Source: a virus
Strand: one strand, 5' to 3'
Virus record (IMG/VR): IMGVR_UViG_3300027917_002335
Location: 35,502-99,501 of that record
Length of the DNA stretch: 64,000 nucleotides
Shown: one piece after another, positions 1-64,000 of the stretch
Numbering within the stretch: position 1 is the stretch's first letter
How the letters are laid out: each line of letters starts with the position of its first letter
Position numbers and translations under genes: made by a program
The notes under the pieces: model-generated
What the model was told of the DNA's origin: nothing
Seen by the model: the letters and a program-made list of their open reading frames with translations, nothing else
Databases searched by the model: none

Positions 1-1289
1 GCTTCATTTATATCCTTAAAAACATGTGAATTAACACCTGTTTCTATTGCTTTCATTAAATCTAATGTTTCTTCAAATATTAAATTGCTCCATTCTACAT
101 CTATATCAGTTGGCTCTATTTCTTTAATTCCATGATAGGGTAATAAAACATTTGCATAAAAATCTGTTAATAATAATTCATATTGTCTTCGTATACCAGA
201 TATAAATCTCAACCATCCTTTTTCCAATATTCTGGATGTTGCTAATTCATTTCCAGTAGCATCTCTCTGACCCATTGAGCCAAAGATTGTATACATTATT
301 TGTTTATCTAATTCTTTTATGTATGTTACATATATTTCGGAACTTCTTGAAGTTTGTTTCTCCAAAGTTTCGAAAGTATAATCTCCAGGAACTGCTGCTC
401 CTCCAAATGATGTTATTTGTTTAACAAATAGACTAGCATTATCTATTGCTTTTTGCATTTCTTGTGGACTAGTAGGATAAGTACTAGTTCTTGGATCTCC
501 AATTTTTATTATTACAAAAGGAGCCCAATGCTTTTGCGAATATTTTCTCATAAACCAAAGAATCCATCTTTTATATACAATGTAGTGCATCGCATTAGCG
601 ATGGGTGGTTTTTCGAAGAAATCACCATATAATACATTGTGTAGTTCGTCTGGTATATGTATTTTGTTTGCAATGTTGTCTCTTTGTCTAAAGTCATTGC
701 CGTAATTAATTGATTTAGAGTCCCATTTTTTCCAGTCATGCTCATTATCCTTACCTGCCTGTCTGTAAAACTGTTTCTTTGTCCTATAGTAACTAAAGTT
801 ACCAACATGTTGAATAAATTTCCGGTATCCCATTACAGGATCTTCTCTTATTTCAATTGATTTAGGATCTAGTCGCTGAACATCTACATTATTATATTCT
901 GGTGTCCTGTCATCAACTCTCCACATAAACTGTTTATGAATAATTGCGTCAAACCAACTATCTCTTATAAAGTCTTCAACTGTTTGTCTTTTAACATTGA
1001 TTCTCCTATTCCAGTCATCTATAATCTTTTTAGCATTATCATTTTTATCAAGTCTTATTCGCAAACCATCGCCAATGATGACATGTGCCGTTATATCTGT
1101 AAAACTGGTTGATATCGAGTCATTCCAAAAAGCCTCTTCAAGATTCATGTCATTCATTTTAATCATAACCTTTTTAAGGTTCTTGAGATCTTTGTCTAAC
1201 TCATACTCATCGGCCGCTATATTTGCTACAACAGCCTTATGGCTTGGTAAGTATTCAGGTTTATTCTCCTTTTCTCTCCTTATCGGCAT
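1..1289 (-). CDS. portal protein (partial, runs off left edge)
   Basis: Hand translation gives an uninterrupted minus-strand frame from ATG at 1289 (MPIRREKENKPEYLPSHK...) to the window edge. It is absent from the ORF track because it has no stop in the window. It lies just downstream of terL and has a portal-like segment VDVQRLDPKSIEIREDPVMGYRKFIQ. Confidence 0.75.
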   Translation of the reverse strand, partial: MPIRREKENKPEYLPSHKAVVANIAADEYELDKDLKNLKKVMIKMNDMNLEEAFWNDSISTSFTDITAHVIIGDGLRIRLDKNDNAKKIIDDWNRRINVKRQTVEDFIRDSWFDAIIHKQFMWRVDDRTPEYNNVDVQRLDPKSIEIREDPVMGYRKFIQHVGNFSYYRTKKQFYRQAGKDNEHDWKKWDSKSINYGNDFRQRDNIANKIHIPDELHNVLYGDFFEKPPIANAMHYIVYKRWILWFMRKYSQKHWAPFVIIKIGDPRTSTYPTSPQEMQKAIDNASLFVKQITSFGGAAVPGDYTFETLEKQTSRSSEIYVTYIKELDKQIMYTIFGSMGQRDATGNELATSRILEKGWLRFISGIRRQYELLLTDFYANVLLPYHGIKEIEPTDIDVEWSNLIFEETLDLMKAIETGVNSHVFKDINE

Positions 1290-1491
1290 CCGAAAAACCA
1301 CCCATAAATCTTTTTATTTCATCAAACAATACATCAAATGGATTTTCGCCTGGAGGAACTTCAACAACCCTAACTTTAAATTTAGGTCTTTCAGGCTCTA
1401 CCGCTATGCATGGCATACCATCAACCCATACGATTTTTGTTTTATCTAATTTATTTAATTCTTCCTCAGTTAATTCTTTTTCTTTTTCCAT
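1261..1491 (-). CDS. small hypothetical protein between terL and portal
   Basis: 76-aa ORF overlapping the terL stop and the portal start. Confidence 0.55.
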   Translation of the reverse strand: MEKEKELTEEELNKLDKTKIVWVDGMPCIAVEPERPKFKVRVVEVPPGENPFDVLFDEIKRFMGGFSDADKERKGE

Positions 1492-3167
1492 TATCTTACA
1501 CCATATATATCAAAACTTAAGCCTCTTGGCTTAACTTGATGAACAATAATAGGTTTTTGTCTGTGACCCCATAAACTAAGAGCAAATGCAATAACTCTAT
1601 CATCGTGAAATGATTGAGTTCCGTATTTAATATAATCAGTTCCTGGCATCACTTCTGCTTCAAATCTTAAGCATTCCTCCCTAAATTCTCCAATTTCTGG
1701 TTCACTAGCTGGAGGTATTTCAATTAATCCTTTTGAAAACATCTTAATTACTTCTCCTATTAGATCAGGTTTATTTGCACGGGAAATTATAAATCCTCGT
1801 GAATTCATTTTATTGTCAAAAATTTTAGTATTAATATCTTTATCAGTTCTAAGTATATACTTCTTCCCATCCTCTTTAAATACCAATATTTTTTCTCTTT
1901 GTAAAGTTTTTATGTCATCTTCGAATAATTCTACAAGAGGATCTCCCAATCCTGTGGCGTCCAGGACTGCTAAATATGGATTAAATTTTTCAACGACCAT
2001 CATTAATTTTCTTCGAATATATTTATAAGTTCTTCTTAAGTCATTGTCACCTGCAACTGATAAAGCATAATCAAGAATAACATGACCAGTCTTTTTATCT
2101 CTATGTGTTACATAAAAACAAGAAGCATCATGTTTTCTACCATAATCTACACCTAATACATAAGCCTCTTTTTCATAAGAAACAAATGCATTTCTTAATT
2201 TTTGATTTGTACAATTTGTAAGCCACTGTCCTAAGATAACCATTGAGGCATCTGAGACAATTTCTCCTAAATATTCTTGTCTTCCCCATGGAGTCCAACC
2301 GTCATCATCTAATAAATCTTTTACATCAGCAGGATCTCTTAAACCATCATTCCAAGGATCAACCCAAGGAACTGAGAATCTTCCTATTCCGTATTTGTAA
2401 TCTAAAGCACCACAATCAACACAAGGATACATTTCGTCTAGTGGCATTCTTCCATTTGGAAAATTATCAACATTAAATGCAGATTGATGGTATTCTGAAC
2501 CACAATTGTTACAAATTATTGGTCTTGTTTCTAAACCTCTATAATAATAATCAATGAATTTTCCTTTTGGACCGTATGGAGTTGATAACATTATCCAACG
2601 CTCTCCGTGAGTGGTTGTTGGCAATGCTGCTGCGAATAAGATCTCTTCTTCTATTTGGGCTGCTTCGTCGGCAAACAGAAATGTATATGTCGACCCCCGA
2701 ATGTTGTCGGTGCATGGCCATACTTCTATATAATTCCCGTTGGCGATCTCTAAGAAATCTACTCTTAATGATTTCTGAACGACATATTTCCAAAATATTG
2801 AAAACCTCAAAATTGCTTTAATTTTACGATATAATTTCTTTGCTGCTTTATCTGATGCTGATATAATTCCAATTGTACAATTTGGAAACATTAATAAGAA
2901 AGCACAAGCAGCATAAGCACAAGCACTGGTTTTTCCAGTTTGTCTTGGCCAAATCATTACAGATCCTTTAGGGATTCTTTTTGCATCACTAAATTTATAT
3001 TGTGATAGAGGAAATCCAAATTGAATTGAATCAATTGCATCTTTTTGAGCCTGAGTTAATCTACATTTATGACCAGAATGATAAATATCTGGTAAGAATT
3101 CTTCTATAAAATCAACGGCTCTAAATGCAACATCTTGAAGATGTTGGATTTCTTCTGCACTAATCAC
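1491..3167 (-). CDS. terL: terminase large subunit
   Basis: Walker A PRQTGKT, Walker B LFADEAA, coupling motif LSTP, nuclease motifs LGVDYGRKHD, DATG and HDDRVIAFAL. Confidence 0.95.
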   Translation of the reverse strand: MISAEEIQHLQDVAFRAVDFIEEFLPDIYHSGHKCRLTQAQKDAIDSIQFGFPLSQYKFSDAKRIPKGSVMIWPRQTGKTSACAYAACAFLLMFPNCTIGIISASDKAAKKLYRKIKAILRFSIFWKYVVQKSLRVDFLEIANGNYIEVWPCTDNIRGSTYTFLFADEAAQIEEEILFAAALPTTTHGERWIMLSTPYGPKGKFIDYYYRGLETRPIICNNCGSEYHQSAFNVDNFPNGRMPLDEMYPCVDCGALDYKYGIGRFSVPWVDPWNDGLRDPADVKDLLDDDGWTPWGRQEYLGEIVSDASMVILGQWLTNCTNQKLRNAFVSYEKEAYVLGVDYGRKHDASCFYVTHRDKKTGHVILDYALSVAGDNDLRRTYKYIRRKLMMVVEKFNPYLAVLDATGLGDPLVELFEDDIKTLQREKILVFKEDGKKYILRTDKDINTKIFDNKMNSRGFIISRANKPDLIGEVIKMFSKGLIEIPPASEPEIGEFREECLRFEAEVMPGTDYIKYGTQSFHDDRVIAFALSLWGHRQKPIIVHQVKPRGLSFDIYGVR

Positions 3168-3513
3168 TAATTCTCGCCTTTACTTTAATTTTATCTTTAA
3201 TTACAATATATTCATCGGTACCTAACATTACTAATACATCGTATTGATATGTTCTTGGATCAATTGTTTTTGTATCAGCTGGTTTTAAATGAATTCTAAA
3301 TTCAGAATTTGGTAAATCTGTATCTTGAATTTCATCTGCTCCTCCACCAGCATCAGTATTTCTTTTTAATAATACAATTTCAGCAGAATCATCTTCTTCA
3401 TCTTCTTTCATTGTAAAATAAATTTTAGCGCCAGTTAAAACAACGGCTCCTCCATTAACAGTTACATCTAATTTAACTGTAGTACCTTGAAATATTTCAA
3501 TATAATTAGTCAT
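3160..3513 (-). CDS. BppU N-terminal-like (baseplate upper) Ig-like protein
   Basis: Pattern IFQGTT..L.VTV...LTGAKIYFTMK...FRIHL.PADT...YQYDV typical of this domain. Confidence 0.55.
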   Translation of the reverse strand: MTNYIEIFQGTTVKLDVTVNGGAVVLTGAKIYFTMKEDEEDDSAEIVLLKRNTDAGGGADEIQDTDLPNSEFRIHLKPADTKTIDPRTYQYDVLVMLGTDEYIVIKDKIKVKARISD

Positions 3514-3709
3514 CTAATTCTCCCTCTAATTGTTCTGTATAGGTTAATGTTCCTATTAATTCTTCTACTTGCTCAAGAGAGCCAGTTAATACCTCTGCTT
3601 GTTCTATAATTCCTGTTAAATATGTTACCACTTGTAAACCACCTTCTCCACCTTCTCCAAATCCTCCTCTCCAACCACGAGTGGCTTTTCTTAAAGTTAT
3701 AAATGGCAT
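3506..3709 (-). CDS. small virion-associated hypothetical protein
   Basis: 67 aa, coupled to next gene, repeated L.G.(L/I)EQ heptad-like units. Confidence 0.45.
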   Translation of the reverse strand: MPFITLRKATRGWRGGFGEGGEGGLQVVTYLTGIIEQAEVLTGSLEQVEELIGTLTYTEQLEGELDD

Positions 3710-3840
3710 TTAAATTTCCTCCAACTTATTTCTTTTTTATTTCCTTTTCCGTCTTGTGTATAAAATTTCATATATCGAGCATGAAAATTCCTGTTTTCTC
3801 TGTCTTTCTTAGTAATTTCTGATTCTCTTTGATAAGCCAT

Positions 3841-5046
3841 TTAATCACTCTCCTTCACAAGATATGGATCGGTGTCTCCTAAATTTTTATACCATAAGTA
3901 TAATTCTTGTATTTCTACACCAGAAACTGTCCAATCTGGATCTTCTGTTTTTTTATACTTGAAAATTACTTTATCTACAACACCAGAAGCTACATTTCTT
4001 GGTGCATAATCTGTTAATGCTTCTATGAATTCATAAGAAACATTACCTTCTTTTAGCATGTCTATTGTTTTCATAAGTACTCCATATGTGTTTGGAGTCA
4101 TATGAGCTGATAATAATTCATCCCACACAGCATTTGTTATATCGTCTAATGAATGTATATGTTCTGCTCTAACTTCAAAATCATCACCGTTGGCGGGTGC
4201 TTGTGGTAATGGTTTTACTAAATGAATATTATGTGTTGCTGAATCGTAATGAGCTATTATTCTTACAATTCCTTCTAAAGCTCCACTTGTAAAGTATATA
4301 TATTGATCGTCATAAAATCCATCAATGGATTGTGTTAAATCTGTTATAAAATCTGTTGTCGTAGGTGATGGATCATTAATTTGTCCTACTTGTACTTCTC
4401 CTAAAGCTCTTAATCTTCTTCCAGCTGAATATTGAACATTATGAGTTATTGCTGTTAATGGTTCATCCCATATTTTATCTACTAGAGCGTCTTCGTCAAT
4501 AGTAACGCCACTTGCTCTATAATCTTCAATGTTTTCTGATGGAACTAATTTTTGATTTTTAGCTCCAAATGTACTAGGCGTGTTGTGTGCTGATATTGCT
4601 TGATCCCATACTAATCCTGCTATCTCAGTTTTATCTTCTGGAAGTACTGCACTTCCTACTTCTACTGTTTGGGTTAGTGGTGATGTGTCAAACCTTACAA
4701 ATACATTACAGGCTCCAGATGGTTTAATATGTATTGGTTTTGAAATATCAGCTGGATATAAATTTCCAACGATTGTTAATTCGTAATCTCCACACCAAGG
4801 AACTATTCTCCATCCTTGAACTCCAGAAGCAATATTTTGATTCTGAAACATGTAGTAGTCTCCTGCTAACCTACCTCCTCCTAGTGGATTACCTCCAAAT
4901 GTGTCAAACATAGGATGAAACATTGCGCCTGAACCAGATTTAACCCATTCTTTCCAATCTGAGTATAAATCAATTTGAGTATCAATTTCTACTACTCCTG
5001 TTATGATTCTAGCGTAATAGTTCTTACCATCAAAATTTATTTTCAT
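3841..5046 (-). CDS. putative virion structural/adhesin protein with (V/I)WD repeats
   Basis: Three repeats (IAGLVWDQAISAH, LVDKIWDEPLTAITH, ITNAVWDELLSAH); morphogenesis context. Confidence 0.55.
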   Translation of the reverse strand: MKINFDGKNYYARIITGVVEIDTQIDLYSDWKEWVKSGSGAMFHPMFDTFGGNPLGGGRLAGDYYMFQNQNIASGVQGWRIVPWCGDYELTIVGNLYPADISKPIHIKPSGACNVFVRFDTSPLTQTVEVGSAVLPEDKTEIAGLVWDQAISAHNTPSTFGAKNQKLVPSENIEDYRASGVTIDEDALVDKIWDEPLTAITHNVQYSAGRRLRALGEVQVGQINDPSPTTTDFITDLTQSIDGFYDDQYIYFTSGALEGIVRIIAHYDSATHNIHLVKPLPQAPANGDDFEVRAEHIHSLDDITNAVWDELLSAHMTPNTYGVLMKTIDMLKEGNVSYEFIEALTDYAPRNVASGVVDKVIFKYKKTEDPDWTVSGVEIQELYLWYKNLGDTDPYLVKESD

Positions 5047-5408
5047 ATTTTCTGACCTGTAAATGCAGTTGGTTCACATACAATTATTCCTCTTTTTTTC
5101 CAATAATCACTAAATCCGCCTCCAGCTCTAACCCATTCACCAGAAGCTACTGTCATAAGAGGAAACTGTGGATGAACATCCCATAAAAAAGTAAAGTTCG
5201 TCCAATCCATTAATTCTTCATTAACATACCTAAACTGCTTTTCAAAAATGATTTTGAGCCCTGGGGCTCGTTCTTTGTACCATTTATCAAAATCTCTACT
5301 TCTATTACTTCTAATACGATGAAGGATTTGTCTAACATTCCTTCTCGTAAGTTTACCAAGTTGAATTTCGCTTGTTACCAATTCCATAGAATCTATAACA
5401 TTCATCAT
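5043..5408 (-). CDS. hypothetical protein
   Basis: 121-aa ORF in operon with overlapping stop/start. Confidence 0.5.
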   Translation of the reverse strand: MMNVIDSMELVTSEIQLGKLTRRNVRQILHRIRSNRSRDFDKWYKERAPGLKIIFEKQFRYVNEELMDWTNFTFLWDVHPQFPLMTVASGEWVRAGGGFSDYWKKRGIIVCEPTAFTGQKI

Positions 5409-5413
5409 ATCAC

Positions 5414-7804
5414 CTAAGGATTACTGTAGTTCCTCTCCAATGGTGCTACTAATGAAAAGTTATTAGTCTTCGTTCTCTCAATAGTTCCAGTTGTTTTAAC
5501 GAAAGTTGCTGTTTGTAATCCAATTGCAACTATAGTTACTGGCGCGTCTTCTCCTGCTGATGCTTCTCCTCTTTGAACATTGCCATCATAATCATAGTCA
5601 AATGATATGCTTGGTGATCCGCCAACATTACCTTTAATTTCAGAAGTATCATTCTTTTGTACGATTATAGCATTTATTGTACCATAATCATAACCAGCGT
5701 CATCTCCTGCATCGTCGTTTGTAAAGAACATCCAATATTTAGCATTAGCATCTCCTTGCAAGTTAGTATTAAATGAAATGTTACCTGCTGCTATATATTT
5801 TTCAGTTCTTGAAACTCCAGTTGCATCTATATAAGTTATGTTGTTGGCATCTGCCGCATTCAAATCATCAATTACCATATCATAAGTTGTTGCTGTAGGA
5901 AAAGAATAAGCCATAAGAATATCAGTAATATCTCCTCTGCTTATTTCAGGTCCATGATCTATGTCAGTTGTTTGTCGTAATTGATGTTGACAATATTGAT
6001 AACAATCTCCAAGAGTGGCATCATTTCCTAATAATCTCCACTTAAATCCATAAACAACTGAATTAATTGTTCTTCTGAATCCACGATAAACATTCTTTGT
6101 ACAACTTACTGCTCCTTCATCAACTATTGTATCAGTAGAAACTACTGTTAATTTACTTGATGTAACTCCTGCTACTGTGAAAGAACCATTGTTGTTAGTT
6201 GTTCCTGAAATTACAATTATATCTCCAACTTCTACACCGTCAGATGACCAATCACCAGAAGCTCTTTCAATTGTACCATCTGTTGGATCAGCATCGTTAA
6301 ATGTTAAATTACCAGTTGCGGATAATGAGATTTCATCCCATTTATATTGTAGAAACATTCCAGGTTCTACTATGTAGAAATCTATACTTCCAACGGAAGT
6401 GAATGCTTTATCTTCAGTGTTTAGTACCAAAGTATCGTCATCTGTGACTGAAACTACTTTATAAACACCTCTGTGGTCAGAACCAGATTCAACAATTATT
6501 ACTAAATCGTCTGCGGATACAACACCTGAAAATCCTGCTGTTGCTGAGTCTAATGTACCAGTATCTCCATCAATATCAGCTAAAACTCCATCAGTTCTTG
6601 GAGTTTCTGCGTCAGCAATAATGAATCTTGTGTATAGAGTCCAAGTAAGAACTGTATCTCCAGTAAATAATCCACCACTGTGTTCCCAAGTATCACAAGT
6701 TAATGTGGTGTCGTTTACAACTTCTGTAACTTCCCAGTAACCTGCATCACTACCAGTTGTAATGTATAAAACATCTCCTACATGAGCTGTAGTTAAGAAG
6801 TTTTGTCCAGTTTCTGAGAATGTACTTGAACTTGCTGTGGTAACTCCGTTAGTTCCAGAATCGGCTGTGGTTCTTGCTGTATATGGACTTGTTCCCATAA
6901 TTTCTCCGTCAGTATCTACTATTGCTGCATCTGTGACATGAGATAATGGAAACTGGTAAAATGTATTTTCAAGAGCAACATATTCTTGTTCAGTATTCAA
7001 GTCATATGAAGAATATGTCTTGTATTTCTTTCTAAGAAATGCCTTGAAATAAGTTCTTCGATTGTCCATTGGCTCCCATATTAATACTGATTCGTTAACT
7101 TTTCCTGTGAATTCAAAATCAACAGGATCTTGTGTTGCTGAATATTGTTGATAATATGGTTGAGCGTCAGAATCCATATCGCCTAGTGAACCCATTCCTG
7201 CCCAAGATTGAACTAAACCCCCAGTTGAGTTCTTAGAATCCCAACCGCCATCTCTTATTTTCTTTCTGGTGTAATAATTGAAGAATTCCCAATCCCAGTT
7301 GTCGTCTCCGCCTCCAATTTCTGCTTGTTTAGGCGTAATCATTTCAAATGGAAACCAGTAACGGATCAAATCGTCTCCAGCGTATAATTCAGAGTCAGTT
7401 CTCCATTCAATTTTTGAAAATGAATAAAGACATTGTTCTGTAACACCGTCTTCAACTGCTCCTCCAGTTGGATCTCTAACTTCAAACCATAATCCACTTT
7501 CAGCCACATCTACAACATATCCTGTAATTGTGACTCCAGTTTCACTATCAACGCTTGCTATTCTATGATGTGCTGCTTGTCCCTTGTTAAATACTAAGAG
7601 AATATCATTTGGTGCAGCACCCCAACTTGAGAATGTTGCAGATGTTGATGTGAATGCGTTGGTAACTGGCCAGAATCTTCCGTCAATTCCAGAAGCTCCT
7701 GCCCCAACTAAACTTCCAACTGGCCAAATCGAAATTTCTCGGCTTTCTGTACCGAATATAACCTCTTTTCTATCCAGATTATCTGGATCAGTTACTTTTG
7801 CCAT
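5414..7804 (-). CDS. large acidic beta-rich virion protein (tail fibre/adhesin-like) with about 4 internal repeats
   Basis: D/T/G/S-rich; repeats GDVLYITTGSDAGYWEVTEV, DDLVIIVESGSDHRGVYKVVSV, GDIIVISGTTNNNGSFTVAGV, NDILLVFNKGQAAHHRIASV; ends RNYSNP. Confidence 0.6.
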   Translation of the reverse strand: MAKVTDPDNLDRKEVIFGTESREISIWPVGSLVGAGASGIDGRFWPVTNAFTSTSATFSSWGAAPNDILLVFNKGQAAHHRIASVDSETGVTITGYVVDVAESGLWFEVRDPTGGAVEDGVTEQCLYSFSKIEWRTDSELYAGDDLIRYWFPFEMITPKQAEIGGGDDNWDWEFFNYYTRKKIRDGGWDSKNSTGGLVQSWAGMGSLGDMDSDAQPYYQQYSATQDPVDFEFTGKVNESVLIWEPMDNRRTYFKAFLRKKYKTYSSYDLNTEQEYVALENTFYQFPLSHVTDAAIVDTDGEIMGTSPYTARTTADSGTNGVTTASSSTFSETGQNFLTTAHVGDVLYITTGSDAGYWEVTEVVNDTTLTCDTWEHSGGLFTGDTVLTWTLYTRFIIADAETPRTDGVLADIDGDTGTLDSATAGFSGVVSADDLVIIVESGSDHRGVYKVVSVTDDDTLVLNTEDKAFTSVGSIDFYIVEPGMFLQYKWDEISLSATGNLTFNDADPTDGTIERASGDWSSDGVEVGDIIVISGTTNNNGSFTVAGVTSSKLTVVSTDTIVDEGAVSCTKNVYRGFRRTINSVVYGFKWRLLGNDATLGDCYQYCQHQLRQTTDIDHGPEISRGDITDILMAYSFPTATTYDMVIDDLNAADANNITYIDATGVSRTEKYIAAGNISFNTNLQGDANAKYWMFFTNDDAGDDAGYDYGTINAIIVQKNDTSEIKGNVGGSPSISFDYDYDGNVQRGEASAGEDAPVTIVAIGLQTATFVKTTGTIERTKTNNFSLVAPLERNYSNP

Positions 7805-7816
7805 TTTCTAACCTCT

Positions 7817-9457
7817 TTAAGGATTGTTAAAATTTCTGTCTGTGCTTTGAAACACAGGTATACTTTGATTTGAGCTACTAAGAGTAGCACCAAATCTTAT
7901 GTACTCATAATCTATGTGAAGGACAGTTACCCATATGTCTATGTCTCCTGTCCAATTATAATTGTATTGAAAACTTGTACCTGAATTTTCAATACCATCT
8001 ATTTCAGAATTGTCAGATTTCTTAATTAATCTAACTTCTGAATTTGCTATTAAATCTGTAAGTGCAAATGTTACTGGAGTAACAAAATAAACTGTTCCAG
8101 TTCCAGTTGCTGTGAATGAAGAAGCATTTGAAGTTCCAACATTGTTGACTGTTAAATCTCCAGATGCTGCTGTGAAATAAACATCTTTTGTGTTGTCGAT
8201 AAATATTAAATCGTTATAATCAACTTCTTCGGAAACGGTATGTCTAATTGCGTATCCATTGTTAATGAATTTAGAGTCTTGAATGCTTAAATCCATATTG
8301 GTGTACCATAACAACGAACCATTAGAACTTGCGGTGTTTGAAAAGATTGTGTTTCGTATTTGTCCTGCGTATCCATTCATATCTACTTCTTCGCAATTGT
8401 CGAATACGCAACTGAATATATCTACATTTGAATTATCAATGAAGTAAACATAGCCATCTATTCCGAAAAATTTAGTGTTATATAAGAGAACATATGAACT
8501 TGAATTTGTTAAATTGCTACAATCGTAATAACAAGAAACATCAAGATTTCCCTCAAATGTGCTTCCATTTCGACCAGAATCAGTTCCTACTATAATTCCG
8601 TCAGTGTGTCTCGTGTAATAACTTCCATTATCTTCGTAATCAATTCCAAGGTAATTGTCATTAACCATTGGAGTCCAAGCAGAACTGTACCAATATACTG
8701 TTCTTATGAATTGAAAGTTTTTGCCAGAATCGGTTAAAACTGTGTTTGCTATTTGATCTGTGTCTCCTATTGTTAATTTTCCCATTGAATAAATAATTTT
8801 ATTAGAATCGTCGTATTGTATCATTCCCCAAGCTCTAGTTGCGTAGGCAGTACAATAATCTGCCGCATCAAATAATCCGTCAGTATCTGTTCCAGTAACT
8901 TGTATTCCATAGCCAACAGCTATGGTATCTATCATTACATTTTGAGTCTTTGAATTTGCTGTAGTCTCTATATGTATCCCTACCCAATTTATAGCTCCAA
9001 TATCACAACCGCCACCATTAGTTCTTGTTGGTGTAGTTGTAGGATCGAGAGCAAAACAAACAAAGCCTCCTTTCTTTCCTCTGAAGTTTCTTAGATCATC
9101 GTAGCCAGCTATTGTCCAGTCAGACCAAACCGTTGAACCAGAATAAAGTCTAATACATAAACCGTAATTTGCTACACTTTCTAAAATACCTAAAGTAGTA
9201 CATCCAATCCACATAAATAATAGTTGCCCTTCGTCTGCTCCAGATGTGTCGAAATCTAAATTTCTTCCAAATTCTGTTGCAACATCGCAGTAGAGTTCAC
9301 CAGCTTTGTTTGATGCTTGTGCTGAGACACAGTAAGAACCTTGAAGATAGAAATCTCCTTCTTGAGTTTCAGAACCGATAGTTACTGTGTTCCAATTGGT
9401 TGTTGTTTCCGCGTTAGTAATAACGCCAGTTCCATTAATAGTTACTGTTAGAGCCAT
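7817..9457 (-). CDS. virion protein with probable right-handed beta-helix (tail spike/adhesin-like)
   Basis: N/T/S-rich with beta-helix-like repeats (NTKFF, SCVFDNC, NTIFSN, DSKFINN); ends RNFNNP. Confidence 0.55.
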   Translation of the reverse strand: MALTVTINGTGVITNAETTTNWNTVTIGSETQEGDFYLQGSYCVSAQASNKAGELYCDVATEFGRNLDFDTSGADEGQLLFMWIGCTTLGILESVANYGLCIRLYSGSTVWSDWTIAGYDDLRNFRGKKGGFVCFALDPTTTPTRTNGGGCDIGAINWVGIHIETTANSKTQNVMIDTIAVGYGIQVTGTDTDGLFDAADYCTAYATRAWGMIQYDDSNKIIYSMGKLTIGDTDQIANTVLTDSGKNFQFIRTVYWYSSAWTPMVNDNYLGIDYEDNGSYYTRHTDGIIVGTDSGRNGSTFEGNLDVSCYYDCSNLTNSSSYVLLYNTKFFGIDGYVYFIDNSNVDIFSCVFDNCEEVDMNGYAGQIRNTIFSNTASSNGSLLWYTNMDLSIQDSKFINNGYAIRHTVSEEVDYNDLIFIDNTKDVYFTAASGDLTVNNVGTSNASSFTATGTGTVYFVTPVTFALTDLIANSEVRLIKKSDNSEIDGIENSGTSFQYNYNWTGDIDIWVTVLHIDYEYIRFGATLSSSNQSIPVFQSTDRNFNNP

Positions 9458-9944
9458 TTATTAATTCCTCTAAAAATTTTACTAAATGTCTATCTTCTCT
9501 TTGGTTCCATTTATCTACAATTTCGTTGTATTCTAATCGATCTTTTCGCCATTCTAAGGCTAAATTTTTTATATCAAATTCTTCACCTTTTCCAATTCCT
9601 GGACAAGAATTATCCCAAATTATTTGTTCTGTGAAACCGTCTTCATATTCTATAAAAATTGGATTGCAAGGATACATTCGACAGGCAGTTGGACGGTATT
9701 TATGAACAGAGCATTTATTATCTTTTAAGAAAATACATTGCTGATTTAAATGTTTTAAGATGAGAACTCCTTCGTAATCATTTCCTTTGACGAGTTTGCC
9801 TTTAGGATTATAAGAAAAAGGTACAAAGTCGATGCATTCAAATATGTTTGTGATTTCTGATAAGCGTTGAATGTCTCTTTTAGTTAGAGCAACAATTTTC
9901 TTTTTGCAACAAGAATCTTCACACATTTGACATTCAAACTTCAT
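9435..9944 (-). CDS. YkgJ/CxxCxxCC family Fe-S or Zn cluster protein
   Basis: N-terminal CQMCEDSCC, then CIFL...CSVH..RPTACRMYP and CPGIG. Confidence 0.85.
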   Translation of the reverse strand: MKFECQMCEDSCCKKKIVALTKRDIQRLSEITNIFECIDFVPFSYNPKGKLVKGNDYEGVLILKHLNQQCIFLKDNKCSVHKYRPTACRMYPCNPIFIEYEDGFTEQIIWDNSCPGIGKGEEFDIKNLALEWRKDRLEYNEIVDKWNQREDRHLVKFLEELINGSNSNY

Positions 9945-10347
9945 CGCGGTTCCTCTTCCAATTTTCTAAAGCTTCTTCAAACTTTTCAGGTTTGACTTTG
10001 GCTATTTCTAAAATTATTTTGGCTTTCGTTTCCAATGCTATTTTTTCGGCATCTTGCTGAACTTCTCCGCCAGCTAATTTCCAAATATCATTTTTCGTAA
10101 GACGGGCTTCTCTTATCCAAGCCAGAAGCTGAGGATTAACATGAGTCTTTTGACCAACCACAGTTCCTTCTTCATCTTTAAGTTCTTCAACTCTGGTGTC
10201 TTTGAGCAATTTTTCTATAACATCGTTGACAATGTCATAGCCCTTTTTCATCTCTTGCGCAACATCGAACGCCAGGGTTGGTGTTTCTTCGTATAAGGTC
10301 AAAGCTCCTTTTGTTTCTTTTTCCACTTTTGATGTTTTTTGCGCCAT
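9934..10347 (-). CDS. possible terminase small subunit
   Basis: First gene of the leftward late operon; helical 137 aa; G....KTHVNPQL..W.REA...I.KL.G resembles the NP motif of P27-type TerS. Confidence 0.35.
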   Translation of the reverse strand: MAQKTSKVEKETKGALTLYEETPTLAFDVAQEMKKGYDIVNDVIEKLLKDTRVEELKDEEGTVVGQKTHVNPQLLAWIREARLTKNDIWKLAGGEVQQDAEKIALETKAKIILEIAKVKPEKFEEALENWKRNRDEV

Positions 10348-10548
10348 CTCTAATAGTATATTGATTTAAGGGTTTATAAAGGTTGAGTTTATGAAAACAT
10401 AAATTAGTTCGTAATTCCATTGATTTTGATCCTCGTTTTCGCGTATTTGGGGATGTTTAGTTCAGGAAAAAGTAAAGAAGTGCCTAAAAGGTGACGAGTT
10501 GGGAAAAAAAGCTCGTTAATTTAGGAAAAAGTAAATAAATTTATAAAA

Positions 10549-10615
10549 ACATTTACCCCCCTATTATATAAGGGGAGTTAATGTAATTTGAAATGAATAA
10601 ATGAAAAGGTAAACT
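10549..10615 (+). repeat. 67-bp element, copy A of an inverted repeat pair; palindromic core
   Basis: 55/67 ungapped identity (hand-aligned) to the reverse complement of 24084-24150; core ACATTTA-CCCCCC-TATTATATA-AGGGGAG-TTAATGT. Confidence 0.8.
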
Positions 10616-10817
10616 ATAAATGCCAAAAAATTTCCCGGGAAAGAAAAAAATATTTTTCCCCGGGGTGGGGATTTAAACAGACTCGCCGCCGATCGCGTGA
10701 AAAAAGAATTCTTTTCTTCCAAAATTCAAAACCGGTAAATTTCTTACGAGATTTCAAGAAAAAAAAGAAGGAAAAAAAAGAGATTTAAATTCCGGATAAT
10801 TTCCTAAGAGATATTCC

Positions 10818-11336
10818 TTATTTCTCTTTTTTAATTATCCAGTTTTTTAATTCGGATTTATTAGTTGTCTTATTCTCTAGTATGAATTTCAGAATTCTCT
10901 TGGTACTGAAAACCGGTTGATTAGATTCAATTTCTTTCGTCTTAACTATCTTAAATTCATCCAATATTTGAGATCTTTCAAAATCGTTATTTTCATCTAG
11001 TAAATCTTTCATTTCTTTATTCGTCTTAGCGATCTGGCTGAATTCTTTTCTCAAATTTGAAATATCTTTAACGGATTTCATCTTAGTAATTAATCCGTTA
11101 ATCTGAGCGCTATATCCGAGAATTTCGACTTTATTAAGAGCCGGAATTTTAGTTTCTTTCACGGTTTCTTTCGATTCTTTGATCTGGTCAATCTGATGAG
11201 ATTTCAATAATTCATCTTTCGTAATTTTAAAGACGGCTAGGAGATCTTGAATTTCTTTATCCGAAAATTTAATCCAATTGCCCTTAGCGGCTATTCTGAA
11301 TTCAATTCCTAGGAATTTGACTAGTTTATATGGCAT
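10818..11336 (-). CDS. Lys-rich hypothetical protein
   Basis: 172-aa ORF with upstream GGAGGA RBS (TCCTCC on the + strand near 11347) and a TATA-like box at 11447-11458. Confidence 0.65.
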   Translation of the reverse strand: MPYKLVKFLGIEFRIAAKGNWIKFSDKEIQDLLAVFKITKDELLKSHQIDQIKESKETVKETKIPALNKVEILGYSAQINGLITKMKSVKDISNLRKEFSQIAKTNKEMKDLLDENNDFERSQILDEFKIVKTKEIESNQPVFSTKRILKFILENKTTNKSELKNWIIKKEK

Positions 11337-11446
11337 TTTTATCTATTCCTCCAATTTTTGATTTCGGACAATCCTATTAATGGATTCTATTTTTCCGAGA
11401 TTTTTATTAAATTTATCGTTCATTAATACCTAGTAAGATAAGCTAG

Positions 11447-11458
11447 TATTTAAATCTT
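11447..11458 (-). promoter_or_regulatory. archaeal BRE/TATA-like promoter (AAGATTTAAATA)
   Basis: Matches the motif at 11928, 19501 and 33809; faces ORF 10818-11336. Confidence 0.5.
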
Positions 11459-11927
11459 ACTACTAGTAGAATGAGCCCCTGGAGCTCCTACTATCATTCT
11501 GTAGGAAATTGATTCTATTAAGAGATGGAGCTATCGTCCTGGTGCTAGTAGGGAGTCCCTAGTCTTAATCCGTGAAATGATCAAAATTGATCGTTGGATG
11601 ATCGATTTCGGCGGCCCCGTGATCAAAAGGATGGGATTCCAGACTCCTTCGTACTCCAAAATTTTCTTAGTAAAAAAAGCCGGCTTCTGACTCCAGGTCC
11701 AGGGAAGGTATTTTTTTTGGGATCTGACTCCGAATAGGGTGGTATAGAGAATGGGTTAAAAGCCAAGAACGGACCCTGTTTCTTCCAACATTTTCGTAGA
11801 ACCATTTTTGGCTTATGTCAGATTTCCCTATATTTTATAAGGCTCCGCACTCCGAACTATATAGTCAATAAACCGTCGTCTCTTATTTGTCTTACTCGCA
11901 TCCCGTGAATTCTCTTGTCCTAAAAAG

Positions 11928-11946
11928 GAAAAGTTTAAATAGGATG
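11928..11946 (+). promoter_or_regulatory. archaeal BRE/TATA-like promoter (GAAAAGTTTAAATAGGATG)
   Basis: About 55 bp upstream of the first rightward ORF; near-identical to the reverse complement of 19498-19516. Confidence 0.6.
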
Positions 11947-11999
11947 CTACATTATAACCCCTAAAGCTATTCTATGAAGAGATCAGAGCTCTTGGTAGA

Positions 12000-12182
12000 A
12001 TGCCAACCAAAAATGAGAGATTGGAAATGAAAATTGTCGATAAAATTGCGGAATTGGAACAGGAAAAGAGAATAGCTCTATATCTTGTCTTTCGCTATCC
12101 GGCTTATTCGGATTATAGTTGGCAACAATTCGTTTCCATTTCTCGCCTTATAAAATTATGGAAACTAATGGAGGGAAAATAA
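12000..12182 (+). CDS. small hypothetical early protein
   Basis: First ORF after the promoter; TAATG coupling to next ORF. Confidence 0.55.
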   Translation: MPTKNERLEMKIVDKIAELEQEKRIALYLVFRYPAYSDYSWQQFVSISRLIKLWKLMEGK

Positions 12183-12415
12183 TGAGAAAATTGTCAGATT
12201 TTATATTTTTTAAGAAGGAAAAAGGAATTAAGAAAGTTGTGAAGAAAATCTTATCTTTAATGGATTATCTTGACAAATTCGATTCTGAGCCTTACAATAC
12301 AATTTTTGATTCTTTAGAAGGAATTATTTCTGAGGATTTAGAAGATTGTATTTTCTATAAAGAAGTATGGGAAGAGTTATTGGAAGAAGAAAATTAAAAA
12401 AAGGAGGTAGATAAT

Positions 12416-12613
12416 ATGGAGTTAAACCAACAAGAGGAAAGAGCATGCCGGGCTATTATGATGGGAGCTCCACTTTCAGTAGTGGCTCTCTCAGAATCAA
12501 ATATGGAAGAACTCAAATCATTTACCAGATTTCACGCTCAAATCAGTCGTTGGGAAGAAATGGCAAGAGCCAATTTTTTCGCTGCGTTAAAGTCATTAAA
12601 TAAACCCGGATAA
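12416..12613 (+). CDS. small hypothetical protein
   Basis: Strong AGGAGGT RBS upstream. Confidence 0.6.
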   Translation: MELNQQEERACRAIMMGAPLSVVALSESNMEELKSFTRFHAQISRWEEMARANFFAALKSLNKPG

Positions 12614-12624
12614 TTTCCTCATAA

Positions 12625-12660
12625 TCCTCTGATGGGAATCATCTCGATTCTCACAGGGGA
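12625..12660 (+). other. intergenic RNA hairpin
   Basis: TCCTCTG/CAGGGGA plus TGGGAATC/GATTCTCA stems with loop ATCTC. Confidence 0.5.
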
Positions 12661-12870
12661 AGATTATGCCAGGATGCAACATTGAAATATATTGGAGGAA
12701 ACTCAAAGAAGCAACGGATCTTTGTATTCAATTATCCCAGCTTTTCGGCGTTTATTCCAAAAGGGAAGGCCCGGAATTTCTACTCAGAAAGCTGGAAACA
12801 ACAATCAACAATTTGGAATTTATCAAAGAATTTCTCCAATCAAATTTACCAAAAAAAGAGGAATAGAATT

Positions 12871-13728
12871 ATGTTAGATAAAAAATATATACAGGTAAAG
12901 AATGAATTTGATTACTTGTCAGAAGTAGTCGATAAATTCCCAGAAGGAAGAACGCTCTCATTCTTACTAGTAGGTCCGCCAGGATGTGGAAAGACATTAT
13001 TTGGTGTCTCTCTCGCCAAACATTTCTCTTCTTCTTACGAAATCATTGACGGAAGTCCTCAAATGGATCGTAGGGATATAGAAGGATGTTGGGAATTACA
13101 AAATGGTGAAACCGTCTTTACTTATGGACCTTTGGCTCGTGCTATGATGAAAGCCAATGAAGAAGGAATTTGTTTCGTCATTTTTAACGAACCTAACGCT
13201 GTAAGACCTAGTGAGCAAATCTCCCTAAATGCCGCTTTGGCCGAATCTCACATAAATCTTATTTCTAAAGCTGGGGAAAGAATCTCTCTTAACCCAGATG
13301 CTAAATTAGTAGTTATTGGAACTATGAATACTAATGTGCTTGGAATTAATAATCTCCAAGAAGCCTTCTCTGATCGTTTCTATTTAACATGGAAATTTGA
13401 CTATCCAGAAGAACGGAAAGAGATTGAGATTATTAAGGAAGTCACGGGTTGTAAGCATGGATTTGCTAGCGCGTTGGTAGAAATAGCTCAAGAATTACGG
13501 AAAGCAGCAATCCAAGATAAGGTATTAGCTAACACTTTTTCTACAAGATTATCAGTTCATTTCGCGGAAATAGTTCTTGGAATGAAGGATAGTTTTCTTA
13601 CGGAAAATATCAAAGGAATTATAGTTAATAAACTTACAACGGATGAAAGAGAAAGAAGATTTGTAAAAGATTTATTACAGGGCAAAGATTTTTTATGGAA
13701 AATAAAAGAATCGTTAAAGGATGAATAA
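12871..13728 (+). CDS. MoxR/CbbQ/NorQ-type AAA+ ATPase
   Basis: Walker A GPPGCGKT, Walker B variant VIFNE, GTMN and AFSDRF. Probable start is MLDKK at 12871 (GAGGA RBS); the ORF track extends it to 12682. Confidence 0.85.
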   Translation: MLDKKYIQVKNEFDYLSEVVDKFPEGRTLSFLLVGPPGCGKTLFGVSLAKHFSSSYEIIDGSPQMDRRDIEGCWELQNGETVFTYGPLARAMMKANEEGICFVIFNEPNAVRPSEQISLNAALAESHINLISKAGERISLNPDAKLVVIGTMNTNVLGINNLQEAFSDRFYLTWKFDYPEERKEIEIIKEVTGCKHGFASALVEIAQELRKAAIQDKVLANTFSTRLSVHFAEIVLGMKDSFLTENIKGIIVNKLTTDERERRFVKDLLQGKDFLWKIKESLKDE

Positions 13729-15373
13729 AATGCGAGCTAAGCCAAGCAAGAAAAAACAACACGCTAATAGGAAATTAGCCGTGAGAATCTCAGGTAATAA
13801 GAATGTTGAGATCATCTACGGCAAAGGTCCTTGGGTTGAAGATAACAAAACTATCAATATCCCATATCGTGGCGTTAATTACGAAGAAATGCTTGGCTTG
13901 CTTGCTCACGAAGCTGGACATATCGGATACGGCTCTTTCTCAACCAAGATGAATAAACTACGGGATTATCTTCAGATGAAATACGGTTTATCCAATACGG
14001 AAGCACAATCATTAATGAATGTGGTAGAAGACTGTCGAATTAACAGAATTAATTCTAAAGTTTATCCGGGTTTTTATAGACCATTACGGGAAGTAGAAAC
14101 CAAGAATCTTAAAGAATTAAGACGGCAATTTGATTTTTTCACTCAACTGGGTTTATTCATGGAAGATCATATTCAATATTTCCCATACGATTTAGATATG
14201 GAAAAGATGGAAAAAGCTAAAAATCTAGTTTGGAAACATCAACATATCGGAGCTACGGTATTAGCCACAGATTTAATTGCTTCCGTAATCCACTCAGCTG
14301 GAAGAAAAGAAGTGGAAAATGATGATGGAAGGATGGGAAATCCAAGATCAGAAGGCAATTTATCTGATTCTAAACATCCAATAAATGATGACTTGGATAA
14401 ATTCATGGATAAAATGGAAAAAATGTCGGATGCCGAAAAAACCGAAGTTGTAGAAGAATTACTGAAAGAACCGGAAGAAGAAGAACGCGTAGAACCAGAA
14501 ATCAGAGAATTAGACAAGCCAAAAGTTATTCCGGAAGAGCTACTCAAGCTCGCTAAGGATTTTAATAGATGGCTTTACGAAGTTGTAGAACACCCAGAAG
14601 ATAAGAAAGAACGAATTTGCCGGGAAGAGACAATTCAAGAAGACCGTATGACACCTGACGGAGATCCTTATCATGTTGTTGTAAATCGAAATCGAAATGC
14701 CATTGAAATGCTAAGAAAATATTTCCAGCTTAAAGCAAAAGTTCCTACAACTATGCATAAATCCGGAAGACTAAATTCTACTTGGATTAAAGCCTACACT
14801 AGCGATTATAAATTTCCATTTACTAGAGATTGGGAAGCCGAAAAAGTTAAAATAACTTTGATGGTAGATATATCCGGTTCAATGAACGGATCAAAGATGA
14901 GAGCGGCCCGGGAAGCTATGATAGTTTTTAATGAGGGATTACAAGATGTGGCTGATTTACGCGTTATTTTATTTTGCGGAACAAGAGAAGCATTGAATAT
15001 TGTTGTAAAAGATTTCGGAGAAAAGACAAAAGAAGAGAATTTTAATGCCATCGGAAATAGATATGGAGAAGGAGAAAATATTGACGGAAGATCATTATTA
15101 TATGAAACGGAGAAAAATCCAAAAGGAACTATCATAGTCTTCTCGGATGGGAGACCATGCGGAGTAGATTATGGATTACATAAAGCGATTAAGGAATTTG
15201 AGCAAGCTAAGCCAAGATTGAAATCTTTGTGGAATTTCTCGATTGATGCTTACGGGGATCATTTAGAGAAATTATACGACAAAAATTTCGTGGAAGTTTC
15301 AGTGCGTAATAGAGACGATTGGATTCACAAATTTCTAAAATTAGGGAGGATGATTTGCGATTATCTGGGATAA
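13721..15373 (+). CDS. vWA-domain partner of MoxR ATPase with N-terminal HExxH module (CobT-like)
   Basis: HEAGH and NVVEDCRIN at the N-terminus, acidic linker, MIDAS DISGSM and FSDGRP. Confidence 0.85.
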   Translation: MNKMRAKPSKKKQHANRKLAVRISGNKNVEIIYGKGPWVEDNKTINIPYRGVNYEEMLGLLAHEAGHIGYGSFSTKMNKLRDYLQMKYGLSNTEAQSLMNVVEDCRINRINSKVYPGFYRPLREVETKNLKELRRQFDFFTQLGLFMEDHIQYFPYDLDMEKMEKAKNLVWKHQHIGATVLATDLIASVIHSAGRKEVENDDGRMGNPRSEGNLSDSKHPINDDLDKFMDKMEKMSDAEKTEVVEELLKEPEEEERVEPEIRELDKPKVIPEELLKLAKDFNRWLYEVVEHPEDKKERICREETIQEDRMTPDGDPYHVVVNRNRNAIEMLRKYFQLKAKVPTTMHKSGRLNSTWIKAYTSDYKFPFTRDWEAEKVKITLMVDISGSMNGSKMRAAREAMIVFNEGLQDVADLRVILFCGTREALNIVVKDFGEKTKEENFNAIGNRYGEGENIDGRSLLYETEKNPKGTIIVFSDGRPCGVDYGLHKAIKEFEQAKPRLKSLWNFSIDAYGDHLEKLYDKNFVEVSVRNRDDWIHKFLKLGRMICDYLG

Positions 15374-15387
15374 TTTAAATTTTAACA

Positions 15388-15410
15388 ACTTTTTTTTATT
15401 TATTTTTTTG
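15388..15410 (+). terminator. oligo-T archaeal-type terminator
   Basis: Long T-tracts right after the vWA gene stop. Confidence 0.5.
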
Positions 15411-15734
15411 TTATTTAAAATTAAAATATGGAGGAAAATATTATGATGAAACCAACAGAAAATTGGGAAGAAGTTATGATGAAAATGGTGAGATACGAAA
15501 AAGAACGCGGTTTTGAATTTCTCTTATTACAACTCAGCGAATTTAATTATGCCACCTTACATCAGTATAGAGGATCTGGCTGGTATATACAAGAAATTGG
15601 TATGATTGACGAAGATATTGTGTTAAATTTAACCAAGAGAGAATTCATAGACGATCACGCAATTATTCACATAACACCCAAAAAATATACAAAAATTTGG
15701 CGTAATAAAGAATTTAGATAAGGAGGTAAAAAAG

Positions 15735-15893
15735 ATGTGTAAACACAAATGGAGAATCTTGGAAGAATTCGTTCGTGATTCTACTCGGTTCGTGAAATGG
15801 ATTTGCCAAGATTGTAGAACAACAGCGGAGCGGGAAATTAAACCAAGGATGTGTCATCCTACTCCGCTGGTATTATTCGGAGGTGAGAAATGA
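15735..15893 (+). CDS. Zn-finger microprotein (C.HKW...CxxC)
   Basis: Hand translation MCKHKW...WICQDC...; AGGAGGT RBS; below the ORF track cut-off. Confidence 0.6.
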   Translation: MCKHKWRILEEFVRDSTRFVKWICQDCRTTAEREIKPRMCHPTPLVLFGGEK

Positions 15894-16030
15894 ATGTGGG
15901 ATACAAGTTCTTTCTTACTCGGAATGATAGCAGGAATCTGGACTCTTGGAGGACTTATTTGTTTAAAACTCGCACTCGATATTTGGAAAATTAAAAGAGA
16001 AACCAAAAAAGCTAGGAGGGAATATGAAGA

Positions 16031-16174
16031 ATGGAAGAAGAATCAGTAGAATATTGTAAAGGAGAACATAAATGGGAAGAAGTGTCCAGGACTAACAGAA
16101 TGGGAACTGAAATAGTTTTCCATCAATGCGCAGAATGCGGAATATTTAAAATGGAGGTAAAGAAGGATGATTAG
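16031..16174 (+). CDS. Zn-finger microprotein (C...HKW...CxxC)
   Basis: Hand translation MEEESVEYCKGEHKW...QCAECG; similar layout to 15735-15893. Confidence 0.55.
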   Translation: MEEESVEYCKGEHKWEEVSRTNRMGTEIVFHQCAECGIFKMEVKKDD

Positions 16175-16796
16175 AGAATTTTTCCAGGATCTAGTAAGCC
16201 TAGAATACATACTCGTAATACCCAATATATCTGATGAAGAAAAACTACGGCGAATATCAAAGGCAATCGTGGAAATTAAGAAGAAGTACAACAAACAATT
16301 GTTCGGGTGATTACAACGGAAGAATATTACGAACCAGAATACACTCCCGAAAGAGTGTGTTTTGAGTGTAGACAGGATTATCGCGGGATAGAACCGCCGT
16401 GCGATCAATGTAATCTGAATGAGGAGGAATAAATAATGAAGACAACAAGCTATATTGTGCGAATCACGACACCCGACTCCGAAGAATTTGACTCCGATCT
16501 CTTACAACAAATATTTTTTGATTGTCCCGAACTCGAAGACTGTCTAATAACCGTTAAAAAGGAGCCAATGAGATTGATAGATATATGCCTAATAGATGAA
16601 TCAGAATTGTCGGAAGATAAGAAAATAGAACACTGTGAATTAACCCTAATTTGTGAAGATTGTAAGTATTGCGACAAACAGGCTTACGAAAGAGCTTACA
16701 ATCACCTTAAATCAAAAGAGAAGGGAGATTGATTCTCTCTTACTCGCAATTTTTTTCCTTTCTAATTTTGGGAACCATTTCAACAACGAAAAAAAA

Positions 16797-19148
16797 TTAA
16801 ATTAGTAAATACTTTTCCCTTGTATCAAAATTCTTCATATACAATAAATCGAAGACATCCATAAATAACTCTTTAAAATCTCCCGCTATTGCTACATCAA
16901 TTAACAATTTCAAAAGCGTAGATGTTTTAACCATTCTTTTATCCTTTGCTGATTCACTTAATCTTCTATATCTTGCATCCTCTTCAAATGTTTTGGTAAA
17001 CTTCGGCCACATATCAATATCTTTCTTTAACGGTTCAAATACAATATAAGAATCCCTATATTCGTGAAATGTTCTATCTCCATACTTCGTCCATTTTCTT
17101 ACTGGAATTATATTTAGATTATTTGCCATTAATTTAGCTACTGAAACCATCGGTCTATGAATAATTACTCGTCTTCCATAAGTAGATTTACAAAATTCAG
17201 TAAGAGGCTTAATTAATAATCTCGTTAATTCGGTAGTATCATACACTAAATTCTTTCTTATATGCCATAATGTCTTCTTTGTTGAATCATACCTCTTTAA
17301 CCGTCTAGGCATATTATGTAGAGCCTTAATAGAAGCATGGTATTTCAAAGACAACGCTTTTTTATTAACCTCTTCGACCTCATCAGAGTCCAGAATCTTT
17401 TCAATTCCCAAAGTTTCTTCTACCAATGATTGTATGTCATCAGAGATTTCCTTCATCTTCTTTAGTTTTTCCTTCTTTATAAAATTAACAAGATAAGGTA
17501 TTTCTGCTTTACACCTAACTATTCCAGTATTTACTATCCTATAAACGGATTCAATAATGCTACTACTAACAGTTTCCAGAGGATCTTCTGACTCCAATCT
17601 TAATAAAACTGGTTCTAATGCTTTAAAAAGACTAGGTATCTTATATTTTGTTGCTTGGAAGAATATTTCTAAATCGGAATCTTTACATCCGCCAAACAAT
17701 TTCATGTGATTGCCCCCTGAGGATAATCCTCCATCTTTATTATATCTTACTTTATGATGGAAGCTACCCCACAAAGATAAATACTCGTTTTTCTTATGCT
17801 CTTTCTGTAATTGTTGTATACTTCCTACTCTCTTTTTAGGTGGAAAATATATCTGATAAGGGTTAATGGTTCGATATGTAAAGCCGTCAGAATTAAATGG
17901 ATTATAATCTTTCTGAGCAGATAATCCAGTTAATTTCAATTTACTACAAAAAATAGCGTAATTCTGAGACATTCTAAATTGTGTGTTTATATCAGAATAA
18001 TATGGAAAATCAAAGTCGATCAGCACCTCAGCTTCGATTTCTAAGGGTTTTTTCGAAAGCCAACAATCTATTTTGTTTTCTAATCCTCTAATTGTCTTTT
18101 CGTTAAACCATTTTTTTGGAGCACAATAGTCGTAAATAAGATAGAACTTATTGCCTGTTGAGCCTGTTTTATATATCTTGACATTTGGATTCTCTTCCAT
18201 ACTCTTCCATAAATCCATAGCTCTTTTCTTTCCTTGTTTATATGTTAAATCAACTGTAATTGTATTAAGATTAAAATCCTTTATATCTAAACAATCTAAC
18301 TCTTCCATATAATCTAAGCAAACACTAGGTTCTCTGATTAATTTTGTTATATCGTCTCTTGCGCTGTAAAATTCATCAGGCACATGACCATATTTCTCAT
18401 ACAAAACAAATGCTTCAAAGTCTTTCCTTAATTGTTTGAGATACAATTTAATCATTTCGTCTTCCACTATGAATTTATTGTCAATTATATATTTTTTTAC
18501 ATCGTCCGAAATTTTCGCCGATTCGAGATGCGAAAGGACCGTTGATTCTAATTTTACCAAATCTTTTTTAACATCTGCCTTCTTCCGTCTTGAGGCTCGG
18601 TTAATAATTGGATCGGATAATCTAACCATCTCTTCTCTCAGGTATTTATGATACTCCAACAAGTCTACTAACTCATAAGCATCTTGGTTAATTTCTTCAT
18701 AGCTTTTGTTTTTCTTCTTTATTCTATCATACCAAACTTCTTCGCTTGTCAATACCTTCTCATCTTTAATGTATTTATAATTGTCTATTAACCACATTGG
18801 AATATAAGTTTTTATTCTTTCATCAATACATCTTTCTACGCATTTAATTGCGTGATCGACTATTTTCTGAAAAGAAGCAACTTTCTTATTGTTCTTAAAT
18901 TTGTACCTTAGTTGTTTCTCTAACTCGTATCTAATAAGATTCTTGACATTATCAATAGACAAAACTCCTAGTATCTTCTTACTTGATCTTTTAGTAAATG
19001 TATCAAAAAAGAAATCACAAGAAATTTTCGAACCATCTCTTAACCATTCGTTTATGATTTTTTTGATAGTTGCCTTATTACCAGCCATGATTTTCTTTGA
19101 AAGTTTGTCCAGCTCCTCATCTGGTATCTTCTTCATCTTTAGTTTCAA
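16797..19148 (-). CDS. large basic hypothetical protein (783 aa)
   Basis: Long ORF counter to the local gene direction; no motif recognised. Confidence 0.8.
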   Translation of the reverse strand: MKLKMKKIPDEELDKLSKKIMAGNKATIKKIINEWLRDGSKISCDFFFDTFTKRSSKKILGVLSIDNVKNLIRYELEKQLRYKFKNNKKVASFQKIVDHAIKCVERCIDERIKTYIPMWLIDNYKYIKDEKVLTSEEVWYDRIKKKNKSYEEINQDAYELVDLLEYHKYLREEMVRLSDPIINRASRRKKADVKKDLVKLESTVLSHLESAKISDDVKKYIIDNKFIVEDEMIKLYLKQLRKDFEAFVLYEKYGHVPDEFYSARDDITKLIREPSVCLDYMEELDCLDIKDFNLNTITVDLTYKQGKKRAMDLWKSMEENPNVKIYKTGSTGNKFYLIYDYCAPKKWFNEKTIRGLENKIDCWLSKKPLEIEAEVLIDFDFPYYSDINTQFRMSQNYAIFCSKLKLTGLSAQKDYNPFNSDGFTYRTINPYQIYFPPKKRVGSIQQLQKEHKKNEYLSLWGSFHHKVRYNKDGGLSSGGNHMKLFGGCKDSDLEIFFQATKYKIPSLFKALEPVLLRLESEDPLETVSSSIIESVYRIVNTGIVRCKAEIPYLVNFIKKEKLKKMKEISDDIQSLVEETLGIEKILDSDEVEEVNKKALSLKYHASIKALHNMPRRLKRYDSTKKTLWHIRKNLVYDTTELTRLLIKPLTEFCKSTYGRRVIIHRPMVSVAKLMANNLNIIPVRKWTKYGDRTFHEYRDSYIVFEPLKKDIDMWPKFTKTFEEDARYRRLSESAKDKRMVKTSTLLKLLIDVAIAGDFKELFMDVFDLLYMKNFDTREKYLLI

Positions 19149-19177
19149 AATCGTATTAGCTCTTAATTCCGTAAGCT

Positions 19178-19432
19178 CTATGCCTTCTCACCTCGCTTGT
19201 ATAAGATATAAAATCTTACCATACAACCGACACACATTAAGCAATAAACAATTTCAAGGGATAGCATAAGATATAAGCCATTTTGATACGCTAATATTGC
19301 GTACAATCCGTTGGCTATGAATGCTATGAAATTGGTTATTATTTGTGTTTTAGGCTTGAGAATCCGTTTCGAAAAGCTAATGAAACCTAAAACGAAAAAC
19401 AAACCAGTGCCAATTATTTCAATGGTATTCAT
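19178..19432 (-). CDS. small three-TM membrane protein
   Basis: Three hydrophobic segments; downstream of the TATA box at 19501. Confidence 0.55.
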   Translation of the reverse strand: MNTIEIIGTGLFFVLGFISFSKRILKPKTQIITNFIAFIANGLYAILAYQNGLYLMLSLEIVYCLMCVGCMVRFYILYKRGEKA

Positions 19433-19497
19433 TTTTTTTTCTCCATTGTTGGTAAATAGATAGTTTTTAGCGCTATCTATAATTAATATATAGCGTT

Positions 19498-19516
19498 CAT
19501 CCTATTTAAATCTTTC
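19498..19516 (-). promoter_or_regulatory. archaeal BRE/TATA-like promoter (GAAAGATTTAAATAGGATG)
   Basis: Near-identical to 11928-11946; followed by a CGCTAT/ATAGCG inverted repeat (19471-19496). Confidence 0.6.
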
Positions 19517-19717
19517 GATCTATATCTACTTTTGTTAAATTAATCGAAATGATTAGATCTTTAAATCTATTGACCAGATCGATTAGATCTTAAAAGATCA
19601 ATATCGAAAAAGGTGTATAATGGCGCTTAGCTTAACCAGCTAGTTCTCTCCTAGCACGGATTAAGAGATCAACTTTCTCATATATATAGTATAGAAAGAA
19701 AAAATTTACTATAAAAT

Positions 19718-20182
19718 TTGGAAAGAAGAATTATGGCAAAATTAACCAAAGAACAGATCGATGCTCGTACCAAAGATTCGTCATACATCACTCTGGGATC
19801 GAAGGATCATATCTCCAAGATTGTTATGCAATTACAGGAGAAGGATCAAGTAAGATGCTTTGCTAGTTCAAAGACGATTAAACCATTATCCCTAATCGAA
19901 GCACGCGGATTGGTTGGATGGTTCCCAAATCTTGATAAGATTGACAACCGACCCCTATCAAAGATTCCCTTAAAAGATTTGTATGGAATCATCCAATCCC
20001 AACTAAAAACAAACAAAGAATTTGCTAAGTTTGTTGAGGAAGCAGGGTATGGCGAAGAGGCAACTGTTTCTAAAGAGACGGATGTACCTGGTGATTTTTC
20101 ACCAAGCGGTTTATGGGCAGTCCTGGACGATTTACTTCCAGATTTAGACCTAACTTCTCCACCTAAGAAGAAGAAGGAATAA
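19718..20182 (+). CDS. hypothetical protein (likely start MAKLTK at 19733)
   Basis: ORF followed by a T-tract terminator at about 20218-20232. Confidence 0.7.
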   Translation: MERRIMAKLTKEQIDARTKDSSYITLGSKDHISKIVMQLQEKDQVRCFASSKTIKPLSLIEARGLVGWFPNLDKIDNRPLSKIPLKDLYGIIQSQLKTNKEFAKFVEEAGYGEEATVSKETDVPGDFSPSGLWAVLDDLLPDLDLTSPPKKKKE

Positions 20183-21049
20183 TTCTGTAAAAGTTGTCCA
20201 ACTCAAATTTTAAAATCTTTTTTTTTCTTTTTATTGGTGATGTAAAATGTTAGATAACAGAGAAGCATTAATGATTTTGGATGGATTATATGGTGCGGTT
20301 GAAGAAATAATTAAAAATACTAAGAATCAATTTCTACAAAACGACCTAGGTTTTTATATAATCCGACATCTGAAGATGGTACTTCTTAAACATGGAATAG
20401 ACGAAGAGAAATTTTTCAAAGACTTTAATGGAGTAATCCTTGACAAGGAACATTTACAAAAATTTAAAAAAGAATGGAGGAAACAAATATGGAGTGCAAT
20501 TTTAAGTACCGTCAATTTAGAGAAAAAATAGTCTTCTTTTTACAAAAATGGTATAGAAGGAGAGTATTAGCCTGTGAGCAAAGAAGAATAAAATTTGCGA
20601 ATAAATTCTACTCACTCGGCGGTGGCTTAATATCGGATGTGAAATATAGATGACTGAATCAAACGAAATTACATTTGGATTTGGTATTTTCCACTTTATA
20701 TTTCTTATAGTCTTCTTCTGTGTGTTTTGGGGAAGGCAATTCGGAGCAATATATGTTTGGGAAATTTTTATGCTATATCTCTATTGCGTAATAATACCTA
20801 TACTAGTTATAATAATAATAATTTTTATAATGTGGGTGTTAAATTGAAAGTAAAAGCATTTAGCTCTAGCTCGTTTATGGAATTGACAAAAAAAATAAAC
20901 GATTTCTTTAATGGATTAGAAGAATATGCAATTTGGCACATCTCAAACATTATTGAAGTGGAAGAACGACACATGAATAAATACTTTAAAATTTTAATCT
21001 TCTACGATGAAGAAGTGGAAGAACTCAAATAATCTTTTTTTTTAATTAA

Positions 21050-21121
21050 GGGCTCGTAGTAAAGCGGAATTACATCTCCTTTGCACGGAGAAGAGCGAGG
21101 GTTCAAATCCTTCCGAGTCCA
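21050..21121 (+). tRNA. tRNA-Ala (UGC), no encoded CCA
   Basis: Acceptor GGGCTCG/CGAGTCC with the G3:U70 Ala determinant, D-stem GTAA/TTAC, anticodon stem TCTCC/GGAGA with loop TTTGCAC, T-arm GAGGG-TTCAAAT-CCTTC. Confidence 0.93.
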
Positions 21122-21128
21122 TAAAAAA

Positions 21129-21199
21129 GGGAGAGTAGTTTAAAGGTAGAACAGACAGCGTGAGAGCTGTTAACGAGGGCTCAATTCCCTCCTCTCCCA
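21129..21199 (+). tRNA. aberrant tRNA-like gene (pseudo-tRNA or mimic)
   Basis: Acceptor GGGAGAG/CTCTCCC, D-arm GTTT/GAAC and T-stem GAGGG/CCCTC are intact, but the anticodon loop is 6 nt (GTGAGA) and the T-loop is CTCAATT. Confidence 0.65.
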
Positions 21200-21214
21200 A
21201 TTAAGGTGATAATT

Positions 21215-21364
21215 ATGATTTGGTATTGTGATAATTGTGGAACTGAAATCAAAGAAGGAGAAGACTTTTACACAGTTGAAAGCCGTAAAATGGGAAAGGA
21301 CGGCGAAATCGAAGAGTTTGAAAGTGTTCTCTTTATTTGTAAAAATTGTTTAAATATAGCGTGA
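21215..21364 (+). CDS. Zn-finger microprotein
   Basis: Hand translation MIWYCDNCG...ICKNCL; GGTGA RBS. Confidence 0.6.
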   Translation: MIWYCDNCGTEIKEGEDFYTVESRKMGKDGEIEEFESVLFICKNCLNIA

Positions 21365-21368
21365 TATA

Positions 21369-21776
21369 ATGACAGAAGAAAAGAAAGAATCAATAATGGA
21401 CAAAGAAGTTGAAGACTTTTTTGAAAAATATAAAGAACAAACCAATAAGATGCAAGGTTTGTTTTTCCATTTTGGTAGATTTTATCAAGTCTACACTCAA
21501 GTACCATCACAAGCTATGGCAATCCTCTACGAAGAGATTTTTAAAGTTCACGAAGCACTACTCGGAACTTTTTTGGAAGAAGAAAAAGAAAAATTCCAAA
21601 AGATTAAAGACACAATGAAAGAATCTCTTACTACATTAATTGGATTGATTGATAAATTAGATCCAGAAGAAATGAAAGAGGAATGTAAAGCTAGGTTAGA
21701 TGTTATTAAGAAAGCTATACCTCTGATGGAAGAATTTTTCAAAAAAGAACAACGAAGAGATAATCTTTATATTTAG
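21369..21776 (+). CDS. helical hypothetical protein ending in LYI
   Basis: 135-aa coiled/helical ORF. Confidence 0.65.
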   Translation: MTEEKKESIMDKEVEDFFEKYKEQTNKMQGLFFHFGRFYQVYTQVPSQAMAILYEEIFKVHEALLGTFLEEEKEKFQKIKDTMKESLTTLIGLIDKLDPEEMKEECKARLDVIKKAIPLMEEFFKKEQRRDNLYI

Positions 21777-22389
21777 GTGATTTTTTTGACATTTAAAGGA
21801 AAAATTACTCATGTTCCGCCAGTACTCTTGGACTTAAAAACATATTTTCAGAGAGAAATTCGAACTGCAAAAGCATGTAATTGGCGGGAAGATGGAAAGT
21901 GGTATATTTGGATTAATTTAGATAAAATTCACGGTAACAGCAGTTTAAGGAAGATTGTAGAAGATATTAATGATCTCTACATACAAGAATTACTCTGCGT
22001 TATAATACGAGGAAATACTGTAGGAGAAATTCCTCCCTGTGAAAGTGATGAATTTACTGCTAAAGTATATTGTTCTTGTTATCAACCAAGAATGTTTTTA
22101 AAAATAAGTGAAAAATTATGACTCATTTAAAAAAAGTTAGTAGAGAAGATCCAATGTTCTCAGGCAGAGCAATCTATTTTCAACCAATTTTGAAAGATGG
22201 TTCACCTGGTATTCCAGAAAAAATAGCAGATGTACCAGATAATGACATTATTTGTGACGGTTGTAATAATCTAATAGAAGATGACGAAGTTTACCTTCTT
22301 ATTCTCCAAGAAGGAGATGAAGAGCCTAGAATTTGGGGAACTCAATGTAAAGAATGTGTTGAAGAATACTATTCTGAGCTTGAAGTAAA

Positions 22390-22662
22390 ATGATATTACA
22401 AAATTTTGGAAAGGTAACGCTCGAAGAGGCGGGTAATGGTAGATACATTGTTGCGGAAATTGACACAGAAGTTAAATACATTAAAGATAGGCTTAAAATG
22501 ATAGGTATTTATGAAGGAGCCTATATTGAGAAAGAATGGACACAAGAAGGAACTGGTGTGTTTATTATAATTAACAGAGAAACTAAACTAATAGGAATGG
22601 GCGTAGCAAAACAAATTATGGTAAAAGATTATAATAATCCTTTTGCTAGGGATATAGAATGA
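22390..22662 (+). CDS. FeoA-like SH3 domain protein
   Basis: RLKMIGIYEG..I and IGMGVAKQIMV match the FeoA pattern RL..(M/L)G...G ... A..I.V. Confidence 0.6.
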   Translation: MILQNFGKVTLEEAGNGRYIVAEIDTEVKYIKDRLKMIGIYEGAYIEKEWTQEGTGVFIIINRETKLIGMGVAKQIMVKDYNNPFARDIE

Positions 22663-22772
22663 CACACACATATTTTGGAAGAGACCATCTGGGGCATAAT
22701 GGAGTCGAAGGATGGTATGGCTTACCTAGTGTCTTTGGAGATATACTCCATTCGTCCAAAAAGAAAAGGTGA

Positions 22773-23220
22773 CAGAAATTTTCTTTCGGTTTTTTAAGGT
22801 TTCAGAGCTGATGGTAGTACCGAAGTTTTTTGCCGAACAAAAAACGATAAAACAGAGACAGGAGTAAACTTTCGTCAGTTTTAAATACTCTAACAAGAAA
22901 GCTGTCTCAAATTGCGTATTGAAGCAACGCGTTATAAGAACAGAAGGTTAAGTTTATATCCTCAGCTTCCAAAAAAACTCAACTACTCATTGTCCCGTTC
23001 GTAAGTCGTAGAGAGAGAAATGTGAATGAGTGAGTAAATCGTTAGATGAAAGCGGAATTCCATTTGGCCGGACGCAATACGGTGGAGAGGTGAGTAGTTC
23101 AAACAATAAGTCGTACCCTGAGGGCGTAGGCTTAGTCTACATTGATGGGTTCTATAACAAATGAGATGACAGGTCCAATCTCAGCGAGTTATTGGATATG
23201 ATGGGTTAATATATAGAGGT
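22773..23220 (+). ncRNA. candidate large structured non-coding RNA (family unknown; strand assumed)
   Basis: About 450 nt without an ORF, with multiple helices: GAGACAG/CTGTCTC, AACTACTCA/TGAGTAGTT, GTTTTTTG/CAAAAAAC, ATTGCGT/ACGCAAT, TAAGTC/GGCTTA, TGAGAT/ATCTCA. Confidence 0.5.
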
Positions 23221-23228
23221 GTATAAGA

Positions 23229-23798
23229 ATGGATTTAGACAAAGAGTTTGAATTGTATCGGAAGTTGGAAGTAATGGCTTTTCGTTACTTTCGTATGGCA
23301 GAATTCTTAGAAATCTGCCTAAAAACGAACTTGAAATTAAAAGATGAACTCGGCACTATCCTTGATCCTAAAGGATACCGAAAACTGTCGTTCTTAGAAG
23401 GCAATAAATACTTTAAAGGATCGATACATATCCCTCACAATCCTTTTTACAATAATACCGAAGATCAACAACTTTGGAGAACGATCTATCCCGAAGACTT
23501 TACTTGGGTTACAAACACTAAGAAAGATATTGTTAAAGCATATCAAGAAGTGTGGCGCAGAATCAATGAAATTAAATTCTGGTTAGGAATTACTAAAGAC
23601 ACGCAATTTTGCGGGATTAGATTAGAGAGCAGATTAACCACATTATTGGAGAATCTACTCCGCACTAATATCCCTGAATTTAGATATGATTTTGAATTCA
23701 CAATTTTCTATGAAATTGACAGATACACAATTCAGAGATTCCTTAGAGTTATGAAAAATAGAAGCAGAAAAGGAAGGGTGATTCAACTAATAAAATGA
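23229..23798 (+). CDS. hypothetical protein
   Basis: 189-aa ORF with GAGGTG RBS, directly after the structured region. Confidence 0.7.
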   Translation: MDLDKEFELYRKLEVMAFRYFRMAEFLEICLKTNLKLKDELGTILDPKGYRKLSFLEGNKYFKGSIHIPHNPFYNNTEDQQLWRTIYPEDFTWVTNTKKDIVKAYQEVWRRINEIKFWLGITKDTQFCGIRLESRLTTLLENLLRTNIPEFRYDFEFTIFYEIDRYTIQRFLRVMKNRSRKGRVIQLIK

Positions 23799-24042
23799 TA
23801 ATTTGTAGCGAATGTGGTTTTACATTGGAGGAGGATAAAGCAGGAATGCATTATTGTCCTCAATGTGATATCGAACAATGGTTTTGGGAAGAACCTGACG
23901 ACGACGATTATTTCAAGTTCACATAAATGGGTGTAGGAAATAGATCTAAAAGATCGACTCAGATTTTCGGGTTTTGATATCAGATAAACAAATTTGTGAT
24001 AGTTAGAAAGATTCTACTCGCATTTTGGGATTTTTAAAGTCA

Positions 24043-24070
24043 TTTGAAAATCTGATATCAGATATTCAAA
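24043..24070. repeat. 28-bp near-perfect palindrome
   Basis: TTTGAAAATCT-GATATC-AGATATTCAAA; the arms differ at one position. Confidence 0.75.
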
Positions 24071-24083
24071 ATCTGAATTTCTG

Positions 24084-24150
24084 AGTTTATGTTTTTATTT
24101 ATCAATTTCGATTTACATTAATTCCCCATATATATTAGTGGGATAAATGT
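24084..24150 (-). repeat. 67-bp element, copy B of the inverted repeat pair; overlaps a ~72-bp imperfect palindrome (24097-24168)
   Basis: Reverse complement matches 10549-10615 at 55/67 without gaps. Confidence 0.8.
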
Positions 24151-26094
24151 AATTTAAAATCGATCAATGTTTTGATTAACTATGAATGAAAAAAATAAAA
24201 TTTGTCCATTCTTAATATTTCACAAGGAGCCTATTCCTTTTGAATATTGTGGATTGGAAAAGATAAAATATAAGGCAATCTGTAAAAATGGTAAATGGAG
24301 GAAATGTAGATTTGTCGTTTCTAATAGTAAAAAATAAGAAACATCTACTCAAAACTCTTAAAAAGATTGGTGATGATATTGTTATTGTTAAGCAAGAAGC
24401 AGTGTATGCCTTTCCTAAGGGTATGTATGAACAGGTAAAAGATAACTTTGCTAAAGCTATTAAAAGTTATCAATATTACAGAGTAGATGAATTTGTTAAA
24501 AAAATTAAGGTGAAAAAATGAACCTAAAACAATTAAGAGATTGGGAAGAAACACTCCTTAACAATATTGAGCAGGCTTATGAAGAATACGGTAAAAAATT
24601 TGTGGGGAGATTTTATATTAAGCGAGTTAGAAAAGGAATTAGGGGAACTACTTTTCGTTACTTAACCGCCATGAAAGACACAACAAAAGGAGTAGTTGAC
24701 GAACCACAGTTTAGAGGTAATTATATTTACATATATGGTGTAGATGGACAAAGATTACTCTGTATTAATTTTGAATGTGGTGGTATCCATAGTTGGTGGC
24801 TTATGGCGGAACAATTAAAAGAAAGTTGGGTTCAAATAACTAAGGAAGAAGGTATACAAAAATTAAAAGAATTACTCGCATATTTAAAAATAGAGGATGT
24901 GTTAAAAGTTGTTTAAAAATACATGGGAAATGTATGAAATGATCAGCAAAGTTAAGAAAACAGGATTTAAAATGCTTAGATTCTTAATGGGCTGGTCGGA
25001 AAGAAAGACAAAAAGACATTTGAAAAAATTACTCAAATATGGATTGGTACAAAAAGCAGAGGGATGTGAAATGTGTGGAAATGAAGAACCATTTTATTTC
25101 CCTACTCCGTGGTATGAACTTATAAACTGGAACGAATTTTTTAAAGAAGACGATGGAGATGATGATGTTCCAGACTGGGTAATGTGTGGAGGTAGTGATT
25201 AATGAAGAAGAAGAAAAATAGGTGTAAGAAATGGAAATGTAAACAATGTATCTTCTCTTATATCATTTTTAGGAAGAAAAGAAAGAAGAACAAAAGAGTG
25301 GTGAAATGTAGTCTTGACTGATGTAGAAGAAGAGATTAAAGAATTGGCTAAAATCATAGATGAAACAATTCGAACTACTCCTAATCATCTAAGAGGTTTA
25401 TTAATTCCAGATAAACATATTGATAGATTCTTACATCTTTGTAATTATATGATGGGCAAAGCAAGAGATAGTGAAAAATATTTCAAGATGATGATGGAAG
25501 GAGAGGCTGTAAGAGAACAAATGAAGTTGGAACTTGTTACAAAACTTTGTAAACATTTTGCAACCGATGACAAAGAAGAAAAAGGATTGGAATAAAATCC
25601 TAGAACAAACTTATGAATTACTTGAAGATGGAGATTGGTATATTGTTTCTTTAAAAGAAATAGATGAATTATACGAAGAACTTGCTGCGATGTCTGGTCA
25701 TTTTAATCCAGAGACAAAAGAATTCAAAGATGGTAAAGAATGGACAGAATTAGACCACAAAATCCATGATATTTGCTACAATTGGTACATCAGAATTATA
25801 GAGAAGAAACTGAAGATAACAAAATATTATGAGAAATACTATGGAAAATATTTAGGTGATAAGAAATAGACTATTGTGAGTTTTTGAGAAAATTGTTCGA
25901 TATAGATTTTCCGTGTTGTGCTAGTTGTCACGATGAGTATGAATGGGGTTTGGAAAATGATGTTTATATTCCACTCTGCGAACATGGTGGAGATTGGGAA
26001 GGAGATGAATATCCTCATTTAGCTCTTTGTTGTGCTTTTAATGACTTCATGGATAATCTAACTGAAGAACAAAAACAAAAGATAAGAGATAATT

Positions 26095-26502
26095 ATGACA
26101 AAGTTTTTCACTCTGGTTAAGGAAGAAGTATGTTTAGCATGGATGGATTTTCATAGTATAGGGCATTTTATAATGGGTCAATTGTGCTTTGCTGGAACTT
26201 ATTTAGTTCTACTCGGCGGATTACCATTCGAATTAAATTTGCCCTACTCTCTTATATCTTCAATTATATTTGGTGTATTATTTGAAGTAATTGAAAATGG
26301 ACCCTGTGTTAAACTGAAATTTGCTGGTCGAAAAGATTCTGTTGAAAATTCGGTTGCTGATATTGTTTTAGTGATATTAGGAGCAATCTTTGAATTTGTA
26401 TTAATTGGTTTTGCTTCATTAACAATTAATATCGTTTTAAACACGACAGTCTTTGTAGTTTTAATGATTTTGTATCTCAAATTGAGAATGTTAACATGTT
26501 AG
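26095..26502 (+). CDS. membrane protein with D..S..H, E..EN and DS..NS..D motifs
   Basis: Four hydrophobic segments with conserved-looking intramembrane polar residues. Confidence 0.55.
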   Translation: MTKFFTLVKEEVCLAWMDFHSIGHFIMGQLCFAGTYLVLLGGLPFELNLPYSLISSIIFGVLFEVIENGPCVKLKFAGRKDSVENSVADIVLVILGAIFEFVLIGFASLTINIVLNTTVFVVLMILYLKLRMLTC

Positions 26503-27580
26503 TTAAATTACATTGCGGAGCAGAATATGACTTTCATACCATAAAAAGTATAACTGATTTAGGAAATGGAACGCTTGAGATAGTAGGAAATTTTAAACCT
26601 AGAGGTAAGTACCAAACAATTGTTATTTTTATAATCTCAATTGAGAATTGGGAAGAGGTTTCAAAAGAAAAGATATCATTAAAGCCTTATTTTTGTAGTG
26701 AATGTAAAAAACTCCATAAAAATGGAGAAATATTTGAGGCTCATAAGAAGTATTATATGAAAAAAGATGAAGCGATTCCAAGTGATAAAATCCTTGAGGC
26801 AGATTTAACAAAACTAAAAGAATTTAGTAAAAGACAGTTAAAAAGTCTTATGGATAGAATGAAGTGGAATCCGAATAAAACAGATTTATATACAAAAGAA
26901 ATAAACAAGCTATTAATATATGAAGGAGTGGTGACTGATGAGGAGTTTCTCGAAAATTACCAAATTAAATGATAAAAAATTGTTGGAATTTATTGTCGAA
27001 AAATGCAATAATGATAACACATTTTACATGACTTTACTTGAAGAGTTGACTGATGATTGTCCCTTTAGGGAAAGTTGTGGAGAAGAATATATGGAAGATT
27101 ATGGAGGTAATTACGATGACGGCAGATATGATGCCTACGACTGAATGTGAATATATTGGTGAATGTAAACATTTTAATGAGGATAGTGTTTTATGTTTTT
27201 CCAAATTAAAATATGCTTGTTCTCATTATCATTATAGAATGTATTGGGATGAAGATGAGAAAGATTAAAAAACAAGTTAATAAATATTTTGAGGATTTAA
27301 AAATGAGTAAAGCAAAAGAAGAGAAGAATTTTTTGGCTGATTTTACGCCAAACGGGATGGAACCATCTAATGGAGTTAGACATCATCATTATAAACTTTC
27401 AGATGTTGTATGTAAACTTCTTACTAAGATGGAAGAAATTGAGAATACAATTGAAGTAGTGAAACATTTTTTGGGAGAAGAACTCTACTGCGCTATGAGT
27501 AAAAAAGTTAAGAGGATAAAACAACAAGAGAAGAAAATATTGGAAGAACAGCAGAAACTTGTTGAATTAAAGGGAGGATT

Positions 27581-28033
27581 ATGTTAAGACTATTTATTGA
27601 CGGGAGTGCAACACCAAATCCAGGACTAGGTGGAATTGGATTTGTGTTGTATGATGACGACAAACAAATTATGCACGGATATACATATCTTGGTGAAAAC
27701 ATAACAAATAATATGGCTGAATTCTTAGCTGTTCCTCACTCTCTTTTTCATATCATTAACGCATTTAAACCAAAGGAGTTAGAAATTAATACTGACAGTG
27801 AACTTGTTTATTCAGCATTTATGGGAACGAAACAAGTGAGAAATGTTAAACTTGTTGATATATTTGAAGCAGGTCTACAAACAACTTCTCTTATTTCAGA
27901 AATTCATTGGAATAAAATAAGTAGATTGCTTAATGGATATGCCGACAATTTAGCAAGAAGAGCTATTAATAAGAAAGATTCCGAGGTTTATATAAATGCG
28001 AGCAGAATTCCAAAAACTGGTAAAGAGGATTAA
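27581..28033 (+). CDS. rnhA: ribonuclease HI
   Basis: DGSATPNPG, TNNMAEF, TDSELV and N.YADNLA catalytic motifs. Confidence 0.92.
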   Translation: MLRLFIDGSATPNPGLGGIGFVLYDDDKQIMHGYTYLGENITNNMAEFLAVPHSLFHIINAFKPKELEINTDSELVYSAFMGTKQVRNVKLVDIFEAGLQTTSLISEIHWNKISRLLNGYADNLARRAINKKDSEVYINASRIPKTGKED

Positions 28034-28188
28034 GGAAGTATGGGAAATCTTGTTTATATTTGTTACTTTTGTTATTACTATGATTATTATGATTGTGTTT
28101 GTTGCTCATAGTAGTAATGATCTTGAACAAAATATAGCAATGATGATAGGAAGTGTATTTTATTTTACTATGATGGCGGTGGTATTAG

Positions 28189-29235
28189 TTGTATTGCCCA
28201 GAATGCGGAAAAGAAAGCGCAAGTGAATATGTTTGTACTAATTGTGGATTAGTATTTGAAGATAAACCTATAACAAATCAACCACCTATTTCACCTGAGA
28301 GCGAGGTAATCAGAGGTGGGAAGTTTAGATCCAAGTATCTTAAGGATCTACTCTCTCCCACCAAAATTAATTTAAAACATGTAAATGACGATATGAAGAG
28401 AATCCTAAAAAAGAATACTCCGTTTTGGGATTTGAAAAGAACATTAATCATTCACAATGAAATCAAACGATTATGTTGTTTATTAAATTTAAATAAAAAT
28501 GTAGAAATAAGTTGTGTTTATTATCTTAATAAGATTAAGTCTAAGAGTAAAGAACTTGGATTTTCTCTATTCAAAAAAGGAGGAAGTTCACTCGAAAAAA
28601 TTGCTCACGCTATTGTTTTCTTAGTAGCCAGAGTAGAAGATTTACCACTTACTCTATATGATTTTGAAAGAATTGGATTAGATAAAAAGGAAGTATACAA
28701 ACAATATTCAAGGTTAAAGAGAGATTTAAAGATAAGATTTAAACCAACCGACGCAAGTGTTTATATTAATAAAATTTTAAAACAATTAGATTTACAAATA
28801 AGAGATGAATCATTGTTGTCTTTATGCGCCACTTCATTTATAATGAAAGTTGGTGTCTTAGAAGAATTAACAACTCATCCTCTTGGATTTAGAAATCAAA
28901 TTGTTAAAACAGCAGCAGTTATATATATGCTTGGAGGAAGTGTTTATCGTATTACTCAAAAAGAAATTTGTAATATAGTGGGATGTAATACACATGCACT
29001 ACGAAATAGAATTGAAGAAATAAAAGATTTGCTTTATAAGGTTGGTAAAATTCGTTTTGAAGATAAACACTGGAGAAAATTTAATAAAGAATATAAGCCG
29101 TTTATTGATAATATGTCGAAAATACTTGAAAGACCAAAATACTTTATAAGTGGTTTAGTAGATTTAAAATATCAAATGGAAATAACCAAAGCATTCAAAG
29201 GAATTATAGAATTGGAGTTTAAAGATGCTAGTTAG
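28189..29235 (+). CDS. tfb: transcription factor B (TFB/TFIIB)-like protein
   Basis: N-terminal Zn ribbon CPECG...YVCTNCGLV, two cyclin-like repeats, C-terminal HTH ITQKEICNIVGC...LRNR. Confidence 0.85.
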   Translation: MYCPECGKESASEYVCTNCGLVFEDKPITNQPPISPESEVIRGGKFRSKYLKDLLSPTKINLKHVNDDMKRILKKNTPFWDLKRTLIIHNEIKRLCCLLNLNKNVEISCVYYLNKIKSKSKELGFSLFKKGGSSLEKIAHAIVFLVARVEDLPLTLYDFERIGLDKKEVYKQYSRLKRDLKIRFKPTDASVYINKILKQLDLQIRDESLLSLCATSFIMKVGVLEELTTHPLGFRNQIVKTAAVIYMLGGSVYRITQKEICNIVGCNTHALRNRIEEIKDLLYKVGKIRFEDKHWRKFNKEYKPFIDNMSKILERPKYFISGLVDLKYQMEITKAFKGIIELEFKDAS

Positions 29236-29483
29236 ATTTAAATGTTTTTGTGTCACAACCGACTGTTATAGTTGTCCATTTAGTAGATATGTCGATTGTA
29301 AAGTTATGGAAAAAACTGTATCATGGAAATGTGTAGAAATTGATTTTGAAGCCAGTTGGTCTTTTGGTGAGGAATTATGAAAAAAAGAAATATTGATGTT
29401 GGATGGGTGATTAGTGCACTTTTAAGCATAGCATTCATTATCGGCATTATATTATTATTTATATTTTTTATGGCGTTATTAGG

Positions 29484-30032
29484 ATGACGGAAGAGAGAAT
29501 TAAAAAATTAGAGGAATCTATCACAAAATTAACACAAATGCTGGAACACTGTGGCAAGAGGCTGATGAGGATGGAACACGAGATAAATGTGTTGCGTATG
29601 TCTTCTAAGGGAGGATTTACAGTAGCAACAGATCATTTGGAAAAATTGAAAATGGAAGTGAAACAACTTAGATATGAATTGGATGCTGTTATGTATGGAA
29701 CACCTCGTAATTTTATTGTAGAAGAAGTTAAAAATTCTTTAGAAGGAAAAATACGAGGATTAGATAACGAACTTGAAGCACACCATTATCAGTTGGATGA
29801 TATAAGAAAAGAGATAAGAGAATTAGTTGAACGGATGAATATCTTGGAGCAACCAGATTTATTTAGAAAGATAGAAGTCACTCGTGATTATCATTTAAAG
29901 CCAAGCGCTTGTCCTGTGTGTGGCGGAAGAGGAACCGTTTCTTCTGATTTTTACACCAAAATCCAAAGTACTGCTTCTCTTGAAGAAGTAAAATGTGAGA
30001 GTTGTAATGGAGCTGGTGTATTATGGGGATGA
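29484..30032 (+). CDS. coiled-coil protein with DnaJ-type Zn finger
   Basis: CPVCGGRG and CESCNGAG repeats. Confidence 0.7.
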   Translation: MTEERIKKLEESITKLTQMLEHCGKRLMRMEHEINVLRMSSKGGFTVATDHLEKLKMEVKQLRYELDAVMYGTPRNFIVEEVKNSLEGKIRGLDNELEAHHYQLDDIRKEIRELVERMNILEQPDLFRKIEVTRDYHLKPSACPVCGGRGTVSSDFYTKIQSTASLEEVKCESCNGAGVLWG

Positions 30033-30294
30033 AGGAAAGGTATAAAATAGGAGAACATTTTTACTGGTGCAAACGCTGTGATGTAGATTTAACCATAACA
30101 AAAGTTATAGGTTATCTTGTTATTTGTGTTTGTAAATGTTGCGGTAAAGTAGTAGGTTATTATGATACATTAATGAAATTTTTAGATGAAGAAGATGGTA
30201 AAGAAAACTAAAGATGGATGTTGGCAATTTACCTATTGTAATGAATGTATGTTATATCCAATGGGATTGGGTTGTCCACATCAAGAGGAAGAAA

Positions 30295-30495
30295 ATGATA
30301 AAGAAGACGATTCTGAAAGCAATAATTTATAGATTAATAAGTTTTTGTGTAGTTTATCTACTCGTTTTCTTATTTACAGGACAATTAGTTCAAGCAACTT
30401 ATATAACAGTCTTGCTGGAAATGATTAAAACTATACAATATTTCTTATATGAATTATTATGGAAAAGGTTAAGTAAAAATGAACCAAAAGTGTGA
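30295..30495 (+). CDS. DUF2061-like small membrane protein
   Basis: KTILKAIIYRLIS...K...YFLYELLW; probable start MIKK at 30295. Confidence 0.65.
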   Translation: MIKKTILKAIIYRLISFCVVYLLVFLFTGQLVQATYITVLLEMIKTIQYFLYELLWKRLSKNEPKV

Positions 30496-31061
30496 AAATT
30501 GTGAATACTGGAGAGAAATTGGAGATAAAGTAGGTCATTGTTGTATTTTACCAGCATATACCGATTATTATTATTGGTGTGAGGAATATGAAAGAAGAAC
30601 ATCCTTATAAAACAGGTTCGAATATTTATTCTATGAACCCCTACCTGCTCAAAAGTTTAGGAATAAACATAGACGAAAATTGTGTTGTGTGTGGCAAAGA
30701 TCAATCTTATAATATGTATTATGTTCACGATGGAATGATTCATTGTATTCCTTGTGCAATAAAACATAAACACATAACACAAGAGGAGGCAGATTTACAT
30801 GTTGATGAATAGTTTTACAAATTACCAAAAATGTGATATTTATCACAGTAGTTTTTATCCAATAGAAATAAGAGCAAGAGATATGGATACAACCAAAAAA
30901 GTAATAATGAGAAATAAATGCGACTGGTGTGGATATTCAACTGGTTTGTTAAGAAAAGCAAGCCATGAATCTTATGTTATATTTTGTGAGAAATGTAGCA
31001 AAATATTAAAAATATTGGAGAGACAAATAGAAGCAGGAAACATTATATGGAGAGAAATTTA

Positions 31062-31220
31062 ATGTATGAAAGAAAAATGTGCCCTATGTGTGGAGCAGTG
31101 GGAAAAGATTTAAGAGAAGTAGAAGATAGAAGACCAAGTAGAAGAATGTATAGAATTTCTACTGGAACTTTTATGTATCCTAAAAAGAATTATTGTAAAA
31201 AATGCGGGTATGAATGGTAA
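31062..31220 (+). CDS. Zn-ribbon microprotein
   Basis: Hand translation ...CPMCG...LREVEDR...KKNYCKKCGYEW. Confidence 0.6.
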   Translation: MYERKMCPMCGAVGKDLREVEDRRPSRRMYRISTGTFMYPKKNYCKKCGYEW

Positions 31221-31663
31221 TGAGCTTACAAAGATTTATGGATGGAGTTTTTGAAGGAATTTGGGACACAAAAGATTTCAAAACAGATAAGTTTATTGCG
31301 TGGGATATAGGTTCGGAGATTGTAATTAATCGGAATTTTTTTCCCGATGATATAAGAATTTATACAGAATATAAAACAGTTCAAATGGTTTATTCTTATA
31401 AAACTGGCGTATGTATTGAATGGAACGGAAACTATTTCTTTGCTAATATGATAAAGAAATATATTGAAGAAGGATTTCAAAACAAACCTGTTGAAATAAG
31501 ATTTTTTAGGGCTGGTTTAGTTTATATGGAGTTTAAGATAGATGAAACTTACTCCTTTGTTGTTCAACAAATTATGGATTACGATGGTAAAGGAGATTTA
31601 AAACCAATACCATTTGACAAAGTATTTAAAAATGTAACAATTTCAAGTGATATGGAATTATGA
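31214..31663 (+). CDS. hypothetical protein with C-terminal DMEL tag; paralog of 51662-52129
   Basis: Ends ISSDMEL; shares GN.FF...I...E..F.N..VE...FK.DE.Y with 51662-52129. Confidence 0.75.
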   Translation: MVMSLQRFMDGVFEGIWDTKDFKTDKFIAWDIGSEIVINRNFFPDDIRIYTEYKTVQMVYSYKTGVCIEWNGNYFFANMIKKYIEEGFQNKPVEIRFFRAGLVYMEFKIDETYSFVVQQIMDYDGKGDLKPIPFDKVFKNVTISSDMEL

Positions 31664-32646
31664 AATATAAGTCAAGTGAAGATGTATGGATAGTAATGTT
31701 TGAAAATGTAGGATATTCTTGGCTTCCTCAATACATTATTAGTGTGTTTGCTGATAAGAAGAGAGCGGAAGAAGAAGTTGCTTATCTGAAAGACAATCCA
31801 AGATTTAAATTTGTCCTACTCGAAAAACAGAAAGTAAATGCTGAAAAAAAGGCGAAGAAAGAAAAATGAGCAAAATAGGAAGAATATTGAAATGGATTTT
31901 TGCAAGACCAAGATGCTTTTTATGTAGAAAGAGATTTCATAAAGGAGACCAAGTTGTAGAATTTTTTGGCGGATTTGCGCACTATACTTGTTTCGATAAA
32001 CAAATGCAAGAAAACGAAGAAAGAGGAAAATGATACTAGGCGAATTATTAAAAACCGAAGGATTTGACAACTTTGAAGAAAAAGAAATAATAAGGCATAT
32101 ACTTTGGGGAATTTTTGAATGGGAAGTACAAAAAAGAATTTATAGAATAAACCGTGAAGGAATTGTTGCCTTAGAAAAATCAATTAACTCGGTTTTTGAG
32201 AAATTCATTAAACCAAGATATAAAGTTAGAGCAACAATTCTTGATCATTCCGACGATGATGCCGCTTGGGGAGTTGCTATGATGGAAAGAAAAATAGATT
32301 TTAAGTTGATAAAAGAATGAGAAGACAACAATACAATCACAAACAATTAAGAAGGAAAAAGAAGCATAAGAAAAGGGATAATAAATATCAAATTCCTCAT
32401 TTGTATCCTTGTGCTAATCCAAAAGCTACTCGAAGATATTTGAGAGATCATAAATGTAAAGTATGTGGAAGATATTTTTATAAATGTGAGTGCGATGACA
32501 AAAATAAGAATAAATTATAATGTGGTTTGTAAAAACTGTGAATATTTTAATGGTTTTCACAATTATTGTGTTAAATATCATGTTCCTACTCGCGGCGATG
32601 ATTGGGGATGTAATAAACACAAAAAAAATAAAAGAGGTTATTTATC

Positions 32647-32898
32647 TTGAGTCCTTATATAAAACTAGAAGGAAGACCAGATATGGATGAAATTGTCGAT
32701 CTTATGGTTAAGAAAGGAGTAAAAGCCAATGGAGATTTAAACTATGTATTGTTTAAATTTGCCAAGTATCACATTACTCCGAGTTATAATAACTATAAGA
32801 ATTTCTGTGGCGAATTACAAGAATGCGCTGTTGAAATTAGACGACAAATTTTAGCGAAGTATGAAAATACAAAAATTAAAGAAAACGGCGATGTATAA
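32647..32898 (+). CDS. conserved small phage protein (PYIK...GDLNY...ENGDV type)
   Basis: Motif pattern recalled from phage hypothetical proteins; function unknown. Confidence 0.6.
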   Translation: MSPYIKLEGRPDMDEIVDLMVKKGVKANGDLNYVLFKFAKYHITPSYNNYKNFCGELQECAVEIRRQILAKYENTKIKENGDV

Positions 32899-33414
32899 TT
32901 AAAATGACACAAATTATAGCAATATTGTATTTATTAGGAGCATTGTTCCTCTGTGCAGGAGCAATACTTGGATTAATACAAGCTTTTAGAGGTTAAAAAA
33001 TGGTAGATTACAACAATCCTCCTCCAGTTTGCCATTTATGTGAGAAGTTTTATACTCCTCTCAAAAATGGTATAGATGTTTTCTTAATGACTGGAGTGGA
33101 TAACAACGAAATATATATATATTGGAGAGCAGATGTATATGAATGTCCAGAATGCCATGTTCAAATTATAACTCGATTTGGTGCTCCACAACATTATTTT
33201 GAAAATAAGGAGAAAATAAAGGCAATATATAAATCTGCCAAAATGAGAGGAACTATAGTTGAAGTAACATGAAATTAGAAAAAGAAGAATACGCTAGTTT
33301 AGGAGATGGTAAGTTAATGAAAACTCTTGCTATTCACCTTATACCAGAAGATGAAGAAGACGAAAGAATTATAAGAGAAATACATATTTCTAAACTTGGA
33401 GATATGATATATTT

Positions 33415-33801
33415 ATGAATGAACCAAGAATCTTATTAATTGGAAGATGGAGTCCATTTCATAATGGACATAAAGCCTTAGTCGATTCTTTCTTAAAAGT
33501 TGGAAAGAAAGTACTTATAGCAATAAGAGAAACGGAGGAGAAATATCCTGTGTCTCTTAGAATGATGATGATAAAACAAGTTTATCCTAGCGATGAAATT
33601 GTTCAAGTTATAAGTATTCCAGATATAGAGGGAGTTGCGATAGGCAGAGATGTTGGCTACTATTTTGTAGAAGTACCAGAAGATATAAAAACAATTTCGG
33701 GAACAAAAATCAGAGCAGGAAAGAGTATGGATGTTCCAGATGAAGTAAAAGAAATATTAGATTTTTGGGAATCTACCGGAGAAATGTTGGGATATTTCTA
33801 A
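33415..33801 (+). CDS. HxGH nucleotidyltransferase (cytidylyltransferase-like; possible minimal ATP sulfurylase)
   Basis: GRWSPFHNGH, GRDVGY and ISGTKIR. Confidence 0.8.
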   Translation: MNEPRILLIGRWSPFHNGHKALVDSFLKVGKKVLIAIRETEEKYPVSLRMMMIKQVYPSDEIVQVISIPDIEGVAIGRDVGYYFVEVPEDIKTISGTKIRAGKSMDVPDEVKEILDFWESTGEMLGYF

Positions 33802-33808
33802 AAATAAA

Positions 33809-33824
33809 CTATTTAAATCTTTTC
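33809..33824 (-). promoter_or_regulatory. BRE/TATA-like motif oriented antisense (GAAAAGATTTAAATAG)
   Basis: Same motif as 11928 and 19501, but no minus-strand ORF downstream. Confidence 0.35.
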
Positions 33825-33971
33825 TTTATTTTTTTATTAATTAGTTAATTTTAGAATAATAAATATAGTATTTTTTATGCTCACATTTAAAAAGGTTTAA
33901 AAGAACTATTAATTAAAGAAAAAAGTAAAATTATAGATCAAAAGTAAATTCGTCTAATTTTATGTAAAAAT

Positions 33972-35093
33972 TTGGGAGAAAAAATGATGATAGAGAACGC
34001 CCTTAAAAGTCCATTGAAAACGCATTCTGATTATAGTTACCAGCGATTTTGTAAAAATGTTAAAAAGTTAGTTTTCCAAAATAGATTTACCATAGATGAG
34101 ATTGCTAAAATGACAAAGCGTTCTGTTGAAGAATGTGTCGAAGCATTTGAAATCTACACTGGGAAAAAATTACCTGCTACATTTCTGATTGCTGGAAATG
34201 AAAGGCAAATAAATGAACTCAGAAAACTCATCCTCCAAAAACAAAAAATCCTTCTCTTCGGAAAAAACGGGGTAGGTAAATCAACTATACCGAAAAAATT
34301 GGCTCAAGAATTAGGTTGGAGAATTGTTTATTCATACCCCACAAATAATGAAGAGCTTTTAGTAGATTTCTCTGAACTTCCCCTCAAGACAAAGAACACA
34401 ATCTTTGTTATTGAGGGGGACTCCTTTTATTGGAGGAGTTATGGATTAATAAATCACTATATTAAAGAATCTAAAAATCCAATAATTATTATTGTAGATA
34501 AATCTGATAAGGTTCACGCTACAGTAAGAAAACAATTAGTAACAGTAAAATTATCTTCACCAACAAGAGAAGATGTAAAGAAATGGGTGGAAAGAAAATA
34601 CCCAGATTGGAAGGGAAATATTAATGATGTGTATGACGAGAATATGCGAGTCACACTCCGAAATATTAAGTATGGGATAAAAACCTATAAACCTTCTAAG
34701 GAAGAGAAGCTGGACGCCCAGCAAGTAGCATACCGTGTGATACAAGGAAAGGCAACAGTCCAGGACTTCGAAAATTGTATACATCCTTTTGATTGGATAC
34801 TTAGTTGGATAGGATATAATGCCTATACTTTTTATTACGGCACAGATGTTCAAGATTTAATGTCTTGGATTGATGACAAAAAATATAATTTTAAACCTGA
34901 TTATCTCAGAGGTTGTCTTCTTAATTTGAGAAAGCCTGATAAAAGAGGAAAGTTAAAATTTCCTCCACAAGGATTTAAACCTAAAAAGGAAGATGAGGAA
35001 GATTGGATTAAAGAAAAACGAAAAATTAAAAAAATTAAGAAGGAAGAACCTCAACCTAAAGTTTTTAAGTTTGCAGGAGATATGGAACTGTGA
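33972..35093 (+). CDS. rfcL: replication factor C large subunit-like clamp loader, C-terminal DMEL tag
   Basis: Walker A GKNGVGKS, LAQELGW, degenerate Walker B (FVIEGD), WI..N collar-like region, charged tail ending FAGDMEL. Confidence 0.7.
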   Translation: MGEKMMIENALKSPLKTHSDYSYQRFCKNVKKLVFQNRFTIDEIAKMTKRSVEECVEAFEIYTGKKLPATFLIAGNERQINELRKLILQKQKILLFGKNGVGKSTIPKKLAQELGWRIVYSYPTNNEELLVDFSELPLKTKNTIFVIEGDSFYWRSYGLINHYIKESKNPIIIIVDKSDKVHATVRKQLVTVKLSSPTREDVKKWVERKYPDWKGNINDVYDENMRVTLRNIKYGIKTYKPSKEEKLDAQQVAYRVIQGKATVQDFENCIHPFDWILSWIGYNAYTFYYGTDVQDLMSWIDDKKYNFKPDYLRGCLLNLRKPDKRGKLKFPPQGFKPKKEDEEDWIKEKRKIKKIKKEEPQPKVFKFAGDMEL

Positions 35094-35532
35094 TAATACA
35101 AAAAGAACATTGGGATAAAGATAAAGCTCAAGTTTTCAAAGACATAGACGCTATTAAGAAAAAAGTTGAAGCGTTTGGCTATGGTCATCCTATTGCTATG
35201 ATTAGAAGTGAATATCTTAAATCCTTAGAAAAAACAAGAAAAATGTTTGAGGACGAAATGAAAAAAGCCTCTGATAAATGGGCTTCTCCTTTCGCAGCAA
35301 TTACTCTTCCAGATGACATGAAACTTGAATTTATTGATCCGGCTTACGGAACAGGAGTTTTTGGATTAAGCGGAGTTGTAATGGCAGAAACAAGAGAACC
35401 TGATTTAACTATTAAAGTTAATATTACAGATCACGATGGAACACCTGTAGATTTACAAAACTGTGAAGTTAAAATTGTAGATAAAGAAAATGGTATTATT
35501 GAAATTACAAAATATAAAAAGGTAAAATTAAA

Positions 35533-35844
35533 ATGAGCTTTTGGGAAAAATTTAAGGCTGGTTGTAGTTGGTTGTATGGAAAGGCAAAAGCAGGAATTAT
35601 TGCCGCAGGTAAATGGTTAAAAAAGAAATTACCTATTTTAGGTGGGTGGATTTTAAGTGGATGTAAATTAGCAATTAAACTTGCTAAGGGAGCAATTTTT
35701 GGAGCTTATTATGGAATGAAAGATGGCTATAATGCTTGGAAAGAAACTCCTAGTTATGAACCATGTACTTGCATATCATTTGAGTATTTAGCTGATGATA
35801 TACTCGATGATCCTGAGCCAGAACCTGAACCAGTGATTGAATAA
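35533..35844 (+). CDS. amphipathic-helix protein with PEPEPEP tail
   Basis: W/K/G-rich amphipathic repeats. Confidence 0.55.
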   Translation: MSFWEKFKAGCSWLYGKAKAGIIAAGKWLKKKLPILGGWILSGCKLAIKLAKGAIFGAYYGMKDGYNAWKETPSYEPCTCISFEYLADDILDDPEPEPEPVIE

Positions 35845-36479
35845 TGATTATAGGATTGTGTGGAAAAAAACGGAGCGGAAAAGACACAGCAGCAGAATAT
35901 TTGTGTTTTGCTTATAAATTTACAAGGTATGGTCTTGCTGATCCGATGAAAAAGGCAGTAAAAGAAATCTTCTTATTATCAGATGACCAATTGTGGGGAG
36001 ATTTAAAGGAAGCATTAGATGCTCGTTATAACACTACTGCAAGGAAATTACTCCAAGTTTTTGGTACTGAATTATTTCAATATGATATTTATAAGCATAT
36101 TCCAGAATTATCAGTAGAACCAAGAAAATTATGGATTAATAGATTTGTATTGTGGTATCGTTATAAACAGGGCGGTATTCCTATTCATTTCATTAATTCA
36201 TTAAATAATGAAATAATGTATAATGACGCCCCCTTGGATGTCGTTATAAGCGATGTTCGTTTTCCGCACGAAGTTGATGTAATCCGCGAAATGGGCGGAA
36301 TAATTGTGAAAATTGACAGAACATGCGTTGATTGTACTGACTGTCACGCTAGCGAAACAGAGATGGATAAAATAGAACCAGATTATATTATTGATAATAA
36401 TGGTTCAATAAAAGATTTAGAACACAATTTAGATATACTTATAGAGGGTATAAAACGAAATGAAAAGAATAGTAAATAG
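35844..36479 (+). CDS. deoxynucleoside monophosphate kinase (T4 gp1-like)
   Basis: IIGLCGKKRSGKDT, ADPMK, R.LLQ.FGTE, SDVRF..E and H.SE. Confidence 0.9.
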   Translation: MIIGLCGKKRSGKDTAAEYLCFAYKFTRYGLADPMKKAVKEIFLLSDDQLWGDLKEALDARYNTTARKLLQVFGTELFQYDIYKHIPELSVEPRKLWINRFVLWYRYKQGGIPIHFINSLNNEIMYNDAPLDVVISDVRFPHEVDVIREMGGIIVKIDRTCVDCTDCHASETEMDKIEPDYIIDNNGSIKDLEHNLDILIEGIKRNEKNSK

Positions 36480-37113
36480 ATTTGTAACTCCTCACGCCAT
36501 TAAATACAAGGCTCGTGAAAAGCTAATAATGGAGAGAACCAAAGCTGGTCATAGAGGACCTATTGGAGCTATTCGTCTAACTGCTGATAGAACTGTTGAG
36601 GCTTTTCTTGATTACTTTGATATGTTAGGCTCAGATGGTTGGATTTATTCTGGAATTTGTGAAGATCCAGATCTTCCCTATGGTGGGGTTCATGTATTCT
36701 ATAAATGGGTTGAAGACGATGGTTTTAAATCAACCATTGAAGAACCAGAAATTATAGATGAACAACCTCTTTCTGCTTCTGAAGTTTATGAAAGAGAAAG
36801 AGAGAGACAAGAACTTTTAAAACAAACAACCGATCCTAGACAAATATCGGATGCAAGATTAAATGCTGAGATGATGGCACGACAAGAACCAATTAAGGAT
36901 TTAGATGAAGATAGCGATATCTTAGAAGAATTAGATTATGCAGTTCATCACGAAGAAGTTATGGAAGACGAAGATCCAAAGAAAATTAGGTTTGAATTAT
37001 ACAAACAGTATGAAGAAATCAATCCTAATAAGAAAGCTGTTTTTAGAGGCAAAGAAACACAAGGATTTACAGAATGGTTGGAATCACAACAGGAAAAATG
37101 GGCTAAAAAATAA
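36460..37113 (+). CDS. hypothetical protein with C-terminal A(V/I)xRG..T..F.EW microdomain
   Basis: 217-aa ORF; motif shared with 43013-43285. Confidence 0.7.
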   Translation: MKRIVNRFVTPHAIKYKAREKLIMERTKAGHRGPIGAIRLTADRTVEAFLDYFDMLGSDGWIYSGICEDPDLPYGGVHVFYKWVEDDGFKSTIEEPEIIDEQPLSASEVYERERERQELLKQTTDPRQISDARLNAEMMARQEPIKDLDEDSDILEELDYAVHHEEVMEDEDPKKIRFELYKQYEEINPNKKAVFRGKETQGFTEWLESQQEKWAKK

Positions 37114-38090
37114 TGAACCTTGATGTGAAATACCGTCCGAGAACCTTTAAGGAATTTAAAGGCAACGAACGGATTATTAGGGATATAAAAGCCTTACTCA
37201 AAGTTGGAGATTTACCACACCTTATGTTTGTTGGACCTCCAGGAACTGGTAAAACAACACTAGCACTTCTTATTGCTCGAACAGTATTAGGAAGACCTAT
37301 TCATATTAATACTCGTGATGGCGATCCAGATTTTAAAGAGTTAAATGCTTCTAGTGCAAGAGGAATAGATGTTGTAAGAGAAGTAATAGAAGAATACGCT
37401 AGGGTTAAACCATTAGAAGGTACTCCTTATAGATTTATTTTATTAGATGAAATAGATTCTTCTACTCAGGAATTTCAACACGCCCTACGACCTGTTATTG
37501 AAAAGAATGAAGATAGATGTAAGTTTATTCTATGTTTAAACAGGATTCAAGGAATAAAAGAACCAGCTTTAATTTCTAGGTGTGCAACATTCTTTTTTGA
37601 AAAGCCTAATACTGATGTAACAGCTAGCTTGTTACTTGAAATAGCTGAGAAGGAAGGAGTTAAATTTGAGGATGAACAATTAGCTTATGATGTAGCAGAA
37701 TATTATGAAGGAGACTTGCGCCATATTCTCAACGATTGTTTAGAAACATTAAGAGGATATGATGAGGTAATAACTAAAGATCATTTATGGAAAGTCTATG
37801 AGAAAAATGGAAAATCAGTTGCTTCAAGAGTATATGAATCTGAAAATCCAAAGGAAGAATTCTTTACAATATATAGGAAAGAAGCCTTTGATGTTAGAGA
37901 GTTTTTGGAAGAATATTTCAAGCTCTTAGGAGATAAAGGGATTCCGCACTCGAAAGAGATTTCCAAGATAGACGCAAGAATTAGAAATTATTGTAATGTA
38001 CCAATACAAATGAGTTATTTTTTCTCGTTATTTGAAAACGAAGGTGAAAAAGAGGATGGAATTAAGACTAAGTTTAAAAAACCCTTCTGA
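37113..38090 (+). CDS. rfcS: replication factor C small subunit
   Basis: KYRP, GPPGTGKTT, ELNAS..RGIDVVR, LDEID, ALISRC and GDLR. Confidence 0.95.
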   Translation: MNLDVKYRPRTFKEFKGNERIIRDIKALLKVGDLPHLMFVGPPGTGKTTLALLIARTVLGRPIHINTRDGDPDFKELNASSARGIDVVREVIEEYARVKPLEGTPYRFILLDEIDSSTQEFQHALRPVIEKNEDRCKFILCLNRIQGIKEPALISRCATFFFEKPNTDVTASLLLEIAEKEGVKFEDEQLAYDVAEYYEGDLRHILNDCLETLRGYDEVITKDHLWKVYEKNGKSVASRVYESENPKEEFFTIYRKEAFDVREFLEEYFKLLGDKGIPHSKEISKIDARIRNYCNVPIQMSYFFSLFENEGEKEDGIKTKFKKPF

Positions 38091-38358
38091 ATTGGCATTG
38101 TTAAAAGAAGTCACCAAAGCATTAGGAAACTATACTCGATTAGCTATTTTAGATTTAATTGCTAAAGATACCACAGGCAATTTAAACTATGGAGAATTGG
38201 CAAACAAATTGAAGAGAAGTCCTACTGCTATTACAAATCATATGGGTTTGTTAAGGAGAAGCAAGTTGACAGAGGATATGATAGTAGAAGGGAAAAGAGG
38301 TAAAATGCAAAAACTTCCACAATTAAAATATGACAAAATAGTTATTGAGTTAAAATGA
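38056..38358 (+). CDS. ArsR-family winged-HTH regulator
   Basis: KALGN.TRL.IL, ELA..L..SPTAITNHM..L; probable start MELRL at 38056. Confidence 0.8.
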   Translation: MELRLSLKNPSELALLKEVTKALGNYTRLAILDLIAKDTTGNLNYGELANKLKRSPTAITNHMGLLRRSKLTEDMIVEGKRGKMQKLPQLKYDKIVIELK

Positions 38359-39197
38359 ATGACTACGACTTCATGCCACAAACTCCAGAAGATATAAACT
38401 CTCCTGTGTTAGTTCCGTTTGGTCACGATAGTACAATTATAAGATTGTTGCTTGATTTAGAAAAAGATGTATATGTGGCACCTCAATATAAATTCTGGGG
38501 AACAAGGTTGCAAATATTATTGAAGAGACATCCTAGTAAATATACACTCGATTATATTCAAGAGAAAATAAACAGTGAATATACTGGTGTAGTTACGAAG
38601 AGTAAATATAGACATCTATTCAATACTCTTTTTAATGAAGAAACTGCCGAGTTCATAGATAAAATTTACCAGATTGAATTCGATCAAAAAGAAAAAGATA
38701 TCGTTATTTTCTTATTAACCTATGAACTTGAACGAAGGAGTGATGATCTATATCAATTCAAAAAAACGACTCTAAATTTAGAAGTATTGAATGATATATT
38801 TGAAAATTTACTCGATTATTTTGATTTTCTAGTTGATGTTAAAAATATGAGAGTATATATCCTAAAAGATGAATTAAGCAATCAAAAGTTTGGTGGAGTT
38901 GTGGATTCTTTATATAGGAACGCAAGGTATTATACGCCACAATATTTAGGATTTGTTTCTGTATTTACAGGAGAAGTAGAACATGTAAAAAGCTGGGAAG
39001 ATAGACTCCAACATGTTGCAGAACATAATTTAATACATGGAGGAAGAATTTATTTGCCCGACTATCCAAGTGAATATAAAATTAAGATAGATAAAATGTT
39101 AAATAAATTAAATTATAAGAAAGAAAGTTTGTTTGTTTGGCGTAGACCAGATATCAAGGTAAATAAAATTACAAAAGGAATAAAAAGGTATTTTTAA
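38355..39197 (+). CDS. hypothetical protein in replication operon
   Basis: 280-aa ORF; no motif recognised. Confidence 0.7.
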   Translation: MNDYDFMPQTPEDINSPVLVPFGHDSTIIRLLLDLEKDVYVAPQYKFWGTRLQILLKRHPSKYTLDYIQEKINSEYTGVVTKSKYRHLFNTLFNEETAEFIDKIYQIEFDQKEKDIVIFLLTYELERRSDDLYQFKKTTLNLEVLNDIFENLLDYFDFLVDVKNMRVYILKDELSNQKFGGVVDSLYRNARYYTPQYLGFVSVFTGEVEHVKSWEDRLQHVAEHNLIHGGRIYLPDYPSEYKIKIDKMLNKLNYKKESLFVWRRPDIKVNKITKGIKRYF

Positions 39198-39198
39198 T

Positions 39199-40527
39199 AT
39201 GGAGCTAGATTTACACACAAAGAAAGTTTTAGAAAATTTAGCTAAGTCTTTTGAGAAAGATTTCTCCAAGGTGGTTGAACTTTTTGAATATGCACGGGAG
39301 AAAATCGCTGAAGAGACAGGCAAGAAAGAGCCCAAACTTAGCATCGCTGCTATACATGTAACAAGGGCTAAGCTAACAGAGCTTCAACAAGAAACTGGAA
39401 AAGAAATAAATATTATTATATTTGGAAAAGATCCTAGTAGAGATTCCAATGCTTCACTACGAAAACAGATTCTTGCTGACTTCTGGAATAATCCAGAATC
39501 AAGACGAAAAGTCGTTGAGCAAGGAAAAGTTATGGTAATGAAAGCAGGTAAGGGAGATCCTACTAAAGATTTTCATTCAGTTTATAAGCCTGTTACAAAG
39601 ATTATAGAATCAGTAGAAGTTGACGGAGAAACAGTCGTAACAAAGGGAGAGATTTGGGATCCTGCATTGGTTATCGATCCTATTTGTAGAGACTTTAGAA
39701 AGTTCTTAGATGATGACGAGAATGTAGAGAATTGGAATTATACCAAACCGTTATTAGAGAATTGGCGTACTACTTATTTTGGAATTGGTTATTTTGAAGA
39801 CACTCCAGATCTAACCAAGAAAGTTCAACTAAGATTTTTTGGTGATAGTGCTGATCCTCATAGTGGACAATTTGTAGGTAAACGAATTGATTTCTTTATT
39901 CCATATAAAGTGAAAGTAACAGTAAATGAAAATTTAAGCACAGAAGATTGTTATTCTGTATCTGCTAAAAATGTTCCTGTTCCATCTGGAGATGTTGATA
40001 TTGACATTATAGCAATGTTAGAAGCAATTAACACAATGCATAGAGCCAGATTAGAAGCAAAAGGAAAGAAACCATTAGATTTAATTCCTATTGTTGATAT
40101 GGCTGATTTAAAGAAATGGCATTTAGAACGCAGAGCTAGGAAAGATGTTGATGGAAACATAATGAAATCAGATTCCGGCTGGGATTTAACAAATTGGGAT
40201 GAATATTGTGTCATAGATCAAGTTACCTATCTTGGTTTGAGAGAATTTTCAGAAGGATACAAACCAGCAGTACTTCAACACGATTCAACTGGTAGGCGTT
40301 CTTTCTTTGTTAATTATGACAACGATATTAATATGAATGTTCCTGTACCAGCAGATATATTGATTTGTGTTAAGACTGGAAGAGGTCTATCTTCTTATGA
40401 TAGAGAATCAAGAACCAAAGTAGAACTTTCTGACGATCCAGATTTGTCAATTAACATTTGTGGATTGAAAACTTTAGAGAGTTATGAGAAGATTATCTTT
40501 CCAAAAGAGGTTACTGGTGACTTGTAA
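39199..40527 (+). CDS. hypothetical protein, possibly ssDNA-binding (OB-fold) protein
   Basis: Lies between RFC and the ATPase/clamp/PolB genes; helical N-terminus then beta-rich; function inferred from context only. Confidence 0.4.
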   Translation: MELDLHTKKVLENLAKSFEKDFSKVVELFEYAREKIAEETGKKEPKLSIAAIHVTRAKLTELQQETGKEINIIIFGKDPSRDSNASLRKQILADFWNNPESRRKVVEQGKVMVMKAGKGDPTKDFHSVYKPVTKIIESVEVDGETVVTKGEIWDPALVIDPICRDFRKFLDDDENVENWNYTKPLLENWRTTYFGIGYFEDTPDLTKKVQLRFFGDSADPHSGQFVGKRIDFFIPYKVKVTVNENLSTEDCYSVSAKNVPVPSGDVDIDIIAMLEAINTMHRARLEAKGKKPLDLIPIVDMADLKKWHLERRARKDVDGNIMKSDSGWDLTNWDEYCVIDQVTYLGLREFSEGYKPAVLQHDSTGRRSFFVNYDNDINMNVPVPADILICVKTGRGLSSYDRESRTKVELSDDPDLSINICGLKTLESYEKIIFPKEVTGDL

Positions 40528-40829
40528 TGAGTGAAGAAGTAAATTTAGATATGGATAAAGACGAACTAGATGCAGTAGTTGGCAGAATGATAAAAAAATT
40601 TGAAAACGAAGACGAAAAACTAACCAACTTAGATGTAATTTTTATTTTAAAATCAATTAGAAGAGCATTGAGATGGTAAATATGGCTACAACTAATAGAG
40701 TTAGTCTAATTGCAAGTCTATTGGATGAAATGATAAACAATCCAAACTGTCAATACTTAAAGCTAAGTCTTTATTTTGATGGTATTAAATTAGATTTAAC
40801 TGCTAAAACAACTGTAGTAGAGGAAGATA

Positions 40830-41825
40830 ATGAGCTTCAGTAAATTTACCAAACCTGCAGTACATGTTGATGATGAAGAATTAAAGAGAAGTATTTCTTA
40901 TAAGAAGATTCAACCTGATGCAAAGTTTGGTCTTAATATAGCTCTAATTGCGCCTGCTGGATTTGGAAAAACTCTCATGTCTACTGCTTTTGGCTATTTC
41001 AATTCAAAGTATATGGATAGATTGGACAAGGAGAAATTTCCTTACTCCATTCGTTTGTTAAAGGAAGGACACATGTCAGAAGTAGAGAAGATTGTTATCC
41101 ATGATTTAGATAATGGATACCACAAAGCAATGTCTCGTGGAACATTTAAGAGGATATTAGAACCTTTAGTTCCTATAATAGATGTTGTTGAGTTTGATAT
41201 TCCAGAAAGGGATGTAGAAGTTGAATTAGGAAAAACAAAATCTGTAAGAATAGATGAACTTTTAAAAGCAAAGAGAGAAGTAGAAGACGCGGCTAAAGCA
41301 GCAGTTGCTGATTTTGGCTCAGAAGTTTTATGGATAGTAGATTCTCTTAGTGAATATTACCAAGTCCTGGACTCTATGTTCTCTATTGTCTATGAAGCAG
41401 TCTATGATAAAGAAGTTGGTTCTCGTGTGGAGAATCAGAAAGACTGGCAAATCCGAAACGCTTGGTGGAATGAATATATGAAGCGTAAAAGGAAATATAA
41501 AGGATGGCAAATAGACAATGTTAAAGCAGTACCAATTCCACCTCATTGGGTTAAGAAAAATGATCCAGATCCATACAACATTAAATGGGCTGAAGGAAGT
41601 GGAGGCAATGCTTTTAATTTAGACCAAGTTTATAGATTACATAAAGACGCTGAAGGATTTCCTTATTTCAACTTAATAGATGGAAGATATAAAAGTAAGA
41701 TAGCAACAGATAATATAGAGCTATATTATGCGTATGACAAAAGAGATGTTGCTTTCTATATAATAGAACACATAGCAAAATATATAATTGAAGGATCAGA
41801 AATAAAAGAGGAAGAACTATGGTAG
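40830..41825 (+). CDS. RecA/Sak4-like P-loop ATPase
   Basis: Walker A APAGFGKT, HDLDNG and Walker B WIVDSLS. Confidence 0.7.
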   Translation: MSFSKFTKPAVHVDDEELKRSISYKKIQPDAKFGLNIALIAPAGFGKTLMSTAFGYFNSKYMDRLDKEKFPYSIRLLKEGHMSEVEKIVIHDLDNGYHKAMSRGTFKRILEPLVPIIDVVEFDIPERDVEVELGKTKSVRIDELLKAKREVEDAAKAAVADFGSEVLWIVDSLSEYYQVLDSMFSIVYEAVYDKEVGSRVENQKDWQIRNAWWNEYMKRKRKYKGWQIDNVKAVPIPPHWVKKNDPDPYNIKWAEGSGGNAFNLDQVYRLHKDAEGFPYFNLIDGRYKSKIATDNIELYYAYDKRDVAFYIIEHIAKYIIEGSEIKEEELW

Positions 41826-42069
41826 AATTTAGAAACCCAAGTGGAATAGAATTCAAAGACATAGATGATGAAGAATTCAGAGTCTATACTTTTGTTAGAG
41901 ACGGAAAAATCTTTTATGTAACAATTCGAGAACCTCTCAAAATAAATGTAAGCCAATCTGGAGGTCATAGATTATTTGACGCTAATGGAGATTGTCATTA
42001 TATTCCAGCAGGTTGGATACATTTAAGATGGAGAGCTAAAGAAGGATCAGATCATTTTAGGTTTTAAAC

Positions 42070-43011
42070 ATGACAAGATTTAGAATTAAAGGTAAAGAAT
42101 TCCAAAAGTTTTTGGATGGAGTGTCTTGCAGAGGGGTACTCCAATTTAAAAGTAAGGGGAAAACAGAAGCACCCCTTTTCTCTGCTTTTTATATTGATGT
42201 AGATAAAGATAATCAAAAGCTAACTGTTTTAACAATTGATACATTCTTTCAACAAATAAAGCAAGACAGTTCAATTAAAGCAAAGGTTGATGAAGCTGGA
42301 GTGGTTGAAATAACTAACAAGATAACCTTTGACAAAATCTTTAAATCTATGGATGTTGAAAAAGAAATAGAAGTTTGGGATGACCAAGACGCTATTTATA
42401 TTCAAACTGTGGATGGTTCAGATTGGTATAAGAGAAGGTTAACTGGAGACAAGGCTTTAGACGATGTTTATAGCCAGAAAGATTTGCTTTTTAATTGGAG
42501 AGATTCTCATTCTTATGTAGATGTTGTAGCCGATGATGGCGAAACAATGAAAGTAGCAAAATTCACGACTCCAAAAGGTTCTGCTTTATATCCTATGAGA
42601 ATAAAGTTAGACAAAAAAGATTTACTTAAACTCGTATCTGATTCAATAAATCTCACAAAAGATAATGATACTGTTATTTTTAGTGAGGAAGGAAAATTAA
42701 TTATATCTACTGGAAGACCTAATGCCACTAGTATGGCTCGTCATAAAATTACATATGAGAATTTAGGAAAAGAAATATTACCTTTCTCAATTAAGTTCTC
42801 TGCCTTACAAGCAATCATTCCTAATTTGTTAGATGAAATTATTTTTAATTTCAGAAAGCAAAAGAATGAGACAATGGTTTTAAGAATAGAGAGTATGGAC
42901 AAGACTATGGTTCAAGTGTTTTCAATTGGAAGTCAAGACAAAGATGGAGTCTTGTATGATGTAGATATAATTGAAGAAGTAGAAAGTATAGAAGATATAG
43001 AGGAAGAGTAA
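42070..43011 (+). CDS. divergent sliding clamp (PCNA/beta-clamp-like)
   Basis: Two tandem halves with clamp-like patterns (FRIKGKEFQKFLDGV...LTVLTID...G.VEI...FDKIFK and IKLDKKDLLKLVSDS...KLIIS...SIKFSALQAII), acidic tail, between RFC and PolB genes. Confidence 0.6.
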   Translation: MTRFRIKGKEFQKFLDGVSCRGVLQFKSKGKTEAPLFSAFYIDVDKDNQKLTVLTIDTFFQQIKQDSSIKAKVDEAGVVEITNKITFDKIFKSMDVEKEIEVWDDQDAIYIQTVDGSDWYKRRLTGDKALDDVYSQKDLLFNWRDSHSYVDVVADDGETMKVAKFTTPKGSALYPMRIKLDKKDLLKLVSDSINLTKDNDTVIFSEEGKLIISTGRPNATSMARHKITYENLGKEILPFSIKFSALQAIIPNLLDEIIFNFRKQKNETMVLRIESMDKTMVQVFSIGSQDKDGVLYDVDIIEEVESIEDIEEE

Positions 43012-43012
43012 A

Positions 43013-43285
43013 TTGGAAAGAAATGTAGGAAATTTAGATATAGGTGAGAAACTAATGATAAGGAAAGCTAAGCGACATCCTTTATCCACCGATCTTTTTC
43101 CTTTTACTGATTTTGATATAGAAGATTTTGAAAAATCTGGTAAACATGCTATCTGGCGCGGAGTAGTAACAAAGCAATTTAAAGAATGGTATGATAACAA
43201 ACCAAAATTAGATCCTATTAGGATTAAGGAGAAAGAAAGGAGATTTAGAAACAAATTACAAAATATAATCAACGCAAGAAAATGA
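43013..43285 (+). CDS. small protein with AIWRG..TK.F.EW microdomain
   Basis: Motif shared with 36460-37113. Confidence 0.55.
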   Translation: MERNVGNLDIGEKLMIRKAKRHPLSTDLFPFTDFDIEDFEKSGKHAIWRGVVTKQFKEWYDNKPKLDPIRIKEKERRFRNKLQNIINARK

Positions 43286-43439
43286 CTGATAGAGATATAA
43301 TTGTAATAAGAACTAAGGATTATGCTTTTGAACATTTAGAAGAATTCTCTCGTTTTGTAGAGCATGTTCAGATGTTCGATGACGACAAAACTAAATTTAT
43401 CGTTATACCAAACCAGATTGTAGAGGAAGTAGAAAGATT

Positions 43440-44717
43440 ATGAACCTTAAGATAATGAATTATGGGTATTATAACAACAAGAGCGATGTTGAAAAATATA
43501 ATGCCCCAATTTTACTTTTATTTTGCAGAGATGAGAAGGGAAACTTTCATGTAGTTTATATTTGTGATAAGGAAAATTTAGCACCAGAAATGTATATACC
43601 AAAAAATGAAATACATATAGCCAAAGAGCTAGATAATATTATAACAATAACTGATGGACCACCATCAAATTATGGAGAGGAAACTCTTAGATTAACAACA
43701 ACATTTCCATGGGAAGTAAGAAGAAACAGGGATTTGTTTAGTCACACATTCTTGTCAGATATTAAATGGGAAAAAATGTGTATAGAGAAGATGGGAATTC
43801 GCACTCCTTACATCACAGTTTCGGACGATTTTAAAGATAGATGGTTGACTGTCAAAGACATCAAAGAATTAAATGAATACGATCATTTCTATGTCAAGAT
43901 TAGAACAGTTATATGGGATATAGAAACAAATGGAGAGCCAGTTTATCCTTTGTTTAATGGATATGATGATGCAGAAATATGCGATATAATAAGCATTACA
44001 GCATACGATAATTATACAGAGGAATATCATAGATTTATTTGGCATCCTCTTATTAAAGAAGACAGTCTTGAATTTGTTAAGAACTGGGAAAGAAGAGGAG
44101 AATATTATGTACCAGCTCTCAAAAAAAAGAAGAAATATTTCAATGTAAATAAAGTTTTTAATCATAATTTCACCAATGAAGTTGATATGTTGAAAAATTT
44201 TATAGACTGGATTGCTATGATAAGACCAGATGTTATGTTTGGTTTTAATAGTGAAGGAGGATATAAAATCTCAACTAAGAAAGGATATTCAAGAAAATAT
44301 TATCACGCTGGATTTGATATGCCTTATTTCTATAAAAGATGTAAGGCTCTCAAGATATTAGATTATATGGAAAAACTTAGCCCTCTTCCTAATACAATTA
44401 AAGGAGTTAAATGGAGAAGTCAAGGCAAGAAAGGAGGAGTGAGTATAGAAGGATTGTGTCAGATAGATTTCATATATACGAATGCCATCTTTATGTATGA
44501 TAAGAAATTTAATGAATTTAGAGAGGGCAACTTAGATGGATATATGAAATATTTTGTGGGATTTGGAAAGGTTCATCATAAAGAACATGTATGGGAACTT
44601 TGGAAGAATAACGAAACTTCTGATTATGATCCAACAAATCCAGAACAATATTTAATTAATAAAGAAAGAAATTTGGTGAAGGAATTATATACGAAAGCGA
44701 AGAAAATATTCGAGTGA
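43440..44717 (+). CDS. polB: family B DNA polymerase, N-terminal and 3'-5' exonuclease part (split gene, part 1)
   Basis: ExoI WDIET, ExoII GFNS...FDMPY, L......GFGK; ExoIII is absent. Confidence 0.88.
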   Translation: MNLKIMNYGYYNNKSDVEKYNAPILLLFCRDEKGNFHVVYICDKENLAPEMYIPKNEIHIAKELDNIITITDGPPSNYGEETLRLTTTFPWEVRRNRDLFSHTFLSDIKWEKMCIEKMGIRTPYITVSDDFKDRWLTVKDIKELNEYDHFYVKIRTVIWDIETNGEPVYPLFNGYDDAEICDIISITAYDNYTEEYHRFIWHPLIKEDSLEFVKNWERRGEYYVPALKKKKKYFNVNKVFNHNFTNEVDMLKNFIDWIAMIRPDVMFGFNSEGGYKISTKKGYSRKYYHAGFDMPYFYKRCKALKILDYMEKLSPLPNTIKGVKWRSQGKKGGVSIEGLCQIDFIYTNAIFMYDKKFNEFREGNLDGYMKYFVGFGKVHHKEHVWELWKNNETSDYDPTNPEQYLINKERNLVKELYTKAKKIFE

Positions 44718-44827
44718 AATGTCCTTTTTGTCTTAGTGAAAAAGTAAATGATATAGGTGACATAGATCATCGAATATATCTCTGTGAAAAGTGTAATGAA
44801 ATGTGGTATGGAGAAGACTATGATTAG
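44714..44827 (+). CDS. Zn-finger microprotein within split polB
   Basis: Hand translation from GTG: KCPFC...YLCEKC. Confidence 0.55.
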   Translation: MKCPFCLSEKVNDIGDIDHRIYLCEKCNEMWYGEDYD

Positions 44828-45068
44828 ATGTAAGAAATGTGGGCTTGAATTAAGGTTGTCTTGTGGTTGTACTGGTCATTTTGAATGCCCGAGGTGTGGT
44901 AGAGTAGATTCTGAAGCAACAAACTTAAGATGTCCAATGCATAATGTACCATTAGTACCATACAAACCAACATTAGGTTGGACAGCAAAGAATACATACA
45001 AATGTCCAGTTGCTGGATGTTTTCATATTATTCATATCCATAAAATGGAACCATTTAGGTTTGAATAA
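44820..45068 (+). CDS. multi-Zn-ribbon protein within split polB
   Basis: CKKC, CPRC, CPMH and CPVAGC; probable start MIRC at 44820. Confidence 0.65.
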   Translation: MIRCKKCGLELRLSCGCTGHFECPRCGRVDSEATNLRCPMHNVPLVPYKPTLGWTAKNTYKCPVAGCFHIIHIHKMEPFRFE

Positions 45069-45346
45069 TGATACTGTCAGATATATTAAAAGAAGGAGAA
45101 AAATCATACGAGATACCTCCTGCTTATAGAACTATTGAGATACGACATCGTAAACTTGCGTTGACTATTGTAAAATATGATGTAATAATAACATTTGAAC
45201 AATACAGTAGTTTAATGAAAGACATGAAAGATGGTAGAGCCGTTTGGGTTGATGGAAAAGAAGCAATGATAGTTTATACAAGAGGAGTAAGTATGATTGA
45301 AGATATGATAAAAATAGATGAGATTAGATATGACTGTTTGCGATAA
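45068..45346 (+). CDS. hypothetical protein within split polB
   Basis: 92-aa coupled ORF. Confidence 0.6.
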   Translation: MILSDILKEGEKSYEIPPAYRTIEIRHRKLALTIVKYDVIITFEQYSSLMKDMKDGRAVWVDGKEAMIVYTRGVSMIEDMIKIDEIRYDCLR

Positions 45347-46994
45347 GTTGCTCGACTATAATCTTGTAGATGTGGAAGGTCTTGTCTTATTAGACGATTT
45401 CTTTAAGATGATAGAAGACCAATTTGAACAAGCACATCTTGTGGTTGCTCCTCCAGACGATGGAATATATTCCAGCAAAATGCACGACCATGATATGATT
45501 AGAGATTATAGAGAGACAATGGTTTTTGATACAAAGTATCAGAAATGGGAGAGAAAACCAATAACAGGTAAGAAGCAGATTGGTTCTAAATTTACAATTA
45601 CATTGGAAGATTTAGTAGAAGTTAGGAAGAGGAGAGGAGATACTGAAGAAATTAAAAGTTTACATGATTTGCCAAAAATCGGGGGGTATGTGCCTGAACC
45701 ATTAAGAGCCGGGATGTTCGTATGGGTTATTACAATAGATTTTAACAAACAATATCCCAATGCGATAATGAGTTCAAACGCCGGAATAAAAACAGCAATT
45801 AATTTGTTAAAATATAACGATGAAGAAGTTTGGGATAAGGATGGAACGGTTTACCAACGAACGAATCTAATCGAAACGCCCATGGGCTTTTTCAGGAAAG
45901 ATATTGAATCAGTTAATAGAAAGAAATTTATGAAGTGGCTTGAGTTACGATTAAAAGCTCAAGAGATGGCTACAGCGTACTTAAAAGCTAAAAAAACTAT
46001 TGAAGATCCAATGTATAAGTTGTTAGATGGCAAACAATTTCGAATCAAAACTTTCACGAATGGAGGATTCGGAATCATGGGTTTACCAGCTGACAGGAAT
46101 TACTCAAAATTTATATTCAATAATTGTACTCTCATGTGTCAAGATTTGACTAAGAAGATGATGAATGTTTTAAAAGAACTTGACTATGTTGTTATTGGAG
46201 GAGATACAGATTCTTGTTTTGTTTGTTTAAAATGTAAAAATTTAGAAGAAGCAATAGAAGAGGGAAAAGAATTAGTAAATAAGATTAATAAGATAATAGA
46301 TAATTATCTTCGTAGAGTTTATAATATACAAGAACACACAATGAAAGTTGGATTAGAAACTATATCAGATAAATTCTGGGTTAAAGCAGCTAAAAATTAT
46401 GTTAAAAGAAATCTATGGAAGGATGGTCAAATTTTAGACAAGGCTGAATTAGAAATAAAAGGTATCTCTCAAAAGAAGAGAAACACATCTAAATTCTCTG
46501 CTGACTTACAATCTACTATGATAGATATATTGTTAGATTCTCCTAATGTAGAGGAAGATTTTAAATTATTGATGAAAGTTCTTGATTCAAGATTCGAAAC
46601 ATTACCTTGGACTTATATTGCACCTAAAGGAGCAATCAATAGTGAGATAGATGATTATGATTTAGGTAATAGAAATGCAAGAGGAGCTAGAAACACTCGT
46701 GATTATTTTAACAAATATTTTAATCCTGGCGACAATCCATATATAATGCCGTTCAGCCAGTTTCCTAAGAAGTTGAATGGAAAGTTTGTAACACCTTATA
46801 AAGGAGATACAATTGTGTTATCTTTTGATGAAGAAGATGTAGAAGAACTTAAAAATTTAGGATTCGTTCCAGATTATGAAGAATTAAAAAGAAGCCAGTT
46901 AAATGAGAAATCAAAACCGTTTCTCAGCTTAATGAATACTTCTTATTATCAAATGAGAGCATTAAATAAAGTGAGCAATGATATGGAATTATGA
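45318..46994 (+). CDS. polB: family B DNA polymerase catalytic part (split gene, part 2), C-terminal DMEL tag
   Basis: ExoIII YNLVD at the N-terminus, GGYV, motif A DFNKQYP, motif B K...NGGFG, motif C GDTDS, KNY and KG; ends VSNDMEL. Confidence 0.92.
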   Translation: MRLDMTVCDKLLDYNLVDVEGLVLLDDFFKMIEDQFEQAHLVVAPPDDGIYSSKMHDHDMIRDYRETMVFDTKYQKWERKPITGKKQIGSKFTITLEDLVEVRKRRGDTEEIKSLHDLPKIGGYVPEPLRAGMFVWVITIDFNKQYPNAIMSSNAGIKTAINLLKYNDEEVWDKDGTVYQRTNLIETPMGFFRKDIESVNRKKFMKWLELRLKAQEMATAYLKAKKTIEDPMYKLLDGKQFRIKTFTNGGFGIMGLPADRNYSKFIFNNCTLMCQDLTKKMMNVLKELDYVVIGGDTDSCFVCLKCKNLEEAIEEGKELVNKINKIIDNYLRRVYNIQEHTMKVGLETISDKFWVKAAKNYVKRNLWKDGQILDKAELEIKGISQKKRNTSKFSADLQSTMIDILLDSPNVEEDFKLLMKVLDSRFETLPWTYIAPKGAINSEIDDYDLGNRNARGARNTRDYFNKYFNPGDNPYIMPFSQFPKKLNGKFVTPYKGDTIVLSFDEEDVEELKNLGFVPDYEELKRSQLNEKSKPFLSLMNTSYYQMRALNKVSNDMEL

Positions 46995-47131
46995 TACCAG
47001 ATAATGTATGTATTTTATGTGGCAAAAGAGGATATTGTATAGATTTCAAGGAAGGTTCTTATGATATATATAGATGTCCTTATTGTAAAAGATTTTGGAC
47101 TATAATGGTAGATAAAAATGAAGATTCTTAA
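46991..47131 (+). CDS. Zn-finger microprotein
   Basis: Hand translation MIPDNVCILCG...YRCPYC; ATGA overlap with the polB stop. Confidence 0.6.
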   Translation: MIPDNVCILCGKRGYCIDFKEGSYDIYRCPYCKRFWTIMVDKNEDS

Positions 47132-47789
47132 TTTATTCGCAGGAATAGGAGGAAATCGTGCTCTATGGGGAGACGAGCACGAAGTTACAGCGGTAGAACA
47201 TGACGATAGAATTGCTCGAATTTACAAAAGAAGATACAAGAATGATAGAGTAATTATTGCGGATGCTTATGATTACTGTCTTTGGTTCTATGATGAATAT
47301 GATTTCATTTGGGCTTCCCCGCCTTGCCCTACTCACTCTATTACCAACAATTTTCTACATGCTCAAGGTGTAAGGAGATATCCAGATATGAAACTCTGGC
47401 AGTTAATTATCTTCTTAAAATACTATTCAACTTATAATAATAATAATATCAACTGGGTAGTAGAAAATGTTAAAACCTACTATGAACCTATTATAAAACC
47501 ATCATTCATACTGGGCAGGCATTACTTCTGGTCTAATGTCCATATACCTAGGAAGAAGTATGAATACTCTACAATTACAGTTACTAATGTGAAATCTGCT
47601 ACAAGAAGAGATAATTGGGAATACTTAGCAGAGTTAGAAAAATATTTAGGAATTAAATTAGCTGATGATGTAACTGGAGAGAGAAGAAGACAATTATTAA
47701 GAAACTGTGTTAAGCCAGAAATAGGAAAATATATATTAGATTATATTATAGAAGGACCTAGTGAGATAAGTAATGATATGGAGTTATAG
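47118..47789 (+). CDS. compact DNA cytosine-5 methyltransferase, C-terminal DMEL tag
   Basis: NLFAGIGG, SPPC, ENV, R..FWSN and RNCV; ends ISNDMEL. Confidence 0.9.
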   Translation: MKILNLFAGIGGNRALWGDEHEVTAVEHDDRIARIYKRRYKNDRVIIADAYDYCLWFYDEYDFIWASPPCPTHSITNNFLHAQGVRRYPDMKLWQLIIFLKYYSTYNNNNINWVVENVKTYYEPIIKPSFILGRHYFWSNVHIPRKKYEYSTITVTNVKSATRRDNWEYLAELEKYLGIKLADDVTGERRRQLLRNCVKPEIGKYILDYIIEGPSEISNDMEL

Positions 47790-48067
47790 AAGTAGGGAAA
47801 ATTTATTTAATAAGATAATGGTAAAGATAAGAAAAATTCTTTACTTTGTGTTGAAATTAGATATACATAAGAAATATGAAGCTGATAAAGATATTCAAGG
47901 ATTTATCCCGCTTCTTTCTTATAATCCAAAAACAAAATTTTATAGATTTAATTGTTATTGCAGAACTTGTCCTTGTAATTTTAAAGGATTATGTAGTACA
48001 CATTTCTATTCTATTCCGTATGTGTTATTACATGAATTTGATGGTGATAACATAATAAAAAATTTTT

Positions 48068-48625
48068 GTGGTTAATATGTATGATGAATGGAATAAAATA
48101 AAAGCAAAATGCCGTGACAGTGTAGTGGTAGATAAAGTGTTGTTCGAATCAAAATCTATTGAGTGGGGTACTCCTCAATGGTTATTTGACGAACTAAATG
48201 AAGAATTTGATTTTGTCTTAGATCCTTGTGCTAACGAAGAAAACCATAAATGTGAGAAATGGTATTCAAAAGAAGACAATGGTCTATCACAAGATTGGTC
48301 TATCTATAAAAGGGTTTTTATGAATCCTCCTTATGGAAGAGTAATAAAAGATTGGATGAAAAAGGCACACGAAGAATATTTGAAAGGAGCTACTGTTGTT
48401 TGTCTTGTTCCAGCAAGAACTGATACACAATGGTGGCACGACTATTGTATGAAAGCAACTGAGATTAGATTTATCAAAGGTAGGTTGACATTTGAAGGAG
48501 GAAAGCATTCTGCTCCTTTTCCATCAGCGATTGTCGTTTTTCAATTGAGAGATTATCCAAACTTTTTTGGAGAAGTAAGTAGATTTATTAAGAATAATGA
48601 AGTGAGATGCAGTAAATATGGGTAA
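48068..48625 (+). CDS. phage-type DNA N6-adenine methyltransferase
   Basis: W.TP, LDPCA, DNGL..DW, NPPY, LVPARTDT and GRL.F. Confidence 0.92.
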   Translation: MVNMYDEWNKIKAKCRDSVVVDKVLFESKSIEWGTPQWLFDELNEEFDFVLDPCANEENHKCEKWYSKEDNGLSQDWSIYKRVFMNPPYGRVIKDWMKKAHEEYLKGATVVCLVPARTDTQWWHDYCMKATEIRFIKGRLTFEGGKHSAPFPSAIVVFQLRDYPNFFGEVSRFIKNNEVRCSKYG

Positions 48626-49484
48626 TTGGATACAATCATTATTAGGATGGTATGGAGGAAAATATAATTTATTGGATTATATTTTACCTTTCCCAAGACA
48701 CACAACTTTTGTAGAAGTATTTGGAGGCAGTTCTGTTGTTTTGTTTAATAAGATACCCTCTGAAATAGAAGTTGTTAACGATATAAATTCACGATTAATT
48801 AATTTCTGGAAGACAATTCAAGAAGCACGAAGAGAATTTGTAGATTATTGTAAGAATGAAGGAGGAATAGATAGTCGTGCCTTATTCGATGAGTATAGAG
48901 AAAAGGCAGATAAGAAAGTAGAAGATGCTTTTAGATTATATTATGTAAATCATCACAGTTTTTCACAAATGAATAATGCTTATCATGGAATTTCATTTAC
49001 AGGAAGAGAACAATGGCATTCTCCTTATCTAAATAAATTGGAGCATATAGACGAATATTATAAGAGAATAAAACATGTGCAATTTGAATGTCAAGATTTC
49101 AGAAAATTATTAAAAAGATGTGATAGAGAAACGGCTTGTATTTATTTAGATCCTCCTTATTTTACAGGAGGAGAAGTTTATGAATATATGGCTGGAATAG
49201 AAACAGGCTGGAATCAACAAGATTTTGTAGATTTAAGAACACTATTGAAAGATATTAAGAAAGCTAAGTTCGTTCTTAGTATAGACGAGAAAGATTTTTG
49301 GTTAGAAGAAATGCCAGATTTATATGTGCAACCAATAGAGAGAGTTAATAATGCTTCTCTATCTATAGGTGAAGAGAAATCTAGGAGTATAGAATATGTG
49401 ATTAGAAATTATAATCCAAGAACTACTCCGACTATGAGAACTATGGCTGGTAAAAATAAAATAAAAAACGATATGGAATTATAA
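48618..49484 (+). CDS. Dam-like (D12 class) DNA adenine methyltransferase, C-terminal DMEL tag
   Basis: WYGGK, FVEVFGGS, VNDIN and YLDPPY; ends IKNDMEL. Confidence 0.92.
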   Translation: MGNWIQSLLGWYGGKYNLLDYILPFPRHTTFVEVFGGSSVVLFNKIPSEIEVVNDINSRLINFWKTIQEARREFVDYCKNEGGIDSRALFDEYREKADKKVEDAFRLYYVNHHSFSQMNNAYHGISFTGREQWHSPYLNKLEHIDEYYKRIKHVQFECQDFRKLLKRCDRETACIYLDPPYFTGGEVYEYMAGIETGWNQQDFVDLRTLLKDIKKAKFVLSIDEKDFWLEEMPDLYVQPIERVNNASLSIGEEKSRSIEYVIRNYNPRTTPTMRTMAGKNKIKNDMEL

Positions 49485-50468
49485 TGGGAGTTTATGATAC
49501 ACTACCAAATGGTAGTCAGGTTAAATGTTGGGGAAGTATGATGAGAATGCTTGATGTAGGCTCTAAAGTAGGAAAACTAGGAGATAAGAAAGACTATATT
49601 GTTTTACTACGAGAAGGCGGATATGTAAAAGTGATTAAGAAAAAGATTGTTAAAATTTCTAGTCATAGAGAAAAGAAATGTCCTTGTGATTTCAAACTAC
49701 CTGTGTTTGATAAATGGGGAGATAGAGTTTATTGTATGAACGATTTACATGGACTATTAGGTCCTTACGATATAGAGGATAAATATTATTATTGTGATAA
49801 TTAAATGCTAACCGCAGAAGAATATTTTAAACAAGAACGAGAAAAAGCAGAGATAAAAGCAAAAGAACGAGAAGAAAAATGGACAAAAGAAATCATGGAA
49901 GAAATAAAAGAATGGGATTCTGATAAGCTAGAAGATGAATACATCAAACTAAGATTGTCAAGAATCTCTTATTACGATCCTATTACGCCTGGAATGGCTT
50001 GGGATTTATTCCATGAAGAATGTAGATTTTGTGGCTTAGAATATATTCAAGGAGAACACAACGATTGTTGTGATGATTGTTGGGAAGAAAATAAAGATAA
50101 AACTTTAAGTGATTTAGAAAATGGCTGAAGAAATAAATAATATATTGGATGCATTAGTAGATGATTTTAGGTATGTATTAGATCTTGCTATCGAATGGAT
50201 GGATGATCCAAAATCATTCGAGCCAGATTATAGAAAACTAAATGAATTATTAGATATTTTTGATAAGTGGTTTAAATGAAATTGAACAACATATTAAAGG
50301 AATTGGCAACAGTCAAAGACTTGTTGCTACAAAAATATGGAGAAGTAGAAGAACTTCGAGAAATGAATGAAAATCTTAGACAATTAAACGCTAGATTATC
50401 TAAACAAGTAAAAGATTTAAAAGAGCATAGCGCTAAAGTAGAAAAAAATAACAAGATGTTGAAGGAGC

Positions 50469-51209
50469 ATGTACAAGGAAAATCCGAAGACAAAGGGTAG
50501 TGGAATATATGCTGTAATTCCGCAAACAGGTCATTGTCCTAACAATTGTGATGATTGTTTCTTCCAATCAGGTCGTTCTTTCTTAGAACCTTTGGATGAG
50601 AATTTACCCAATCTTTACGATTATAAATATCTTGAAGAAATGTATAGTAAAGTGTTTAGGATAAATGATGGAAACGATAGTAATGTTGACAGAGAAACTG
50701 TTATGGAAAAGACAGGCAAATATCTGTTGAAATTCTATAATACTGCTATCCCAAGAGACTTAGAAGAGTTTGATGCTCCATTTGTTTTGACTATAAATCC
50801 GGGGTTTATGACTGATAGAAGTTGGCATAAACTTATAGAGATTCCAAAGAATTTAATGTTTGTAAGAATAAGAACGAACTGTTGGAATTTAGAACAAGTT
50901 GTCAAACCAGCGGTGAAATACTATACTGAGAAAGAAGTACCAGTTGTATTAACATTCATGGCTTACTTTGATACTCCTATTCCAGAAGGATATGAAGATG
51001 ATTATATATTTAGAAAGAGAACTCTTAACTCTTACAATGCTATAACTACACAAGCATGGGAAGAGATTATGAGAATGTTTAAATATAATGCTTATGTATA
51101 TTCTTGTGGAAAGATTGAAGGAGAAAAAGGAACAACCAAATGTGCCAGATGTGGTAATTGTATAAGAGAATTTTTTGTTACAATGGAACGAATGAAAGAT
51201 GAGTTATAA
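50469..51209 (+). CDS. radical SAM-like protein
   Basis: CPNNCDDCF (CxxxCxxC) plus C-terminal CARCGNC. Confidence 0.7.
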   Translation: MYKENPKTKGSGIYAVIPQTGHCPNNCDDCFFQSGRSFLEPLDENLPNLYDYKYLEEMYSKVFRINDGNDSNVDRETVMEKTGKYLLKFYNTAIPRDLEEFDAPFVLTINPGFMTDRSWHKLIEIPKNLMFVRIRTNCWNLEQVVKPAVKYYTEKEVPVVLTFMAYFDTPIPEGYEDDYIFRKRTLNSYNAITTQAWEEIMRMFKYNAYVYSCGKIEGEKGTTKCARCGNCIREFFVTMERMKDEL

Positions 51210-51696
51210 TAGACGAATAGAAGAAGGATATAAAAAAATAGGAAAAAAATTAGATAAAGACGGCAATATTATGAAAAAAATTTATTTTGCTCATCCATTT
51301 GACAAATGGAATAGCAAACGAGAAGAAATGATAGAGCAAACATTATCAGAGAGAGGTTACGAAGTTATAAATCCTTTCAAAGAAGAGGATAGACTAAACG
51401 AAAAATATGGCGTTAATAATTACTACGAAGATCCAACCTATGAATTTGCCAGAGATATAGTTGACAAGGATTATCAGATGGTCAAAGATTGTGATGAATA
51501 TTTTGGTTGGTTTCCAAAAGATGTCACAATGATTGGTACTCCACTTGAACTGGCTTGGGCAAAAGATTTAGGTAAAAAGATTACAGTGCTTTGCTACAAA
51601 CCACAACCTTTCTTATGGATGTATGCTGATATATTTTATATAGGATACGACAATTTTAAAAATGATGTTAGATTCTACGATAAAGAAGTTCATTGA
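51199..51696 (+). CDS. nucleoside 2-deoxyribosyltransferase / dNMP N-glycosidase family
   Basis: KIYFAHPF, VINP, D...V..CD and GT..E..WA..LGK. Confidence 0.8.
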   Translation: MSYNRRIEEGYKKIGKKLDKDGNIMKKIYFAHPFDKWNSKREEMIEQTLSERGYEVINPFKEEDRLNEKYGVNNYYEDPTYEFARDIVDKDYQMVKDCDEYFGWFPKDVTMIGTPLELAWAKDLGKKITVLCYKPQPFLWMYADIFYIGYDNFKNDVRFYDKEVH

Positions 51697-52129
51697 ACTA
51701 TTTGGAGAATGTTTGGAAGACGATAAGAAAGACTTGCAAGAGTATGTTGTGCAAGCCTCCGCTTCTAGGATAGAGGGTATTATAGAGTTGAAAGGATTTT
51801 ATAAGACACATACTCCAAATGAAACATTTTATAGTTTTGCAGATTTACCAAGAATTATTGAGAAAAAGAATCAAGTTGTGGCTCTTGGTAATAAATTCTT
51901 TCCTTATGAAAGAGTTAGGCAAGTGTTAGAAAACTTCTTTGTTAATAATGTCGAAGTAGGTCTCTATCATGGAAAAGGAGCTTCTGCTCTTGTGTTTAAA
52001 CTTGATGAAGAATATGGAATTATGATGGCAAATAAAGTAGAGAAAGAAAAGAAAGATCCCAATGAAGTATTATATAGGTGGGATGATTTATTTTTCCACA
52101 AAAGTTTTGGAGATGATATGGAATTATGA
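51662..52129 (+). CDS. hypothetical protein with C-terminal DMEL tag; paralog of 31214-31663
   Basis: Ends FGDDMEL; shared central motif. Confidence 0.75.
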   Translation: MMLDSTIKKFIELFGECLEDDKKDLQEYVVQASASRIEGIIELKGFYKTHTPNETFYSFADLPRIIEKKNQVVALGNKFFPYERVRQVLENFFVNNVEVGLYHGKGASALVFKLDEEYGIMMANKVEKEKKDPNEVLYRWDDLFFHKSFGDDMEL

Positions 52130-52893
52130 ATTTTTTATTGACAAGTGAAATGAGAGTTGGTAGTAGGTGGATTCATTATTTACTCCAAGATATAACAGGA
52201 TATAAAGTAAGTCCAGAAATAGATGTATCCAAACTTGCTACTTCAGAAAAAACAGTTAGAGGATATTTCCATCAACAAAGAATTCCAAAGTATCATCACG
52301 CTACACAATTTCAAATACTCCGACATGTTAAACCACATGATTATAAGATAATTGGAATTGTTAGAAATCCCTTAGATAGGATTACTTCTCTTACATTTCA
52401 TCAACGATATAAGCCTCCAGGCAAAGGATTATCAAGTATAAAAGAGGCAGAAAACGATATAGATGCTGTGAAGGTTGCTTTCTATCACAACGATTATAGA
52501 AATGACGACGAAAGACAGTTTATCTTAATGACTCCAAGATGTTCAACAGTAGCTTATAGAAACGAATTCTCTAATTCATTAGATTGGAAATATATATGGA
52601 CAACTTATGAATGGCTACAAAGAGATACAGAAATGGAAATAAGAACTATATTAGATTTCTTAGGTTTTGAAATAGACGATGTTGTTATTAAGAATAATAT
52701 AAGAAAGCATTCATTTAGAAATAAAAGTGGTAGAGAACCTGGACAAGAAAAGAGAGTTGATGAGTGGAGAAGAAAGGGAGTTAATGATGACTGGAAGAAT
52801 TTCTTTACAAAAGAAATGTATGAAGACGGTAAATTAGCACAAGAAACATATAGAATGCTAACAGCAAATGAATTATATTTAGTGGTGGAATAG
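52126..52893 (+). CDS. PAPS-dependent sulfotransferase
   Basis: 5'-PSB-like RVGSRW, 3'-PB RNPLDRITS, YE.L and RKG...DWKN.FT. Confidence 0.88.
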   Translation: MNFLLTSEMRVGSRWIHYLLQDITGYKVSPEIDVSKLATSEKTVRGYFHQQRIPKYHHATQFQILRHVKPHDYKIIGIVRNPLDRITSLTFHQRYKPPGKGLSSIKEAENDIDAVKVAFYHNDYRNDDERQFILMTPRCSTVAYRNEFSNSLDWKYIWTTYEWLQRDTEMEIRTILDFLGFEIDDVVIKNNIRKHSFRNKSGREPGQEKRVDEWRRKGVNDDWKNFFTKEMYEDGKLAQETYRMLTANELYLVVE

Positions 52894-54057
52894 ATGGAAA
52901 GTGAATATAGATTTAGAGCATTACCAAAACAATCGAAGAGCAGGATAAATTCAATGTTTTATTTTTGTCCTTATCTTGCTTATTGCAATGATTATTTAGG
53001 AGAAGAAAGAGGAGAGGGAACAATAAGAACTTCTGTAGGAACTGATGTGCACATGATTCTTTCTGAGTTTTGGAAACAATTTGATATAGATTATTTATAT
53101 GAAGATATAGAAATTAATCCTAATAAAGATTTAGAAAACAACCCAATAACTTATTACTTCTATGGTATTTGTATGGAGTTAACTCCAGAATACGATAGAG
53201 AAGTTCAAGTATTACAGAGAATTTATTGGAAGTTTGCTAAGTTACAAACAGCAAGATTCTTATCTTTGTATCAAATGTTTAAAGGAAATAAACTAAGAGT
53301 GTATGAATATTTTACACCAATAGAAATTGAACAACACTATTATAATGAAGATTTGGAAATTTATGGCACTCTTGATTGTGTTTATAAGATTCCAGAGCTA
53401 GGAGAAACATTAACAGAATCATTATTTATTAGTGATATAAAGACTGGTAATATACCAGCCAGCGTTAGGAGAGGCGCTACAAATGTTAGCGATGAAACAT
53501 CAGTAAAAGTTCCTCCTAAATTTATGTTTGAAATTCATTTCTATGCTCTTTTGTATTTGACTCAACATGGATGGTATTTTAAAGACGAAAGAGTACAACG
53601 ATTTGTTTTGAATAATGAATATTATGACGAGGTATCAAAAACTTATAAGAGTTTTGGACTAGGAAAAACGAAAGAAGAAGAGCAAAATTTACAGAAGAAA
53701 AAGAAAAAATATATTAGTAAGATAGATCATAAACTACATATTTATAATTACGCACTTGAAAAAGAAATAGAATTAAATTATGGAGATTTAAATGTTGGTT
53801 ATCTGTTCTTAACAGGAGATCCTAGCATTAAAGATCCTGTTGTTGTTAAAAAGAAATTTACTTACTCTTCTTTTAAAACTGCTCTATTAAAAATTAATTT
53901 AGCAAGAGCTATTTGGTTTAATAGAAACGATGATAGATTCTATCTTGTTAGACTTATGAAGACAAGACCAGAATACAATCAATATCGTTGTGATAATTGT
54001 AGTAGAAAAGAAAAATGCTTAGCAGAAATTGAAGCAGAGTTTAAAGGTGAAAAATAA
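52894..54057 (+). CDS. Cas4-like PD-(D/E)xK exonuclease
   Basis: FCP, GT.VH, GTLD, DIKTG and C-terminal CDNC....C (Fe-S type). Confidence 0.8.
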   Translation: MESEYRFRALPKQSKSRINSMFYFCPYLAYCNDYLGEERGEGTIRTSVGTDVHMILSEFWKQFDIDYLYEDIEINPNKDLENNPITYYFYGICMELTPEYDREVQVLQRIYWKFAKLQTARFLSLYQMFKGNKLRVYEYFTPIEIEQHYYNEDLEIYGTLDCVYKIPELGETLTESLFISDIKTGNIPASVRRGATNVSDETSVKVPPKFMFEIHFYALLYLTQHGWYFKDERVQRFVLNNEYYDEVSKTYKSFGLGKTKEEEQNLQKKKKKYISKIDHKLHIYNYALEKEIELNYGDLNVGYLFLTGDPSIKDPVVVKKKFTYSSFKTALLKINLARAIWFNRNDDRFYLVRLMKTRPEYNQYRCDNCSRKEKCLAEIEAEFKGEK

Positions 54058-54411
54058 TGGAATGGAAAGAAATTAAATGCTTTTATTGTGGTAAAGTTTT
54101 TTATATACCCATTACAAGCGAAATAGAAAAAGGATTATGTGAAGAATGTTACAAATATTTAGGTGTTTAAAATGTGTTGGGAACATGAACAAGAGTATTG
54201 TGATATGTGTTTTGATTTCCTATGGAATGATTATAATTTATTTGACGGAGAATCAATTGTTCCTCTATTAAGAGGATATAATATAGAGTTTAAAGATCAT
54301 CAATCTGAAGTAGAATGTAAGAATAAATTTTTTGATTTCTTATCAAAGTGTCACGATGAAGGATTAATCAAAACTGTGGTAGAAGTAGAAGATTTTAATG
54401 AAGATGAGTAA

Positions 54412-55455
54412 ATGGTGTTTATTGAAACTGGTGTCTCTAATCGAACACCTTTTAGGAAGATGTTTACATCTCAACAGGATGCTGTTAAAGATTTCAATAA
54501 GTATAAAGAATTTACTAACATCTATCACTCTATTTATTGGTTCAAAAATAAAGAAGAGAAATTTGACGAATACGGTAATTTCATTAGATTCGGTCCCGAT
54601 TATAACACTGCCGTCATCACAAAGATTAGCCTTGACTTGGATTCGTACAGAACTTTGCGAGTTAATGGAGATATTGTGGAAGTATACACAGACGAAGGAT
54701 TAATTTCTCTTAATAAATTTGCTGAGTGGTGTGATAAACACAACTATATGAGAGAATATGTCTTTAGCGGAGGAGGGTTTTATGGGATTGTTGCTGCTGA
54801 AGGCAATTGTCTTAAATTAAGGGATGGAATGCTAAACCTAGGATTAGAAGCTGGCGTTAGTATAGATCCTGCTACTGTTGGAGACACAAGCAGAATGAGA
54901 AGAGTGTTAAACTCTTACAATTTTAAAGAACATAGAAAATGTTATTGCATTCCATTAACAGAAGAAGAAATTAAATTAGATTATCACGAAATAAGAAAAT
55001 TAGCTCAGAAACCTAGGTTTAGACAAAAATATGTTTACGGTTCTAAAACTTATAACTTAGAAAATTTCAAGATTGATTCTTACAAACTTGAAAAGAAAGA
55101 ATTGTTTGTTGAAATAGAAAAGAATCCAGATGCTGAGAAAATTCTGGAGAAGTATGGCTGGGAAACAAACGATTTTTGCGACACAATTAAACATCTTATA
55201 AGTAAGGATTATTTAGGTCATTATTTAAGATTTGAAATGATTAAATATTTAAAATCTGTTGTTAAGATGAAATTTGTTGATTGCGTAAATTATATAAATG
55301 CTTTGTTAGGTGCAGAAGGAAAGCATTCTCTTACTGAAGGACAAGCAAAATATGTTTATGGAAGAAACAGAGTATTTAATCCAACTAAACTAAAAGCATC
55401 TGGTTTATGTCCAGCCAATTGTTACAAGTGTTTAAGATTGAGGGATTTAATATGA
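54412..55455 (+). CDS. priS: archaeo-eukaryotic primase with fused PriL-like C-terminal domain
   Basis: DLD, FSGGGFY, D.SR..RV.NS.N; C-terminal FC...H..RF...C...C..C. Confidence 0.8.
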   Translation: MVFIETGVSNRTPFRKMFTSQQDAVKDFNKYKEFTNIYHSIYWFKNKEEKFDEYGNFIRFGPDYNTAVITKISLDLDSYRTLRVNGDIVEVYTDEGLISLNKFAEWCDKHNYMREYVFSGGGFYGIVAAEGNCLKLRDGMLNLGLEAGVSIDPATVGDTSRMRRVLNSYNFKEHRKCYCIPLTEEEIKLDYHEIRKLAQKPRFRQKYVYGSKTYNLENFKIDSYKLEKKELFVEIEKNPDAEKILEKYGWETNDFCDTIKHLISKDYLGHYLRFEMIKYLKSVVKMKFVDCVNYINALLGAEGKHSLTEGQAKYVYGRNRVFNPTKLKASGLCPANCYKCLRLRDLI

Positions 55456-55602
55456 CTATGTTTGATGAAATAAACGAATATGCTGATGGTTTGAGAGATA
55501 AAGGTTATGCAGTTCATGTAGAACATTATGAAGATGGCAATCACGAATTAATTTCAATTACAGTTATAATAGATAAAAAAAGAAATAGAGGAAAAGATTT
55601 TT

Positions 55603-56151
55603 ATGGATAAAGCAGTTTGTATATGGTTTTTTGGTTTGTCTGGAGCAGGAAAAACAACAATTGCAGATAAACTTAAAGATGAATTTTTAGTAAGAGGATT
55701 AAAAGTTGAAAGATTAGATGGCGATATTGTAAGAGGAGCCTTAACAAGAGACTTAGGATTCTCTATTGAAGATAGATTTGAACACATAAGAAGAGTTGTG
55801 TTAGTAGCAAAGATGTTAATTAAGAACGGAATTAATGTTATAGCTTCTTTTATTACACCATTAAGAGCTATGAGGTATTATATTCAACAAGAGCTTGGAG
55901 ATAAGTGTTTACTTGTTGAGTGTCAGTGTGATATACATACTTGTATGGAACGAGACATAAAAGGATTATATAAAAAGTCATTAAATGGAGAAATAAAAGA
56001 TTTTACTGGATTAACACAACCTTATGAAGAAGGAGAAGGAGAAGTGTTTTGGTTCTTAAACACAAATTCTTATGAGCCAAATGACTCATTAAAAGATTTA
56101 TTAGAAACATTTAAAAGTTTTAAAGTATTTGAGTATTTGATGGAAAAATGA
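55603..56151 (+). CDS. cysC: adenylylsulfate (APS) kinase
   Basis: WFFGLSGAGKTT, LDGD.VR, LGFS.EDR, RD.KGLY and FTG..QPYE. Confidence 0.95.
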   Translation: MDKAVCIWFFGLSGAGKTTIADKLKDEFLVRGLKVERLDGDIVRGALTRDLGFSIEDRFEHIRRVVLVAKMLIKNGINVIASFITPLRAMRYYIQQELGDKCLLVECQCDIHTCMERDIKGLYKKSLNGEIKDFTGLTQPYEEGEGEVFWFLNTNSYEPNDSLKDLLETFKSFKVFEYLMEK

Positions 56152-56915
56152 TCGTTATAGATGTTGGGGAACCTCCAGAAGTATTTGAAATGTTTGAGAA
56201 GAAAGGAATACCTTATGTTAGAGCAGAAATAAGAATGTTCTATTGTGCTGATTGTGAAAAAGTTTACATACACCAACCTGAAACATGTGAATGTGGTTCT
56301 GATGATATAAGAGCTGATAGAGTAGGTGACTTCACTAATACAGATAGAACATGGGTTATAGAAAGAAAGACAGAATCAGATTTTGTTGGTTCTATGCTTG
56401 ATAAGTCTTTACATGCTCAAGCAGCAAAGATGGCTAAATATTATTCTGGATGGAAATTTGTTTTTCTTCAAGGATTTATATCTGTTATGGTAGATGATCC
56501 TCATCATAAAGGAAATATAAAACCTTGGATAAGATCAATGAGAGTGACATTAAGAAAGTACGATGTATGTATGTGGCAATGTGATGATTTAAGTCAGTTA
56601 GTCGATGAGGTTTTTAGAGTTGAACAAAAAGCTGGAGAACAACCAAAGATATATGATAAGATAGATGATAAATATAAAGGATGGTCAGATTCTAAGAAGT
56701 TTATTTGTAAATTGATTGATGTATCAGATAAGAAAGCTGATATATTATTACAAGAATTTGGTAATCCAGTGGGAGTTCTTGAAGCCATACTATCAAGTGA
56801 AGCCACTTTTACTAGAACTGGCAATCCAAAAGGAGTTATTGGTCCTATGGAAAGTGTAAAGGGTTTCGGTCCCAAATTTATAATTAAAAATAAGAAGATG
56901 TTATATGGAAGCTGA
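56148..56915 (+). CDS. ERCC4/XPF-family structure-specific nuclease with Zn-ribbon insert and HhH
   Basis: GDF...IERKT..DF..S core; CADC...CECG insert; C-terminal VKGFGPK. Confidence 0.85.
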   Translation: MIVIDVGEPPEVFEMFEKKGIPYVRAEIRMFYCADCEKVYIHQPETCECGSDDIRADRVGDFTNTDRTWVIERKTESDFVGSMLDKSLHAQAAKMAKYYSGWKFVFLQGFISVMVDDPHHKGNIKPWIRSMRVTLRKYDVCMWQCDDLSQLVDEVFRVEQKAGEQPKIYDKIDDKYKGWSDSKKFICKLIDVSDKKADILLQEFGNPVGVLEAILSSEATFTRTGNPKGVIGPMESVKGFGPKFIIKNKKMLYGS

Positions 56916-57097
56916 AGAGAAACTAGAAAGGATAGAAGAGAGTCTATATTTATGGCTTATAGATACCAGTGCTGGAGATAGAGACGATTATGTTATTGGA
57001 GACCTATTTATATATAAAATAATCCACGAGTTCTTTCCAGATTTAGCTAAACAAGTAGAGGAAATAAAAAAGAACCCACCAATGAGAGTAAACTATC

Positions 57098-58948
57098 TTG
57101 GAGACAGTTAGAAACATAATTGCACAAGAATGTACAGATTTTGTGCGTTATGGTAAAGGAAATCTAGTGTATAGAACATTCACAGGTTCAGGCAAAACAA
57201 CTACAGTATTAAAGACACTGTATGAATCTAAGGATGGATTTAGCTGGATGTACTTTGCACCCTATCACAAAGTAATACAAGAGAATATGGAATTGTCAAA
57301 AGTGATAGAGTTTTCTAATGATTGGATTCATTTATTATCTCGAAAGTATTTATGCTTGGATAAAGACTTTAAAAAATTGACAAAACATGGTGTAAATATT
57401 CAACCTTTTTGTGAGAATTTTTGCACACTAAAAGATACTCGTTGTCCTTATTATGAGAATCTACGAAAGTTAAGAGACTATCCTTATTGCTTTGCTGGTG
57501 TTCATGCTCACATTCCAACATTATTACAAAAACTATTATTTGAGAAATGGAAAGGAAGAATGTTCTTTTCTTATTATGATGTCATTGTAATAGATGAGTT
57601 TCCTTATAGTTCTATTTATAGCCAATTGTCATTAGGAAGAAAAGACATAGCTAAACAAATAGATGTTTTAGATTTAATGGGGTTGGGCGGTAGATTAGAC
57701 CATGTAATAAGATATTTATTAGAAAGATTACTTCTTTCTGTTGATAGCGCAAAAGGATTAGACTATGATGATTTAGAAAGAGTCTTAACAGAAGCAAGAG
57801 GATTAAATGTAGATACATATAAGGAAGAATATGACTTACAAATGTTAGAGTTGGTTAGGAAGAAGAAAATTAAAAATCCACCTAAGGATATCTTACATTA
57901 TTTATTGGAAATTCTTAAAAGACATCCTTCGAGAGACAAATTAGAATGGATGATTCACAAGACAGTAGAAACTTCTTGGCACAATTCGAAATTATATCTT
58001 ACAATTTCTAATATACCACACTTTAAGAATTTACCTAATAAAGTTATAGCATTAGATGGCACAGCAGATTTACCTATTTGGAAAGCAATATTAGGAGAAG
58101 ATACAACAGCAATAACATTTGATTTACAATATAAAAATATGTACCAAATGATTGGTGCAAGAAATCCTACAAGTACAATAGTAAAAGCAGGAGAATTTTC
58201 TCCTTCTGGTGTGAGATTATATGAGATATTAAAAAGAATTTGTGAATATAAGAAAAGAAAATATAAAGTATCGGGTTATAAAGTAAAAGAAGTTAAAGTT
58301 TTAATTTGTTGTAGTTATAGGATACAAAAATTATTAGAAAAAGAATTTAAGAAGGATAAAGTAACAAATTTTGAGTTTGCTACTTTTTATAATTTACGCT
58401 CACGAAATTCATATTTCGAAGACTGTGACACTTGCGTTGTATTCCACGAGCCAAATATACCGCCGTTCCAAACAGAAATAATAAAGAATGTCCTGGACTT
58501 TGATTACGACACAATTAGATTAATTCATAGAGAAGACGAAATGAAACAAGGGATTGGTAGAGCAAGACAAAATATACCGGTAACTCCACAAGGAAGAAAG
58601 AGAGAGAAATTACGGGAGATATTTATATTCTCTTCTACTGGGTATAAGAAATTATTTCCAGAAGCAAGATACATGACTTACGAAGATATGCTTTCTTATG
58701 TGACAGGAGGAAAAAAGAGATTATATTTTGATACAGTCAGAGATTTTATAACAGAACATACACCAATTTCAAAGACAAAATTAGGAGAACATTTAGATTT
58801 ATCATACACAAAAGTAGATAGACTAGTTAGTATATTAGAAAAAGAAGGAGATGTAAAAGTAGAATGGGGCAAAATCACATGGATCAAGCCTCCTACTTTA
58901 GAGGATGAAGAAAGATATTTAATAAAAATAGGAGGCGTAGCATGGTAA
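57098..58948 (+). CDS. SF2 helicase, XPD/DinG-like Fe-S cluster, C-terminal wHTH
   Basis: TGSGKTT, SRKYLC...C...C...CPYY, VIDE and QGIGRAR. Confidence 0.75.
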   Translation: METVRNIIAQECTDFVRYGKGNLVYRTFTGSGKTTTVLKTLYESKDGFSWMYFAPYHKVIQENMELSKVIEFSNDWIHLLSRKYLCLDKDFKKLTKHGVNIQPFCENFCTLKDTRCPYYENLRKLRDYPYCFAGVHAHIPTLLQKLLFEKWKGRMFFSYYDVIVIDEFPYSSIYSQLSLGRKDIAKQIDVLDLMGLGGRLDHVIRYLLERLLLSVDSAKGLDYDDLERVLTEARGLNVDTYKEEYDLQMLELVRKKKIKNPPKDILHYLLEILKRHPSRDKLEWMIHKTVETSWHNSKLYLTISNIPHFKNLPNKVIALDGTADLPIWKAILGEDTTAITFDLQYKNMYQMIGARNPTSTIVKAGEFSPSGVRLYEILKRICEYKKRKYKVSGYKVKEVKVLICCSYRIQKLLEKEFKKDKVTNFEFATFYNLRSRNSYFEDCDTCVVFHEPNIPPFQTEIIKNVLDFDYDTIRLIHREDEMKQGIGRARQNIPVTPQGRKREKLREIFIFSSTGYKKLFPEARYMTYEDMLSYVTGGKKRLYFDTVRDFITEHTPISKTKLGEHLDLSYTKVDRLVSILEKEGDVKVEWGKITWIKPPTLEDEERYLIKIGGVAW

Positions 58949-59368
58949 CGATCACGGATGAAGAGTTTAAAGAATATATGGCTCTCAAGAGAAAAGAGGT
59001 TGAGAGACAAGAAGCAATCGACAAGACATTATCTAAAGGGGTAGAGGCAATAAGAAGATGGAGAAGTGATTTAAAAACTCCACGAGGTTACGCCACAATA
59101 TTTGCAAATATATTAAATGAAGAATGGAAGAGAAGAGATTACCCAGAAACTTTCATTCTTGATAGATGGAAAGTAGTTAAAAAATATTTAGCTCCTGTTA
59201 TATATGTTAAAGACGGAGTGCATAATATTCGACATACATTTAGACGATATATGAAAGAGTATGGTTGGTATATGAGAATCAATCGTACCTATGGTCTTTT
59301 TGAAGTAATGAAGATTATTTAAATACCTATATTTAAAAAATAATAAAACAACAACTATATGAATAAAT

Positions 59369-60631
59369 ATGTTAATTGACAATACTAGAAATAGAATTGT
59401 GTGTTTATCACAAGATCCAAAAACGATATTCAGCTATGGACTTCAGGTTCTGGAGTTGATTAAAGGACTTCCTAAGTTCCAGTTTCATGTAATCAGCTCA
59501 CAGTATCAATACGGTCGTCCATACGAGGATAAGGATTACCCGTATGTAACTTGGGCAAATGAGGGAGACGGAGCAAGAACAACATCAACCTTGAAAAAGG
59601 TTATTGAGTACACTTATCCTGTTTGTGTTTTTTCTATGGGTGATATACATCACCATCCAGGAGTTAATATCGGCAAACCTCTACAAGTTCCTTGGGTTTC
59701 TTGGTTTCCTTGGGATAACCACGATGTACCTGCAATGCTTAGAGCACAACAAGCAATACTATCACCTGATATAAAAATCACAATGAATAAATTCTCTTTC
59801 GATTTGATGAATAAATACAATCTACAAATTGATGATTGGATTTATAACATTGTTAATACTCAAGTGTTTCGACCATTAACAAAAGAAGAATTCGACAAGC
59901 AACAAATGATTTTACAAAATCCAAAGATTGCTGATAAGAAAATTTTATTGTTTGTAGGAAGACCTTCTTGGAGAAAGAACTTAGAATTTTTAATGGGTGC
60001 TTTTAAAGAATTATGTAGAAGAAGAGATGATGTATTGCTTTATCTACATGTTGACTTCCAAGATCAGGGAATACCAGATAAACCAGATTTAAACAAGATA
60101 ATTCACGGCTTAGGATTGAAAGATAAAATGTTGTCTACTGAACAAAACAGATGGACAACTGGAGTAGATTCATCTTTTCTTAATAGACTCTACAATCTTT
60201 GTGATTTATATGTTTCTCCACATGGAGGAGAAGGATTTGGTTTGCCTGTTTGTGAAGCAATGGCAACAGGAATACCGTTTATAGCAACTGATTGTACTTC
60301 TATGCCAGAATTTGCAGGTAATGATGAAAGAGGTCTCTTAGCAAAGCAAGAAAAAAGTGTTAGAGAGAAGGGCGTTTTGAGACCTTGGGTTGATGTAAAA
60401 GACTTTGTTAATAAGATAGATTATCTCTTAGATAATGATGATGTAAGAAAGAAAATGGGTCAAAATGGAATGAAATGGGTTAAAAAGAATTGTTCTCATA
60501 ATGTAGTCATTCCTAAATGGAGAGATGTATTTACAAGATTAGAAATACCATTTTGTAGTGTTGATAAGAGGGCTACTGAAGTTGAGTGGTCAGAAAAATA
60601 TGCAAGTATGGAGATGGTGCCAGAACAATGA
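59369..60631 (+). CDS. GT4-family glycosyltransferase
   Basis: FVGR...RKN and EGFGLP..EAMA.G.P. Confidence 0.92.
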   Translation: MLIDNTRNRIVCLSQDPKTIFSYGLQVLELIKGLPKFQFHVISSQYQYGRPYEDKDYPYVTWANEGDGARTTSTLKKVIEYTYPVCVFSMGDIHHHPGVNIGKPLQVPWVSWFPWDNHDVPAMLRAQQAILSPDIKITMNKFSFDLMNKYNLQIDDWIYNIVNTQVFRPLTKEEFDKQQMILQNPKIADKKILLFVGRPSWRKNLEFLMGAFKELCRRRDDVLLYLHVDFQDQGIPDKPDLNKIIHGLGLKDKMLSTEQNRWTTGVDSSFLNRLYNLCDLYVSPHGGEGFGLPVCEAMATGIPFIATDCTSMPEFAGNDERGLLAKQEKSVREKGVLRPWVDVKDFVNKIDYLLDNDDVRKKMGQNGMKWVKKNCSHNVVIPKWRDVFTRLEIPFCSVDKRATEVEWSEKYASMEMVPEQ

Positions 60632-61695
60632 TTGATGTAACTTGGCTTAATAACTTTGGTCCTAACGGATATGGTATTTGTGGAAGAGGATATGTGAAAA
60701 TTCTCAGAGATCTCGGTTATAATATAAAGATATTTCCTTATCCTTATATGGATGAGAAAGATGAATTATTCCCTCTTACAAAAACTAAAGTAGAAAATCC
60801 TTTAGATGTTTATCACGCCATACCAACTGTTTTAAAAGAAGCATTTTATACAGTTACCGAAGTTAGAACGCCTCCAGATTTTATGGCTTATCCATTAAAA
60901 GAAGCAAAACTTATTTTGACACAATCTAAATTTTGTAAAGAATCATTCAGTAAAGTTACTGATCCTAAGAAAATACATGTTGTTAATTTTCCATTCTTTA
61001 AAGATGAATTTCAATCAGTTGGTCCAGTATACAAGTTACACATGAATAAAAAACATAAGTTTAAATTCTTTAGTGTGGCTAGGGTTGATGTAAGAAAGAA
61101 TGTGGATGTATTAATGAGAGCATTCGCTGAAGTGTTTGGTAATAATAAAGATGTGTGTCTAATAATGAAAATGGGAAGTGATAGATATTGTATTCCTAAA
61201 ATGTTTTATGATTTAAAACTTCCTAAGAATATTTATTGGATGACTGAATATGTTGAAGATACTTCAATGCTTTATAGAGCAATGAATGCTTATGTTACTG
61301 CTGATTGTGGAGAAGGATGGGGCGCACCAACAACTGAAGCAATGTTAACTGGTTTACCAACAATTGCTCCAAGACATTCTGGTCATTTAGATTATATGAA
61401 CGACGATAATTCATTTATGATAGAAGTTGGAGATTGGGAATACATTGGTTATAGAAAAGATAATTTGTATCCAGATTTGTTAGCTCCTCAATTAGAGTGG
61501 AAAAGACCAGATGTAGAATCATTAAAAGCACAGATGTGGGATTGCTACCAGAAATTTAAAGATAGAAACAGGGATTCAGTACTAGAAGAACCAATGATTA
61601 AAAATGCTTTAGAAGTTAGAAAAATTGTCAACAAAGATTATGTTGGAGCACAATTAAAACAAGCATTAGATTGGTATGAAGGTGAATATAGATAA
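60628..61695 (+). CDS. GT4-family glycosyltransferase
   Basis: GYG...R, RKN.D and EGWGAP..EAM..G.P; probable start MIDV at 60628. Confidence 0.9.
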   Translation: MIDVTWLNNFGPNGYGICGRGYVKILRDLGYNIKIFPYPYMDEKDELFPLTKTKVENPLDVYHAIPTVLKEAFYTVTEVRTPPDFMAYPLKEAKLILTQSKFCKESFSKVTDPKKIHVVNFPFFKDEFQSVGPVYKLHMNKKHKFKFFSVARVDVRKNVDVLMRAFAEVFGNNKDVCLIMKMGSDRYCIPKMFYDLKLPKNIYWMTEYVEDTSMLYRAMNAYVTADCGEGWGAPTTEAMLTGLPTIAPRHSGHLDYMNDDNSFMIEVGDWEYIGYRKDNLYPDLLAPQLEWKRPDVESLKAQMWDCYQKFKDRNRDSVLEEPMIKNALEVRKIVNKDYVGAQLKQALDWYEGEYR

Positions 61696-62699
61696 TGCCA
61701 AGAGAAAAAATAAGAATATCGTTAGAAGAAATAGAGGAAGCAAAGTCTAAGTTTCATACCTACACCGAACAAGCAAAATATTTAGGTGTAAGTGATGATG
61801 TTTATAGACGAGAAAGAGAACGAGCAGAAAAGCTAAAGCAATTCCAAAATAAGGTTCAATACTTAACAGAGAGAGATCCTAAGTTAGAACTAACAAAAGA
61901 GAAAAGCATAGCAATTCTTAAGAAAGAATGTGAAGAAATCTATTCCAGATCGAGAAAAACTATTGGTTATAATGAAGTCACATTTGACTTAGGAGACGAT
62001 GACGCAGGAGTTAAATTAGATTGCGACTGGCATATAGGAAATGAAATGACAAATCTACCATTGTGGGCACAAGATATAGAAACAACAATAAAAATACCAA
62101 GATTATTTACTGTCTTAGATGGGGATTACACAGATAATTTAGATGCAATAAGCAAAGGATATGAATCTATAATAACTGTGCCAGAAGCTAAGGATAAAGT
62201 TAAGGACGCAGTTATGATGATGGGCAGAAAGATTCTTGGCACAGTTCAAGGATGCCACGATGAATGGTTCTTTAAACAAGATTCATGGGATATCTCACAA
62301 TATTTAGCAGATCATTCCGATGGATACTGGCTTGGCTTTAGAGGAATATTAAATCTAATTATCGGTGAACAAAAGTATCGAATCTATGTAAGGCACAAAT
62401 ATAGAAGACACTCTACTGACAATGAAACATGGGGTATGTTGTATAAATTTAGAAAATTAAAAGAACCTGTTGATATTATGATGGGTGCACATCACCACCA
62501 TCCAGTAATTTCATCTGTATTCGAAAGAGGTCAGCTGGTTTATCTTTGTCAAGGTGGTTCTTATAAGCCTTATGACAGATTTATAGAACATAGGGACATA
62601 GTGGAAGGAACACCCTTAATGCCTGCTTTCCTGTTGAGAGCCGATAGACACGAGATTATCCCATTTATTGATTTCAATGAGATAGAAGATTATTTATAA
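61695..62699 (+). CDS. calcineurin-like metallophosphoesterase with N-terminal HTH
   Basis: DWHIG, GDYTD, GCHD, RH and AHHH. Confidence 0.8.
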   Translation: MPREKIRISLEEIEEAKSKFHTYTEQAKYLGVSDDVYRRERERAEKLKQFQNKVQYLTERDPKLELTKEKSIAILKKECEEIYSRSRKTIGYNEVTFDLGDDDAGVKLDCDWHIGNEMTNLPLWAQDIETTIKIPRLFTVLDGDYTDNLDAISKGYESIITVPEAKDKVKDAVMMMGRKILGTVQGCHDEWFFKQDSWDISQYLADHSDGYWLGFRGILNLIIGEQKYRIYVRHKYRRHSTDNETWGMLYKFRKLKEPVDIMMGAHHHHPVISSVFERGQLVYLCQGGSYKPYDRFIEHRDIVEGTPLMPAFLLRADRHEIIPFIDFNEIEDYL

Positions 62700-62740
62700 T
62701 TGTTTATTTCTTTTAAAAATAAGAAAATACGCTTTAAATA

Positions 62741-63028
62741 ATGTTAAAACAACTATATAGTATGAGCTTTGATATACGGAATTTGCAGGGAAACGAAATT
62801 GTAGTCTTTAAAGAGATGTTAAAGAAGTATACAGGCTACGACAAAATAGATTTATTGATACACAAGACACTAAAATGTCTGGGGATTTCAAAAAATGATT
62901 TTCTTAACCGAAACGCTAAACAAGAAAAGAAAGAAGAGTATATCAAGCAAAACGCACCTGCTCCAGAACTTTACTTTTGTGATGGTGATAAGTGTGAATT
63001 TGATCCTACTAAGTTAGGAAAGTGTTAA
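62741..63028 (+). CDS. small hypothetical protein
   Basis: Last rightward ORF, followed by T-tracts; ends FCDGDKCE... Confidence 0.55.
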   Translation: MLKQLYSMSFDIRNLQGNEIVVFKEMLKKYTGYDKIDLLIHKTLKCLGISKNDFLNRNAKQEKKEEYIKQNAPAPELYFCDGDKCEFDPTKLGKC

Positions 63029-63274
63029 CTCCTCTTATTTTTAACAAAAACTATCTTTTTTTTCTTTTTTAGAAGCTTTTTTTATTTTTTAATATCAAAT
63101 ACTATTAAAAAATTTTTATTGAACTGTGTTTGTTTTTGAATATTGATATGAAAAGAAGCTCCCTACTATAAACATGTAATAGTCTGGGGATAAAAAAATC
63201 AGCGTTTTAAAACGAGCTAGGTTAAATGATGATCAGAGCTATAACTTTTTCTTGCAAAAACTATATTTATTCTC

Positions 63275-64000
63275 TCATTCTGTTGAGACTTGGGCTATAA
63301 AATTACTTGACTTTAGTAAAGTTTTAAAGGTACCTGCATCTGACCAAAATTTATCTAATATCCTATACTTTACATTTACATTCTTAATATAACAATTATT
63401 TACATCGGTAATTTCTAATTCTCCTCGTTCAGAGTAACCAACTTCTTCCATGATTGTTTCTATTACTTTAAAAATTGCGTCGTCATAAAAATATAATCCA
63501 GTTACGGCAAGACTTGATTTAGGAAATTGTGGTTTCTCTTCAATAGAAACAATTAGATCATTATGTATTTCTGCAACACCAAATCTATTAGGATGATCAA
63601 TTTCTTTTAAGAATAAGTAACAACGACCATAATCATTTTCAAATTCTTTTACTTCTTTTTCAAAAGTTTCTTCAAATATATTATCTCCTAATATTACAGC
63701 TATATTGTGTCCTTCTACTATGTTTTTAGTAAGATATAATGCTTCTGCTATTCCGCCAGATTGTCTTTGATAAACATAATTCAAATTACATCCTAATTGT
63801 TTACCATCACCGAGTAGTTTAATGAAATCACCAACAGATTCACCACCTAAAACAATAGTTATATCTGTAATACCAGAATCAACTAAAGTTTTAATTGGAT
63901 AATATATCATTGGCTTATCATAAACAGGAAGAAGGTGTTTATTTGTAACTTTAGTAAGAGGATGTAATCTACTTCCTGTTCCTCCAGCTAATACTATTCC
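63275..64000 (-). CDS. rmlA: glucose-1-phosphate thymidylyltransferase (partial, starts beyond right edge)
   Basis: The frame stays open to the edge: GIVLAGGTGSRLHPLT...NKHLLPVYDKPMIYY, LGDN, EKP, RGELEITD and W.DAGT. Confidence 0.95.
   Translation of the reverse strand, partial: GIVLAGGTGSRLHPLTKVTNKHLLPVYDKPMIYYPIKTLVDSGITDITIVLGGESVGDFIKLLGDGKQLGCNLNYVYQRQSGGIAEALYLTKNIVEGHNIAVILGDNIFEETFEKEVKEFENDYGRCYLFLKEIDHPNRFGVAEIHNDLIVSIEEKPQFPKSSLAVTGLYFYDDAIFKVIETIMEEVGYSERGELEITDVNNCYIKNVNVKYRILDKFWSDAGTFKTLLKSSNFIAQVSTE

What the first reader, a model, noticed from the sequence alone, without database searches (positions are those of the whole stretch)
31214..52129. Shared C-terminal [I/V/F]xxDMEL tag on six proteins: candidate virus-private clamp-docking code
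Seen: six ORFs end in the same peptide: ISSDMEL (31214-31663), FAGDMEL (RFC-L), VSNDMEL (PolB catalytic part), ISNDMEL (C5 MTase), IKNDMEL (Dam-like MTase) and FGDDMEL (51662-52129). All also have a hydrophobic residue three positions before the D. Codons vary synonymously (GAA/GAG, TTA/CTG) and all three stop codons are used, which favours selection on the peptide over a DNA repeat. Established: archaeal PolB and RFC-L typically carry a C-terminal PCNA-interacting PIP box (Qxx[LIM]xxFF), and bacterial partners use QL[S/D]LF. No canonical PIP box is visible at these C-termini; DMEL occupies that place. Inference: DMEL is a docking peptide recognised by a viral hub, most likely the divergent clamp at 42070-43011, giving a replisome orthogonal to host PCNA. 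Weaker variants may be VTGDL (39199-40527) and IKEEELW (40830-41825).
Basis: partly seen in the sequence, partly recalled or inferred. Interest (0 to 1): 0.93.

Follow-up and report, generated by a model that had tools for sequence, protein, structure and literature searches.

The report
Clamp-docking tail shared by magrovirus proteins
Six proteins of an uncultured marine archaeal virus (DNA polymerase, clamp-loader subunit, two DNA methyltransferases, two small proteins) end in the same peptide, which is most likely a variant of the hook that replication enzymes use to hold the sliding clamp, here the virus's own very divergent clamp.

Summary
In a 99.5-kb magrovirus-like genome, six + strand ORFs end in [I/V/F]-x-x-D-M-E-L. 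About 0.02 such ends are expected, and DMEL never occurs elsewhere in any of the six frames. DNA similarity is confined to the 12-nt core and matches codon bias.

Orthologues in six related viral contigs and in about 45 database homologues keep h-x-x-D-M-x-L at the extreme C-terminus, even where the protein bodies are only about 30% identical.

The clamp-docking reading is supported but unproven, on three lines:
- The 313-aa protein at 42070-43011 folds as a PCNA-type clamp.
- In all 11 RFC-L-like homologues the tag is fused to a PIP half-box, giving Q-x-x-h-x-x-F-x-x-D-M-x-L. The hydrophobic residue at -3 is therefore PIP position 7.
- A controlled complex prediction places exactly the last eight residues of the Dam methyltransferase on the clamp (ipSAE 0.63, best control 0.01).

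This is a new variant of a known kind, comparable to the T4 gp45 tool-belt and PIP boxes. The scan has noted similar genome-specific tags in other magroviruses, with the partner unidentified there.

The parts
31214..31663 (+). 149-aa client of unknown function ending ISSDMEL (tag codons 31640-31660). Likely paralogue of the 155-aa client.
   Evidence: hhalign probability 84%, E 7e-6. The G001 orthologue is 34-38% identical and ends ITSDMVL.
33972..35093 (+). RFC-L-like AAA+ ATPase, 373 aa. A Lys-rich floppy linker is followed by Q-P-K-V-F-K-F-A-G-D-M-E-L (tag codons 35070-35090).
   Evidence: Searches give weak clamp-loader similarity. In some searches, all 11 homologues end Q-x-x-[LIV]-x-x-F-x-x-D-M-x-L, with Q356, D365, M366 and L368 invariant.
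37113..38090 (+). RFC small subunit. It carries no tag.
   Evidence: AAA, RFC lid. E 1.7e-49 to archaeal RFC small subunit structures.
42070..43011 (+). Divergent PCNA-fold sliding clamp, 313 aa, with an acidic floppy C-terminus. It is the proposed reader of the tag.
   Evidence: No Pfam or PHROG hit. The model has pLDDT 81.8. Foldseek matches PCNAs with probability 1.00 and TM 0.70-0.75 at 9-12% identity. The predicted interface comprises residues 60, 62-64, 139-146, 165-172, 243-245, 264-270 and 285-290.
43440..44717 (+). PolB N-terminal/exonuclease part of the split polymerase. It carries no tag.
45318..46994 (+). PolB catalytic/thumb part ending VSNDMEL (tag codons 46971-46991).
   Evidence: Homologues at 54-69% identity all end [IV]-[SG]-x-D-M-x-L.
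47118..47789 (+). Compact C5 cytosine DNA methyltransferase-like protein, 223 aa, ending ISNDMEL (tag codons 47766-47786).
   Evidence: The only orthologue found, in G006, is 80% identical and ends VSDDMEL.
48618..49484 (+). D12-class N6-adenine (Dam-like) DNA methyltransferase ending IKNDMEL (tag codons 49461-49481).
   Evidence: PF02086, E 9.5e-27. Orthologues end DMIL, DMEL or DMKL. Its last 34 residues were the partner in the complex prediction.
51662..52129 (+). 155-aa client ending FGDDMEL (tag codons 52106-52126). The model shows a single clamp-like domain with a floppy tail.
   Evidence: 18 of 25 library representatives (clusters at 50% identity) end D-M-[IE]-L. The model has pLDDT 91.5. 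The top 36 VIA rows are all sliding clamps or processivity factors, Z 6.4-3.6.

Best explanation
The heptapeptide h-x-x-D-M-x-L-COOH (h = I, V or F) is a short linear docking motif. It is a lineage-specific variant of the PIP-box / T4-type clamp-binding tail. Several viral proteins use it to hold the virus's own PCNA-like clamp (42070-43011).

Shown:
- The tag is specific to C-termini, far beyond chance, and conserved as a peptide across relatives.
- The clamp has a PCNA fold.
- In RFC-L the tag continues a Q-x-x-h-x-x-F half-box.

Inferred:
- The tag lies in the front-face pocket between the two clamp domains and against the helical interdomain connector.
- The -3 hydrophobe packs on F60, I63 and F243.
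- The invariant Asp faces invariant K64.
- Met packs on invariant W143.
- The terminal Leu packs on F165.
- The variable x residue faces the loop at 264-268.

Proposed consequences, also inferred:
- RFC-L uses the tag to load the clamp.
- PolB uses it for processivity.
- The Dam-like and C5 methyltransferases ride the clamp and methylate DNA as it is made.
- The two paralogous clamp-like small proteins are clamp accessories or competitors.

The tag is portable. Lineage-specific genes carry it too, namely the C5 MTase and a weak radical-SAM-like protein in relative G006.
For: 1. Specificity. Six of 153 ORFs end in D-M-x-L against 0.022 expected, while internal occurrences are at expectation. 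No DNA similarity exists outside the 12-nt core.

2. Conservation as a peptide.
- G001 has DMIL x3 and DMVL x2. G002 has DMIL x3. G003 has DMQL, DMEL and DMIL. G006 has DMEL x5. L035 has DMML and DMKL.
- The 155-aa family keeps the tail at 29-37% body identity.
- 18 of 25 library representatives (clusters at 50% identity) of that family also keep the tail.

3. Position. The tag is the extreme C-terminus of PolB and of RFC-L, where clamp hooks sit. Halovirus PolBs end in Q-x-x-h-x-x-aromatic. T4 gp43, gp33 and gp55 share interchangeable C-terminal clamp epitopes (PMC2988020; PMC6212786).

4. PIP context. All 11 RFC-L homologues read Q-x-x-[LIV]-x-x-F-x-x-D-M-x-L after a Lys-rich linker.

5. The 313-aa protein is PCNA-fold.

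6. Complex prediction, clamp 1-296 with Dam tail 255-288.
- ipSAE was 0.63 (runs 0.56, 0.70, 0.63), against a best control of 0.01.
- This mark was reached by 58 of 80 solved complexes and 2 of 110 mismatched pairs.
- The runs share at least 43% of contacts, and partner pLDDT is at least 43.
- The confident interface is exactly partner residues 281-288, K-I-K-N-D-M-E-L.
- PCNA-peptide complexes are solved, so part of the pass may reflect likeness to known structures.

7. Suggestive co-variation. Clamps with K265 go with x = E tails (G000, P0002 with P0037, P0007 with P0027). Clamps with G or S at 265 go with I, V, M, K or Q. Residues 264-268 are the predicted contacts of x.

8. The tail is floppy in the 155-aa model, with pLDDT 55 in the last block.
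Against: - No binding has been measured. The complex score is a model's confidence, and the partner's own pLDDT is low (43).
- Only one of the six tails was modelled, and only against a clamp monomer.
- The predicted interface is not more conserved than the rest of the clamp, 0.72 against 0.70.
- Five of the six tails lack the Q and the position-4 aliphatic residue of a PIP box. Position 8 is never aromatic.
- The co-variation rests on about eight viruses that are not phylogenetically independent. G003 carries mixed x residues.
- The RFC-L assignment is weak (hhalign 60% to RFC-S).
- No other candidate reader was tested.
Confidence: 0.74

Rival explanations
1. The tag is a docking peptide, but it is not private. 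It binds host (Poseidoniales) PCNA as well as, or instead of, the viral clamp, so the replisome is not orthogonal.
For: - The RFC-L version contains a near-canonical Q-x-x-h-x-x-F half-box.
- The tool warns that close relatives of a true partner can also pass the complex test.
- Another conserved C-terminus in the module, G-I-[KR]-[KR]-[YW]-[FY] on the 280-aa protein, looks like a canonical h-x-x-aromatic-aromatic end. More than one clamp code may therefore be in use.
Against: - The virus encodes its own clamp and loader next to the clients.
- Five of six tails lack Q and aromatic residues.
- The viral clamp is about 10% identical to cellular PCNAs and has a helical connector where the tag is predicted to sit.
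- No host PCNA was examined here.
Confidence: 0.25
2. The tag is read by a hub other than a clamp. Candidates are the RadA-like ATPase (40830-41825), the 442-aa protein, an SSB or helicase, or a chaperonin.
For: - Several other proteins in the module have their own conserved C-terminal peptides (G-D-L, E-E-[DE]-L-W), which suggests a wider network of tail-mediated contacts.
- Earlier follow-ups on other magroviruses left the partner open.
Against: - PolB and RFC-L tails are the classical clamp hooks.
- The tag is fused to a PIP half-box in RFC-L.
- The clamp model accepts exactly the tag residues, while the controls score 0.00-0.01.
- No alternative hub was tested, so this is not excluded.
Confidence: 0.1
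3. The tail is a C-terminal stability or degradation signal of the hydrophobic-x-hydrophobic-COOH type, as read by PDZ-type proteases or unfoldases. It would set the lifetime of early proteins.
For: M-x-L-COOH fits the general hydrophobic-x-hydrophobic C-terminal pattern that such readers recognise (general knowledge, not tested). All clients lie in the replication (+ strand) arm.
Against: - No PDZ or protease partner was seen in the annotated part of the module.
- It is hard to see why polymerase and clamp loader would share a degron that continues a PIP half-box.
- Asp and the -3 hydrophobe are invariant, which suggests a more specific pocket.
Confidence: 0.04
4. The repeat acts at the nucleic-acid level. 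GATATGGAATTA plus a stop codon would serve as a translational-coupling, termination or protein-binding site at gene ends.
For: - The 12-nt core is 92% identical among the six sites.
- In four of six cases the next ORF's start overlaps the stop codon.
- Asp is GAT in every tail seen.
Against: - The core uses the preferred codons of the genome.
- The motif never occurs in another frame, on the other strand or between genes.
- The flanks are unrelated.
- Two sites have no overlapping downstream start.
- Relatives change the third codon non-synonymously (ATA, GTG, GTT, CAA, ATG, AAA) yet keep D, M and L.
- Distant homologues keep a similar peptide with different codons.
Confidence: 0.02

Closest known systems
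Phage T4/RB69 gp45 clamp 'tool-belt': C-terminal clamp-binding epitopes of gp43, gp33 and gp55, and the LDFLF loop of T4 ligase (PMC2988020, PMC6212786)
   Same: - A short hydrophobic-acidic peptide at the extreme C-terminus is shared by the polymerase and by non-polymerase proteins of one virus, and joined to the body by a variable floppy linker.
- The core pattern is alike: Asp, hydrophobic, x, hydrophobic (T4 ..L-D-F-L-F-G; here ..D-M-x-L; distant magrovirus PolB ..G-D-F-L-L-I).
- Magrovirus PolBs are placed near the T4-like/B5 PolB groups (PMC7544198).
   Different: - The consensus differs and there are no aromatic residues in the core.
- The clients here are DNA methyltransferases, a clamp-loader subunit and clamp-like small proteins, not transcription factors.
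- The clamp is a 313-aa PCNA-fold protein of an archaeal virus.
- Binding and interchangeability are demonstrated for T4 and only predicted here.
Canonical PIP box Q-x-x-[LIVM]-x-x-[FY]-[FY] of archaeal and eukaryotic PCNA clients (PolB, RFC-L, Fen1; DNMT1 as a methyltransferase client)
   Same: - The location is the C-terminal end of PolB and RFC-L.
- RFC-L keeps Q1, the aliphatic residue at position 4 and F7.
- The predicted site is the front face between the two clamp domains, against the connector and the C-terminal strand.
- The idea of a DNA methyltransferase tethered to the clamp has a eukaryotic precedent in DNMT1-PCNA (general knowledge).
   Different: - Position 8 is never aromatic.
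- Five of six clients lack Q and the position-4 residue.
- An obligatory D-M-x-L-COOH extension carries the invariant residues.
- Related haloviruses still end their PolB in Q-x-x-h-x-x-aromatic, so the magrovirus clade has changed the code.
Genome-specific shared peptide tags noted by this scan in other magroviruses and archaeal or T4-like viruses (e1-5985014, e1-5956597, e1-6036879, e1-5741110; AI notes, unchecked)
   Same: One short peptide sits on several unrelated proteins of the replication arm. It is uniform within a genome and varies between genomes. DNA-modifying enzymes are among the carriers.
   Different: The peptides differ (M-F/Y-D-L-T-L, S-I-M-D-L, x-L-F, K-F-F). For the two magrovirus cases the partner was left unidentified. 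Here the RFC-L PIP fusion and a controlled complex prediction point to the viral clamp.

Membership tests
Canonical PIP box (Q-x-x-[LIVM]-x-x-[FY]-[FY]) | Gln at position 1 and an aliphatic residue at position 4 | tested here: not met
   Met only in RFC-L, where Q356 is invariant and position 359 is [LIV] in 11 homologues. It is absent from the other five tails and their orthologues.
Canonical PIP box (Q-x-x-[LIVM]-x-x-[FY]-[FY]) | Two consecutive aromatic residues at positions 7 and 8 | tested here: not met
   Position 7 is F in RFC-L and the 155-aa protein and I or V in the others. Position 8 is S, G, A, K or T and never aromatic.
Canonical PIP box (Q-x-x-[LIVM]-x-x-[FY]-[FY]) | Binds the hydrophobic pocket under the interdomain connector on the front face of a PCNA-type clamp | tested here: inconclusive
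   The complex prediction places residues 281-288 against clamp residues 60-64, 139-146, 243-245, 264-270 and 285-290. ipSAE is 0.63 against a best control of 0.01. That mark was reached by 58 of 80 solved complexes and 2 of 110 mismatched pairs. It is a model, not a measurement. Equivalence to the PIP pocket is judged from topology only.
T4-type C-terminal clamp-binding epitope | Short hydrophobic/acidic peptide at the extreme C-terminus, shared by the polymerase and other proteins of the same virus | tested here: met
   Six proteins in G000 and three to five in each relative, always as the last residues. The T4 features are taken from PMC2988020 and PMC6212786.
T4-type C-terminal clamp-binding epitope | Variable, dispensable linker between the epitope and the folded body | tested here: met
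   The RFC-L linker is Lys-rich and varies in sequence and length. The last block of the 155-aa model has pLDDT 55. Only residues 281-288 of the 34-residue Dam piece are placed with confidence.
T4-type C-terminal clamp-binding epitope | Measured binding to the cognate clamp, and interchangeability of epitopes between clients | not testable with these tools
   This needs peptide binding assays and tail-swap experiments.
PCNA-type sliding clamp (protein at 42070-43011) | Two tandem clamp domains joined by a connector | tested here: met
   The model has pLDDT 81.8 and pTM 0.82. Foldseek gives probability 1.00 and TM (target) 0.70-0.75 to PCNAs of Leishmania, human, yeast and Thermococcus.
PCNA-type sliding clamp (protein at 42070-43011) | Sequence membership in the Pfam PCNA_N / PCNA_C families | tested here: not met
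   No Pfam or PHROG family at E <= 0.01. Identity to solved PCNAs is 9-12%.
PCNA-type sliding clamp (protein at 42070-43011) | Closed homotrimeric ring that is loaded on DNA by RFC | not tested
   Only the monomer was modelled. The RFC small subunit lies nearby.
Bacterial beta-clamp binding motif (Q-L-[SD]-L-F / Q-L-x-L-x-L) | Gln-Leu start followed by alternating Leu/Phe | tested here: not met
   None of the six tails fits. The clamp has two domains of PCNA type, not three.

The most novel reading that the evidence does not exclude
The clamp and its tag form a private, co-evolving address code.
- Each magrovirus lineage retunes the tag (D-M-E-L, D-M-I/V-L, G-D-F/L-L-x-I, G-D-M-M-x-x) together with the clamp pocket; for example, x = E goes with Lys265.
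- This would insulate the viral replisome and its DNA-modifying enzymes from host PCNA.
- Newly captured genes (C5 MTase, a radical-SAM-like enzyme) would be plugged into the fork simply by acquiring the seven-residue tail.
- The two tag-bearing, single-clamp-domain proteins would be a new kind of clamp regulator.
Probability: 0.3. Interest if true: 0.78.

Novelty: new variant of a known kind. Interest (0 to 1): 0.6.

Why it matters
Magroviruses are abundant, uncultured viruses of marine group II archaea, and the way their self-encoded replisome is assembled is unknown.

- A defined seven-residue tag, together with an identified candidate reader, gives a directly testable wiring diagram of that replisome.
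- The tag predicts that two DNA methyltransferases act at the fork. That would be co-replicative protection against host restriction.
- It flags two uncharacterised small proteins, and in a relative a radical-SAM-like protein, as fork-associated.
- If the tag and pocket co-vary between lineages, the system would be a natural example of orthogonal clamp-client codes. Such codes are useful for understanding how short linear motifs and their hubs co-evolve, and as orthogonal tethering parts.

Tried and rejected
Clamp-tail pairs for P0002/P0037, P0007/P0027 and P0018/P0039 rest on matching contig lengths in the hit tables, not on sequence.
- The 'phages' collection holds no close relative; the best PolB hits were haloviruses at about 23% identity.
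- Pfam, PHROGs, profile searches of PDB sequences and the ESM Atlas gave nothing usable for the 149-, 155-, 331- and 442-aa proteins.
- Foldseek gave nothing for the 155-aa model. The clamp-like reading rests on VIA Z 3.6-6.4 only, which is below the level that proves kinship.
- Attempts to fetch a genome of the more distant tag types (G-D-F-L-L-I, G-D-M-M-x-x) failed or returned only a 3.5-kb contig. It is therefore not shown on one contig that PolB and the small protein switch tag type together.
- The predicted clamp interface is not more conserved than the rest of the protein, so conservation does not single out the pocket.
- The profile of the RFC-L-like protein hit only a generic AAA+ protein (midasin) among PDB sequences.
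- Candidate weak variants in G000 have no conserved counterparts and were dropped..M-K-D-E-L at 50469-51209 and ..S-F-G-E-E-L at 29225-29380.
- The DNA-element reading was rejected.

Full report
**What the sequence is.** The window is bases 35502-99501 of a 99,501-bp viral record that CheckV rates complete. Its features:
- GC content is about 31%.
- A structural arm lies on the minus strand and a replication arm on the plus strand.
- It encodes a TFB-like transcription factor, a T4-type large terminase and an RFC small subunit.
- It also encodes a split family B polymerase and several DNA methyltransferases.

This matches published descriptions of magroviruses / Aoguangviridae. Those are 90-100 kb genomes of about 31.5% GC with TFB, RFC-S, PCNA and PolB split into N- and C-terminal parts, and group B1 has a split polymerase (PMC10768690; PMC5434244). 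I found no mention of a shared C-terminal or PIP-like motif in the magrovirus papers I could search.

**The observation.** All six ORFs exist and end as described.
- The tetrapeptide DMEL occurs nowhere else in six-frame translation, and the DNA pattern occurs only at these six places in the whole genome.
- With the genome's amino-acid frequencies, 0.022 of 153 ORFs should end in D-M-x-L and six do (Poisson 1.7e-13). Internal D-M-x-L is at expectation, 4 against 4.6.
- All six carry I, V or F three residues before the Asp.
- Nucleotide identity among the six sites is 0.92 in the 12-nt core but 0.34-0.42 in the 30 nt on either side and in the three preceding codons.
- The core codons are simply the preferred ones: GAT 0.80, GAA 0.82, TTA 0.54.

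**Relatives.** I collected one complete relative, G001 (99,014 bp), and partial relatives G002-G006 and L035.
- PolB C-terminal part: DMEL, DMIL, DMIL, DMQL, DMML.
- Dam-like MTase: DMEL, DMIL, DMIL, DMEL, DMKL.
- 155-aa protein: DMEL and DMIL x3, although the bodies are only 29-37% identical.
- RFC-L-like protein: DMEL, DMVL.
- 149-aa protein: DMEL, DMVL.

The closest relative, G006, has five DMEL tails in 12 kb:
- Four are on the PolB C-terminal part, the Dam-like MTase, the orthologue of the compact C5 MTase and the 160-aa orthologue of the 155-aa client.
- The fifth is on a 303-aa protein with a sub-threshold radical-SAM hit.
- That 303-aa protein has no counterpart in G000-G005.

Database searches widen the picture:
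- Nine PolB homologues at 54-100% identity end [IV]-[SG]-x-D-M-x-L with x = E, I, V, D, Q or M.
- Eleven RFC-L homologues all keep the tail.
- Eighteen of 25 library representatives (clusters at 50% identity) of the 155-aa family end D-M-[IE]-L.

The family motif is therefore h-x-x-D-M-x-L-COOH. D, M, L and the -3 hydrophobe are fixed, and x is free between genomes but tends to be uniform within a genome.

More distant homologues carry different but similar ends. PolB ends ..G-D-F-L-L-I or ..[MI]-G-D-M-M-x-x. The small protein ends ..G-D-[FLS]-L-x-I. This suggests lineage-specific versions of one tag, but I could not obtain a contig that shows both clients together.

**Why a clamp hook.**
1. 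The tag is the extreme C-terminus of the polymerase thumb part and of the RFC-L-like ATPase, the classical positions of clamp hooks. Related halovirus PolBs end in Q-G-G-V-L-S-W and Q-T-G-L-G-A-F-V, which are ordinary PIP-like ends.
2. In every RFC-L homologue a Lys-rich variable linker leads into Q-x-x-[LIV]-x-x-F-x-x-D-M-x-L. Q356, D365, M366 and L368 are invariant and F362 nearly so. The hydrophobe at -3 is therefore PIP position 7, and D-M-x-L extends a half-degenerate PIP box.
3. The 313-aa protein at 42070-43011 has no family hit. With 18 homologues it models at pLDDT 81.8, and it matches PCNAs with Foldseek probability 1.00 and TM 0.70-0.75 at 9-12% identity. Its interdomain connector is modelled as two helices (128-135, 137-145) and its last 24 residues as an acidic floppy tail.
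4. I ran a controlled complex prediction of the clamp (1-296) with the last 34 residues of the Dam-like MTase.
   - ipSAE was 0.63 (runs 0.56, 0.70, 0.63), against 0.01 for the best of three controls.
   - That mark was reached by 58 of 80 solved complexes and 2 of 110 mismatched pairs.
   - The runs share at least 43% of contacts, and partner pLDDT is at least 43.
   - The confident interface on the partner is exactly residues 281-288, K-I-K-N-D-M-E-L.
   - On the clamp the interface is residues 60, 62-64, 139, 142-143, 146, 165-172, 243-245, 264-270 and 285-290. It includes invariant F60, K64, W143, S288 and D290.
   - The lowest-error pairs put Asp285 next to K64, Met286 on W143 and L139, Leu288 on F165, Ile282 on F60, I63 and F243, and the variable Glu287 on 264-268.

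Because many PCNA-peptide complexes are solved, part of this pass may reflect likeness to known structures. It supports binding and does not show it.

**A hint of co-variation.**
- Clamps of the DMEL viruses read Q-K-N at 264-266 (G000, P0002).
- The clamp that shares a contig length with a DMEL-ending PolB reads T-K-S (P0007/P0027).
- Clamps of viruses with I, V, M, K or Q at x read T-G/S-x.
- Position 265 is among the predicted contacts of x.

The sample is about eight viruses, they are not independent, and G003 has mixed x residues. This is a lead only.

**The clients.**
- PolB C-terminal part.
- RFC-L-like ATPase. The assignment is tentative: PHROG clamp-loader hits at E 2e-4 and hhalign 60% to the bona fide RFC-S.
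- A D12 Dam-like MTase.
- A compact 223-aa C5 MTase-like protein with motifs I, IV and VI.
- Two small proteins that are probably paralogues.

With 24 sequences the 155-aa protein models at pLDDT 91.5 with a floppy tail. Foldseek finds nothing. In the exhaustive structural search the top 36 rows are all sliding clamps or herpesvirus-type processivity factors, at Z 6.4-3.6 over about 105-120 residues. It therefore looks like a single clamp-type domain. At these Z values that is a resemblance, not proof of kinship.

Proteins of the module without the tag:
- RFC-S.
- The PolB exonuclease part.
- The PF05869 Dam.
- A PD-(D/E)XK nuclease.
- An ERCC4 nuclease.
- An XPD-like helicase.
- A RadA-like P-loop protein.

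**Rivals.**
- A DNA-level element is nearly excluded.
- A degron or PDZ-type signal is possible in principle but does not explain the PIP context.
- Another hub, or host PCNA as an additional reader, is not excluded, because only one complex job was available and no host sequence was examined.

**Comparison and novelty.** Functionally the closest system is the T4/RB69 gp45 tool-belt. There the polymerase, gp33, gp55 and (through an internal loop) the ligase share a clamp epitope, and the C-terminal epitopes of the polymerase, gp33 and gp55 are interchangeable (PMC2988020, PMC6212786). Its core, Asp-hydrophobic-x-hydrophobic, resembles the one here. The tag fails the canonical PIP definition in five of six clients. 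I rate it a new variant of a known kind.

The scan had already noted genome-specific shared tags in other magroviruses with the partner unknown (AI notes, not checked by me). What this window adds is the link to the viral clamp and the client list.

Noticed in passing
window 39199-40527 (+): A 442-aa protein with no family hit is highly conserved (mean column identity 77%). Its C-terminus ..[LVI]-x-G-D-L is kept in all relatives, including a distant one (L037: ..K-L-F-G-D-L). This may be a truncated form of the tag or a separate docking peptide.
   Followed up: partly
window 40830-41825 (+): A 331-aa protein has a P-loop (G-x4-G-K-S) and a Walker-B-like D-S-L-S, so it is probably the RadA-like ATPase described for magroviruses. 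Its C-terminus E-E-[DE]-[LY]-W is conserved in all seven relatives seen. This acidic-aromatic tail is reminiscent of SSB or helicase tails.
   Followed up: partly
window 38355-39197 (+): A 280-aa protein with no family hit lies after RFC-S. It ends ..G-I-[KR]-[KR]-[YW]-[FY] in several relatives, a canonical-looking h-x-x-aromatic-aromatic (PIP positions 4-8) end. It could be a second clamp code, possibly for host PCNA.
   Followed up: no
L042 4836-5747 (relative G006): A 303-aa protein ending K-F-V-N-D-M-E-L has a sub-threshold radical-SAM hit (E 4e-4, 21 bits against a cut-off of 29.5). It sits among the methyltransferase genes and has no orthologue in G000-G005. It may be a clamp-tethered DNA-modifying enzyme.
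   Followed up: partly
L042 1327-3954 and protein P0027: The PolB C-terminal part is 875-880 aa in two relatives, and the P0027 record carries intein/LAGLIDADG Pfam domains. The window's copy (558 aa) has no insert.
   Followed up: no
window 47773-48075 (+) and L035 5921-6226: A 100-aa ORF ending ..D-G-D-N-I-I-K-N-[FY]-C-G lies after the C5 MTase here but between the two PolB halves in L035. It is a small gene that moves within the module.
   Followed up: no
window 42070-43011, residues 124-146 of the protein: The clamp's interdomain connector is modelled as two helices carrying invariant W143 and H147, instead of the extended loop of cellular PCNA. The tag is predicted to pack against it.
   Followed up: partly
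window 51199-56151 (+): Genes for a nucleoside 2-deoxyribosyltransferase-like protein, a sulfotransferase and an APS kinase lie close to the clients. Two glycosyltransferases follow at 59369-61695. None carries the tag.
   Followed up: no

Follow-up and report, generated by a model that had tools for sequence, protein, structure and literature searches.

A divergent PCNA-fold protein as the sliding clamp of an uncultured marine-sediment virus and probable reader of a shared DMEL tail

A distant clamp homologue has been reported in HVTV-1, a tailed virus of haloarchaea (PMC4889955). In T4, the proteins gp55 and gp33 have LDFL ends that serve as clamp-binding peptides, and the PCNA-binding motif of Dnmt1 is also among the precedents for clamp clients of the C-terminal type (PMC9690074). 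The DNA considered here (64,000 nucleotides, hereinafter the window) belongs to a virus record of 99.5 kb, rated by CheckV as 100% complete, and contains the following gene:

42070..43011, plus strand: divergent PCNA-fold sliding clamp gene (313 aa, P0001), recognised from the ORF, an AF2 model and a structural match to PCNA

This gene almost certainly encodes the virus's own clamp, because its modelled fold is that of a clamp, an RFC-type loader gene and a split polB gene adjoin it, and the genome, rated complete, has no other match to a PCNA or gp45 profile. The reading frame is genuine: it begins with ATG, ends with TAA, encodes 313 amino acids and has stops throughout its opposite strand. 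In the first-pass annotation, the protein was described as a divergent clamp lacking recognisable PCNA signatures, and the lack of signatures is correct, as searches of Pfam, PHROG and PDB sequences gave no significant match. When the profile of the whole family was compared with PDB sequences, PCNA reached E 0.8 at best. The profiles PCNA_N (PF00705) and PCNA_C (PF02747) did not match the protein itself and gave no more than E 0.048 for one of the 23 family members. Matches to these two profiles were also absent when the entire genome was searched in six frames, the gp45 profile (DNA_PPF, PF02916) was unmatched anywhere in it, and tblastn of the clamp against 50,697 phage records found nothing.

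The clamp family is small and unannotated, with 26 matches among 1.84 billion cluster representatives, and is labelled "hypothetical" in every public source. Its closest relatives are located on a 95-kb contig (84% identity) and on a 99-kb contig. Scans of IMG/VR with the single clamp protein or with alignments of three distant clades gave no match; a scan of GTDB genome contigs also revealed none and therefore gave no clue to the host. The DNA of the virus is present in public runs of marine sediment metagenomes, and there was no RNA run among the public runs listed with the virus sequence. A literature search for the virus group or for the D-M-x-L tag found no description.

The AF2 model, obtained from a 23-sequence family alignment, is a two-domain DNA clamp with pLDDT of 91.9 and pTM of 0.88. 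Its order of elements by DSSP gives two beta-alpha-beta-beta-beta units per domain, which is the topology of the clamp superfamily and the architecture proposed earlier from the sequence. The closest solved fold was PCNA (Z 20.5, rmsd 2.5 Å, 228 residues and 13% identity by VIA), and all the matches listed by Foldseek against the PDB were PCNA or DnaN (E ~1e-11, probability 1.0). A structural search independent of Foldseek and covering 48,161 representative chains listed exclusively clamps and processivity factors down to Z 9.9, followed by a designed protein (Z 7.9) and by unrelated natural folds at Z 4.5 or below. Thus, the comparison that could have pointed to a fold unrelated to clamps pointed to clamps instead, and the earlier assignment is supported; judging by the model, there is little doubt that the protein has the clamp fold. 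The two halves of the protein, previously described as similar, resemble each other at the fold level and not at the sequence level, where a local alignment gave z of 0.03 against 500 shuffles and hhalign of the half-profiles a probability of 1.8%. The following parts may be distinguished:

42070..42438, plus strand: clamp domain 1 (residues 1-123), helices 8-19 and 84-93 by DSSP of the AF2 model
42439..42594, plus strand: enlarged inter-domain connector (residues 124-175) by DSSP, carrying L140, W143 and H147
42595..42939, plus strand: clamp domain 2 (residues 176-290), helices 182-196 and 246-252 by DSSP
42940..43008, plus strand: acidic C-terminal tail (residues 291-313), modelled at low confidence (pLDDT 54-67)

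Domain 1 may be mapped onto PCNA elements from the order of its modelled secondary structures. The connector runs from the last strand of this domain to the first beta-alpha-beta-beta-beta unit of domain 2 and consists, in the AF2 model, of helices 128-135 and 137-145 and three short strands between residues 147 and 173, in agreement with the long inter-domain segment noticed at first. W143 is kept in 19 of the 23 family members, and outside this residue the connector shows the lowest conservation in the family. Conservation in domain 2 is marked by the family motifs L-T-K-D-N and I-I-P-N. The tail, also described as acidic at first sight, indeed contains 11 D/E and one K/R in its 23 residues, and the full-length protein has a pI of 4.97 vs 6.24 for residues 1-290; the D-K-D-G-V-L-Y-D start of the tail is its sole part common to close relatives.

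A clamp may be expected to be accompanied by an AAA+ loader and a replicative polymerase, and both are encoded nearby:

33972..35093, plus strand: AAA+ protein, candidate large clamp-loader subunit, with weak matches to AAA and clamp-loader profiles
37113..38090, plus strand: clamp loader subunit of the archaeal RFC-small-subunit type, from sequence matches (phrog_5846, 1.6e-40)
43440..44717, plus strand: exonuclease part of a family-B DNA polymerase (split gene; PF03104, 1.8e-11; phrog_262)
45318..46994, plus strand: catalytic part of the family-B DNA polymerase (PF00136, 1.3e-20), with the tail V-S-N-D-M-E-L at 46971-46991

The clamp gene thus lies where it had been placed, with RFC-type and AAA+ genes upstream and the split polB downstream, and the gene order around it is the same in five relatives (L001-L005). 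The product of 37113-38090 matched the RFC small subunit of A. fulgidus at 3e-43, RFCS of P. furiosus at 1e-41 and T4 gp44 at 1e-11. The AF2 model of the AAA+ protein is of medium quality (pLDDT 66); yeast Rfc1 tops its Foldseek list, with other AAA+ proteins almost equal, and on such a model the protein is a candidate for the large RFC subunit. It ends in a K/E-rich linker followed by the tail Q-x-x-V-x-K-F-x-x-D-M-E-L. A 331-aa product encoded upstream was considered as a second clamp and rejected, since it resembles an AAA_24/RecA-like ATPase. Searches of PDB sequences with the AAA+, 331-aa and 155-aa proteins were uninformative, and a 280-aa neighbour had no usable match in the protein atlas.

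The C-terminus DMEL is carried by exactly six ORFs in the genome, in which no other tail is shared. In addition to the catalytic part of the polymerase and the RFC1-like AAA+ protein, these are:

31214..31663, plus strand: 149-aa protein of unknown function, recognised by its DMEL end
47118..47789, plus strand: C5-cytosine methyltransferase-like protein with a DMEL end (PF00145, 1.8e-6; phrog_363)
48618..49484, plus strand: D12-class N6-adenine methyltransferase with a DMEL end (PF02086, 9.5e-27)
51662..52129, plus strand: 155-aa protein of unknown function, recognised by its DMEL end

The codons of DMEL differ synonymously among the six ORFs, and the consensus of the shared tag is [K/R/T]-[V/I/F]-x-x-D-M-x-L-COOH. 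The 149-aa protein is weakly paralogous (E 8e-4) to the 155-aa protein, the homologues of which end in DMIL in the relatives. In these relatives, DMQL, DMEL or DMIL is found on polB, a methyltransferase and a 153-aa protein. Among the tagged proteins, a half-PIP motif Q-x-x-hydrophobic-x-x-F occurs in the AAA+ protein only, directly upstream of the tag, and its tail Q-x-x-hydrophobic-x-[KR]-F-x-x-D-M-x-L is kept in 11 homologues. In more distant clades with this clamp family, polB and methyltransferases have different tails in common: G-D-[MVF]-M-.. (L008, L016) and ..L-x-I (L025). No paper on clamp-docking tails of viral methyltransferases was found in the literature searched.

A complex of clamp residues 1-295 with polymerase residues 524-558 was predicted in three runs, along with three controls. 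The score of the complex was 0.71, the best of the three controls scored 0.00, and one of the three runs also gave 0.00. For reference, 58 of 80 solved complexes and two of 110 mismatched pairs attained the score mark, counts which hold only roughly here because our own alignments were used. Contact agreement in the runs was at least 3%, and pLDDT of the partner was 36-52 (at least 35). Because many PCNA-peptide complexes have been solved, the pass may reflect a likeness to them and not this particular pair.

On the polymerase side, the predicted interface includes the last seven residues only (552-558), which lie in the inter-domain cleft, and on the clamp side it is formed by residues 62, 64, 139-146, 165-172, 264-270 and 285-290. 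Met556 of the polymerase is predicted to contact Leu139, Trp143 and Ser146, and the terminal Leu558 to contact Phe165, Lys169-Ala172, Gln264 and Lys265. A client peptide in an inter-domain hydrophobic cleft, a property of the clamp superfamily, is thus found here in computation only. Within the predicted pocket, Trp143 and Ser288 are the conserved residues (in 19 and 20 of 23 family members, respectively), the remaining pocket residues being poorly conserved. The tag DMEL of the window is accompanied by Lys265 and Lys169 in the clamp, the tag DMIL of L003 by Gly265 and Glu169, and the L008, L016 and L025 clades have differing tails together with differing pocket residues. Since both tail and pocket differ among these viruses, a clade-by-clade co-evolution of the two is hinted at.

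The earlier proposal of the clamp as reader of the DMEL tag is therefore supported in silico (0.71 vs 0.00) and by genomic context, and no further. From the predicted complex and this context, it seems fairly probable that the clamp is the reader. An improbable but serious alternative is that the clamp is genuine and DMEL is read by another partner: a protease or unfoldase, for which the tag would be a degron that sets when early enzymes are removed, a receptor for packaging or localisation, or a different hub of the replisome, such as SSB or the RecA-like AAA_24 protein of the gene just upstream. Binding to the clamp is a prediction that failed in one of the three runs, and two of the tagged proteins have no known function, both of which leave room for such a reader. 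Against it, all tagged proteins with an assignable function act on DNA, clamp-binding peptides at the C-terminus of polymerases and other clients are an established pattern (PMC9690074), and the prediction picked precisely the seven residues of the tag, on the canonical clamp face, with all three controls at 0.00.

The protein could also have the PCNA fold without forming a closed ring dependent on a loader. Herpesvirus processivity factors of the UL42/UL44 type have a PCNA-like fold, but as monomers or dimers they bind DNA directly and need no loader. A monomer or C-shaped dimer of this kind, or a checkpoint platform resembling 9-1-1, is quite unlikely here. UL44 (Z 13.6) and 9-1-1 subunits (Z 15.2-17.5) match the model too, as do the ASFV clamp (17.3), DnaN (14-17), gp45 (15.6) and UL42 (11.4) among the 48,161 chains, but PCNA proper is the best match (17.5-20.5). 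The putative trimer-interface strands are conserved no more than the family average, which speaks for this alternative; for the same reason, their conservation was dropped as an argument for the ring. On the other side, the virus encodes an RFC-type loader, needed by a closed ring only, profile searches of its genome found no other clamp candidate, and a loader and a clamp are known to co-occur as a viral module (PMC4889955). In the clamp superfamily, the central channel is lined by basic helices; the four presumed channel helices here contain only 8 K/R, along with 5 D/E, per protomer (a residue count in the sequence), a point against the clamp reading. Judging by the modelled fold and the neighbouring genes, the protein is very likely a working replicative clamp. 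That the resemblance to clamps is a prediction artefact, or the gene a decayed remnant without function, is scarcely credible, for although the family is small and lacks sequence-level similarity to any clamp, all five models have pLDDT above 90, clamps are separated from other natural folds by a gap of more than 5 Z units, and the family is conserved over its full length at 22-84% identity together with its gene neighbourhood.

By analogy with PCNA and gp45, the protomers of the closed clamp would assemble head-to-tail into a trimeric ring, which the RFC-like loader of the virus would place on primed DNA, and the loaded clamp would tether the split family-B polymerase and provide processive synthesis. 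The helix-plus-hairpin connector of ~50 residues may stand in for the inter-domain loop of PCNA, which has ~17 residues, and its conserved Trp143 may help to wall the client-binding cleft. This cleft would recognise the [K/R/T]-[V/I/F]-x-x-D-M-x-L-COOH ends of six proteins, and the tagged enzymes would travel with the clamp and work on freshly synthesised viral DNA. The clamp is thus probably a docking platform for the polymerase, a loader subunit and the methyltransferases through their shared D-M-E-L tail. Taken as a whole and weighted towards the clamp assignment, the statement that the protein is a clamp, is loaded and reads the tag appears likely. A more far-reaching idea, which we put forward tentatively and consider somewhat doubtful, is that of a private clamp code: a cleft rebuilt around the Trp143 helix would read the D-M-x-L anchored at the C-terminus instead of a PIP box, and recruit the polymerase, the large loader subunit and anti-restriction methyltransferases to viral forks for methylation coupled to replication, insulated from clients of the host PCNA, with tag and pocket co-evolving by clade.

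These data give a function to a protein family that has so far been "hypothetical" everywhere in public sources and complete the replisome of an uncultured group of marine-sediment viruses with replication genes of the archaeal type. If the tag is read as proposed, the virus is a compact natural case of a polymerase and methyltransferases on one clamp through a non-PIP C-terminal motif and, in our opinion, a viral counterpart of DNMT1 on PCNA.

Among the known clamps, archaeal and eukaryotic PCNA (PDB 3p91, 1rwz, 3ifv) are the nearest, sharing the two-domain fold (Z 19.7-20.5, rmsd 2.5-3.1 Å, ~228 of ~245 residues), an RFC-type loader and family-B polymerase as partners, and the same face for the predicted client site (connector, C-terminal strand and domain-2 sheet). 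Identity to them is only 12-14%, with no PCNA_N or PCNA_C match. The viral clamp is longer than PCNA, as first claimed, by ~60 residues, which are found in the helix-plus-hairpin connector and in the added 23-residue acidic tail; by element order, the connector is composed of a pair of helices plus a small beta unit, unlike the short extended loop of PCNA. Clients of the viral clamp end in D-M-x-L-COOH, whereas those of PCNA carry Q-x-x-[LIM]-x-x-[FY]-[FY].

ASFV E301R (PDB 8i6g) is likewise a divergent, enlarged viral clamp of the PCNA fold (Z 17.3, 236 residues aligned), but it belongs to a eukaryotic virus and has no sequence relationship to the present protein. The UL42/UL44 factors are weaker fold matches (Z 11.4-13.6) and differ in that a loader is encoded in this virus. 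T4/RB69 gp45 is similar in being a two-domain clamp encoded by a virus, having a loader of its own and binding clients by short C-terminal peptides, and a complex of gp45 with a ligase peptide (6drt) was in the structural search listing. However, gp45 is structurally more distant than PCNA (Z 15.6), its profile is unmatched here, and the loader is far nearer to archaeal RFC than to gp44 of T4 (3e-43 vs 1e-11).

A further parallel is HVTV-1. Its BFVD entry L7TKG1 (285 aa, "hypothetical") ranks in the top three structural matches from viruses (E 5.5e-12, target-normalised TM 0.69) and, from the matching protein length only, is probably gene 101; hhalign of the clamp family against gene 101 detected no sequence relationship (probability 0.9%). 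The HVTV-1 protein lies in a similar module, with clamp loaders, a dNMP kinase, polB and a methyltransferase, and the best matches to the polB considered here include that of HVTV-1. The polymerase of HVTV-1 is unsplit and its tag is different: the tail [VP]-L-x-[FWY]-COOH is common to polB, the clamp loader of 417 aa, a methyltransferase, an HNH endonuclease and three further proteins without a known function. Since HVTV-1 is cultured and has the same layout together with its own shared tail, the idea of a clamp reading the common end of its clients lends itself to laboratory testing.

The open reading frame at 42070-43011 (+) starts with ATG, ends with TAA and encodes a protein of 313 amino acids (P0001); on the other strand, reading is blocked by numerous stop codons. 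Searches of Pfam, PHROG and PDB gave no significant sequence match to P0001, in keeping with the lack of recognisable PCNA signatures pointed out in the first-pass annotation. The acidic tail described there was also found (11 D/E and one K/R in residues 291-313), and the pI is 4.97 for the complete protein and 6.24 once this tail is removed.

The AlphaFold2 model, built with an alignment of 23 family members, has a pLDDT of 91.9 and a pTM of 0.88, all five models being above 90. All the matches that Foldseek listed from PDB were chains of PCNA or DnaN (E about 1e-11, probability 1.0), and VIA-align superposed the model on PCNA with Z 20.5, an rmsd of 2.5 Å over 228 residues and 13% identity. 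In an independent VIA search of 48,161 representative chains, every match listed at Z 9.9 or better was a clamp or a processivity factor.

VIA Z scores against the clamp model
PCNA: 17.5-20.5
9-1-1 subunits: 15.2-17.5
ASFV clamp: 17.3
DnaN: 14-17
T4 gp45: 15.6
UL44: 13.6
UL42: 11.4
Designed protein: 7.9
Unrelated natural folds: 4.5 or less

Since the model matches clamps above all else in both searches, with PCNA as the closest solved form, a fold unrelated to DNA clamps was not found and the earlier clamp assignment stands; judging by the model, P0001 almost certainly has the clamp fold. When the DSSP string is compared with the order in which the elements of PCNA follow one another, domain 1 would be residues 1-123 and domain 2 residues 176-290. 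The long inter-domain segment noticed earlier appears in the model as two helices (128-135 and 137-145) and three short strands (147-173), whereas PCNA has a loop of about 17 residues there; the approximately 60 extra residues belong mostly to this connector and the 23-residue tail. The two halves, previously called similar, are so only in fold: their local alignment does not differ from 500 shuffles (z 0.03), and hhalign of one half-profile against the other gave 1.8%.

The family is small. Of 1.84 billion cluster representatives searched exhaustively with HMMER, only 26 were relatives at E < 1e-3, almost all of 280-330 amino acids, and a second search added closer ones (51-84% identity), none with a Pfam domain and with "hypothetical protein" as the sole name in use. 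Few positions are invariant in the 23-sequence alignment. The most conserved are the L-T-K-D-N loop following helix 182-196, the I-I-P-N end of a helix (246-252), Arg262, Ser275 and, in the connector, Leu140, Trp143 and His147; conservation is lowest in the remainder of the connector and in the acidic tail.

The source record is a single virus sequence of 99,501 bp (CheckV completeness 100%), of which the window covers bases 35502-99501; DNA of this virus occurs in marine sediment metagenomes. The gene of P0001 lies in a replication module, between RFC and polymerase genes as first proposed:

33972-35093, AAA+ protein
35844-36479, dNMP kinase
37113-38090, RFC small-subunit homologue (archaeal RFC-S 3e-43, T4 gp44 1e-11, bacterial gamma/tau 1e-10)
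38355-39197 and 39199-40527, two proteins without assigned function
40830-41825, AAA_24/RecA-like protein
42070-43011 (+), predicted clamp (P0001)
43440-44717, family-B polymerase, exonuclease part
45318-46994, family-B polymerase, catalytic part
47118-49484, three DNA methyltransferases

With a clamp loader alongside, a clamp was to be expected, and the PCNA_N, PCNA_C and gp45 profiles matched nothing in a six-frame search of the complete genome. P0001 is very probably the working replicative clamp. The order of RFC-S, three function-unassigned proteins, clamp and split polB recurs in the IMG/VR relatives (L001-L005), where the polymerase is split at the identical place; in the more distant metagenome loci L008, L016 and L025 the clamp lies upstream of an unsplit polB (934-964 aa in these clades). 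The gap between the halves in the window (44718-45317, about 600 bp) has two small ORFs, 44784-45068 and 45068-45346. Among cultured viruses the polymerase is closest to haloarchaeal tailed viruses, with just 23% identity, and the terminase is only remotely T4-like; the host is likely archaeal.

The 331-aa protein upstream of the clamp (40830-41825) is grouped by the protein atlas with AAA_24-type (RecA/Sak4-like) viral clusters. Its homologues (L001 6413-7399, L003 91-1092, L004 2461-3483) have acidic ends with Trp (EELW, EDLW, EEYW); these ends may serve as another C-terminal docking motif of the module, unlike the D-M-E-L tail described below. A sulfotransferase-domain protein (52126-52893) and a nucleoside 2-deoxyribosyltransferase-like protein (51199-51696) among the replication genes may be part of a DNA or nucleotide modification pathway. 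At 21050-21199 there are a tRNA-Ala (TGC) gene and an adjacent second tRNA gene, whose anticodon was called, oddly, as two bases.

In the complete genome D-M-E-L is the only shared tail, and the ORFs that end in it number exactly six. Their codons for it differ by synonymous changes, and the repeat is therefore at the protein, not the DNA, level. The six encode the catalytic part of the polymerase, the AAA+ protein, a C5-methyltransferase-like protein, a D12 adenine methyltransferase and two small proteins of unassigned function (149 and 155 aa; 31214-31663 and 51662-52129), weak paralogues (E 8e-4) that, by analogy with clamp-bound T4 gp33/gp55, could be clamp-coupled regulators, although no specific function is supported. 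With the hydrophobic position -7 taken into account, the tag reads [K/R/T]-[V/I/F]-x-x-D-M-x-L-COOH. Archaeal large RFC subunits carry a PIP box at the C-terminal end. In all 11 homologues of the AAA+ protein, a K/E-rich linker is followed by Q-x-x-hydrophobic-x-[KR]-F-x-x-D-M-x-L, that is, half a PIP box directly preceding the tag, with Q361, D370, M371 and L373 invariant; this arrangement may record the evolution of the tag from a PIP box. The model of the AAA+ protein, of medium quality (pLDDT 66), has yeast Rfc1 as its first match, closely followed by other AAA+ proteins; the protein is therefore a plausible candidate for the large clamp-loader subunit.

The proposal that the clamp reads this tag was supported by complex prediction with clamp residues 1-295 and the C-terminal 35 residues of the polymerase, each with its own alignment. 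The score was 0.71 (single runs 0.00, 0.71 and 0.73) against 0.00 for the best of three controls; 58 of 80 solved complexes reach the mark, as do 2 of 110 mismatched pairs, counts that are rough here because our own alignments were used. Contact agreement between the runs was at least 3% and partner pLDDT at least 35. The best run puts no polymerase residues other than 552-558 (V-S-N-D-M-E-L) at the predicted interface, where they would contact clamp residues 62, 64, 139-146, 165-172, 264-270 and 285-290, i.e., the connector helix, extra hairpin, domain-2 sheet and C-terminal strand; by our reading, PCNA binds PIP peptides on the matching face. Met556 would pack against Leu139, Asn142, Trp143 and Ser146, and the terminal Leu558 against Phe165, Thr167, Lys169-Ala172, Gln264 and Lys265, with Asp555 near Gln62, Lys64, Val270 and Ser285-Gly287. 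From these contacts the cleft is predicted to be hydrophobic, its rim carrying basic residues, much as had been anticipated. Trp143 is conserved in 19 and Ser288 in 20 of 23 family members, and rim residues vary between clades together with the tag. The result may be owed partly to likeness to PCNA-peptide complexes, many of which have been solved. The model supports tag binding rather than demonstrating it, and we regard the clamp as the probable reader of the tag.

In relatives with clamps 54-59% identical, polB ends in DMQL or DMIL, a methyltransferase in DMEL or DMIL and a 153-aa protein in DMIL. The pattern is repeated with different tails in the more distant clades:

L008: polB, G-D-M-M-N-P; N6/N4 methyltransferase, G-D-F-M-L-I
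L016: polB, G-D-V-M-N-F
L025: polB, K-G-L-L-A-I; three methyltransferases, T-I-I-D-I, K-T-T-L-I and R-V-L-C-I; 95-aa protein, G-L-L-L-I

The cultured haloarchaeal tailed virus HVTV-1 (NC_020158.1 33790-59058) likewise has a tail of its own, [VP]-L-x-[FWY]-COOH, which recurs on seven proteins: polB (GVLSW), methyltransferase 89 (DVLDF), the 417-aa clamp loader 87 (SVLDF), HNH endonuclease 92 (DVLDY) and function-unassigned proteins 69, 90 and 99. All are encoded in a replication module, similar to that of P0001, beside the 285-aa "hypothetical" gene 101. An uncharacterised 285-aa HVTV-1 protein is among the best matches to the clamp model in a viral structure library (E 5.5e-12); by its length it is probably the product of gene 101, which is probably the divergent clamp of HVTV-1. 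The tail of P0001 itself (42940-43008) opens with D-K-D-G-V-L-Y-D in the window and close relatives. The G-V-L-Y in this stretch is similar to the client tail of HVTV-1, [DG]-V-L-x-[FWY]. The similarity could be fortuitous, or the stretch could act as a pseudo-ligand for self-inhibition or as a handle for some other partner.

In principle, archaeal tailed viruses were already known to have divergent PCNA-like clamps: a survey reported a distant, earlier missed clamp homologue in HVTV-1 (PMC4889955), and in magroviruses replication proteins were detectable only by profile-profile searches (PMC5434244). In our literature searches, no paper was found that describes viral methyltransferases with clamp-docking tails. 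In our opinion, the apparently rebuilt cleft, the putative non-PIP C-terminal code that the polymerase, the loader and the methyltransferases have in common, and its counterpart in a halovirus that can be cultured merit a bench test, for which HVTV-1 offers a system for clamp-tag docking. P0001 falls outside the sequence-family definitions of both PCNA and gp45 and is predicted to work as they do; in the model it differs from PCNA in its connector, tail and client motif.

Follow-up and report, generated by a model that had tools for sequence, protein, structure and literature searches.

A C-terminal tail shared with the polymerase probably hooks two unrelated DNA methyltransferases of an uncultured archaeal virus to its sliding clamp

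Clamp-coupled DNA methylation is textbook knowledge in eukaryotes, with DNMT1 as the standard case. Archaeal PCNA is bound by PolB, RFC-L and Fen1 through PIP boxes of the consensus QxxhxxAA, the bacterial beta-clamp is bound through motifs such as QL[S/D]LF and QLxLxL, and the gp43 polymerase of phage T4 carries a C-terminal clamp-binding tail. We know of no T4 methyltransferase that acts as a client of the T4 clamp gp45; a literature search found none, and the searchable papers yielded no description of clamp-coupled methylation in viruses of bacteria or archaea. The T4 proteins gp33 and gp55 also have C-terminal clamp-binding tails, with an LDFL motif (PMC9690074). For DNMT1 (5mC; PMC9690074) and Tetrahymena AMT6 (6mA; PMC11761967), the clamp brings the methyltransferase to freshly replicated DNA by way of a short linear motif, a canonical PIP box in an internal or N-terminal position that is read by cellular PCNA and serves epigenetic maintenance. 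The cultured halovirus HVTV-1 (Druskaviridae) encodes a divergent clamp (PMC4889955). Here we describe a locus of an uncultured archaeal virus in which replisome proteins and two unrelated DNA methyltransferases end in the same short peptide.

The window analysed here, a 64,000-nucleotide stretch of a 99.5-kb viral genome, encodes three orphan methyltransferases that follow a split polB gene (Table 1), all located where a first-pass annotation of the sequence had put them. That annotation had also read the tetrapeptide DMEL at the ends of the C5-like and the D12 (Dam-like) methyltransferases and had found it absent from the PF05869 Dam, which the translations of the open reading frames confirmed. 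The methyltransferase genes follow the PolB catalytic half, with two further ORFs in between, one of 46 aa and a conserved, Cys-rich one of 100 aa. Among the neighbours covered by a non-exhaustive scan against Pfam, PHROGs or NCBIfam, which for example did not extend to the small ORFs at 49484-50500, we recognised no restriction enzyme, as had been noted earlier.

Table 1 Features of the replication module and carriers of the C-terminal tail (positions in the window).
Feature	Position	Strand	Length (aa)	C-terminus	Support
Small protein	31214..31663	+	149	ISSDMEL	No family match (Pfam, PHROGs)
RFC-large-subunit-like AAA+ ATPase	33972..35093	+	373	FAGDMEL	Weak AAA/clamp-loader matches
Clamp-loader small subunit (RFC-S/gp44-like)	37113..38090	+		Untagged	phrog_5846 clamp loader, E 1.6e-40; Pfam AAA, RFC lid
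Two-domain PCNA-type sliding clamp	42070..43011	+	313	Acidic tail	Predicted fold
PolB exonuclease half	43440..44717	+	425	Untagged	PF03104
PolB catalytic half	45318..46994	+	558	VSNDMEL	PF00136
C5-cytosine-methyltransferase-like protein	47118..47789	+	223	ISNDMEL	PF00145, phrog_363
Phage-type N6-adenine methyltransferase (PF05869 Dam)	48068..48625	+	185	Untagged	117.2 bits (cutoff 28.1)
D12-class N6-adenine methyltransferase	48618..49484	+	288	IKNDMEL	PF02086, 94.8 bits (cutoff 22)
Small protein	51662..52129	+	155	FGDDMEL	

The two N6-adenine methyltransferases carry the expected catalytic signatures, DPPY at D178-P-P-Y181 in the D12 enzyme, where it is invariant in the alignment, and NPPY in the translation of the PF05869 Dam, whose orthologue in a complete 99-kb relative (G001; 65% identity) is likewise untagged. 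The third enzyme is a member of a large family whose proteins are short (~210 aa), and it matches phrog_363 DNA methyltransferase (E 7e-15); it retains motifs I (FAGIG), IV (PPC) and VI (ENV), plus RNCV. Its match to PF00145 (28.1 bits, cutoff 22) is confined to residues 1-76, and because only the N-terminal third is thus covered, its assignment as a C5 enzyme is not certain as to substrate. Against TIGR00675 it scored 19 bits (cutoff 100), and a PDB sequence search returned no relative.

In the proteome of this genome (158 ORFs, ~31,900 residues) DMEL is found six times, in every case as the C-terminal tetrapeptide of a protein, against an expectation of 0.0017 (about 0.002) at C-termini (Poisson P ~4e-20); the tag is far beyond chance. 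Its carriers are the C5-like and D12 methyltransferases (tail codons at 47766-47786 and 49461-49481, respectively), the PolB catalytic half, the RFC-large-like ATPase and two small proteins. In full, the motif reads [V/I/F]-x-x-D-M-x-L-COOH, and position -7 is hydrophobic in each of the six tails. Both the Q and the aromatic pair of the canonical PIP box, Q-x-x-[L/I/M]-x-x-[F/Y]-[F/Y], are absent from the six tails, and the motif is therefore not a canonical PIP box. Tail codons vary synonymously among the copies (GAA/GAG, TTA/CTG, AAT/AAC) and all three kinds of stop codon are in use after the tag, which indicates that it is conserved as a peptide and not as DNA. A radical-SAM-like protein (50469-51209) ends in MKDEL, which we did not accept as a tag, since the ending is missing from relatives.

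Orthologues in related viruses retain the tail through considerable sequence divergence. In G001, PolB, the D12 methyltransferase, the RFC-L-like ATPase and both small proteins end in DM[I/V]L, even though these five are just 29-69% identical to the window proteins, and tails of the form DMQL, DMML and DMKL were found in further relatives; residue -2 varies freely, and D, M and L are retained. The PolB orthologues in relatives end in DMQL, DMIL or DMML. In the D12 alignment the linker of ~15 residues before the tail varies, and D285 (-4) and L288 (-1) are invariant in 17 orthologues. The small proteins of 149 and 155 aa are weak paralogues (E 8e-4); the orthologue of the former in G001 (34% identity) ends in SDMVL, and orthologues of the latter (29-34% identity) in four relatives (L001, L005/L008, L007) end in SDMIL. 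An Atlas structure search with the 155-aa protein was uninformative.

On both methyltransferases the tail proved to be a property of the lineage, as the annotation had supposed. Among homologues of the D12 enzyme at 56-87% identity, 15 of 16 end in D-[M/I/L]-x-L and the sixteenth in TDEIL, and at 50% identity or below the tail is found in none, named cellular homologues included. For the C5-like protein, only the three closest sequences (at least 81% identity) have it. Cellular homologues with the tail, which would have spoken for an origin unrelated to this clamp, were not seen; a MAG-labelled homologue ending IQKELEL is a partial exception. A genome scan for wider relatives with a Lokiarchaeota-labelled C5 homologue gave no cellular locus.

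Genes for an RFC-S-like and an RFC-L-like protein lie near the clamp gene. An Atlas structure search with the RFC-L-like ATPase returned archaeal RFC large subunits at TM 0.50-0.56 (model pLDDT 0.65); it scored 23 bits against NF003231 (cutoff 442), a PDB sequence search gave nothing useful, and its orthologue in G001 ends in GDMVL. The clamp itself is without a Pfam or PHROG match. Modelled by AF2 from the single sequence it reached a pLDDT of 33, whereas an alignment of 43 sequences, enlarged by profile search, gave a confident fold (pLDDT 92.5, pTM 0.88) with two similar beta-alpha-beta-beta-beta domains. The top 50 Foldseek matches listed from the PDB were all clamps, with PCNA at TM 0.54-0.73 and probability 1.00. 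The clamp proposed earlier is thus genuine, as judged by its predicted PCNA fold. Among named viral proteins, HVTV-1 L7TKG1 has the nearest fold. A tblastn search of the clamp against named phages gave no match, two distant clamps searched for viral loci led to none, and a genome scan using the clamp alignment did not turn up any cellular locus.

Docking of the tail on this clamp was predicted by modelling clamp residues 1-296 with D12 residues 259-288, the D12 tail being one of the six. The complex reached an ipSAE of 0.79-0.80 in three runs, against 0.00 for the best control, a clamp-replaced control included, with a partner pLDDT of at least 53 and a contact agreement of at least 82%. In calibration, solved complexes reached the mark for this score in 58 of 80 cases and mismatched pairs in 2 of 110, a guide that is only rough here, where our own alignments were used; the score is the model's own confidence and may owe something to the many PCNA-peptide complexes already solved. 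In the model, contacts from D12 come from tail residues 280-288 only, and those on the clamp involve residues 60-64, the inter-domain helix 139-146 and the last strand 285-290, among them the invariant F60, K64, W143 and S288. The inter-domain region and last strand are also where PIP peptides bind PCNA. The mean majority frequency of the predicted interface was 0.70, compared with 0.71 for the rest of the clamp, and conservation of the interface, not being above background, adds no support. Across seven lineages, clamp residues 264-266 read QKN with all-E tails and T-[G/S]-x with I, V and others at tail position -2, a covariation that is only suggestive.

Together, these results lead us to propose, with a probability of roughly two-thirds, that the heptapeptide is a docking motif for the virus's own PCNA-type clamp and that the tagged methyltransferases thereby methylate new viral DNA during synthesis. 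The clamp is the likely reader of the tag because the polymerase and the RFC-large-like ATPase, both archetypal clamp clients, carry it. The loader, composed of the RFC-S-like protein and the tagged RFC-L-like ATPase, would place the clamp on primed viral DNA, and the PolB catalytic half would hold the clamp by its own tail. The D12 and C5-like methyltransferases, which bear the same tail on a flexible linker, would take the same clamp site, either on free subunits of a presumed trimer or on the site vacated by the polymerase, and would slide with the clamp along the fresh duplex, such that methylation would be stimulated by the clamp and viral DNA methylated at the fork as it is made. Against the proposal, one of the three methyltransferases, the PF05869 Dam, does without the tag. 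The benefit would most plausibly be escape from host restriction. Restriction pressure on these viruses is evident from their 4-mer content: ACGT is found 0 times in this genome versus 128 expected, CCGG 0 times in G001 versus 31 expected, and the total avoidance of different 4-mers by different relatives suggests that the pressure is strong and varied. GATC is only mildly depleted (ratio 0.6).

The arrangement most resembles that of the T4 gp45 clients, in that one short peptide at the extreme C-terminus, hydrophobic and acidic in character, is common to the polymerase and to non-polymerase proteins of a virus that encodes its own trimeric-type clamp (the trimer being presumed here). Unlike in T4, the motif [V/I/F]xxDMxL has no aromatic residue, DNA methyltransferases are among the carriers, and the parts, from an archaeal virus, are RFC/PCNA-like. 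The proposed recruitment of a DNA methyltransferase by the clamp is shared with DNMT1 and AMT6, but would here involve a C-terminal tail that is not a PIP box, a clamp private to the virus and orphan viral enzymes, presumably directed against restriction. The client classes (PolB and an RFC-large-like protein), the C-terminal position of the motif and the modelled site on the clamp are as in archaeal PIP clients; the tail differs in having neither Q nor the aromatic pair, and its docking may be orthogonal to the PCNA network of the host.

A similar client set is seen in HVTV-1, which likewise has a polymerase, an RFC-L, a homologous D12 methyltransferase and small proteins with a common C-terminal tail. 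Its D12 methyltransferase (30% identity, E 1e-25), encoded two genes from the polymerase, ends in VLDF, as does its RFC-L, and its polymerase ends in VLSW; overall, [V/P]-L-x-[F/W/Y]-COOH is found on 7 of 173 CDS, versus ~0.3 expected. HVTV-1 differs in this VLDF-type tail and in its extra carriers, a GNAT, an HNH endonuclease and a DUF6610 protein. At the level of sequence, the match of the methyltransferase tail to the tail of the virus's own polymerase thus holds in two distant virus lineages.

The same tail could instead dock on another hub, be it a different replisome protein, a replication compartment or a host factor, in which case the clamp complex model would be a false positive. Other proteins of the replication module also have conserved C-terminal tails (for example, a 331-aa protein ending EEELW and a 442-aa protein ending GDL, themselves candidate hubs), which would make tail-mediated contacts common here, the clamp docking comes from one complex model, and the predicted interface is no more conserved than its surroundings. 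We nonetheless consider this unlikely, because the tagged set includes both the polymerase and the RFC-large-like ATPase, because the modelled complex stands at 0.79 against 0.00 in all controls, the one with a replaced clamp included, and because HVTV-1 has the same client set with a different tail. It is also improbable, in our estimation, that the clamp tether is real and serves a purpose other than anti-restriction, such as viral-only methylation, a daughter-strand mark for repair or packaging, or control of clamp occupancy. The window contains no recognised mismatch-repair genes, the varied avoidance of 4-mers points to strong restriction pressure, and orphan methyltransferases of viruses are usually protective. 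On the other side, elimination of ACGT already evades at least one enzyme, the untagged Dam shows that methylation as such needs no tag, and PCNA-coupled methylation in eukaryotes is maintenance and not defence (PMC9690074; PMC11761967).

Two further explanations dispense with docking. A turnover or timing signal, in the form of a C-terminal degron by which a protease or chaperone would co-regulate early proteins, would account for the extreme C-terminal site, at which the free carboxylate seems to matter, and for a functionally mixed set of tagged proteins, two of them without an assigned function. Such a signal would be odd on a replicative polymerase and a clamp loader, the module has no evident protease or adaptor, and the client list and the docking model indicate the clamp, leaving the degron very improbable. 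ATGA stop/start overlaps in four of the six tagged genes could hint at a DNA-level feature, whether a gene-end cassette, a translational-coupling signal or a recombination scar. We rejected this explanation on the synonymous variation of the tail codons; the stop codons differ as well, the hydrophobic -7 residue sits upstream in unrelated codons, and -2 varies freely among relatives that keep D, M and L. With chance predicting 0.0017 occurrences, a DNA-level or chance origin of the common ending has a negligible probability.

If the tails work as we propose for the clamp, the virus uses a docking code of its own, and protective enzymes carried on the replisome close the window in which nascent DNA is vulnerable to restriction. 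A broader and distinctly more tentative idea, to which we give somewhat less than even odds, is that archaeal tailed viruses with their own replisome each use a private C-terminal clamp code to assemble a virus-only tool belt, in which DNA-modifying enzymes are regular members and newly acquired methyltransferases are re-tailed. On this view Druskaviridae may use VLDF and the present magrovirus-like clade DMxL, each code being orthogonal to the PIP box of the host. If this is true, the tag is a handle for new replisome clients: in the present virus the small proteins of 149 and 155 aa, and in HVTV-1 the GNAT, HNH and DUF6610 proteins. Matching of a methyltransferase tail to that of the virus's own polymerase offers a simple route to clamp clients in uncultured viruses, and the idea can be put to a direct test in HVTV-1, which is cultivable.

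In many homologues of the two methyltransferases, the C-terminus is a QxxLF- or QxxLxxF-like peptide, resembling beta-clamp-binding motifs, at exactly the place where this virus has DMEL; these tails, unlike DMEL, are anchored by a Q, and other clamps presumably read them. Q-type clamp-motif-like peptides are found at 32% of C5-like tails versus 5% of internal windows, and at 14% of D12 tails versus 1.8% of internal windows.

The tetrapeptide DMEL occurred six times in the 158 ORFs of the 99.5-kb genome (approximately 31,900 residues), each time as the last four residues of a protein, whereas approximately 0.0017 C-terminal occurrences were expected. The window covers bases 35502-99501 of this virus contig, its right-hand part of 64 kb. 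Every carrier has, in addition, one of the residues V, I or F at the seventh position from the C terminus (−7), so the motif can be written [V/I/F]-x-x-D-M-x-L-COOH. A radical-SAM-like 246-aa protein with a tag-like end was excluded; its orthologues end in RMKCE or RMRND. As the first-pass annotation had stated, gene calls and family matches show the PolB catalytic half to be followed downstream by three methyltransferase genes, the C5-like and D12 enzymes ending in the tag and the Dam without it. Motifs I, IV (PPC) and VI (ENV) were found in the C5-like enzyme. The same annotation had noted no obvious cognate restriction enzyme, and none was recognised among the scanned neighbours of the methyltransferases, a scan that was not exhaustive.

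Features of the tagged replication module and its surroundings (window positions; HVTV-1 positions refer to NC_020158.1 30001-80000)
Feature	Position	Family or motif	C-terminal end
Small protein of unknown function	31214-31663		DMEL
AAA+ ATPase	33972-35093		DMEL
PolB catalytic half	45318-46994		DMEL
Short C5-like methyltransferase	47118-47789	PF00145 over first 76 residues only	DMEL
D12-class methyltransferase	48618-49484	DPPY invariant	DMEL
Small protein of unknown function	51662-52129		DMEL
Phage Dam	48068-48625	PF05869	without DMEL
Radical-SAM-like protein	50469-51209		MKDEL
Sliding clamp	42070-43011		
Clamp-loader small subunit	37113-38090		
TFB/TFIIB homologue	28189-29235	zinc ribbon; NCBIfam TFB	
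ERCC4-like (XPF-like) gene	56148-56915		
XPD-like gene	57098-58948		
331-aa protein	40830-41825		EEELW, EEDLW, DEDLW
442-aa protein	39199-40527		GDL
100-aa Cys-rich ORF	47773-48075		
Seven HVTV-1 tail carriers	3803-4963, 12444-13697, 14172-15023, 15026-15523, 15517-18258, 18280-18576, 21706-22209		[V/P]-L-x-[F/W/Y]

Relatives were retrieved via PolB and the clamp, and one complete relative (G001, 99,014 bp) was read over its full length. Five of its proteins end in DM[I/V]L, and each is orthologous to a different one of the six carriers (29–69% identity). Tails in further relatives read DMQL, DMML and DMKL, so that the residue at −2 is free to vary, and D(−4), M(−3), L(−1) and a hydrophobic residue at −7 are retained. 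An orthologue of the C5-like methyltransferase was absent from G001 and from the fetched parts of the other relatives.

Homologue alignments revealed that the tail is a lineage-specific addition in both methyltransferase families; in each, the globular domain has a common end point, with the tail behind it. Among D12 homologues at 56–87% identity, 15 of 16 end in D-[M/I/L]-x-L behind a variable linker and one in TDEIL; at 50% identity or less the tail was found in none of the 103 read, named cellular ones included. In the C5-like family it is limited to the three nearest homologues (at least 81% identity). This restriction to close homologues agrees with the earlier proposal that the tail was appended independently to two unrelated methyltransferase classes; together with the Q-anchored ends described below, it supports independent tagging and suggests that the C5-like gene was re-tailed after acquisition. 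One C5-like homologue (P0178, 56% identity) comes from a 14,391-bp contig labelled as a Candidatus Lokiarchaeota MAG. Its end, IQKELEL, fits the tag spacing, with a hydrophobic −7, an acidic −4 and leucine in positions −3 and −1; the locus was not found in the genome scan. Many other homologues have Q-anchored C-terminal peptides resembling classic clamp-binding motifs (QRTLF, QLGLF, QVSLEGF), in 32% of tails versus 5% of internal windows for the C5-like family and 14% versus 1.8% for the D12 family. These beta-clamp- or PIP-like ends, QTGLF and QASLF among them, amount to a 6- to 8-fold excess over internal windows, in approximately one-third of the short C5-like family and one-seventh of the distant D12 homologues (P0176-P0292, P0038-P0140); such an end occurs, for instance, in the named Flavobacterium phage stinky9-1 (NQVSIFDAIG).

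The clamp, the proposed reader of the tag, had no match in family searches. Its AF2 model, built on a 43-sequence alignment from a profile search, was confident (pLDDT 92.5, pTM 0.88), and the best 50 listed Foldseek matches were all sliding clamps (PCNA TM 0.54–0.73); the nearest named viral model was an uncharacterised HVTV-1 protein. The tagged ATPase matched archaeal RFC large subunits in an Atlas structure search (TM 0.50–0.56), its sequence scoring far under the RFC family cutoffs. We then modelled clamp residues 1–296 together with the 30 C-terminal residues of the D12 enzyme, each partner being entered as an alignment. Three runs gave an ipSAE of 0.79–0.80, versus 0.00 for the best control, with a partner pLDDT of at least 53 and contact agreement of at least 82%. 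In calibration the mark was reached by 58 of 80 solved complexes and 2 of 110 mismatched pairs, counts only roughly valid here because our own alignments were used. Confident contacts were confined to D12 residues 280–288 and, on the clamp, to residues 60–64, the inter-domain helix 139–146 and the last strand 285–290, which we take to be the elements forming the PCNA peptide pocket. Two invariant clamp residues, K64 and W143, were among the least-error pairs, K64 paired with the tail Asp, which is likewise invariant, and W143 with the tail Met. Taken as a whole, the interface did not exceed the remainder of the clamp in conservation. The model, which may draw on memorised PCNA–peptide structures, supports but does not show binding of the D12 tail to the clamp. 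The −2 residue is uniform within genomes (E in 6/6 tails here, I or V in 5/5 in G001, I in 3/3 in the relative G003), and clamp residues 264–266, its predicted contacts, read Q-K-N in the all-E lineage and T-[G/S/K]-x in the others, too few lineages for calling covariation.

HVTV-1, which infects Haloarcula vallismortis and is in culture, has a divergent clamp, as Kazlauskas et al. pointed out (PMC4889955). The ending [V/P]-L-x-[F/W/Y] is found on seven of its 173 CDS, versus approximately 0.3 expected, all within the replication module and all on the − strand: the polymerase (VLSW), the large clamp-loader subunit (VLDF), a D12 methyltransferase (VLDF), a GNAT acetyltransferase, an HNH endonuclease, a DUF6610 protein and a 167-aa protein. 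The methyltransferase lies two genes from the polymerase and is homologous to the D12 enzyme of the window (30% identity, E 1e-25). Therefore, in both lineages the homologous methyltransferase has the tail that the polymerase and RFC-L of its own lineage also bear, which is what a clamp-client tag predicts.

The TFB homologue (zinc ribbon 30.2 bits, cutoff 29; NCBIfam E 8e-15) and the XPF-like and XPD-like genes point to an archaeal virus with a magrovirus-like layout. Its split PolB, TFB, RFC, PCNA, approximately 32% G+C and size near 100 kb agree with the published magrovirus architecture (PMC10768690). Contigs of relatives are labelled WOR8 and similar samples. ACGT is absent from the 99.5-kb genome (128 expected under a Markov model) and GGCC occurs 13 times (63 expected); G001 has 272 ACGT and no CCGG (31 expected). 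Judged from site counts, restriction pressure on these viruses is evident, and they seem to have purged restriction sites that differ from virus to virus. In 21.7 kb of another relative (L002), ACGT occurred 0 times (17.5 expected).

We propose, with a probability of roughly 65%, that the tail would dock its clients onto the viral clamp and that the C5-like and D12 methyltransferases docked there would methylate nascent viral DNA. That a hub other than the modelled clamp reads the tail is unlikely, and tethering to the clamp for a purpose other than anti-restriction is improbable as well. A role as a degron, which the shared ending might also serve, we regard as highly improbable. The six genes differ in the codons chosen for the tag (GAA/GAG, TTA/CTG) and between them use each of the three stop codons, so that selection acts on the peptide; a DNA-level artefact is practically negligible. 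Methyltransferases recruited by the clamp are known from eukaryotes, as DNMT1 (PMC9690074) and Tetrahymena AMT6 (PMC11761967), and C-terminal clamp tails from T4 (PMC9690074). For phages and archaeal viruses, the literature searched describes no link between a methyltransferase and a clamp; what is new here is the DMxL tail, its setting in an archaeal virus and the parallel with HVTV-1.

Two further replication-module proteins, of 331 and 442 aa and without a family match, have C-terminal ends that every relative keeps, the most distant one (L025) included; the acidic run and LW of the former resemble an SSB-type tip. Between the C5-like methyltransferase and Dam lies the Cys-rich ORF, whose start falls within the codons for the DMEL of the C5-like enzyme. 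This ORF shares 78% identity with one of another relative (L023:5921-6226) that is located between the two PolB halves, and is a small gene moving around the replication module.
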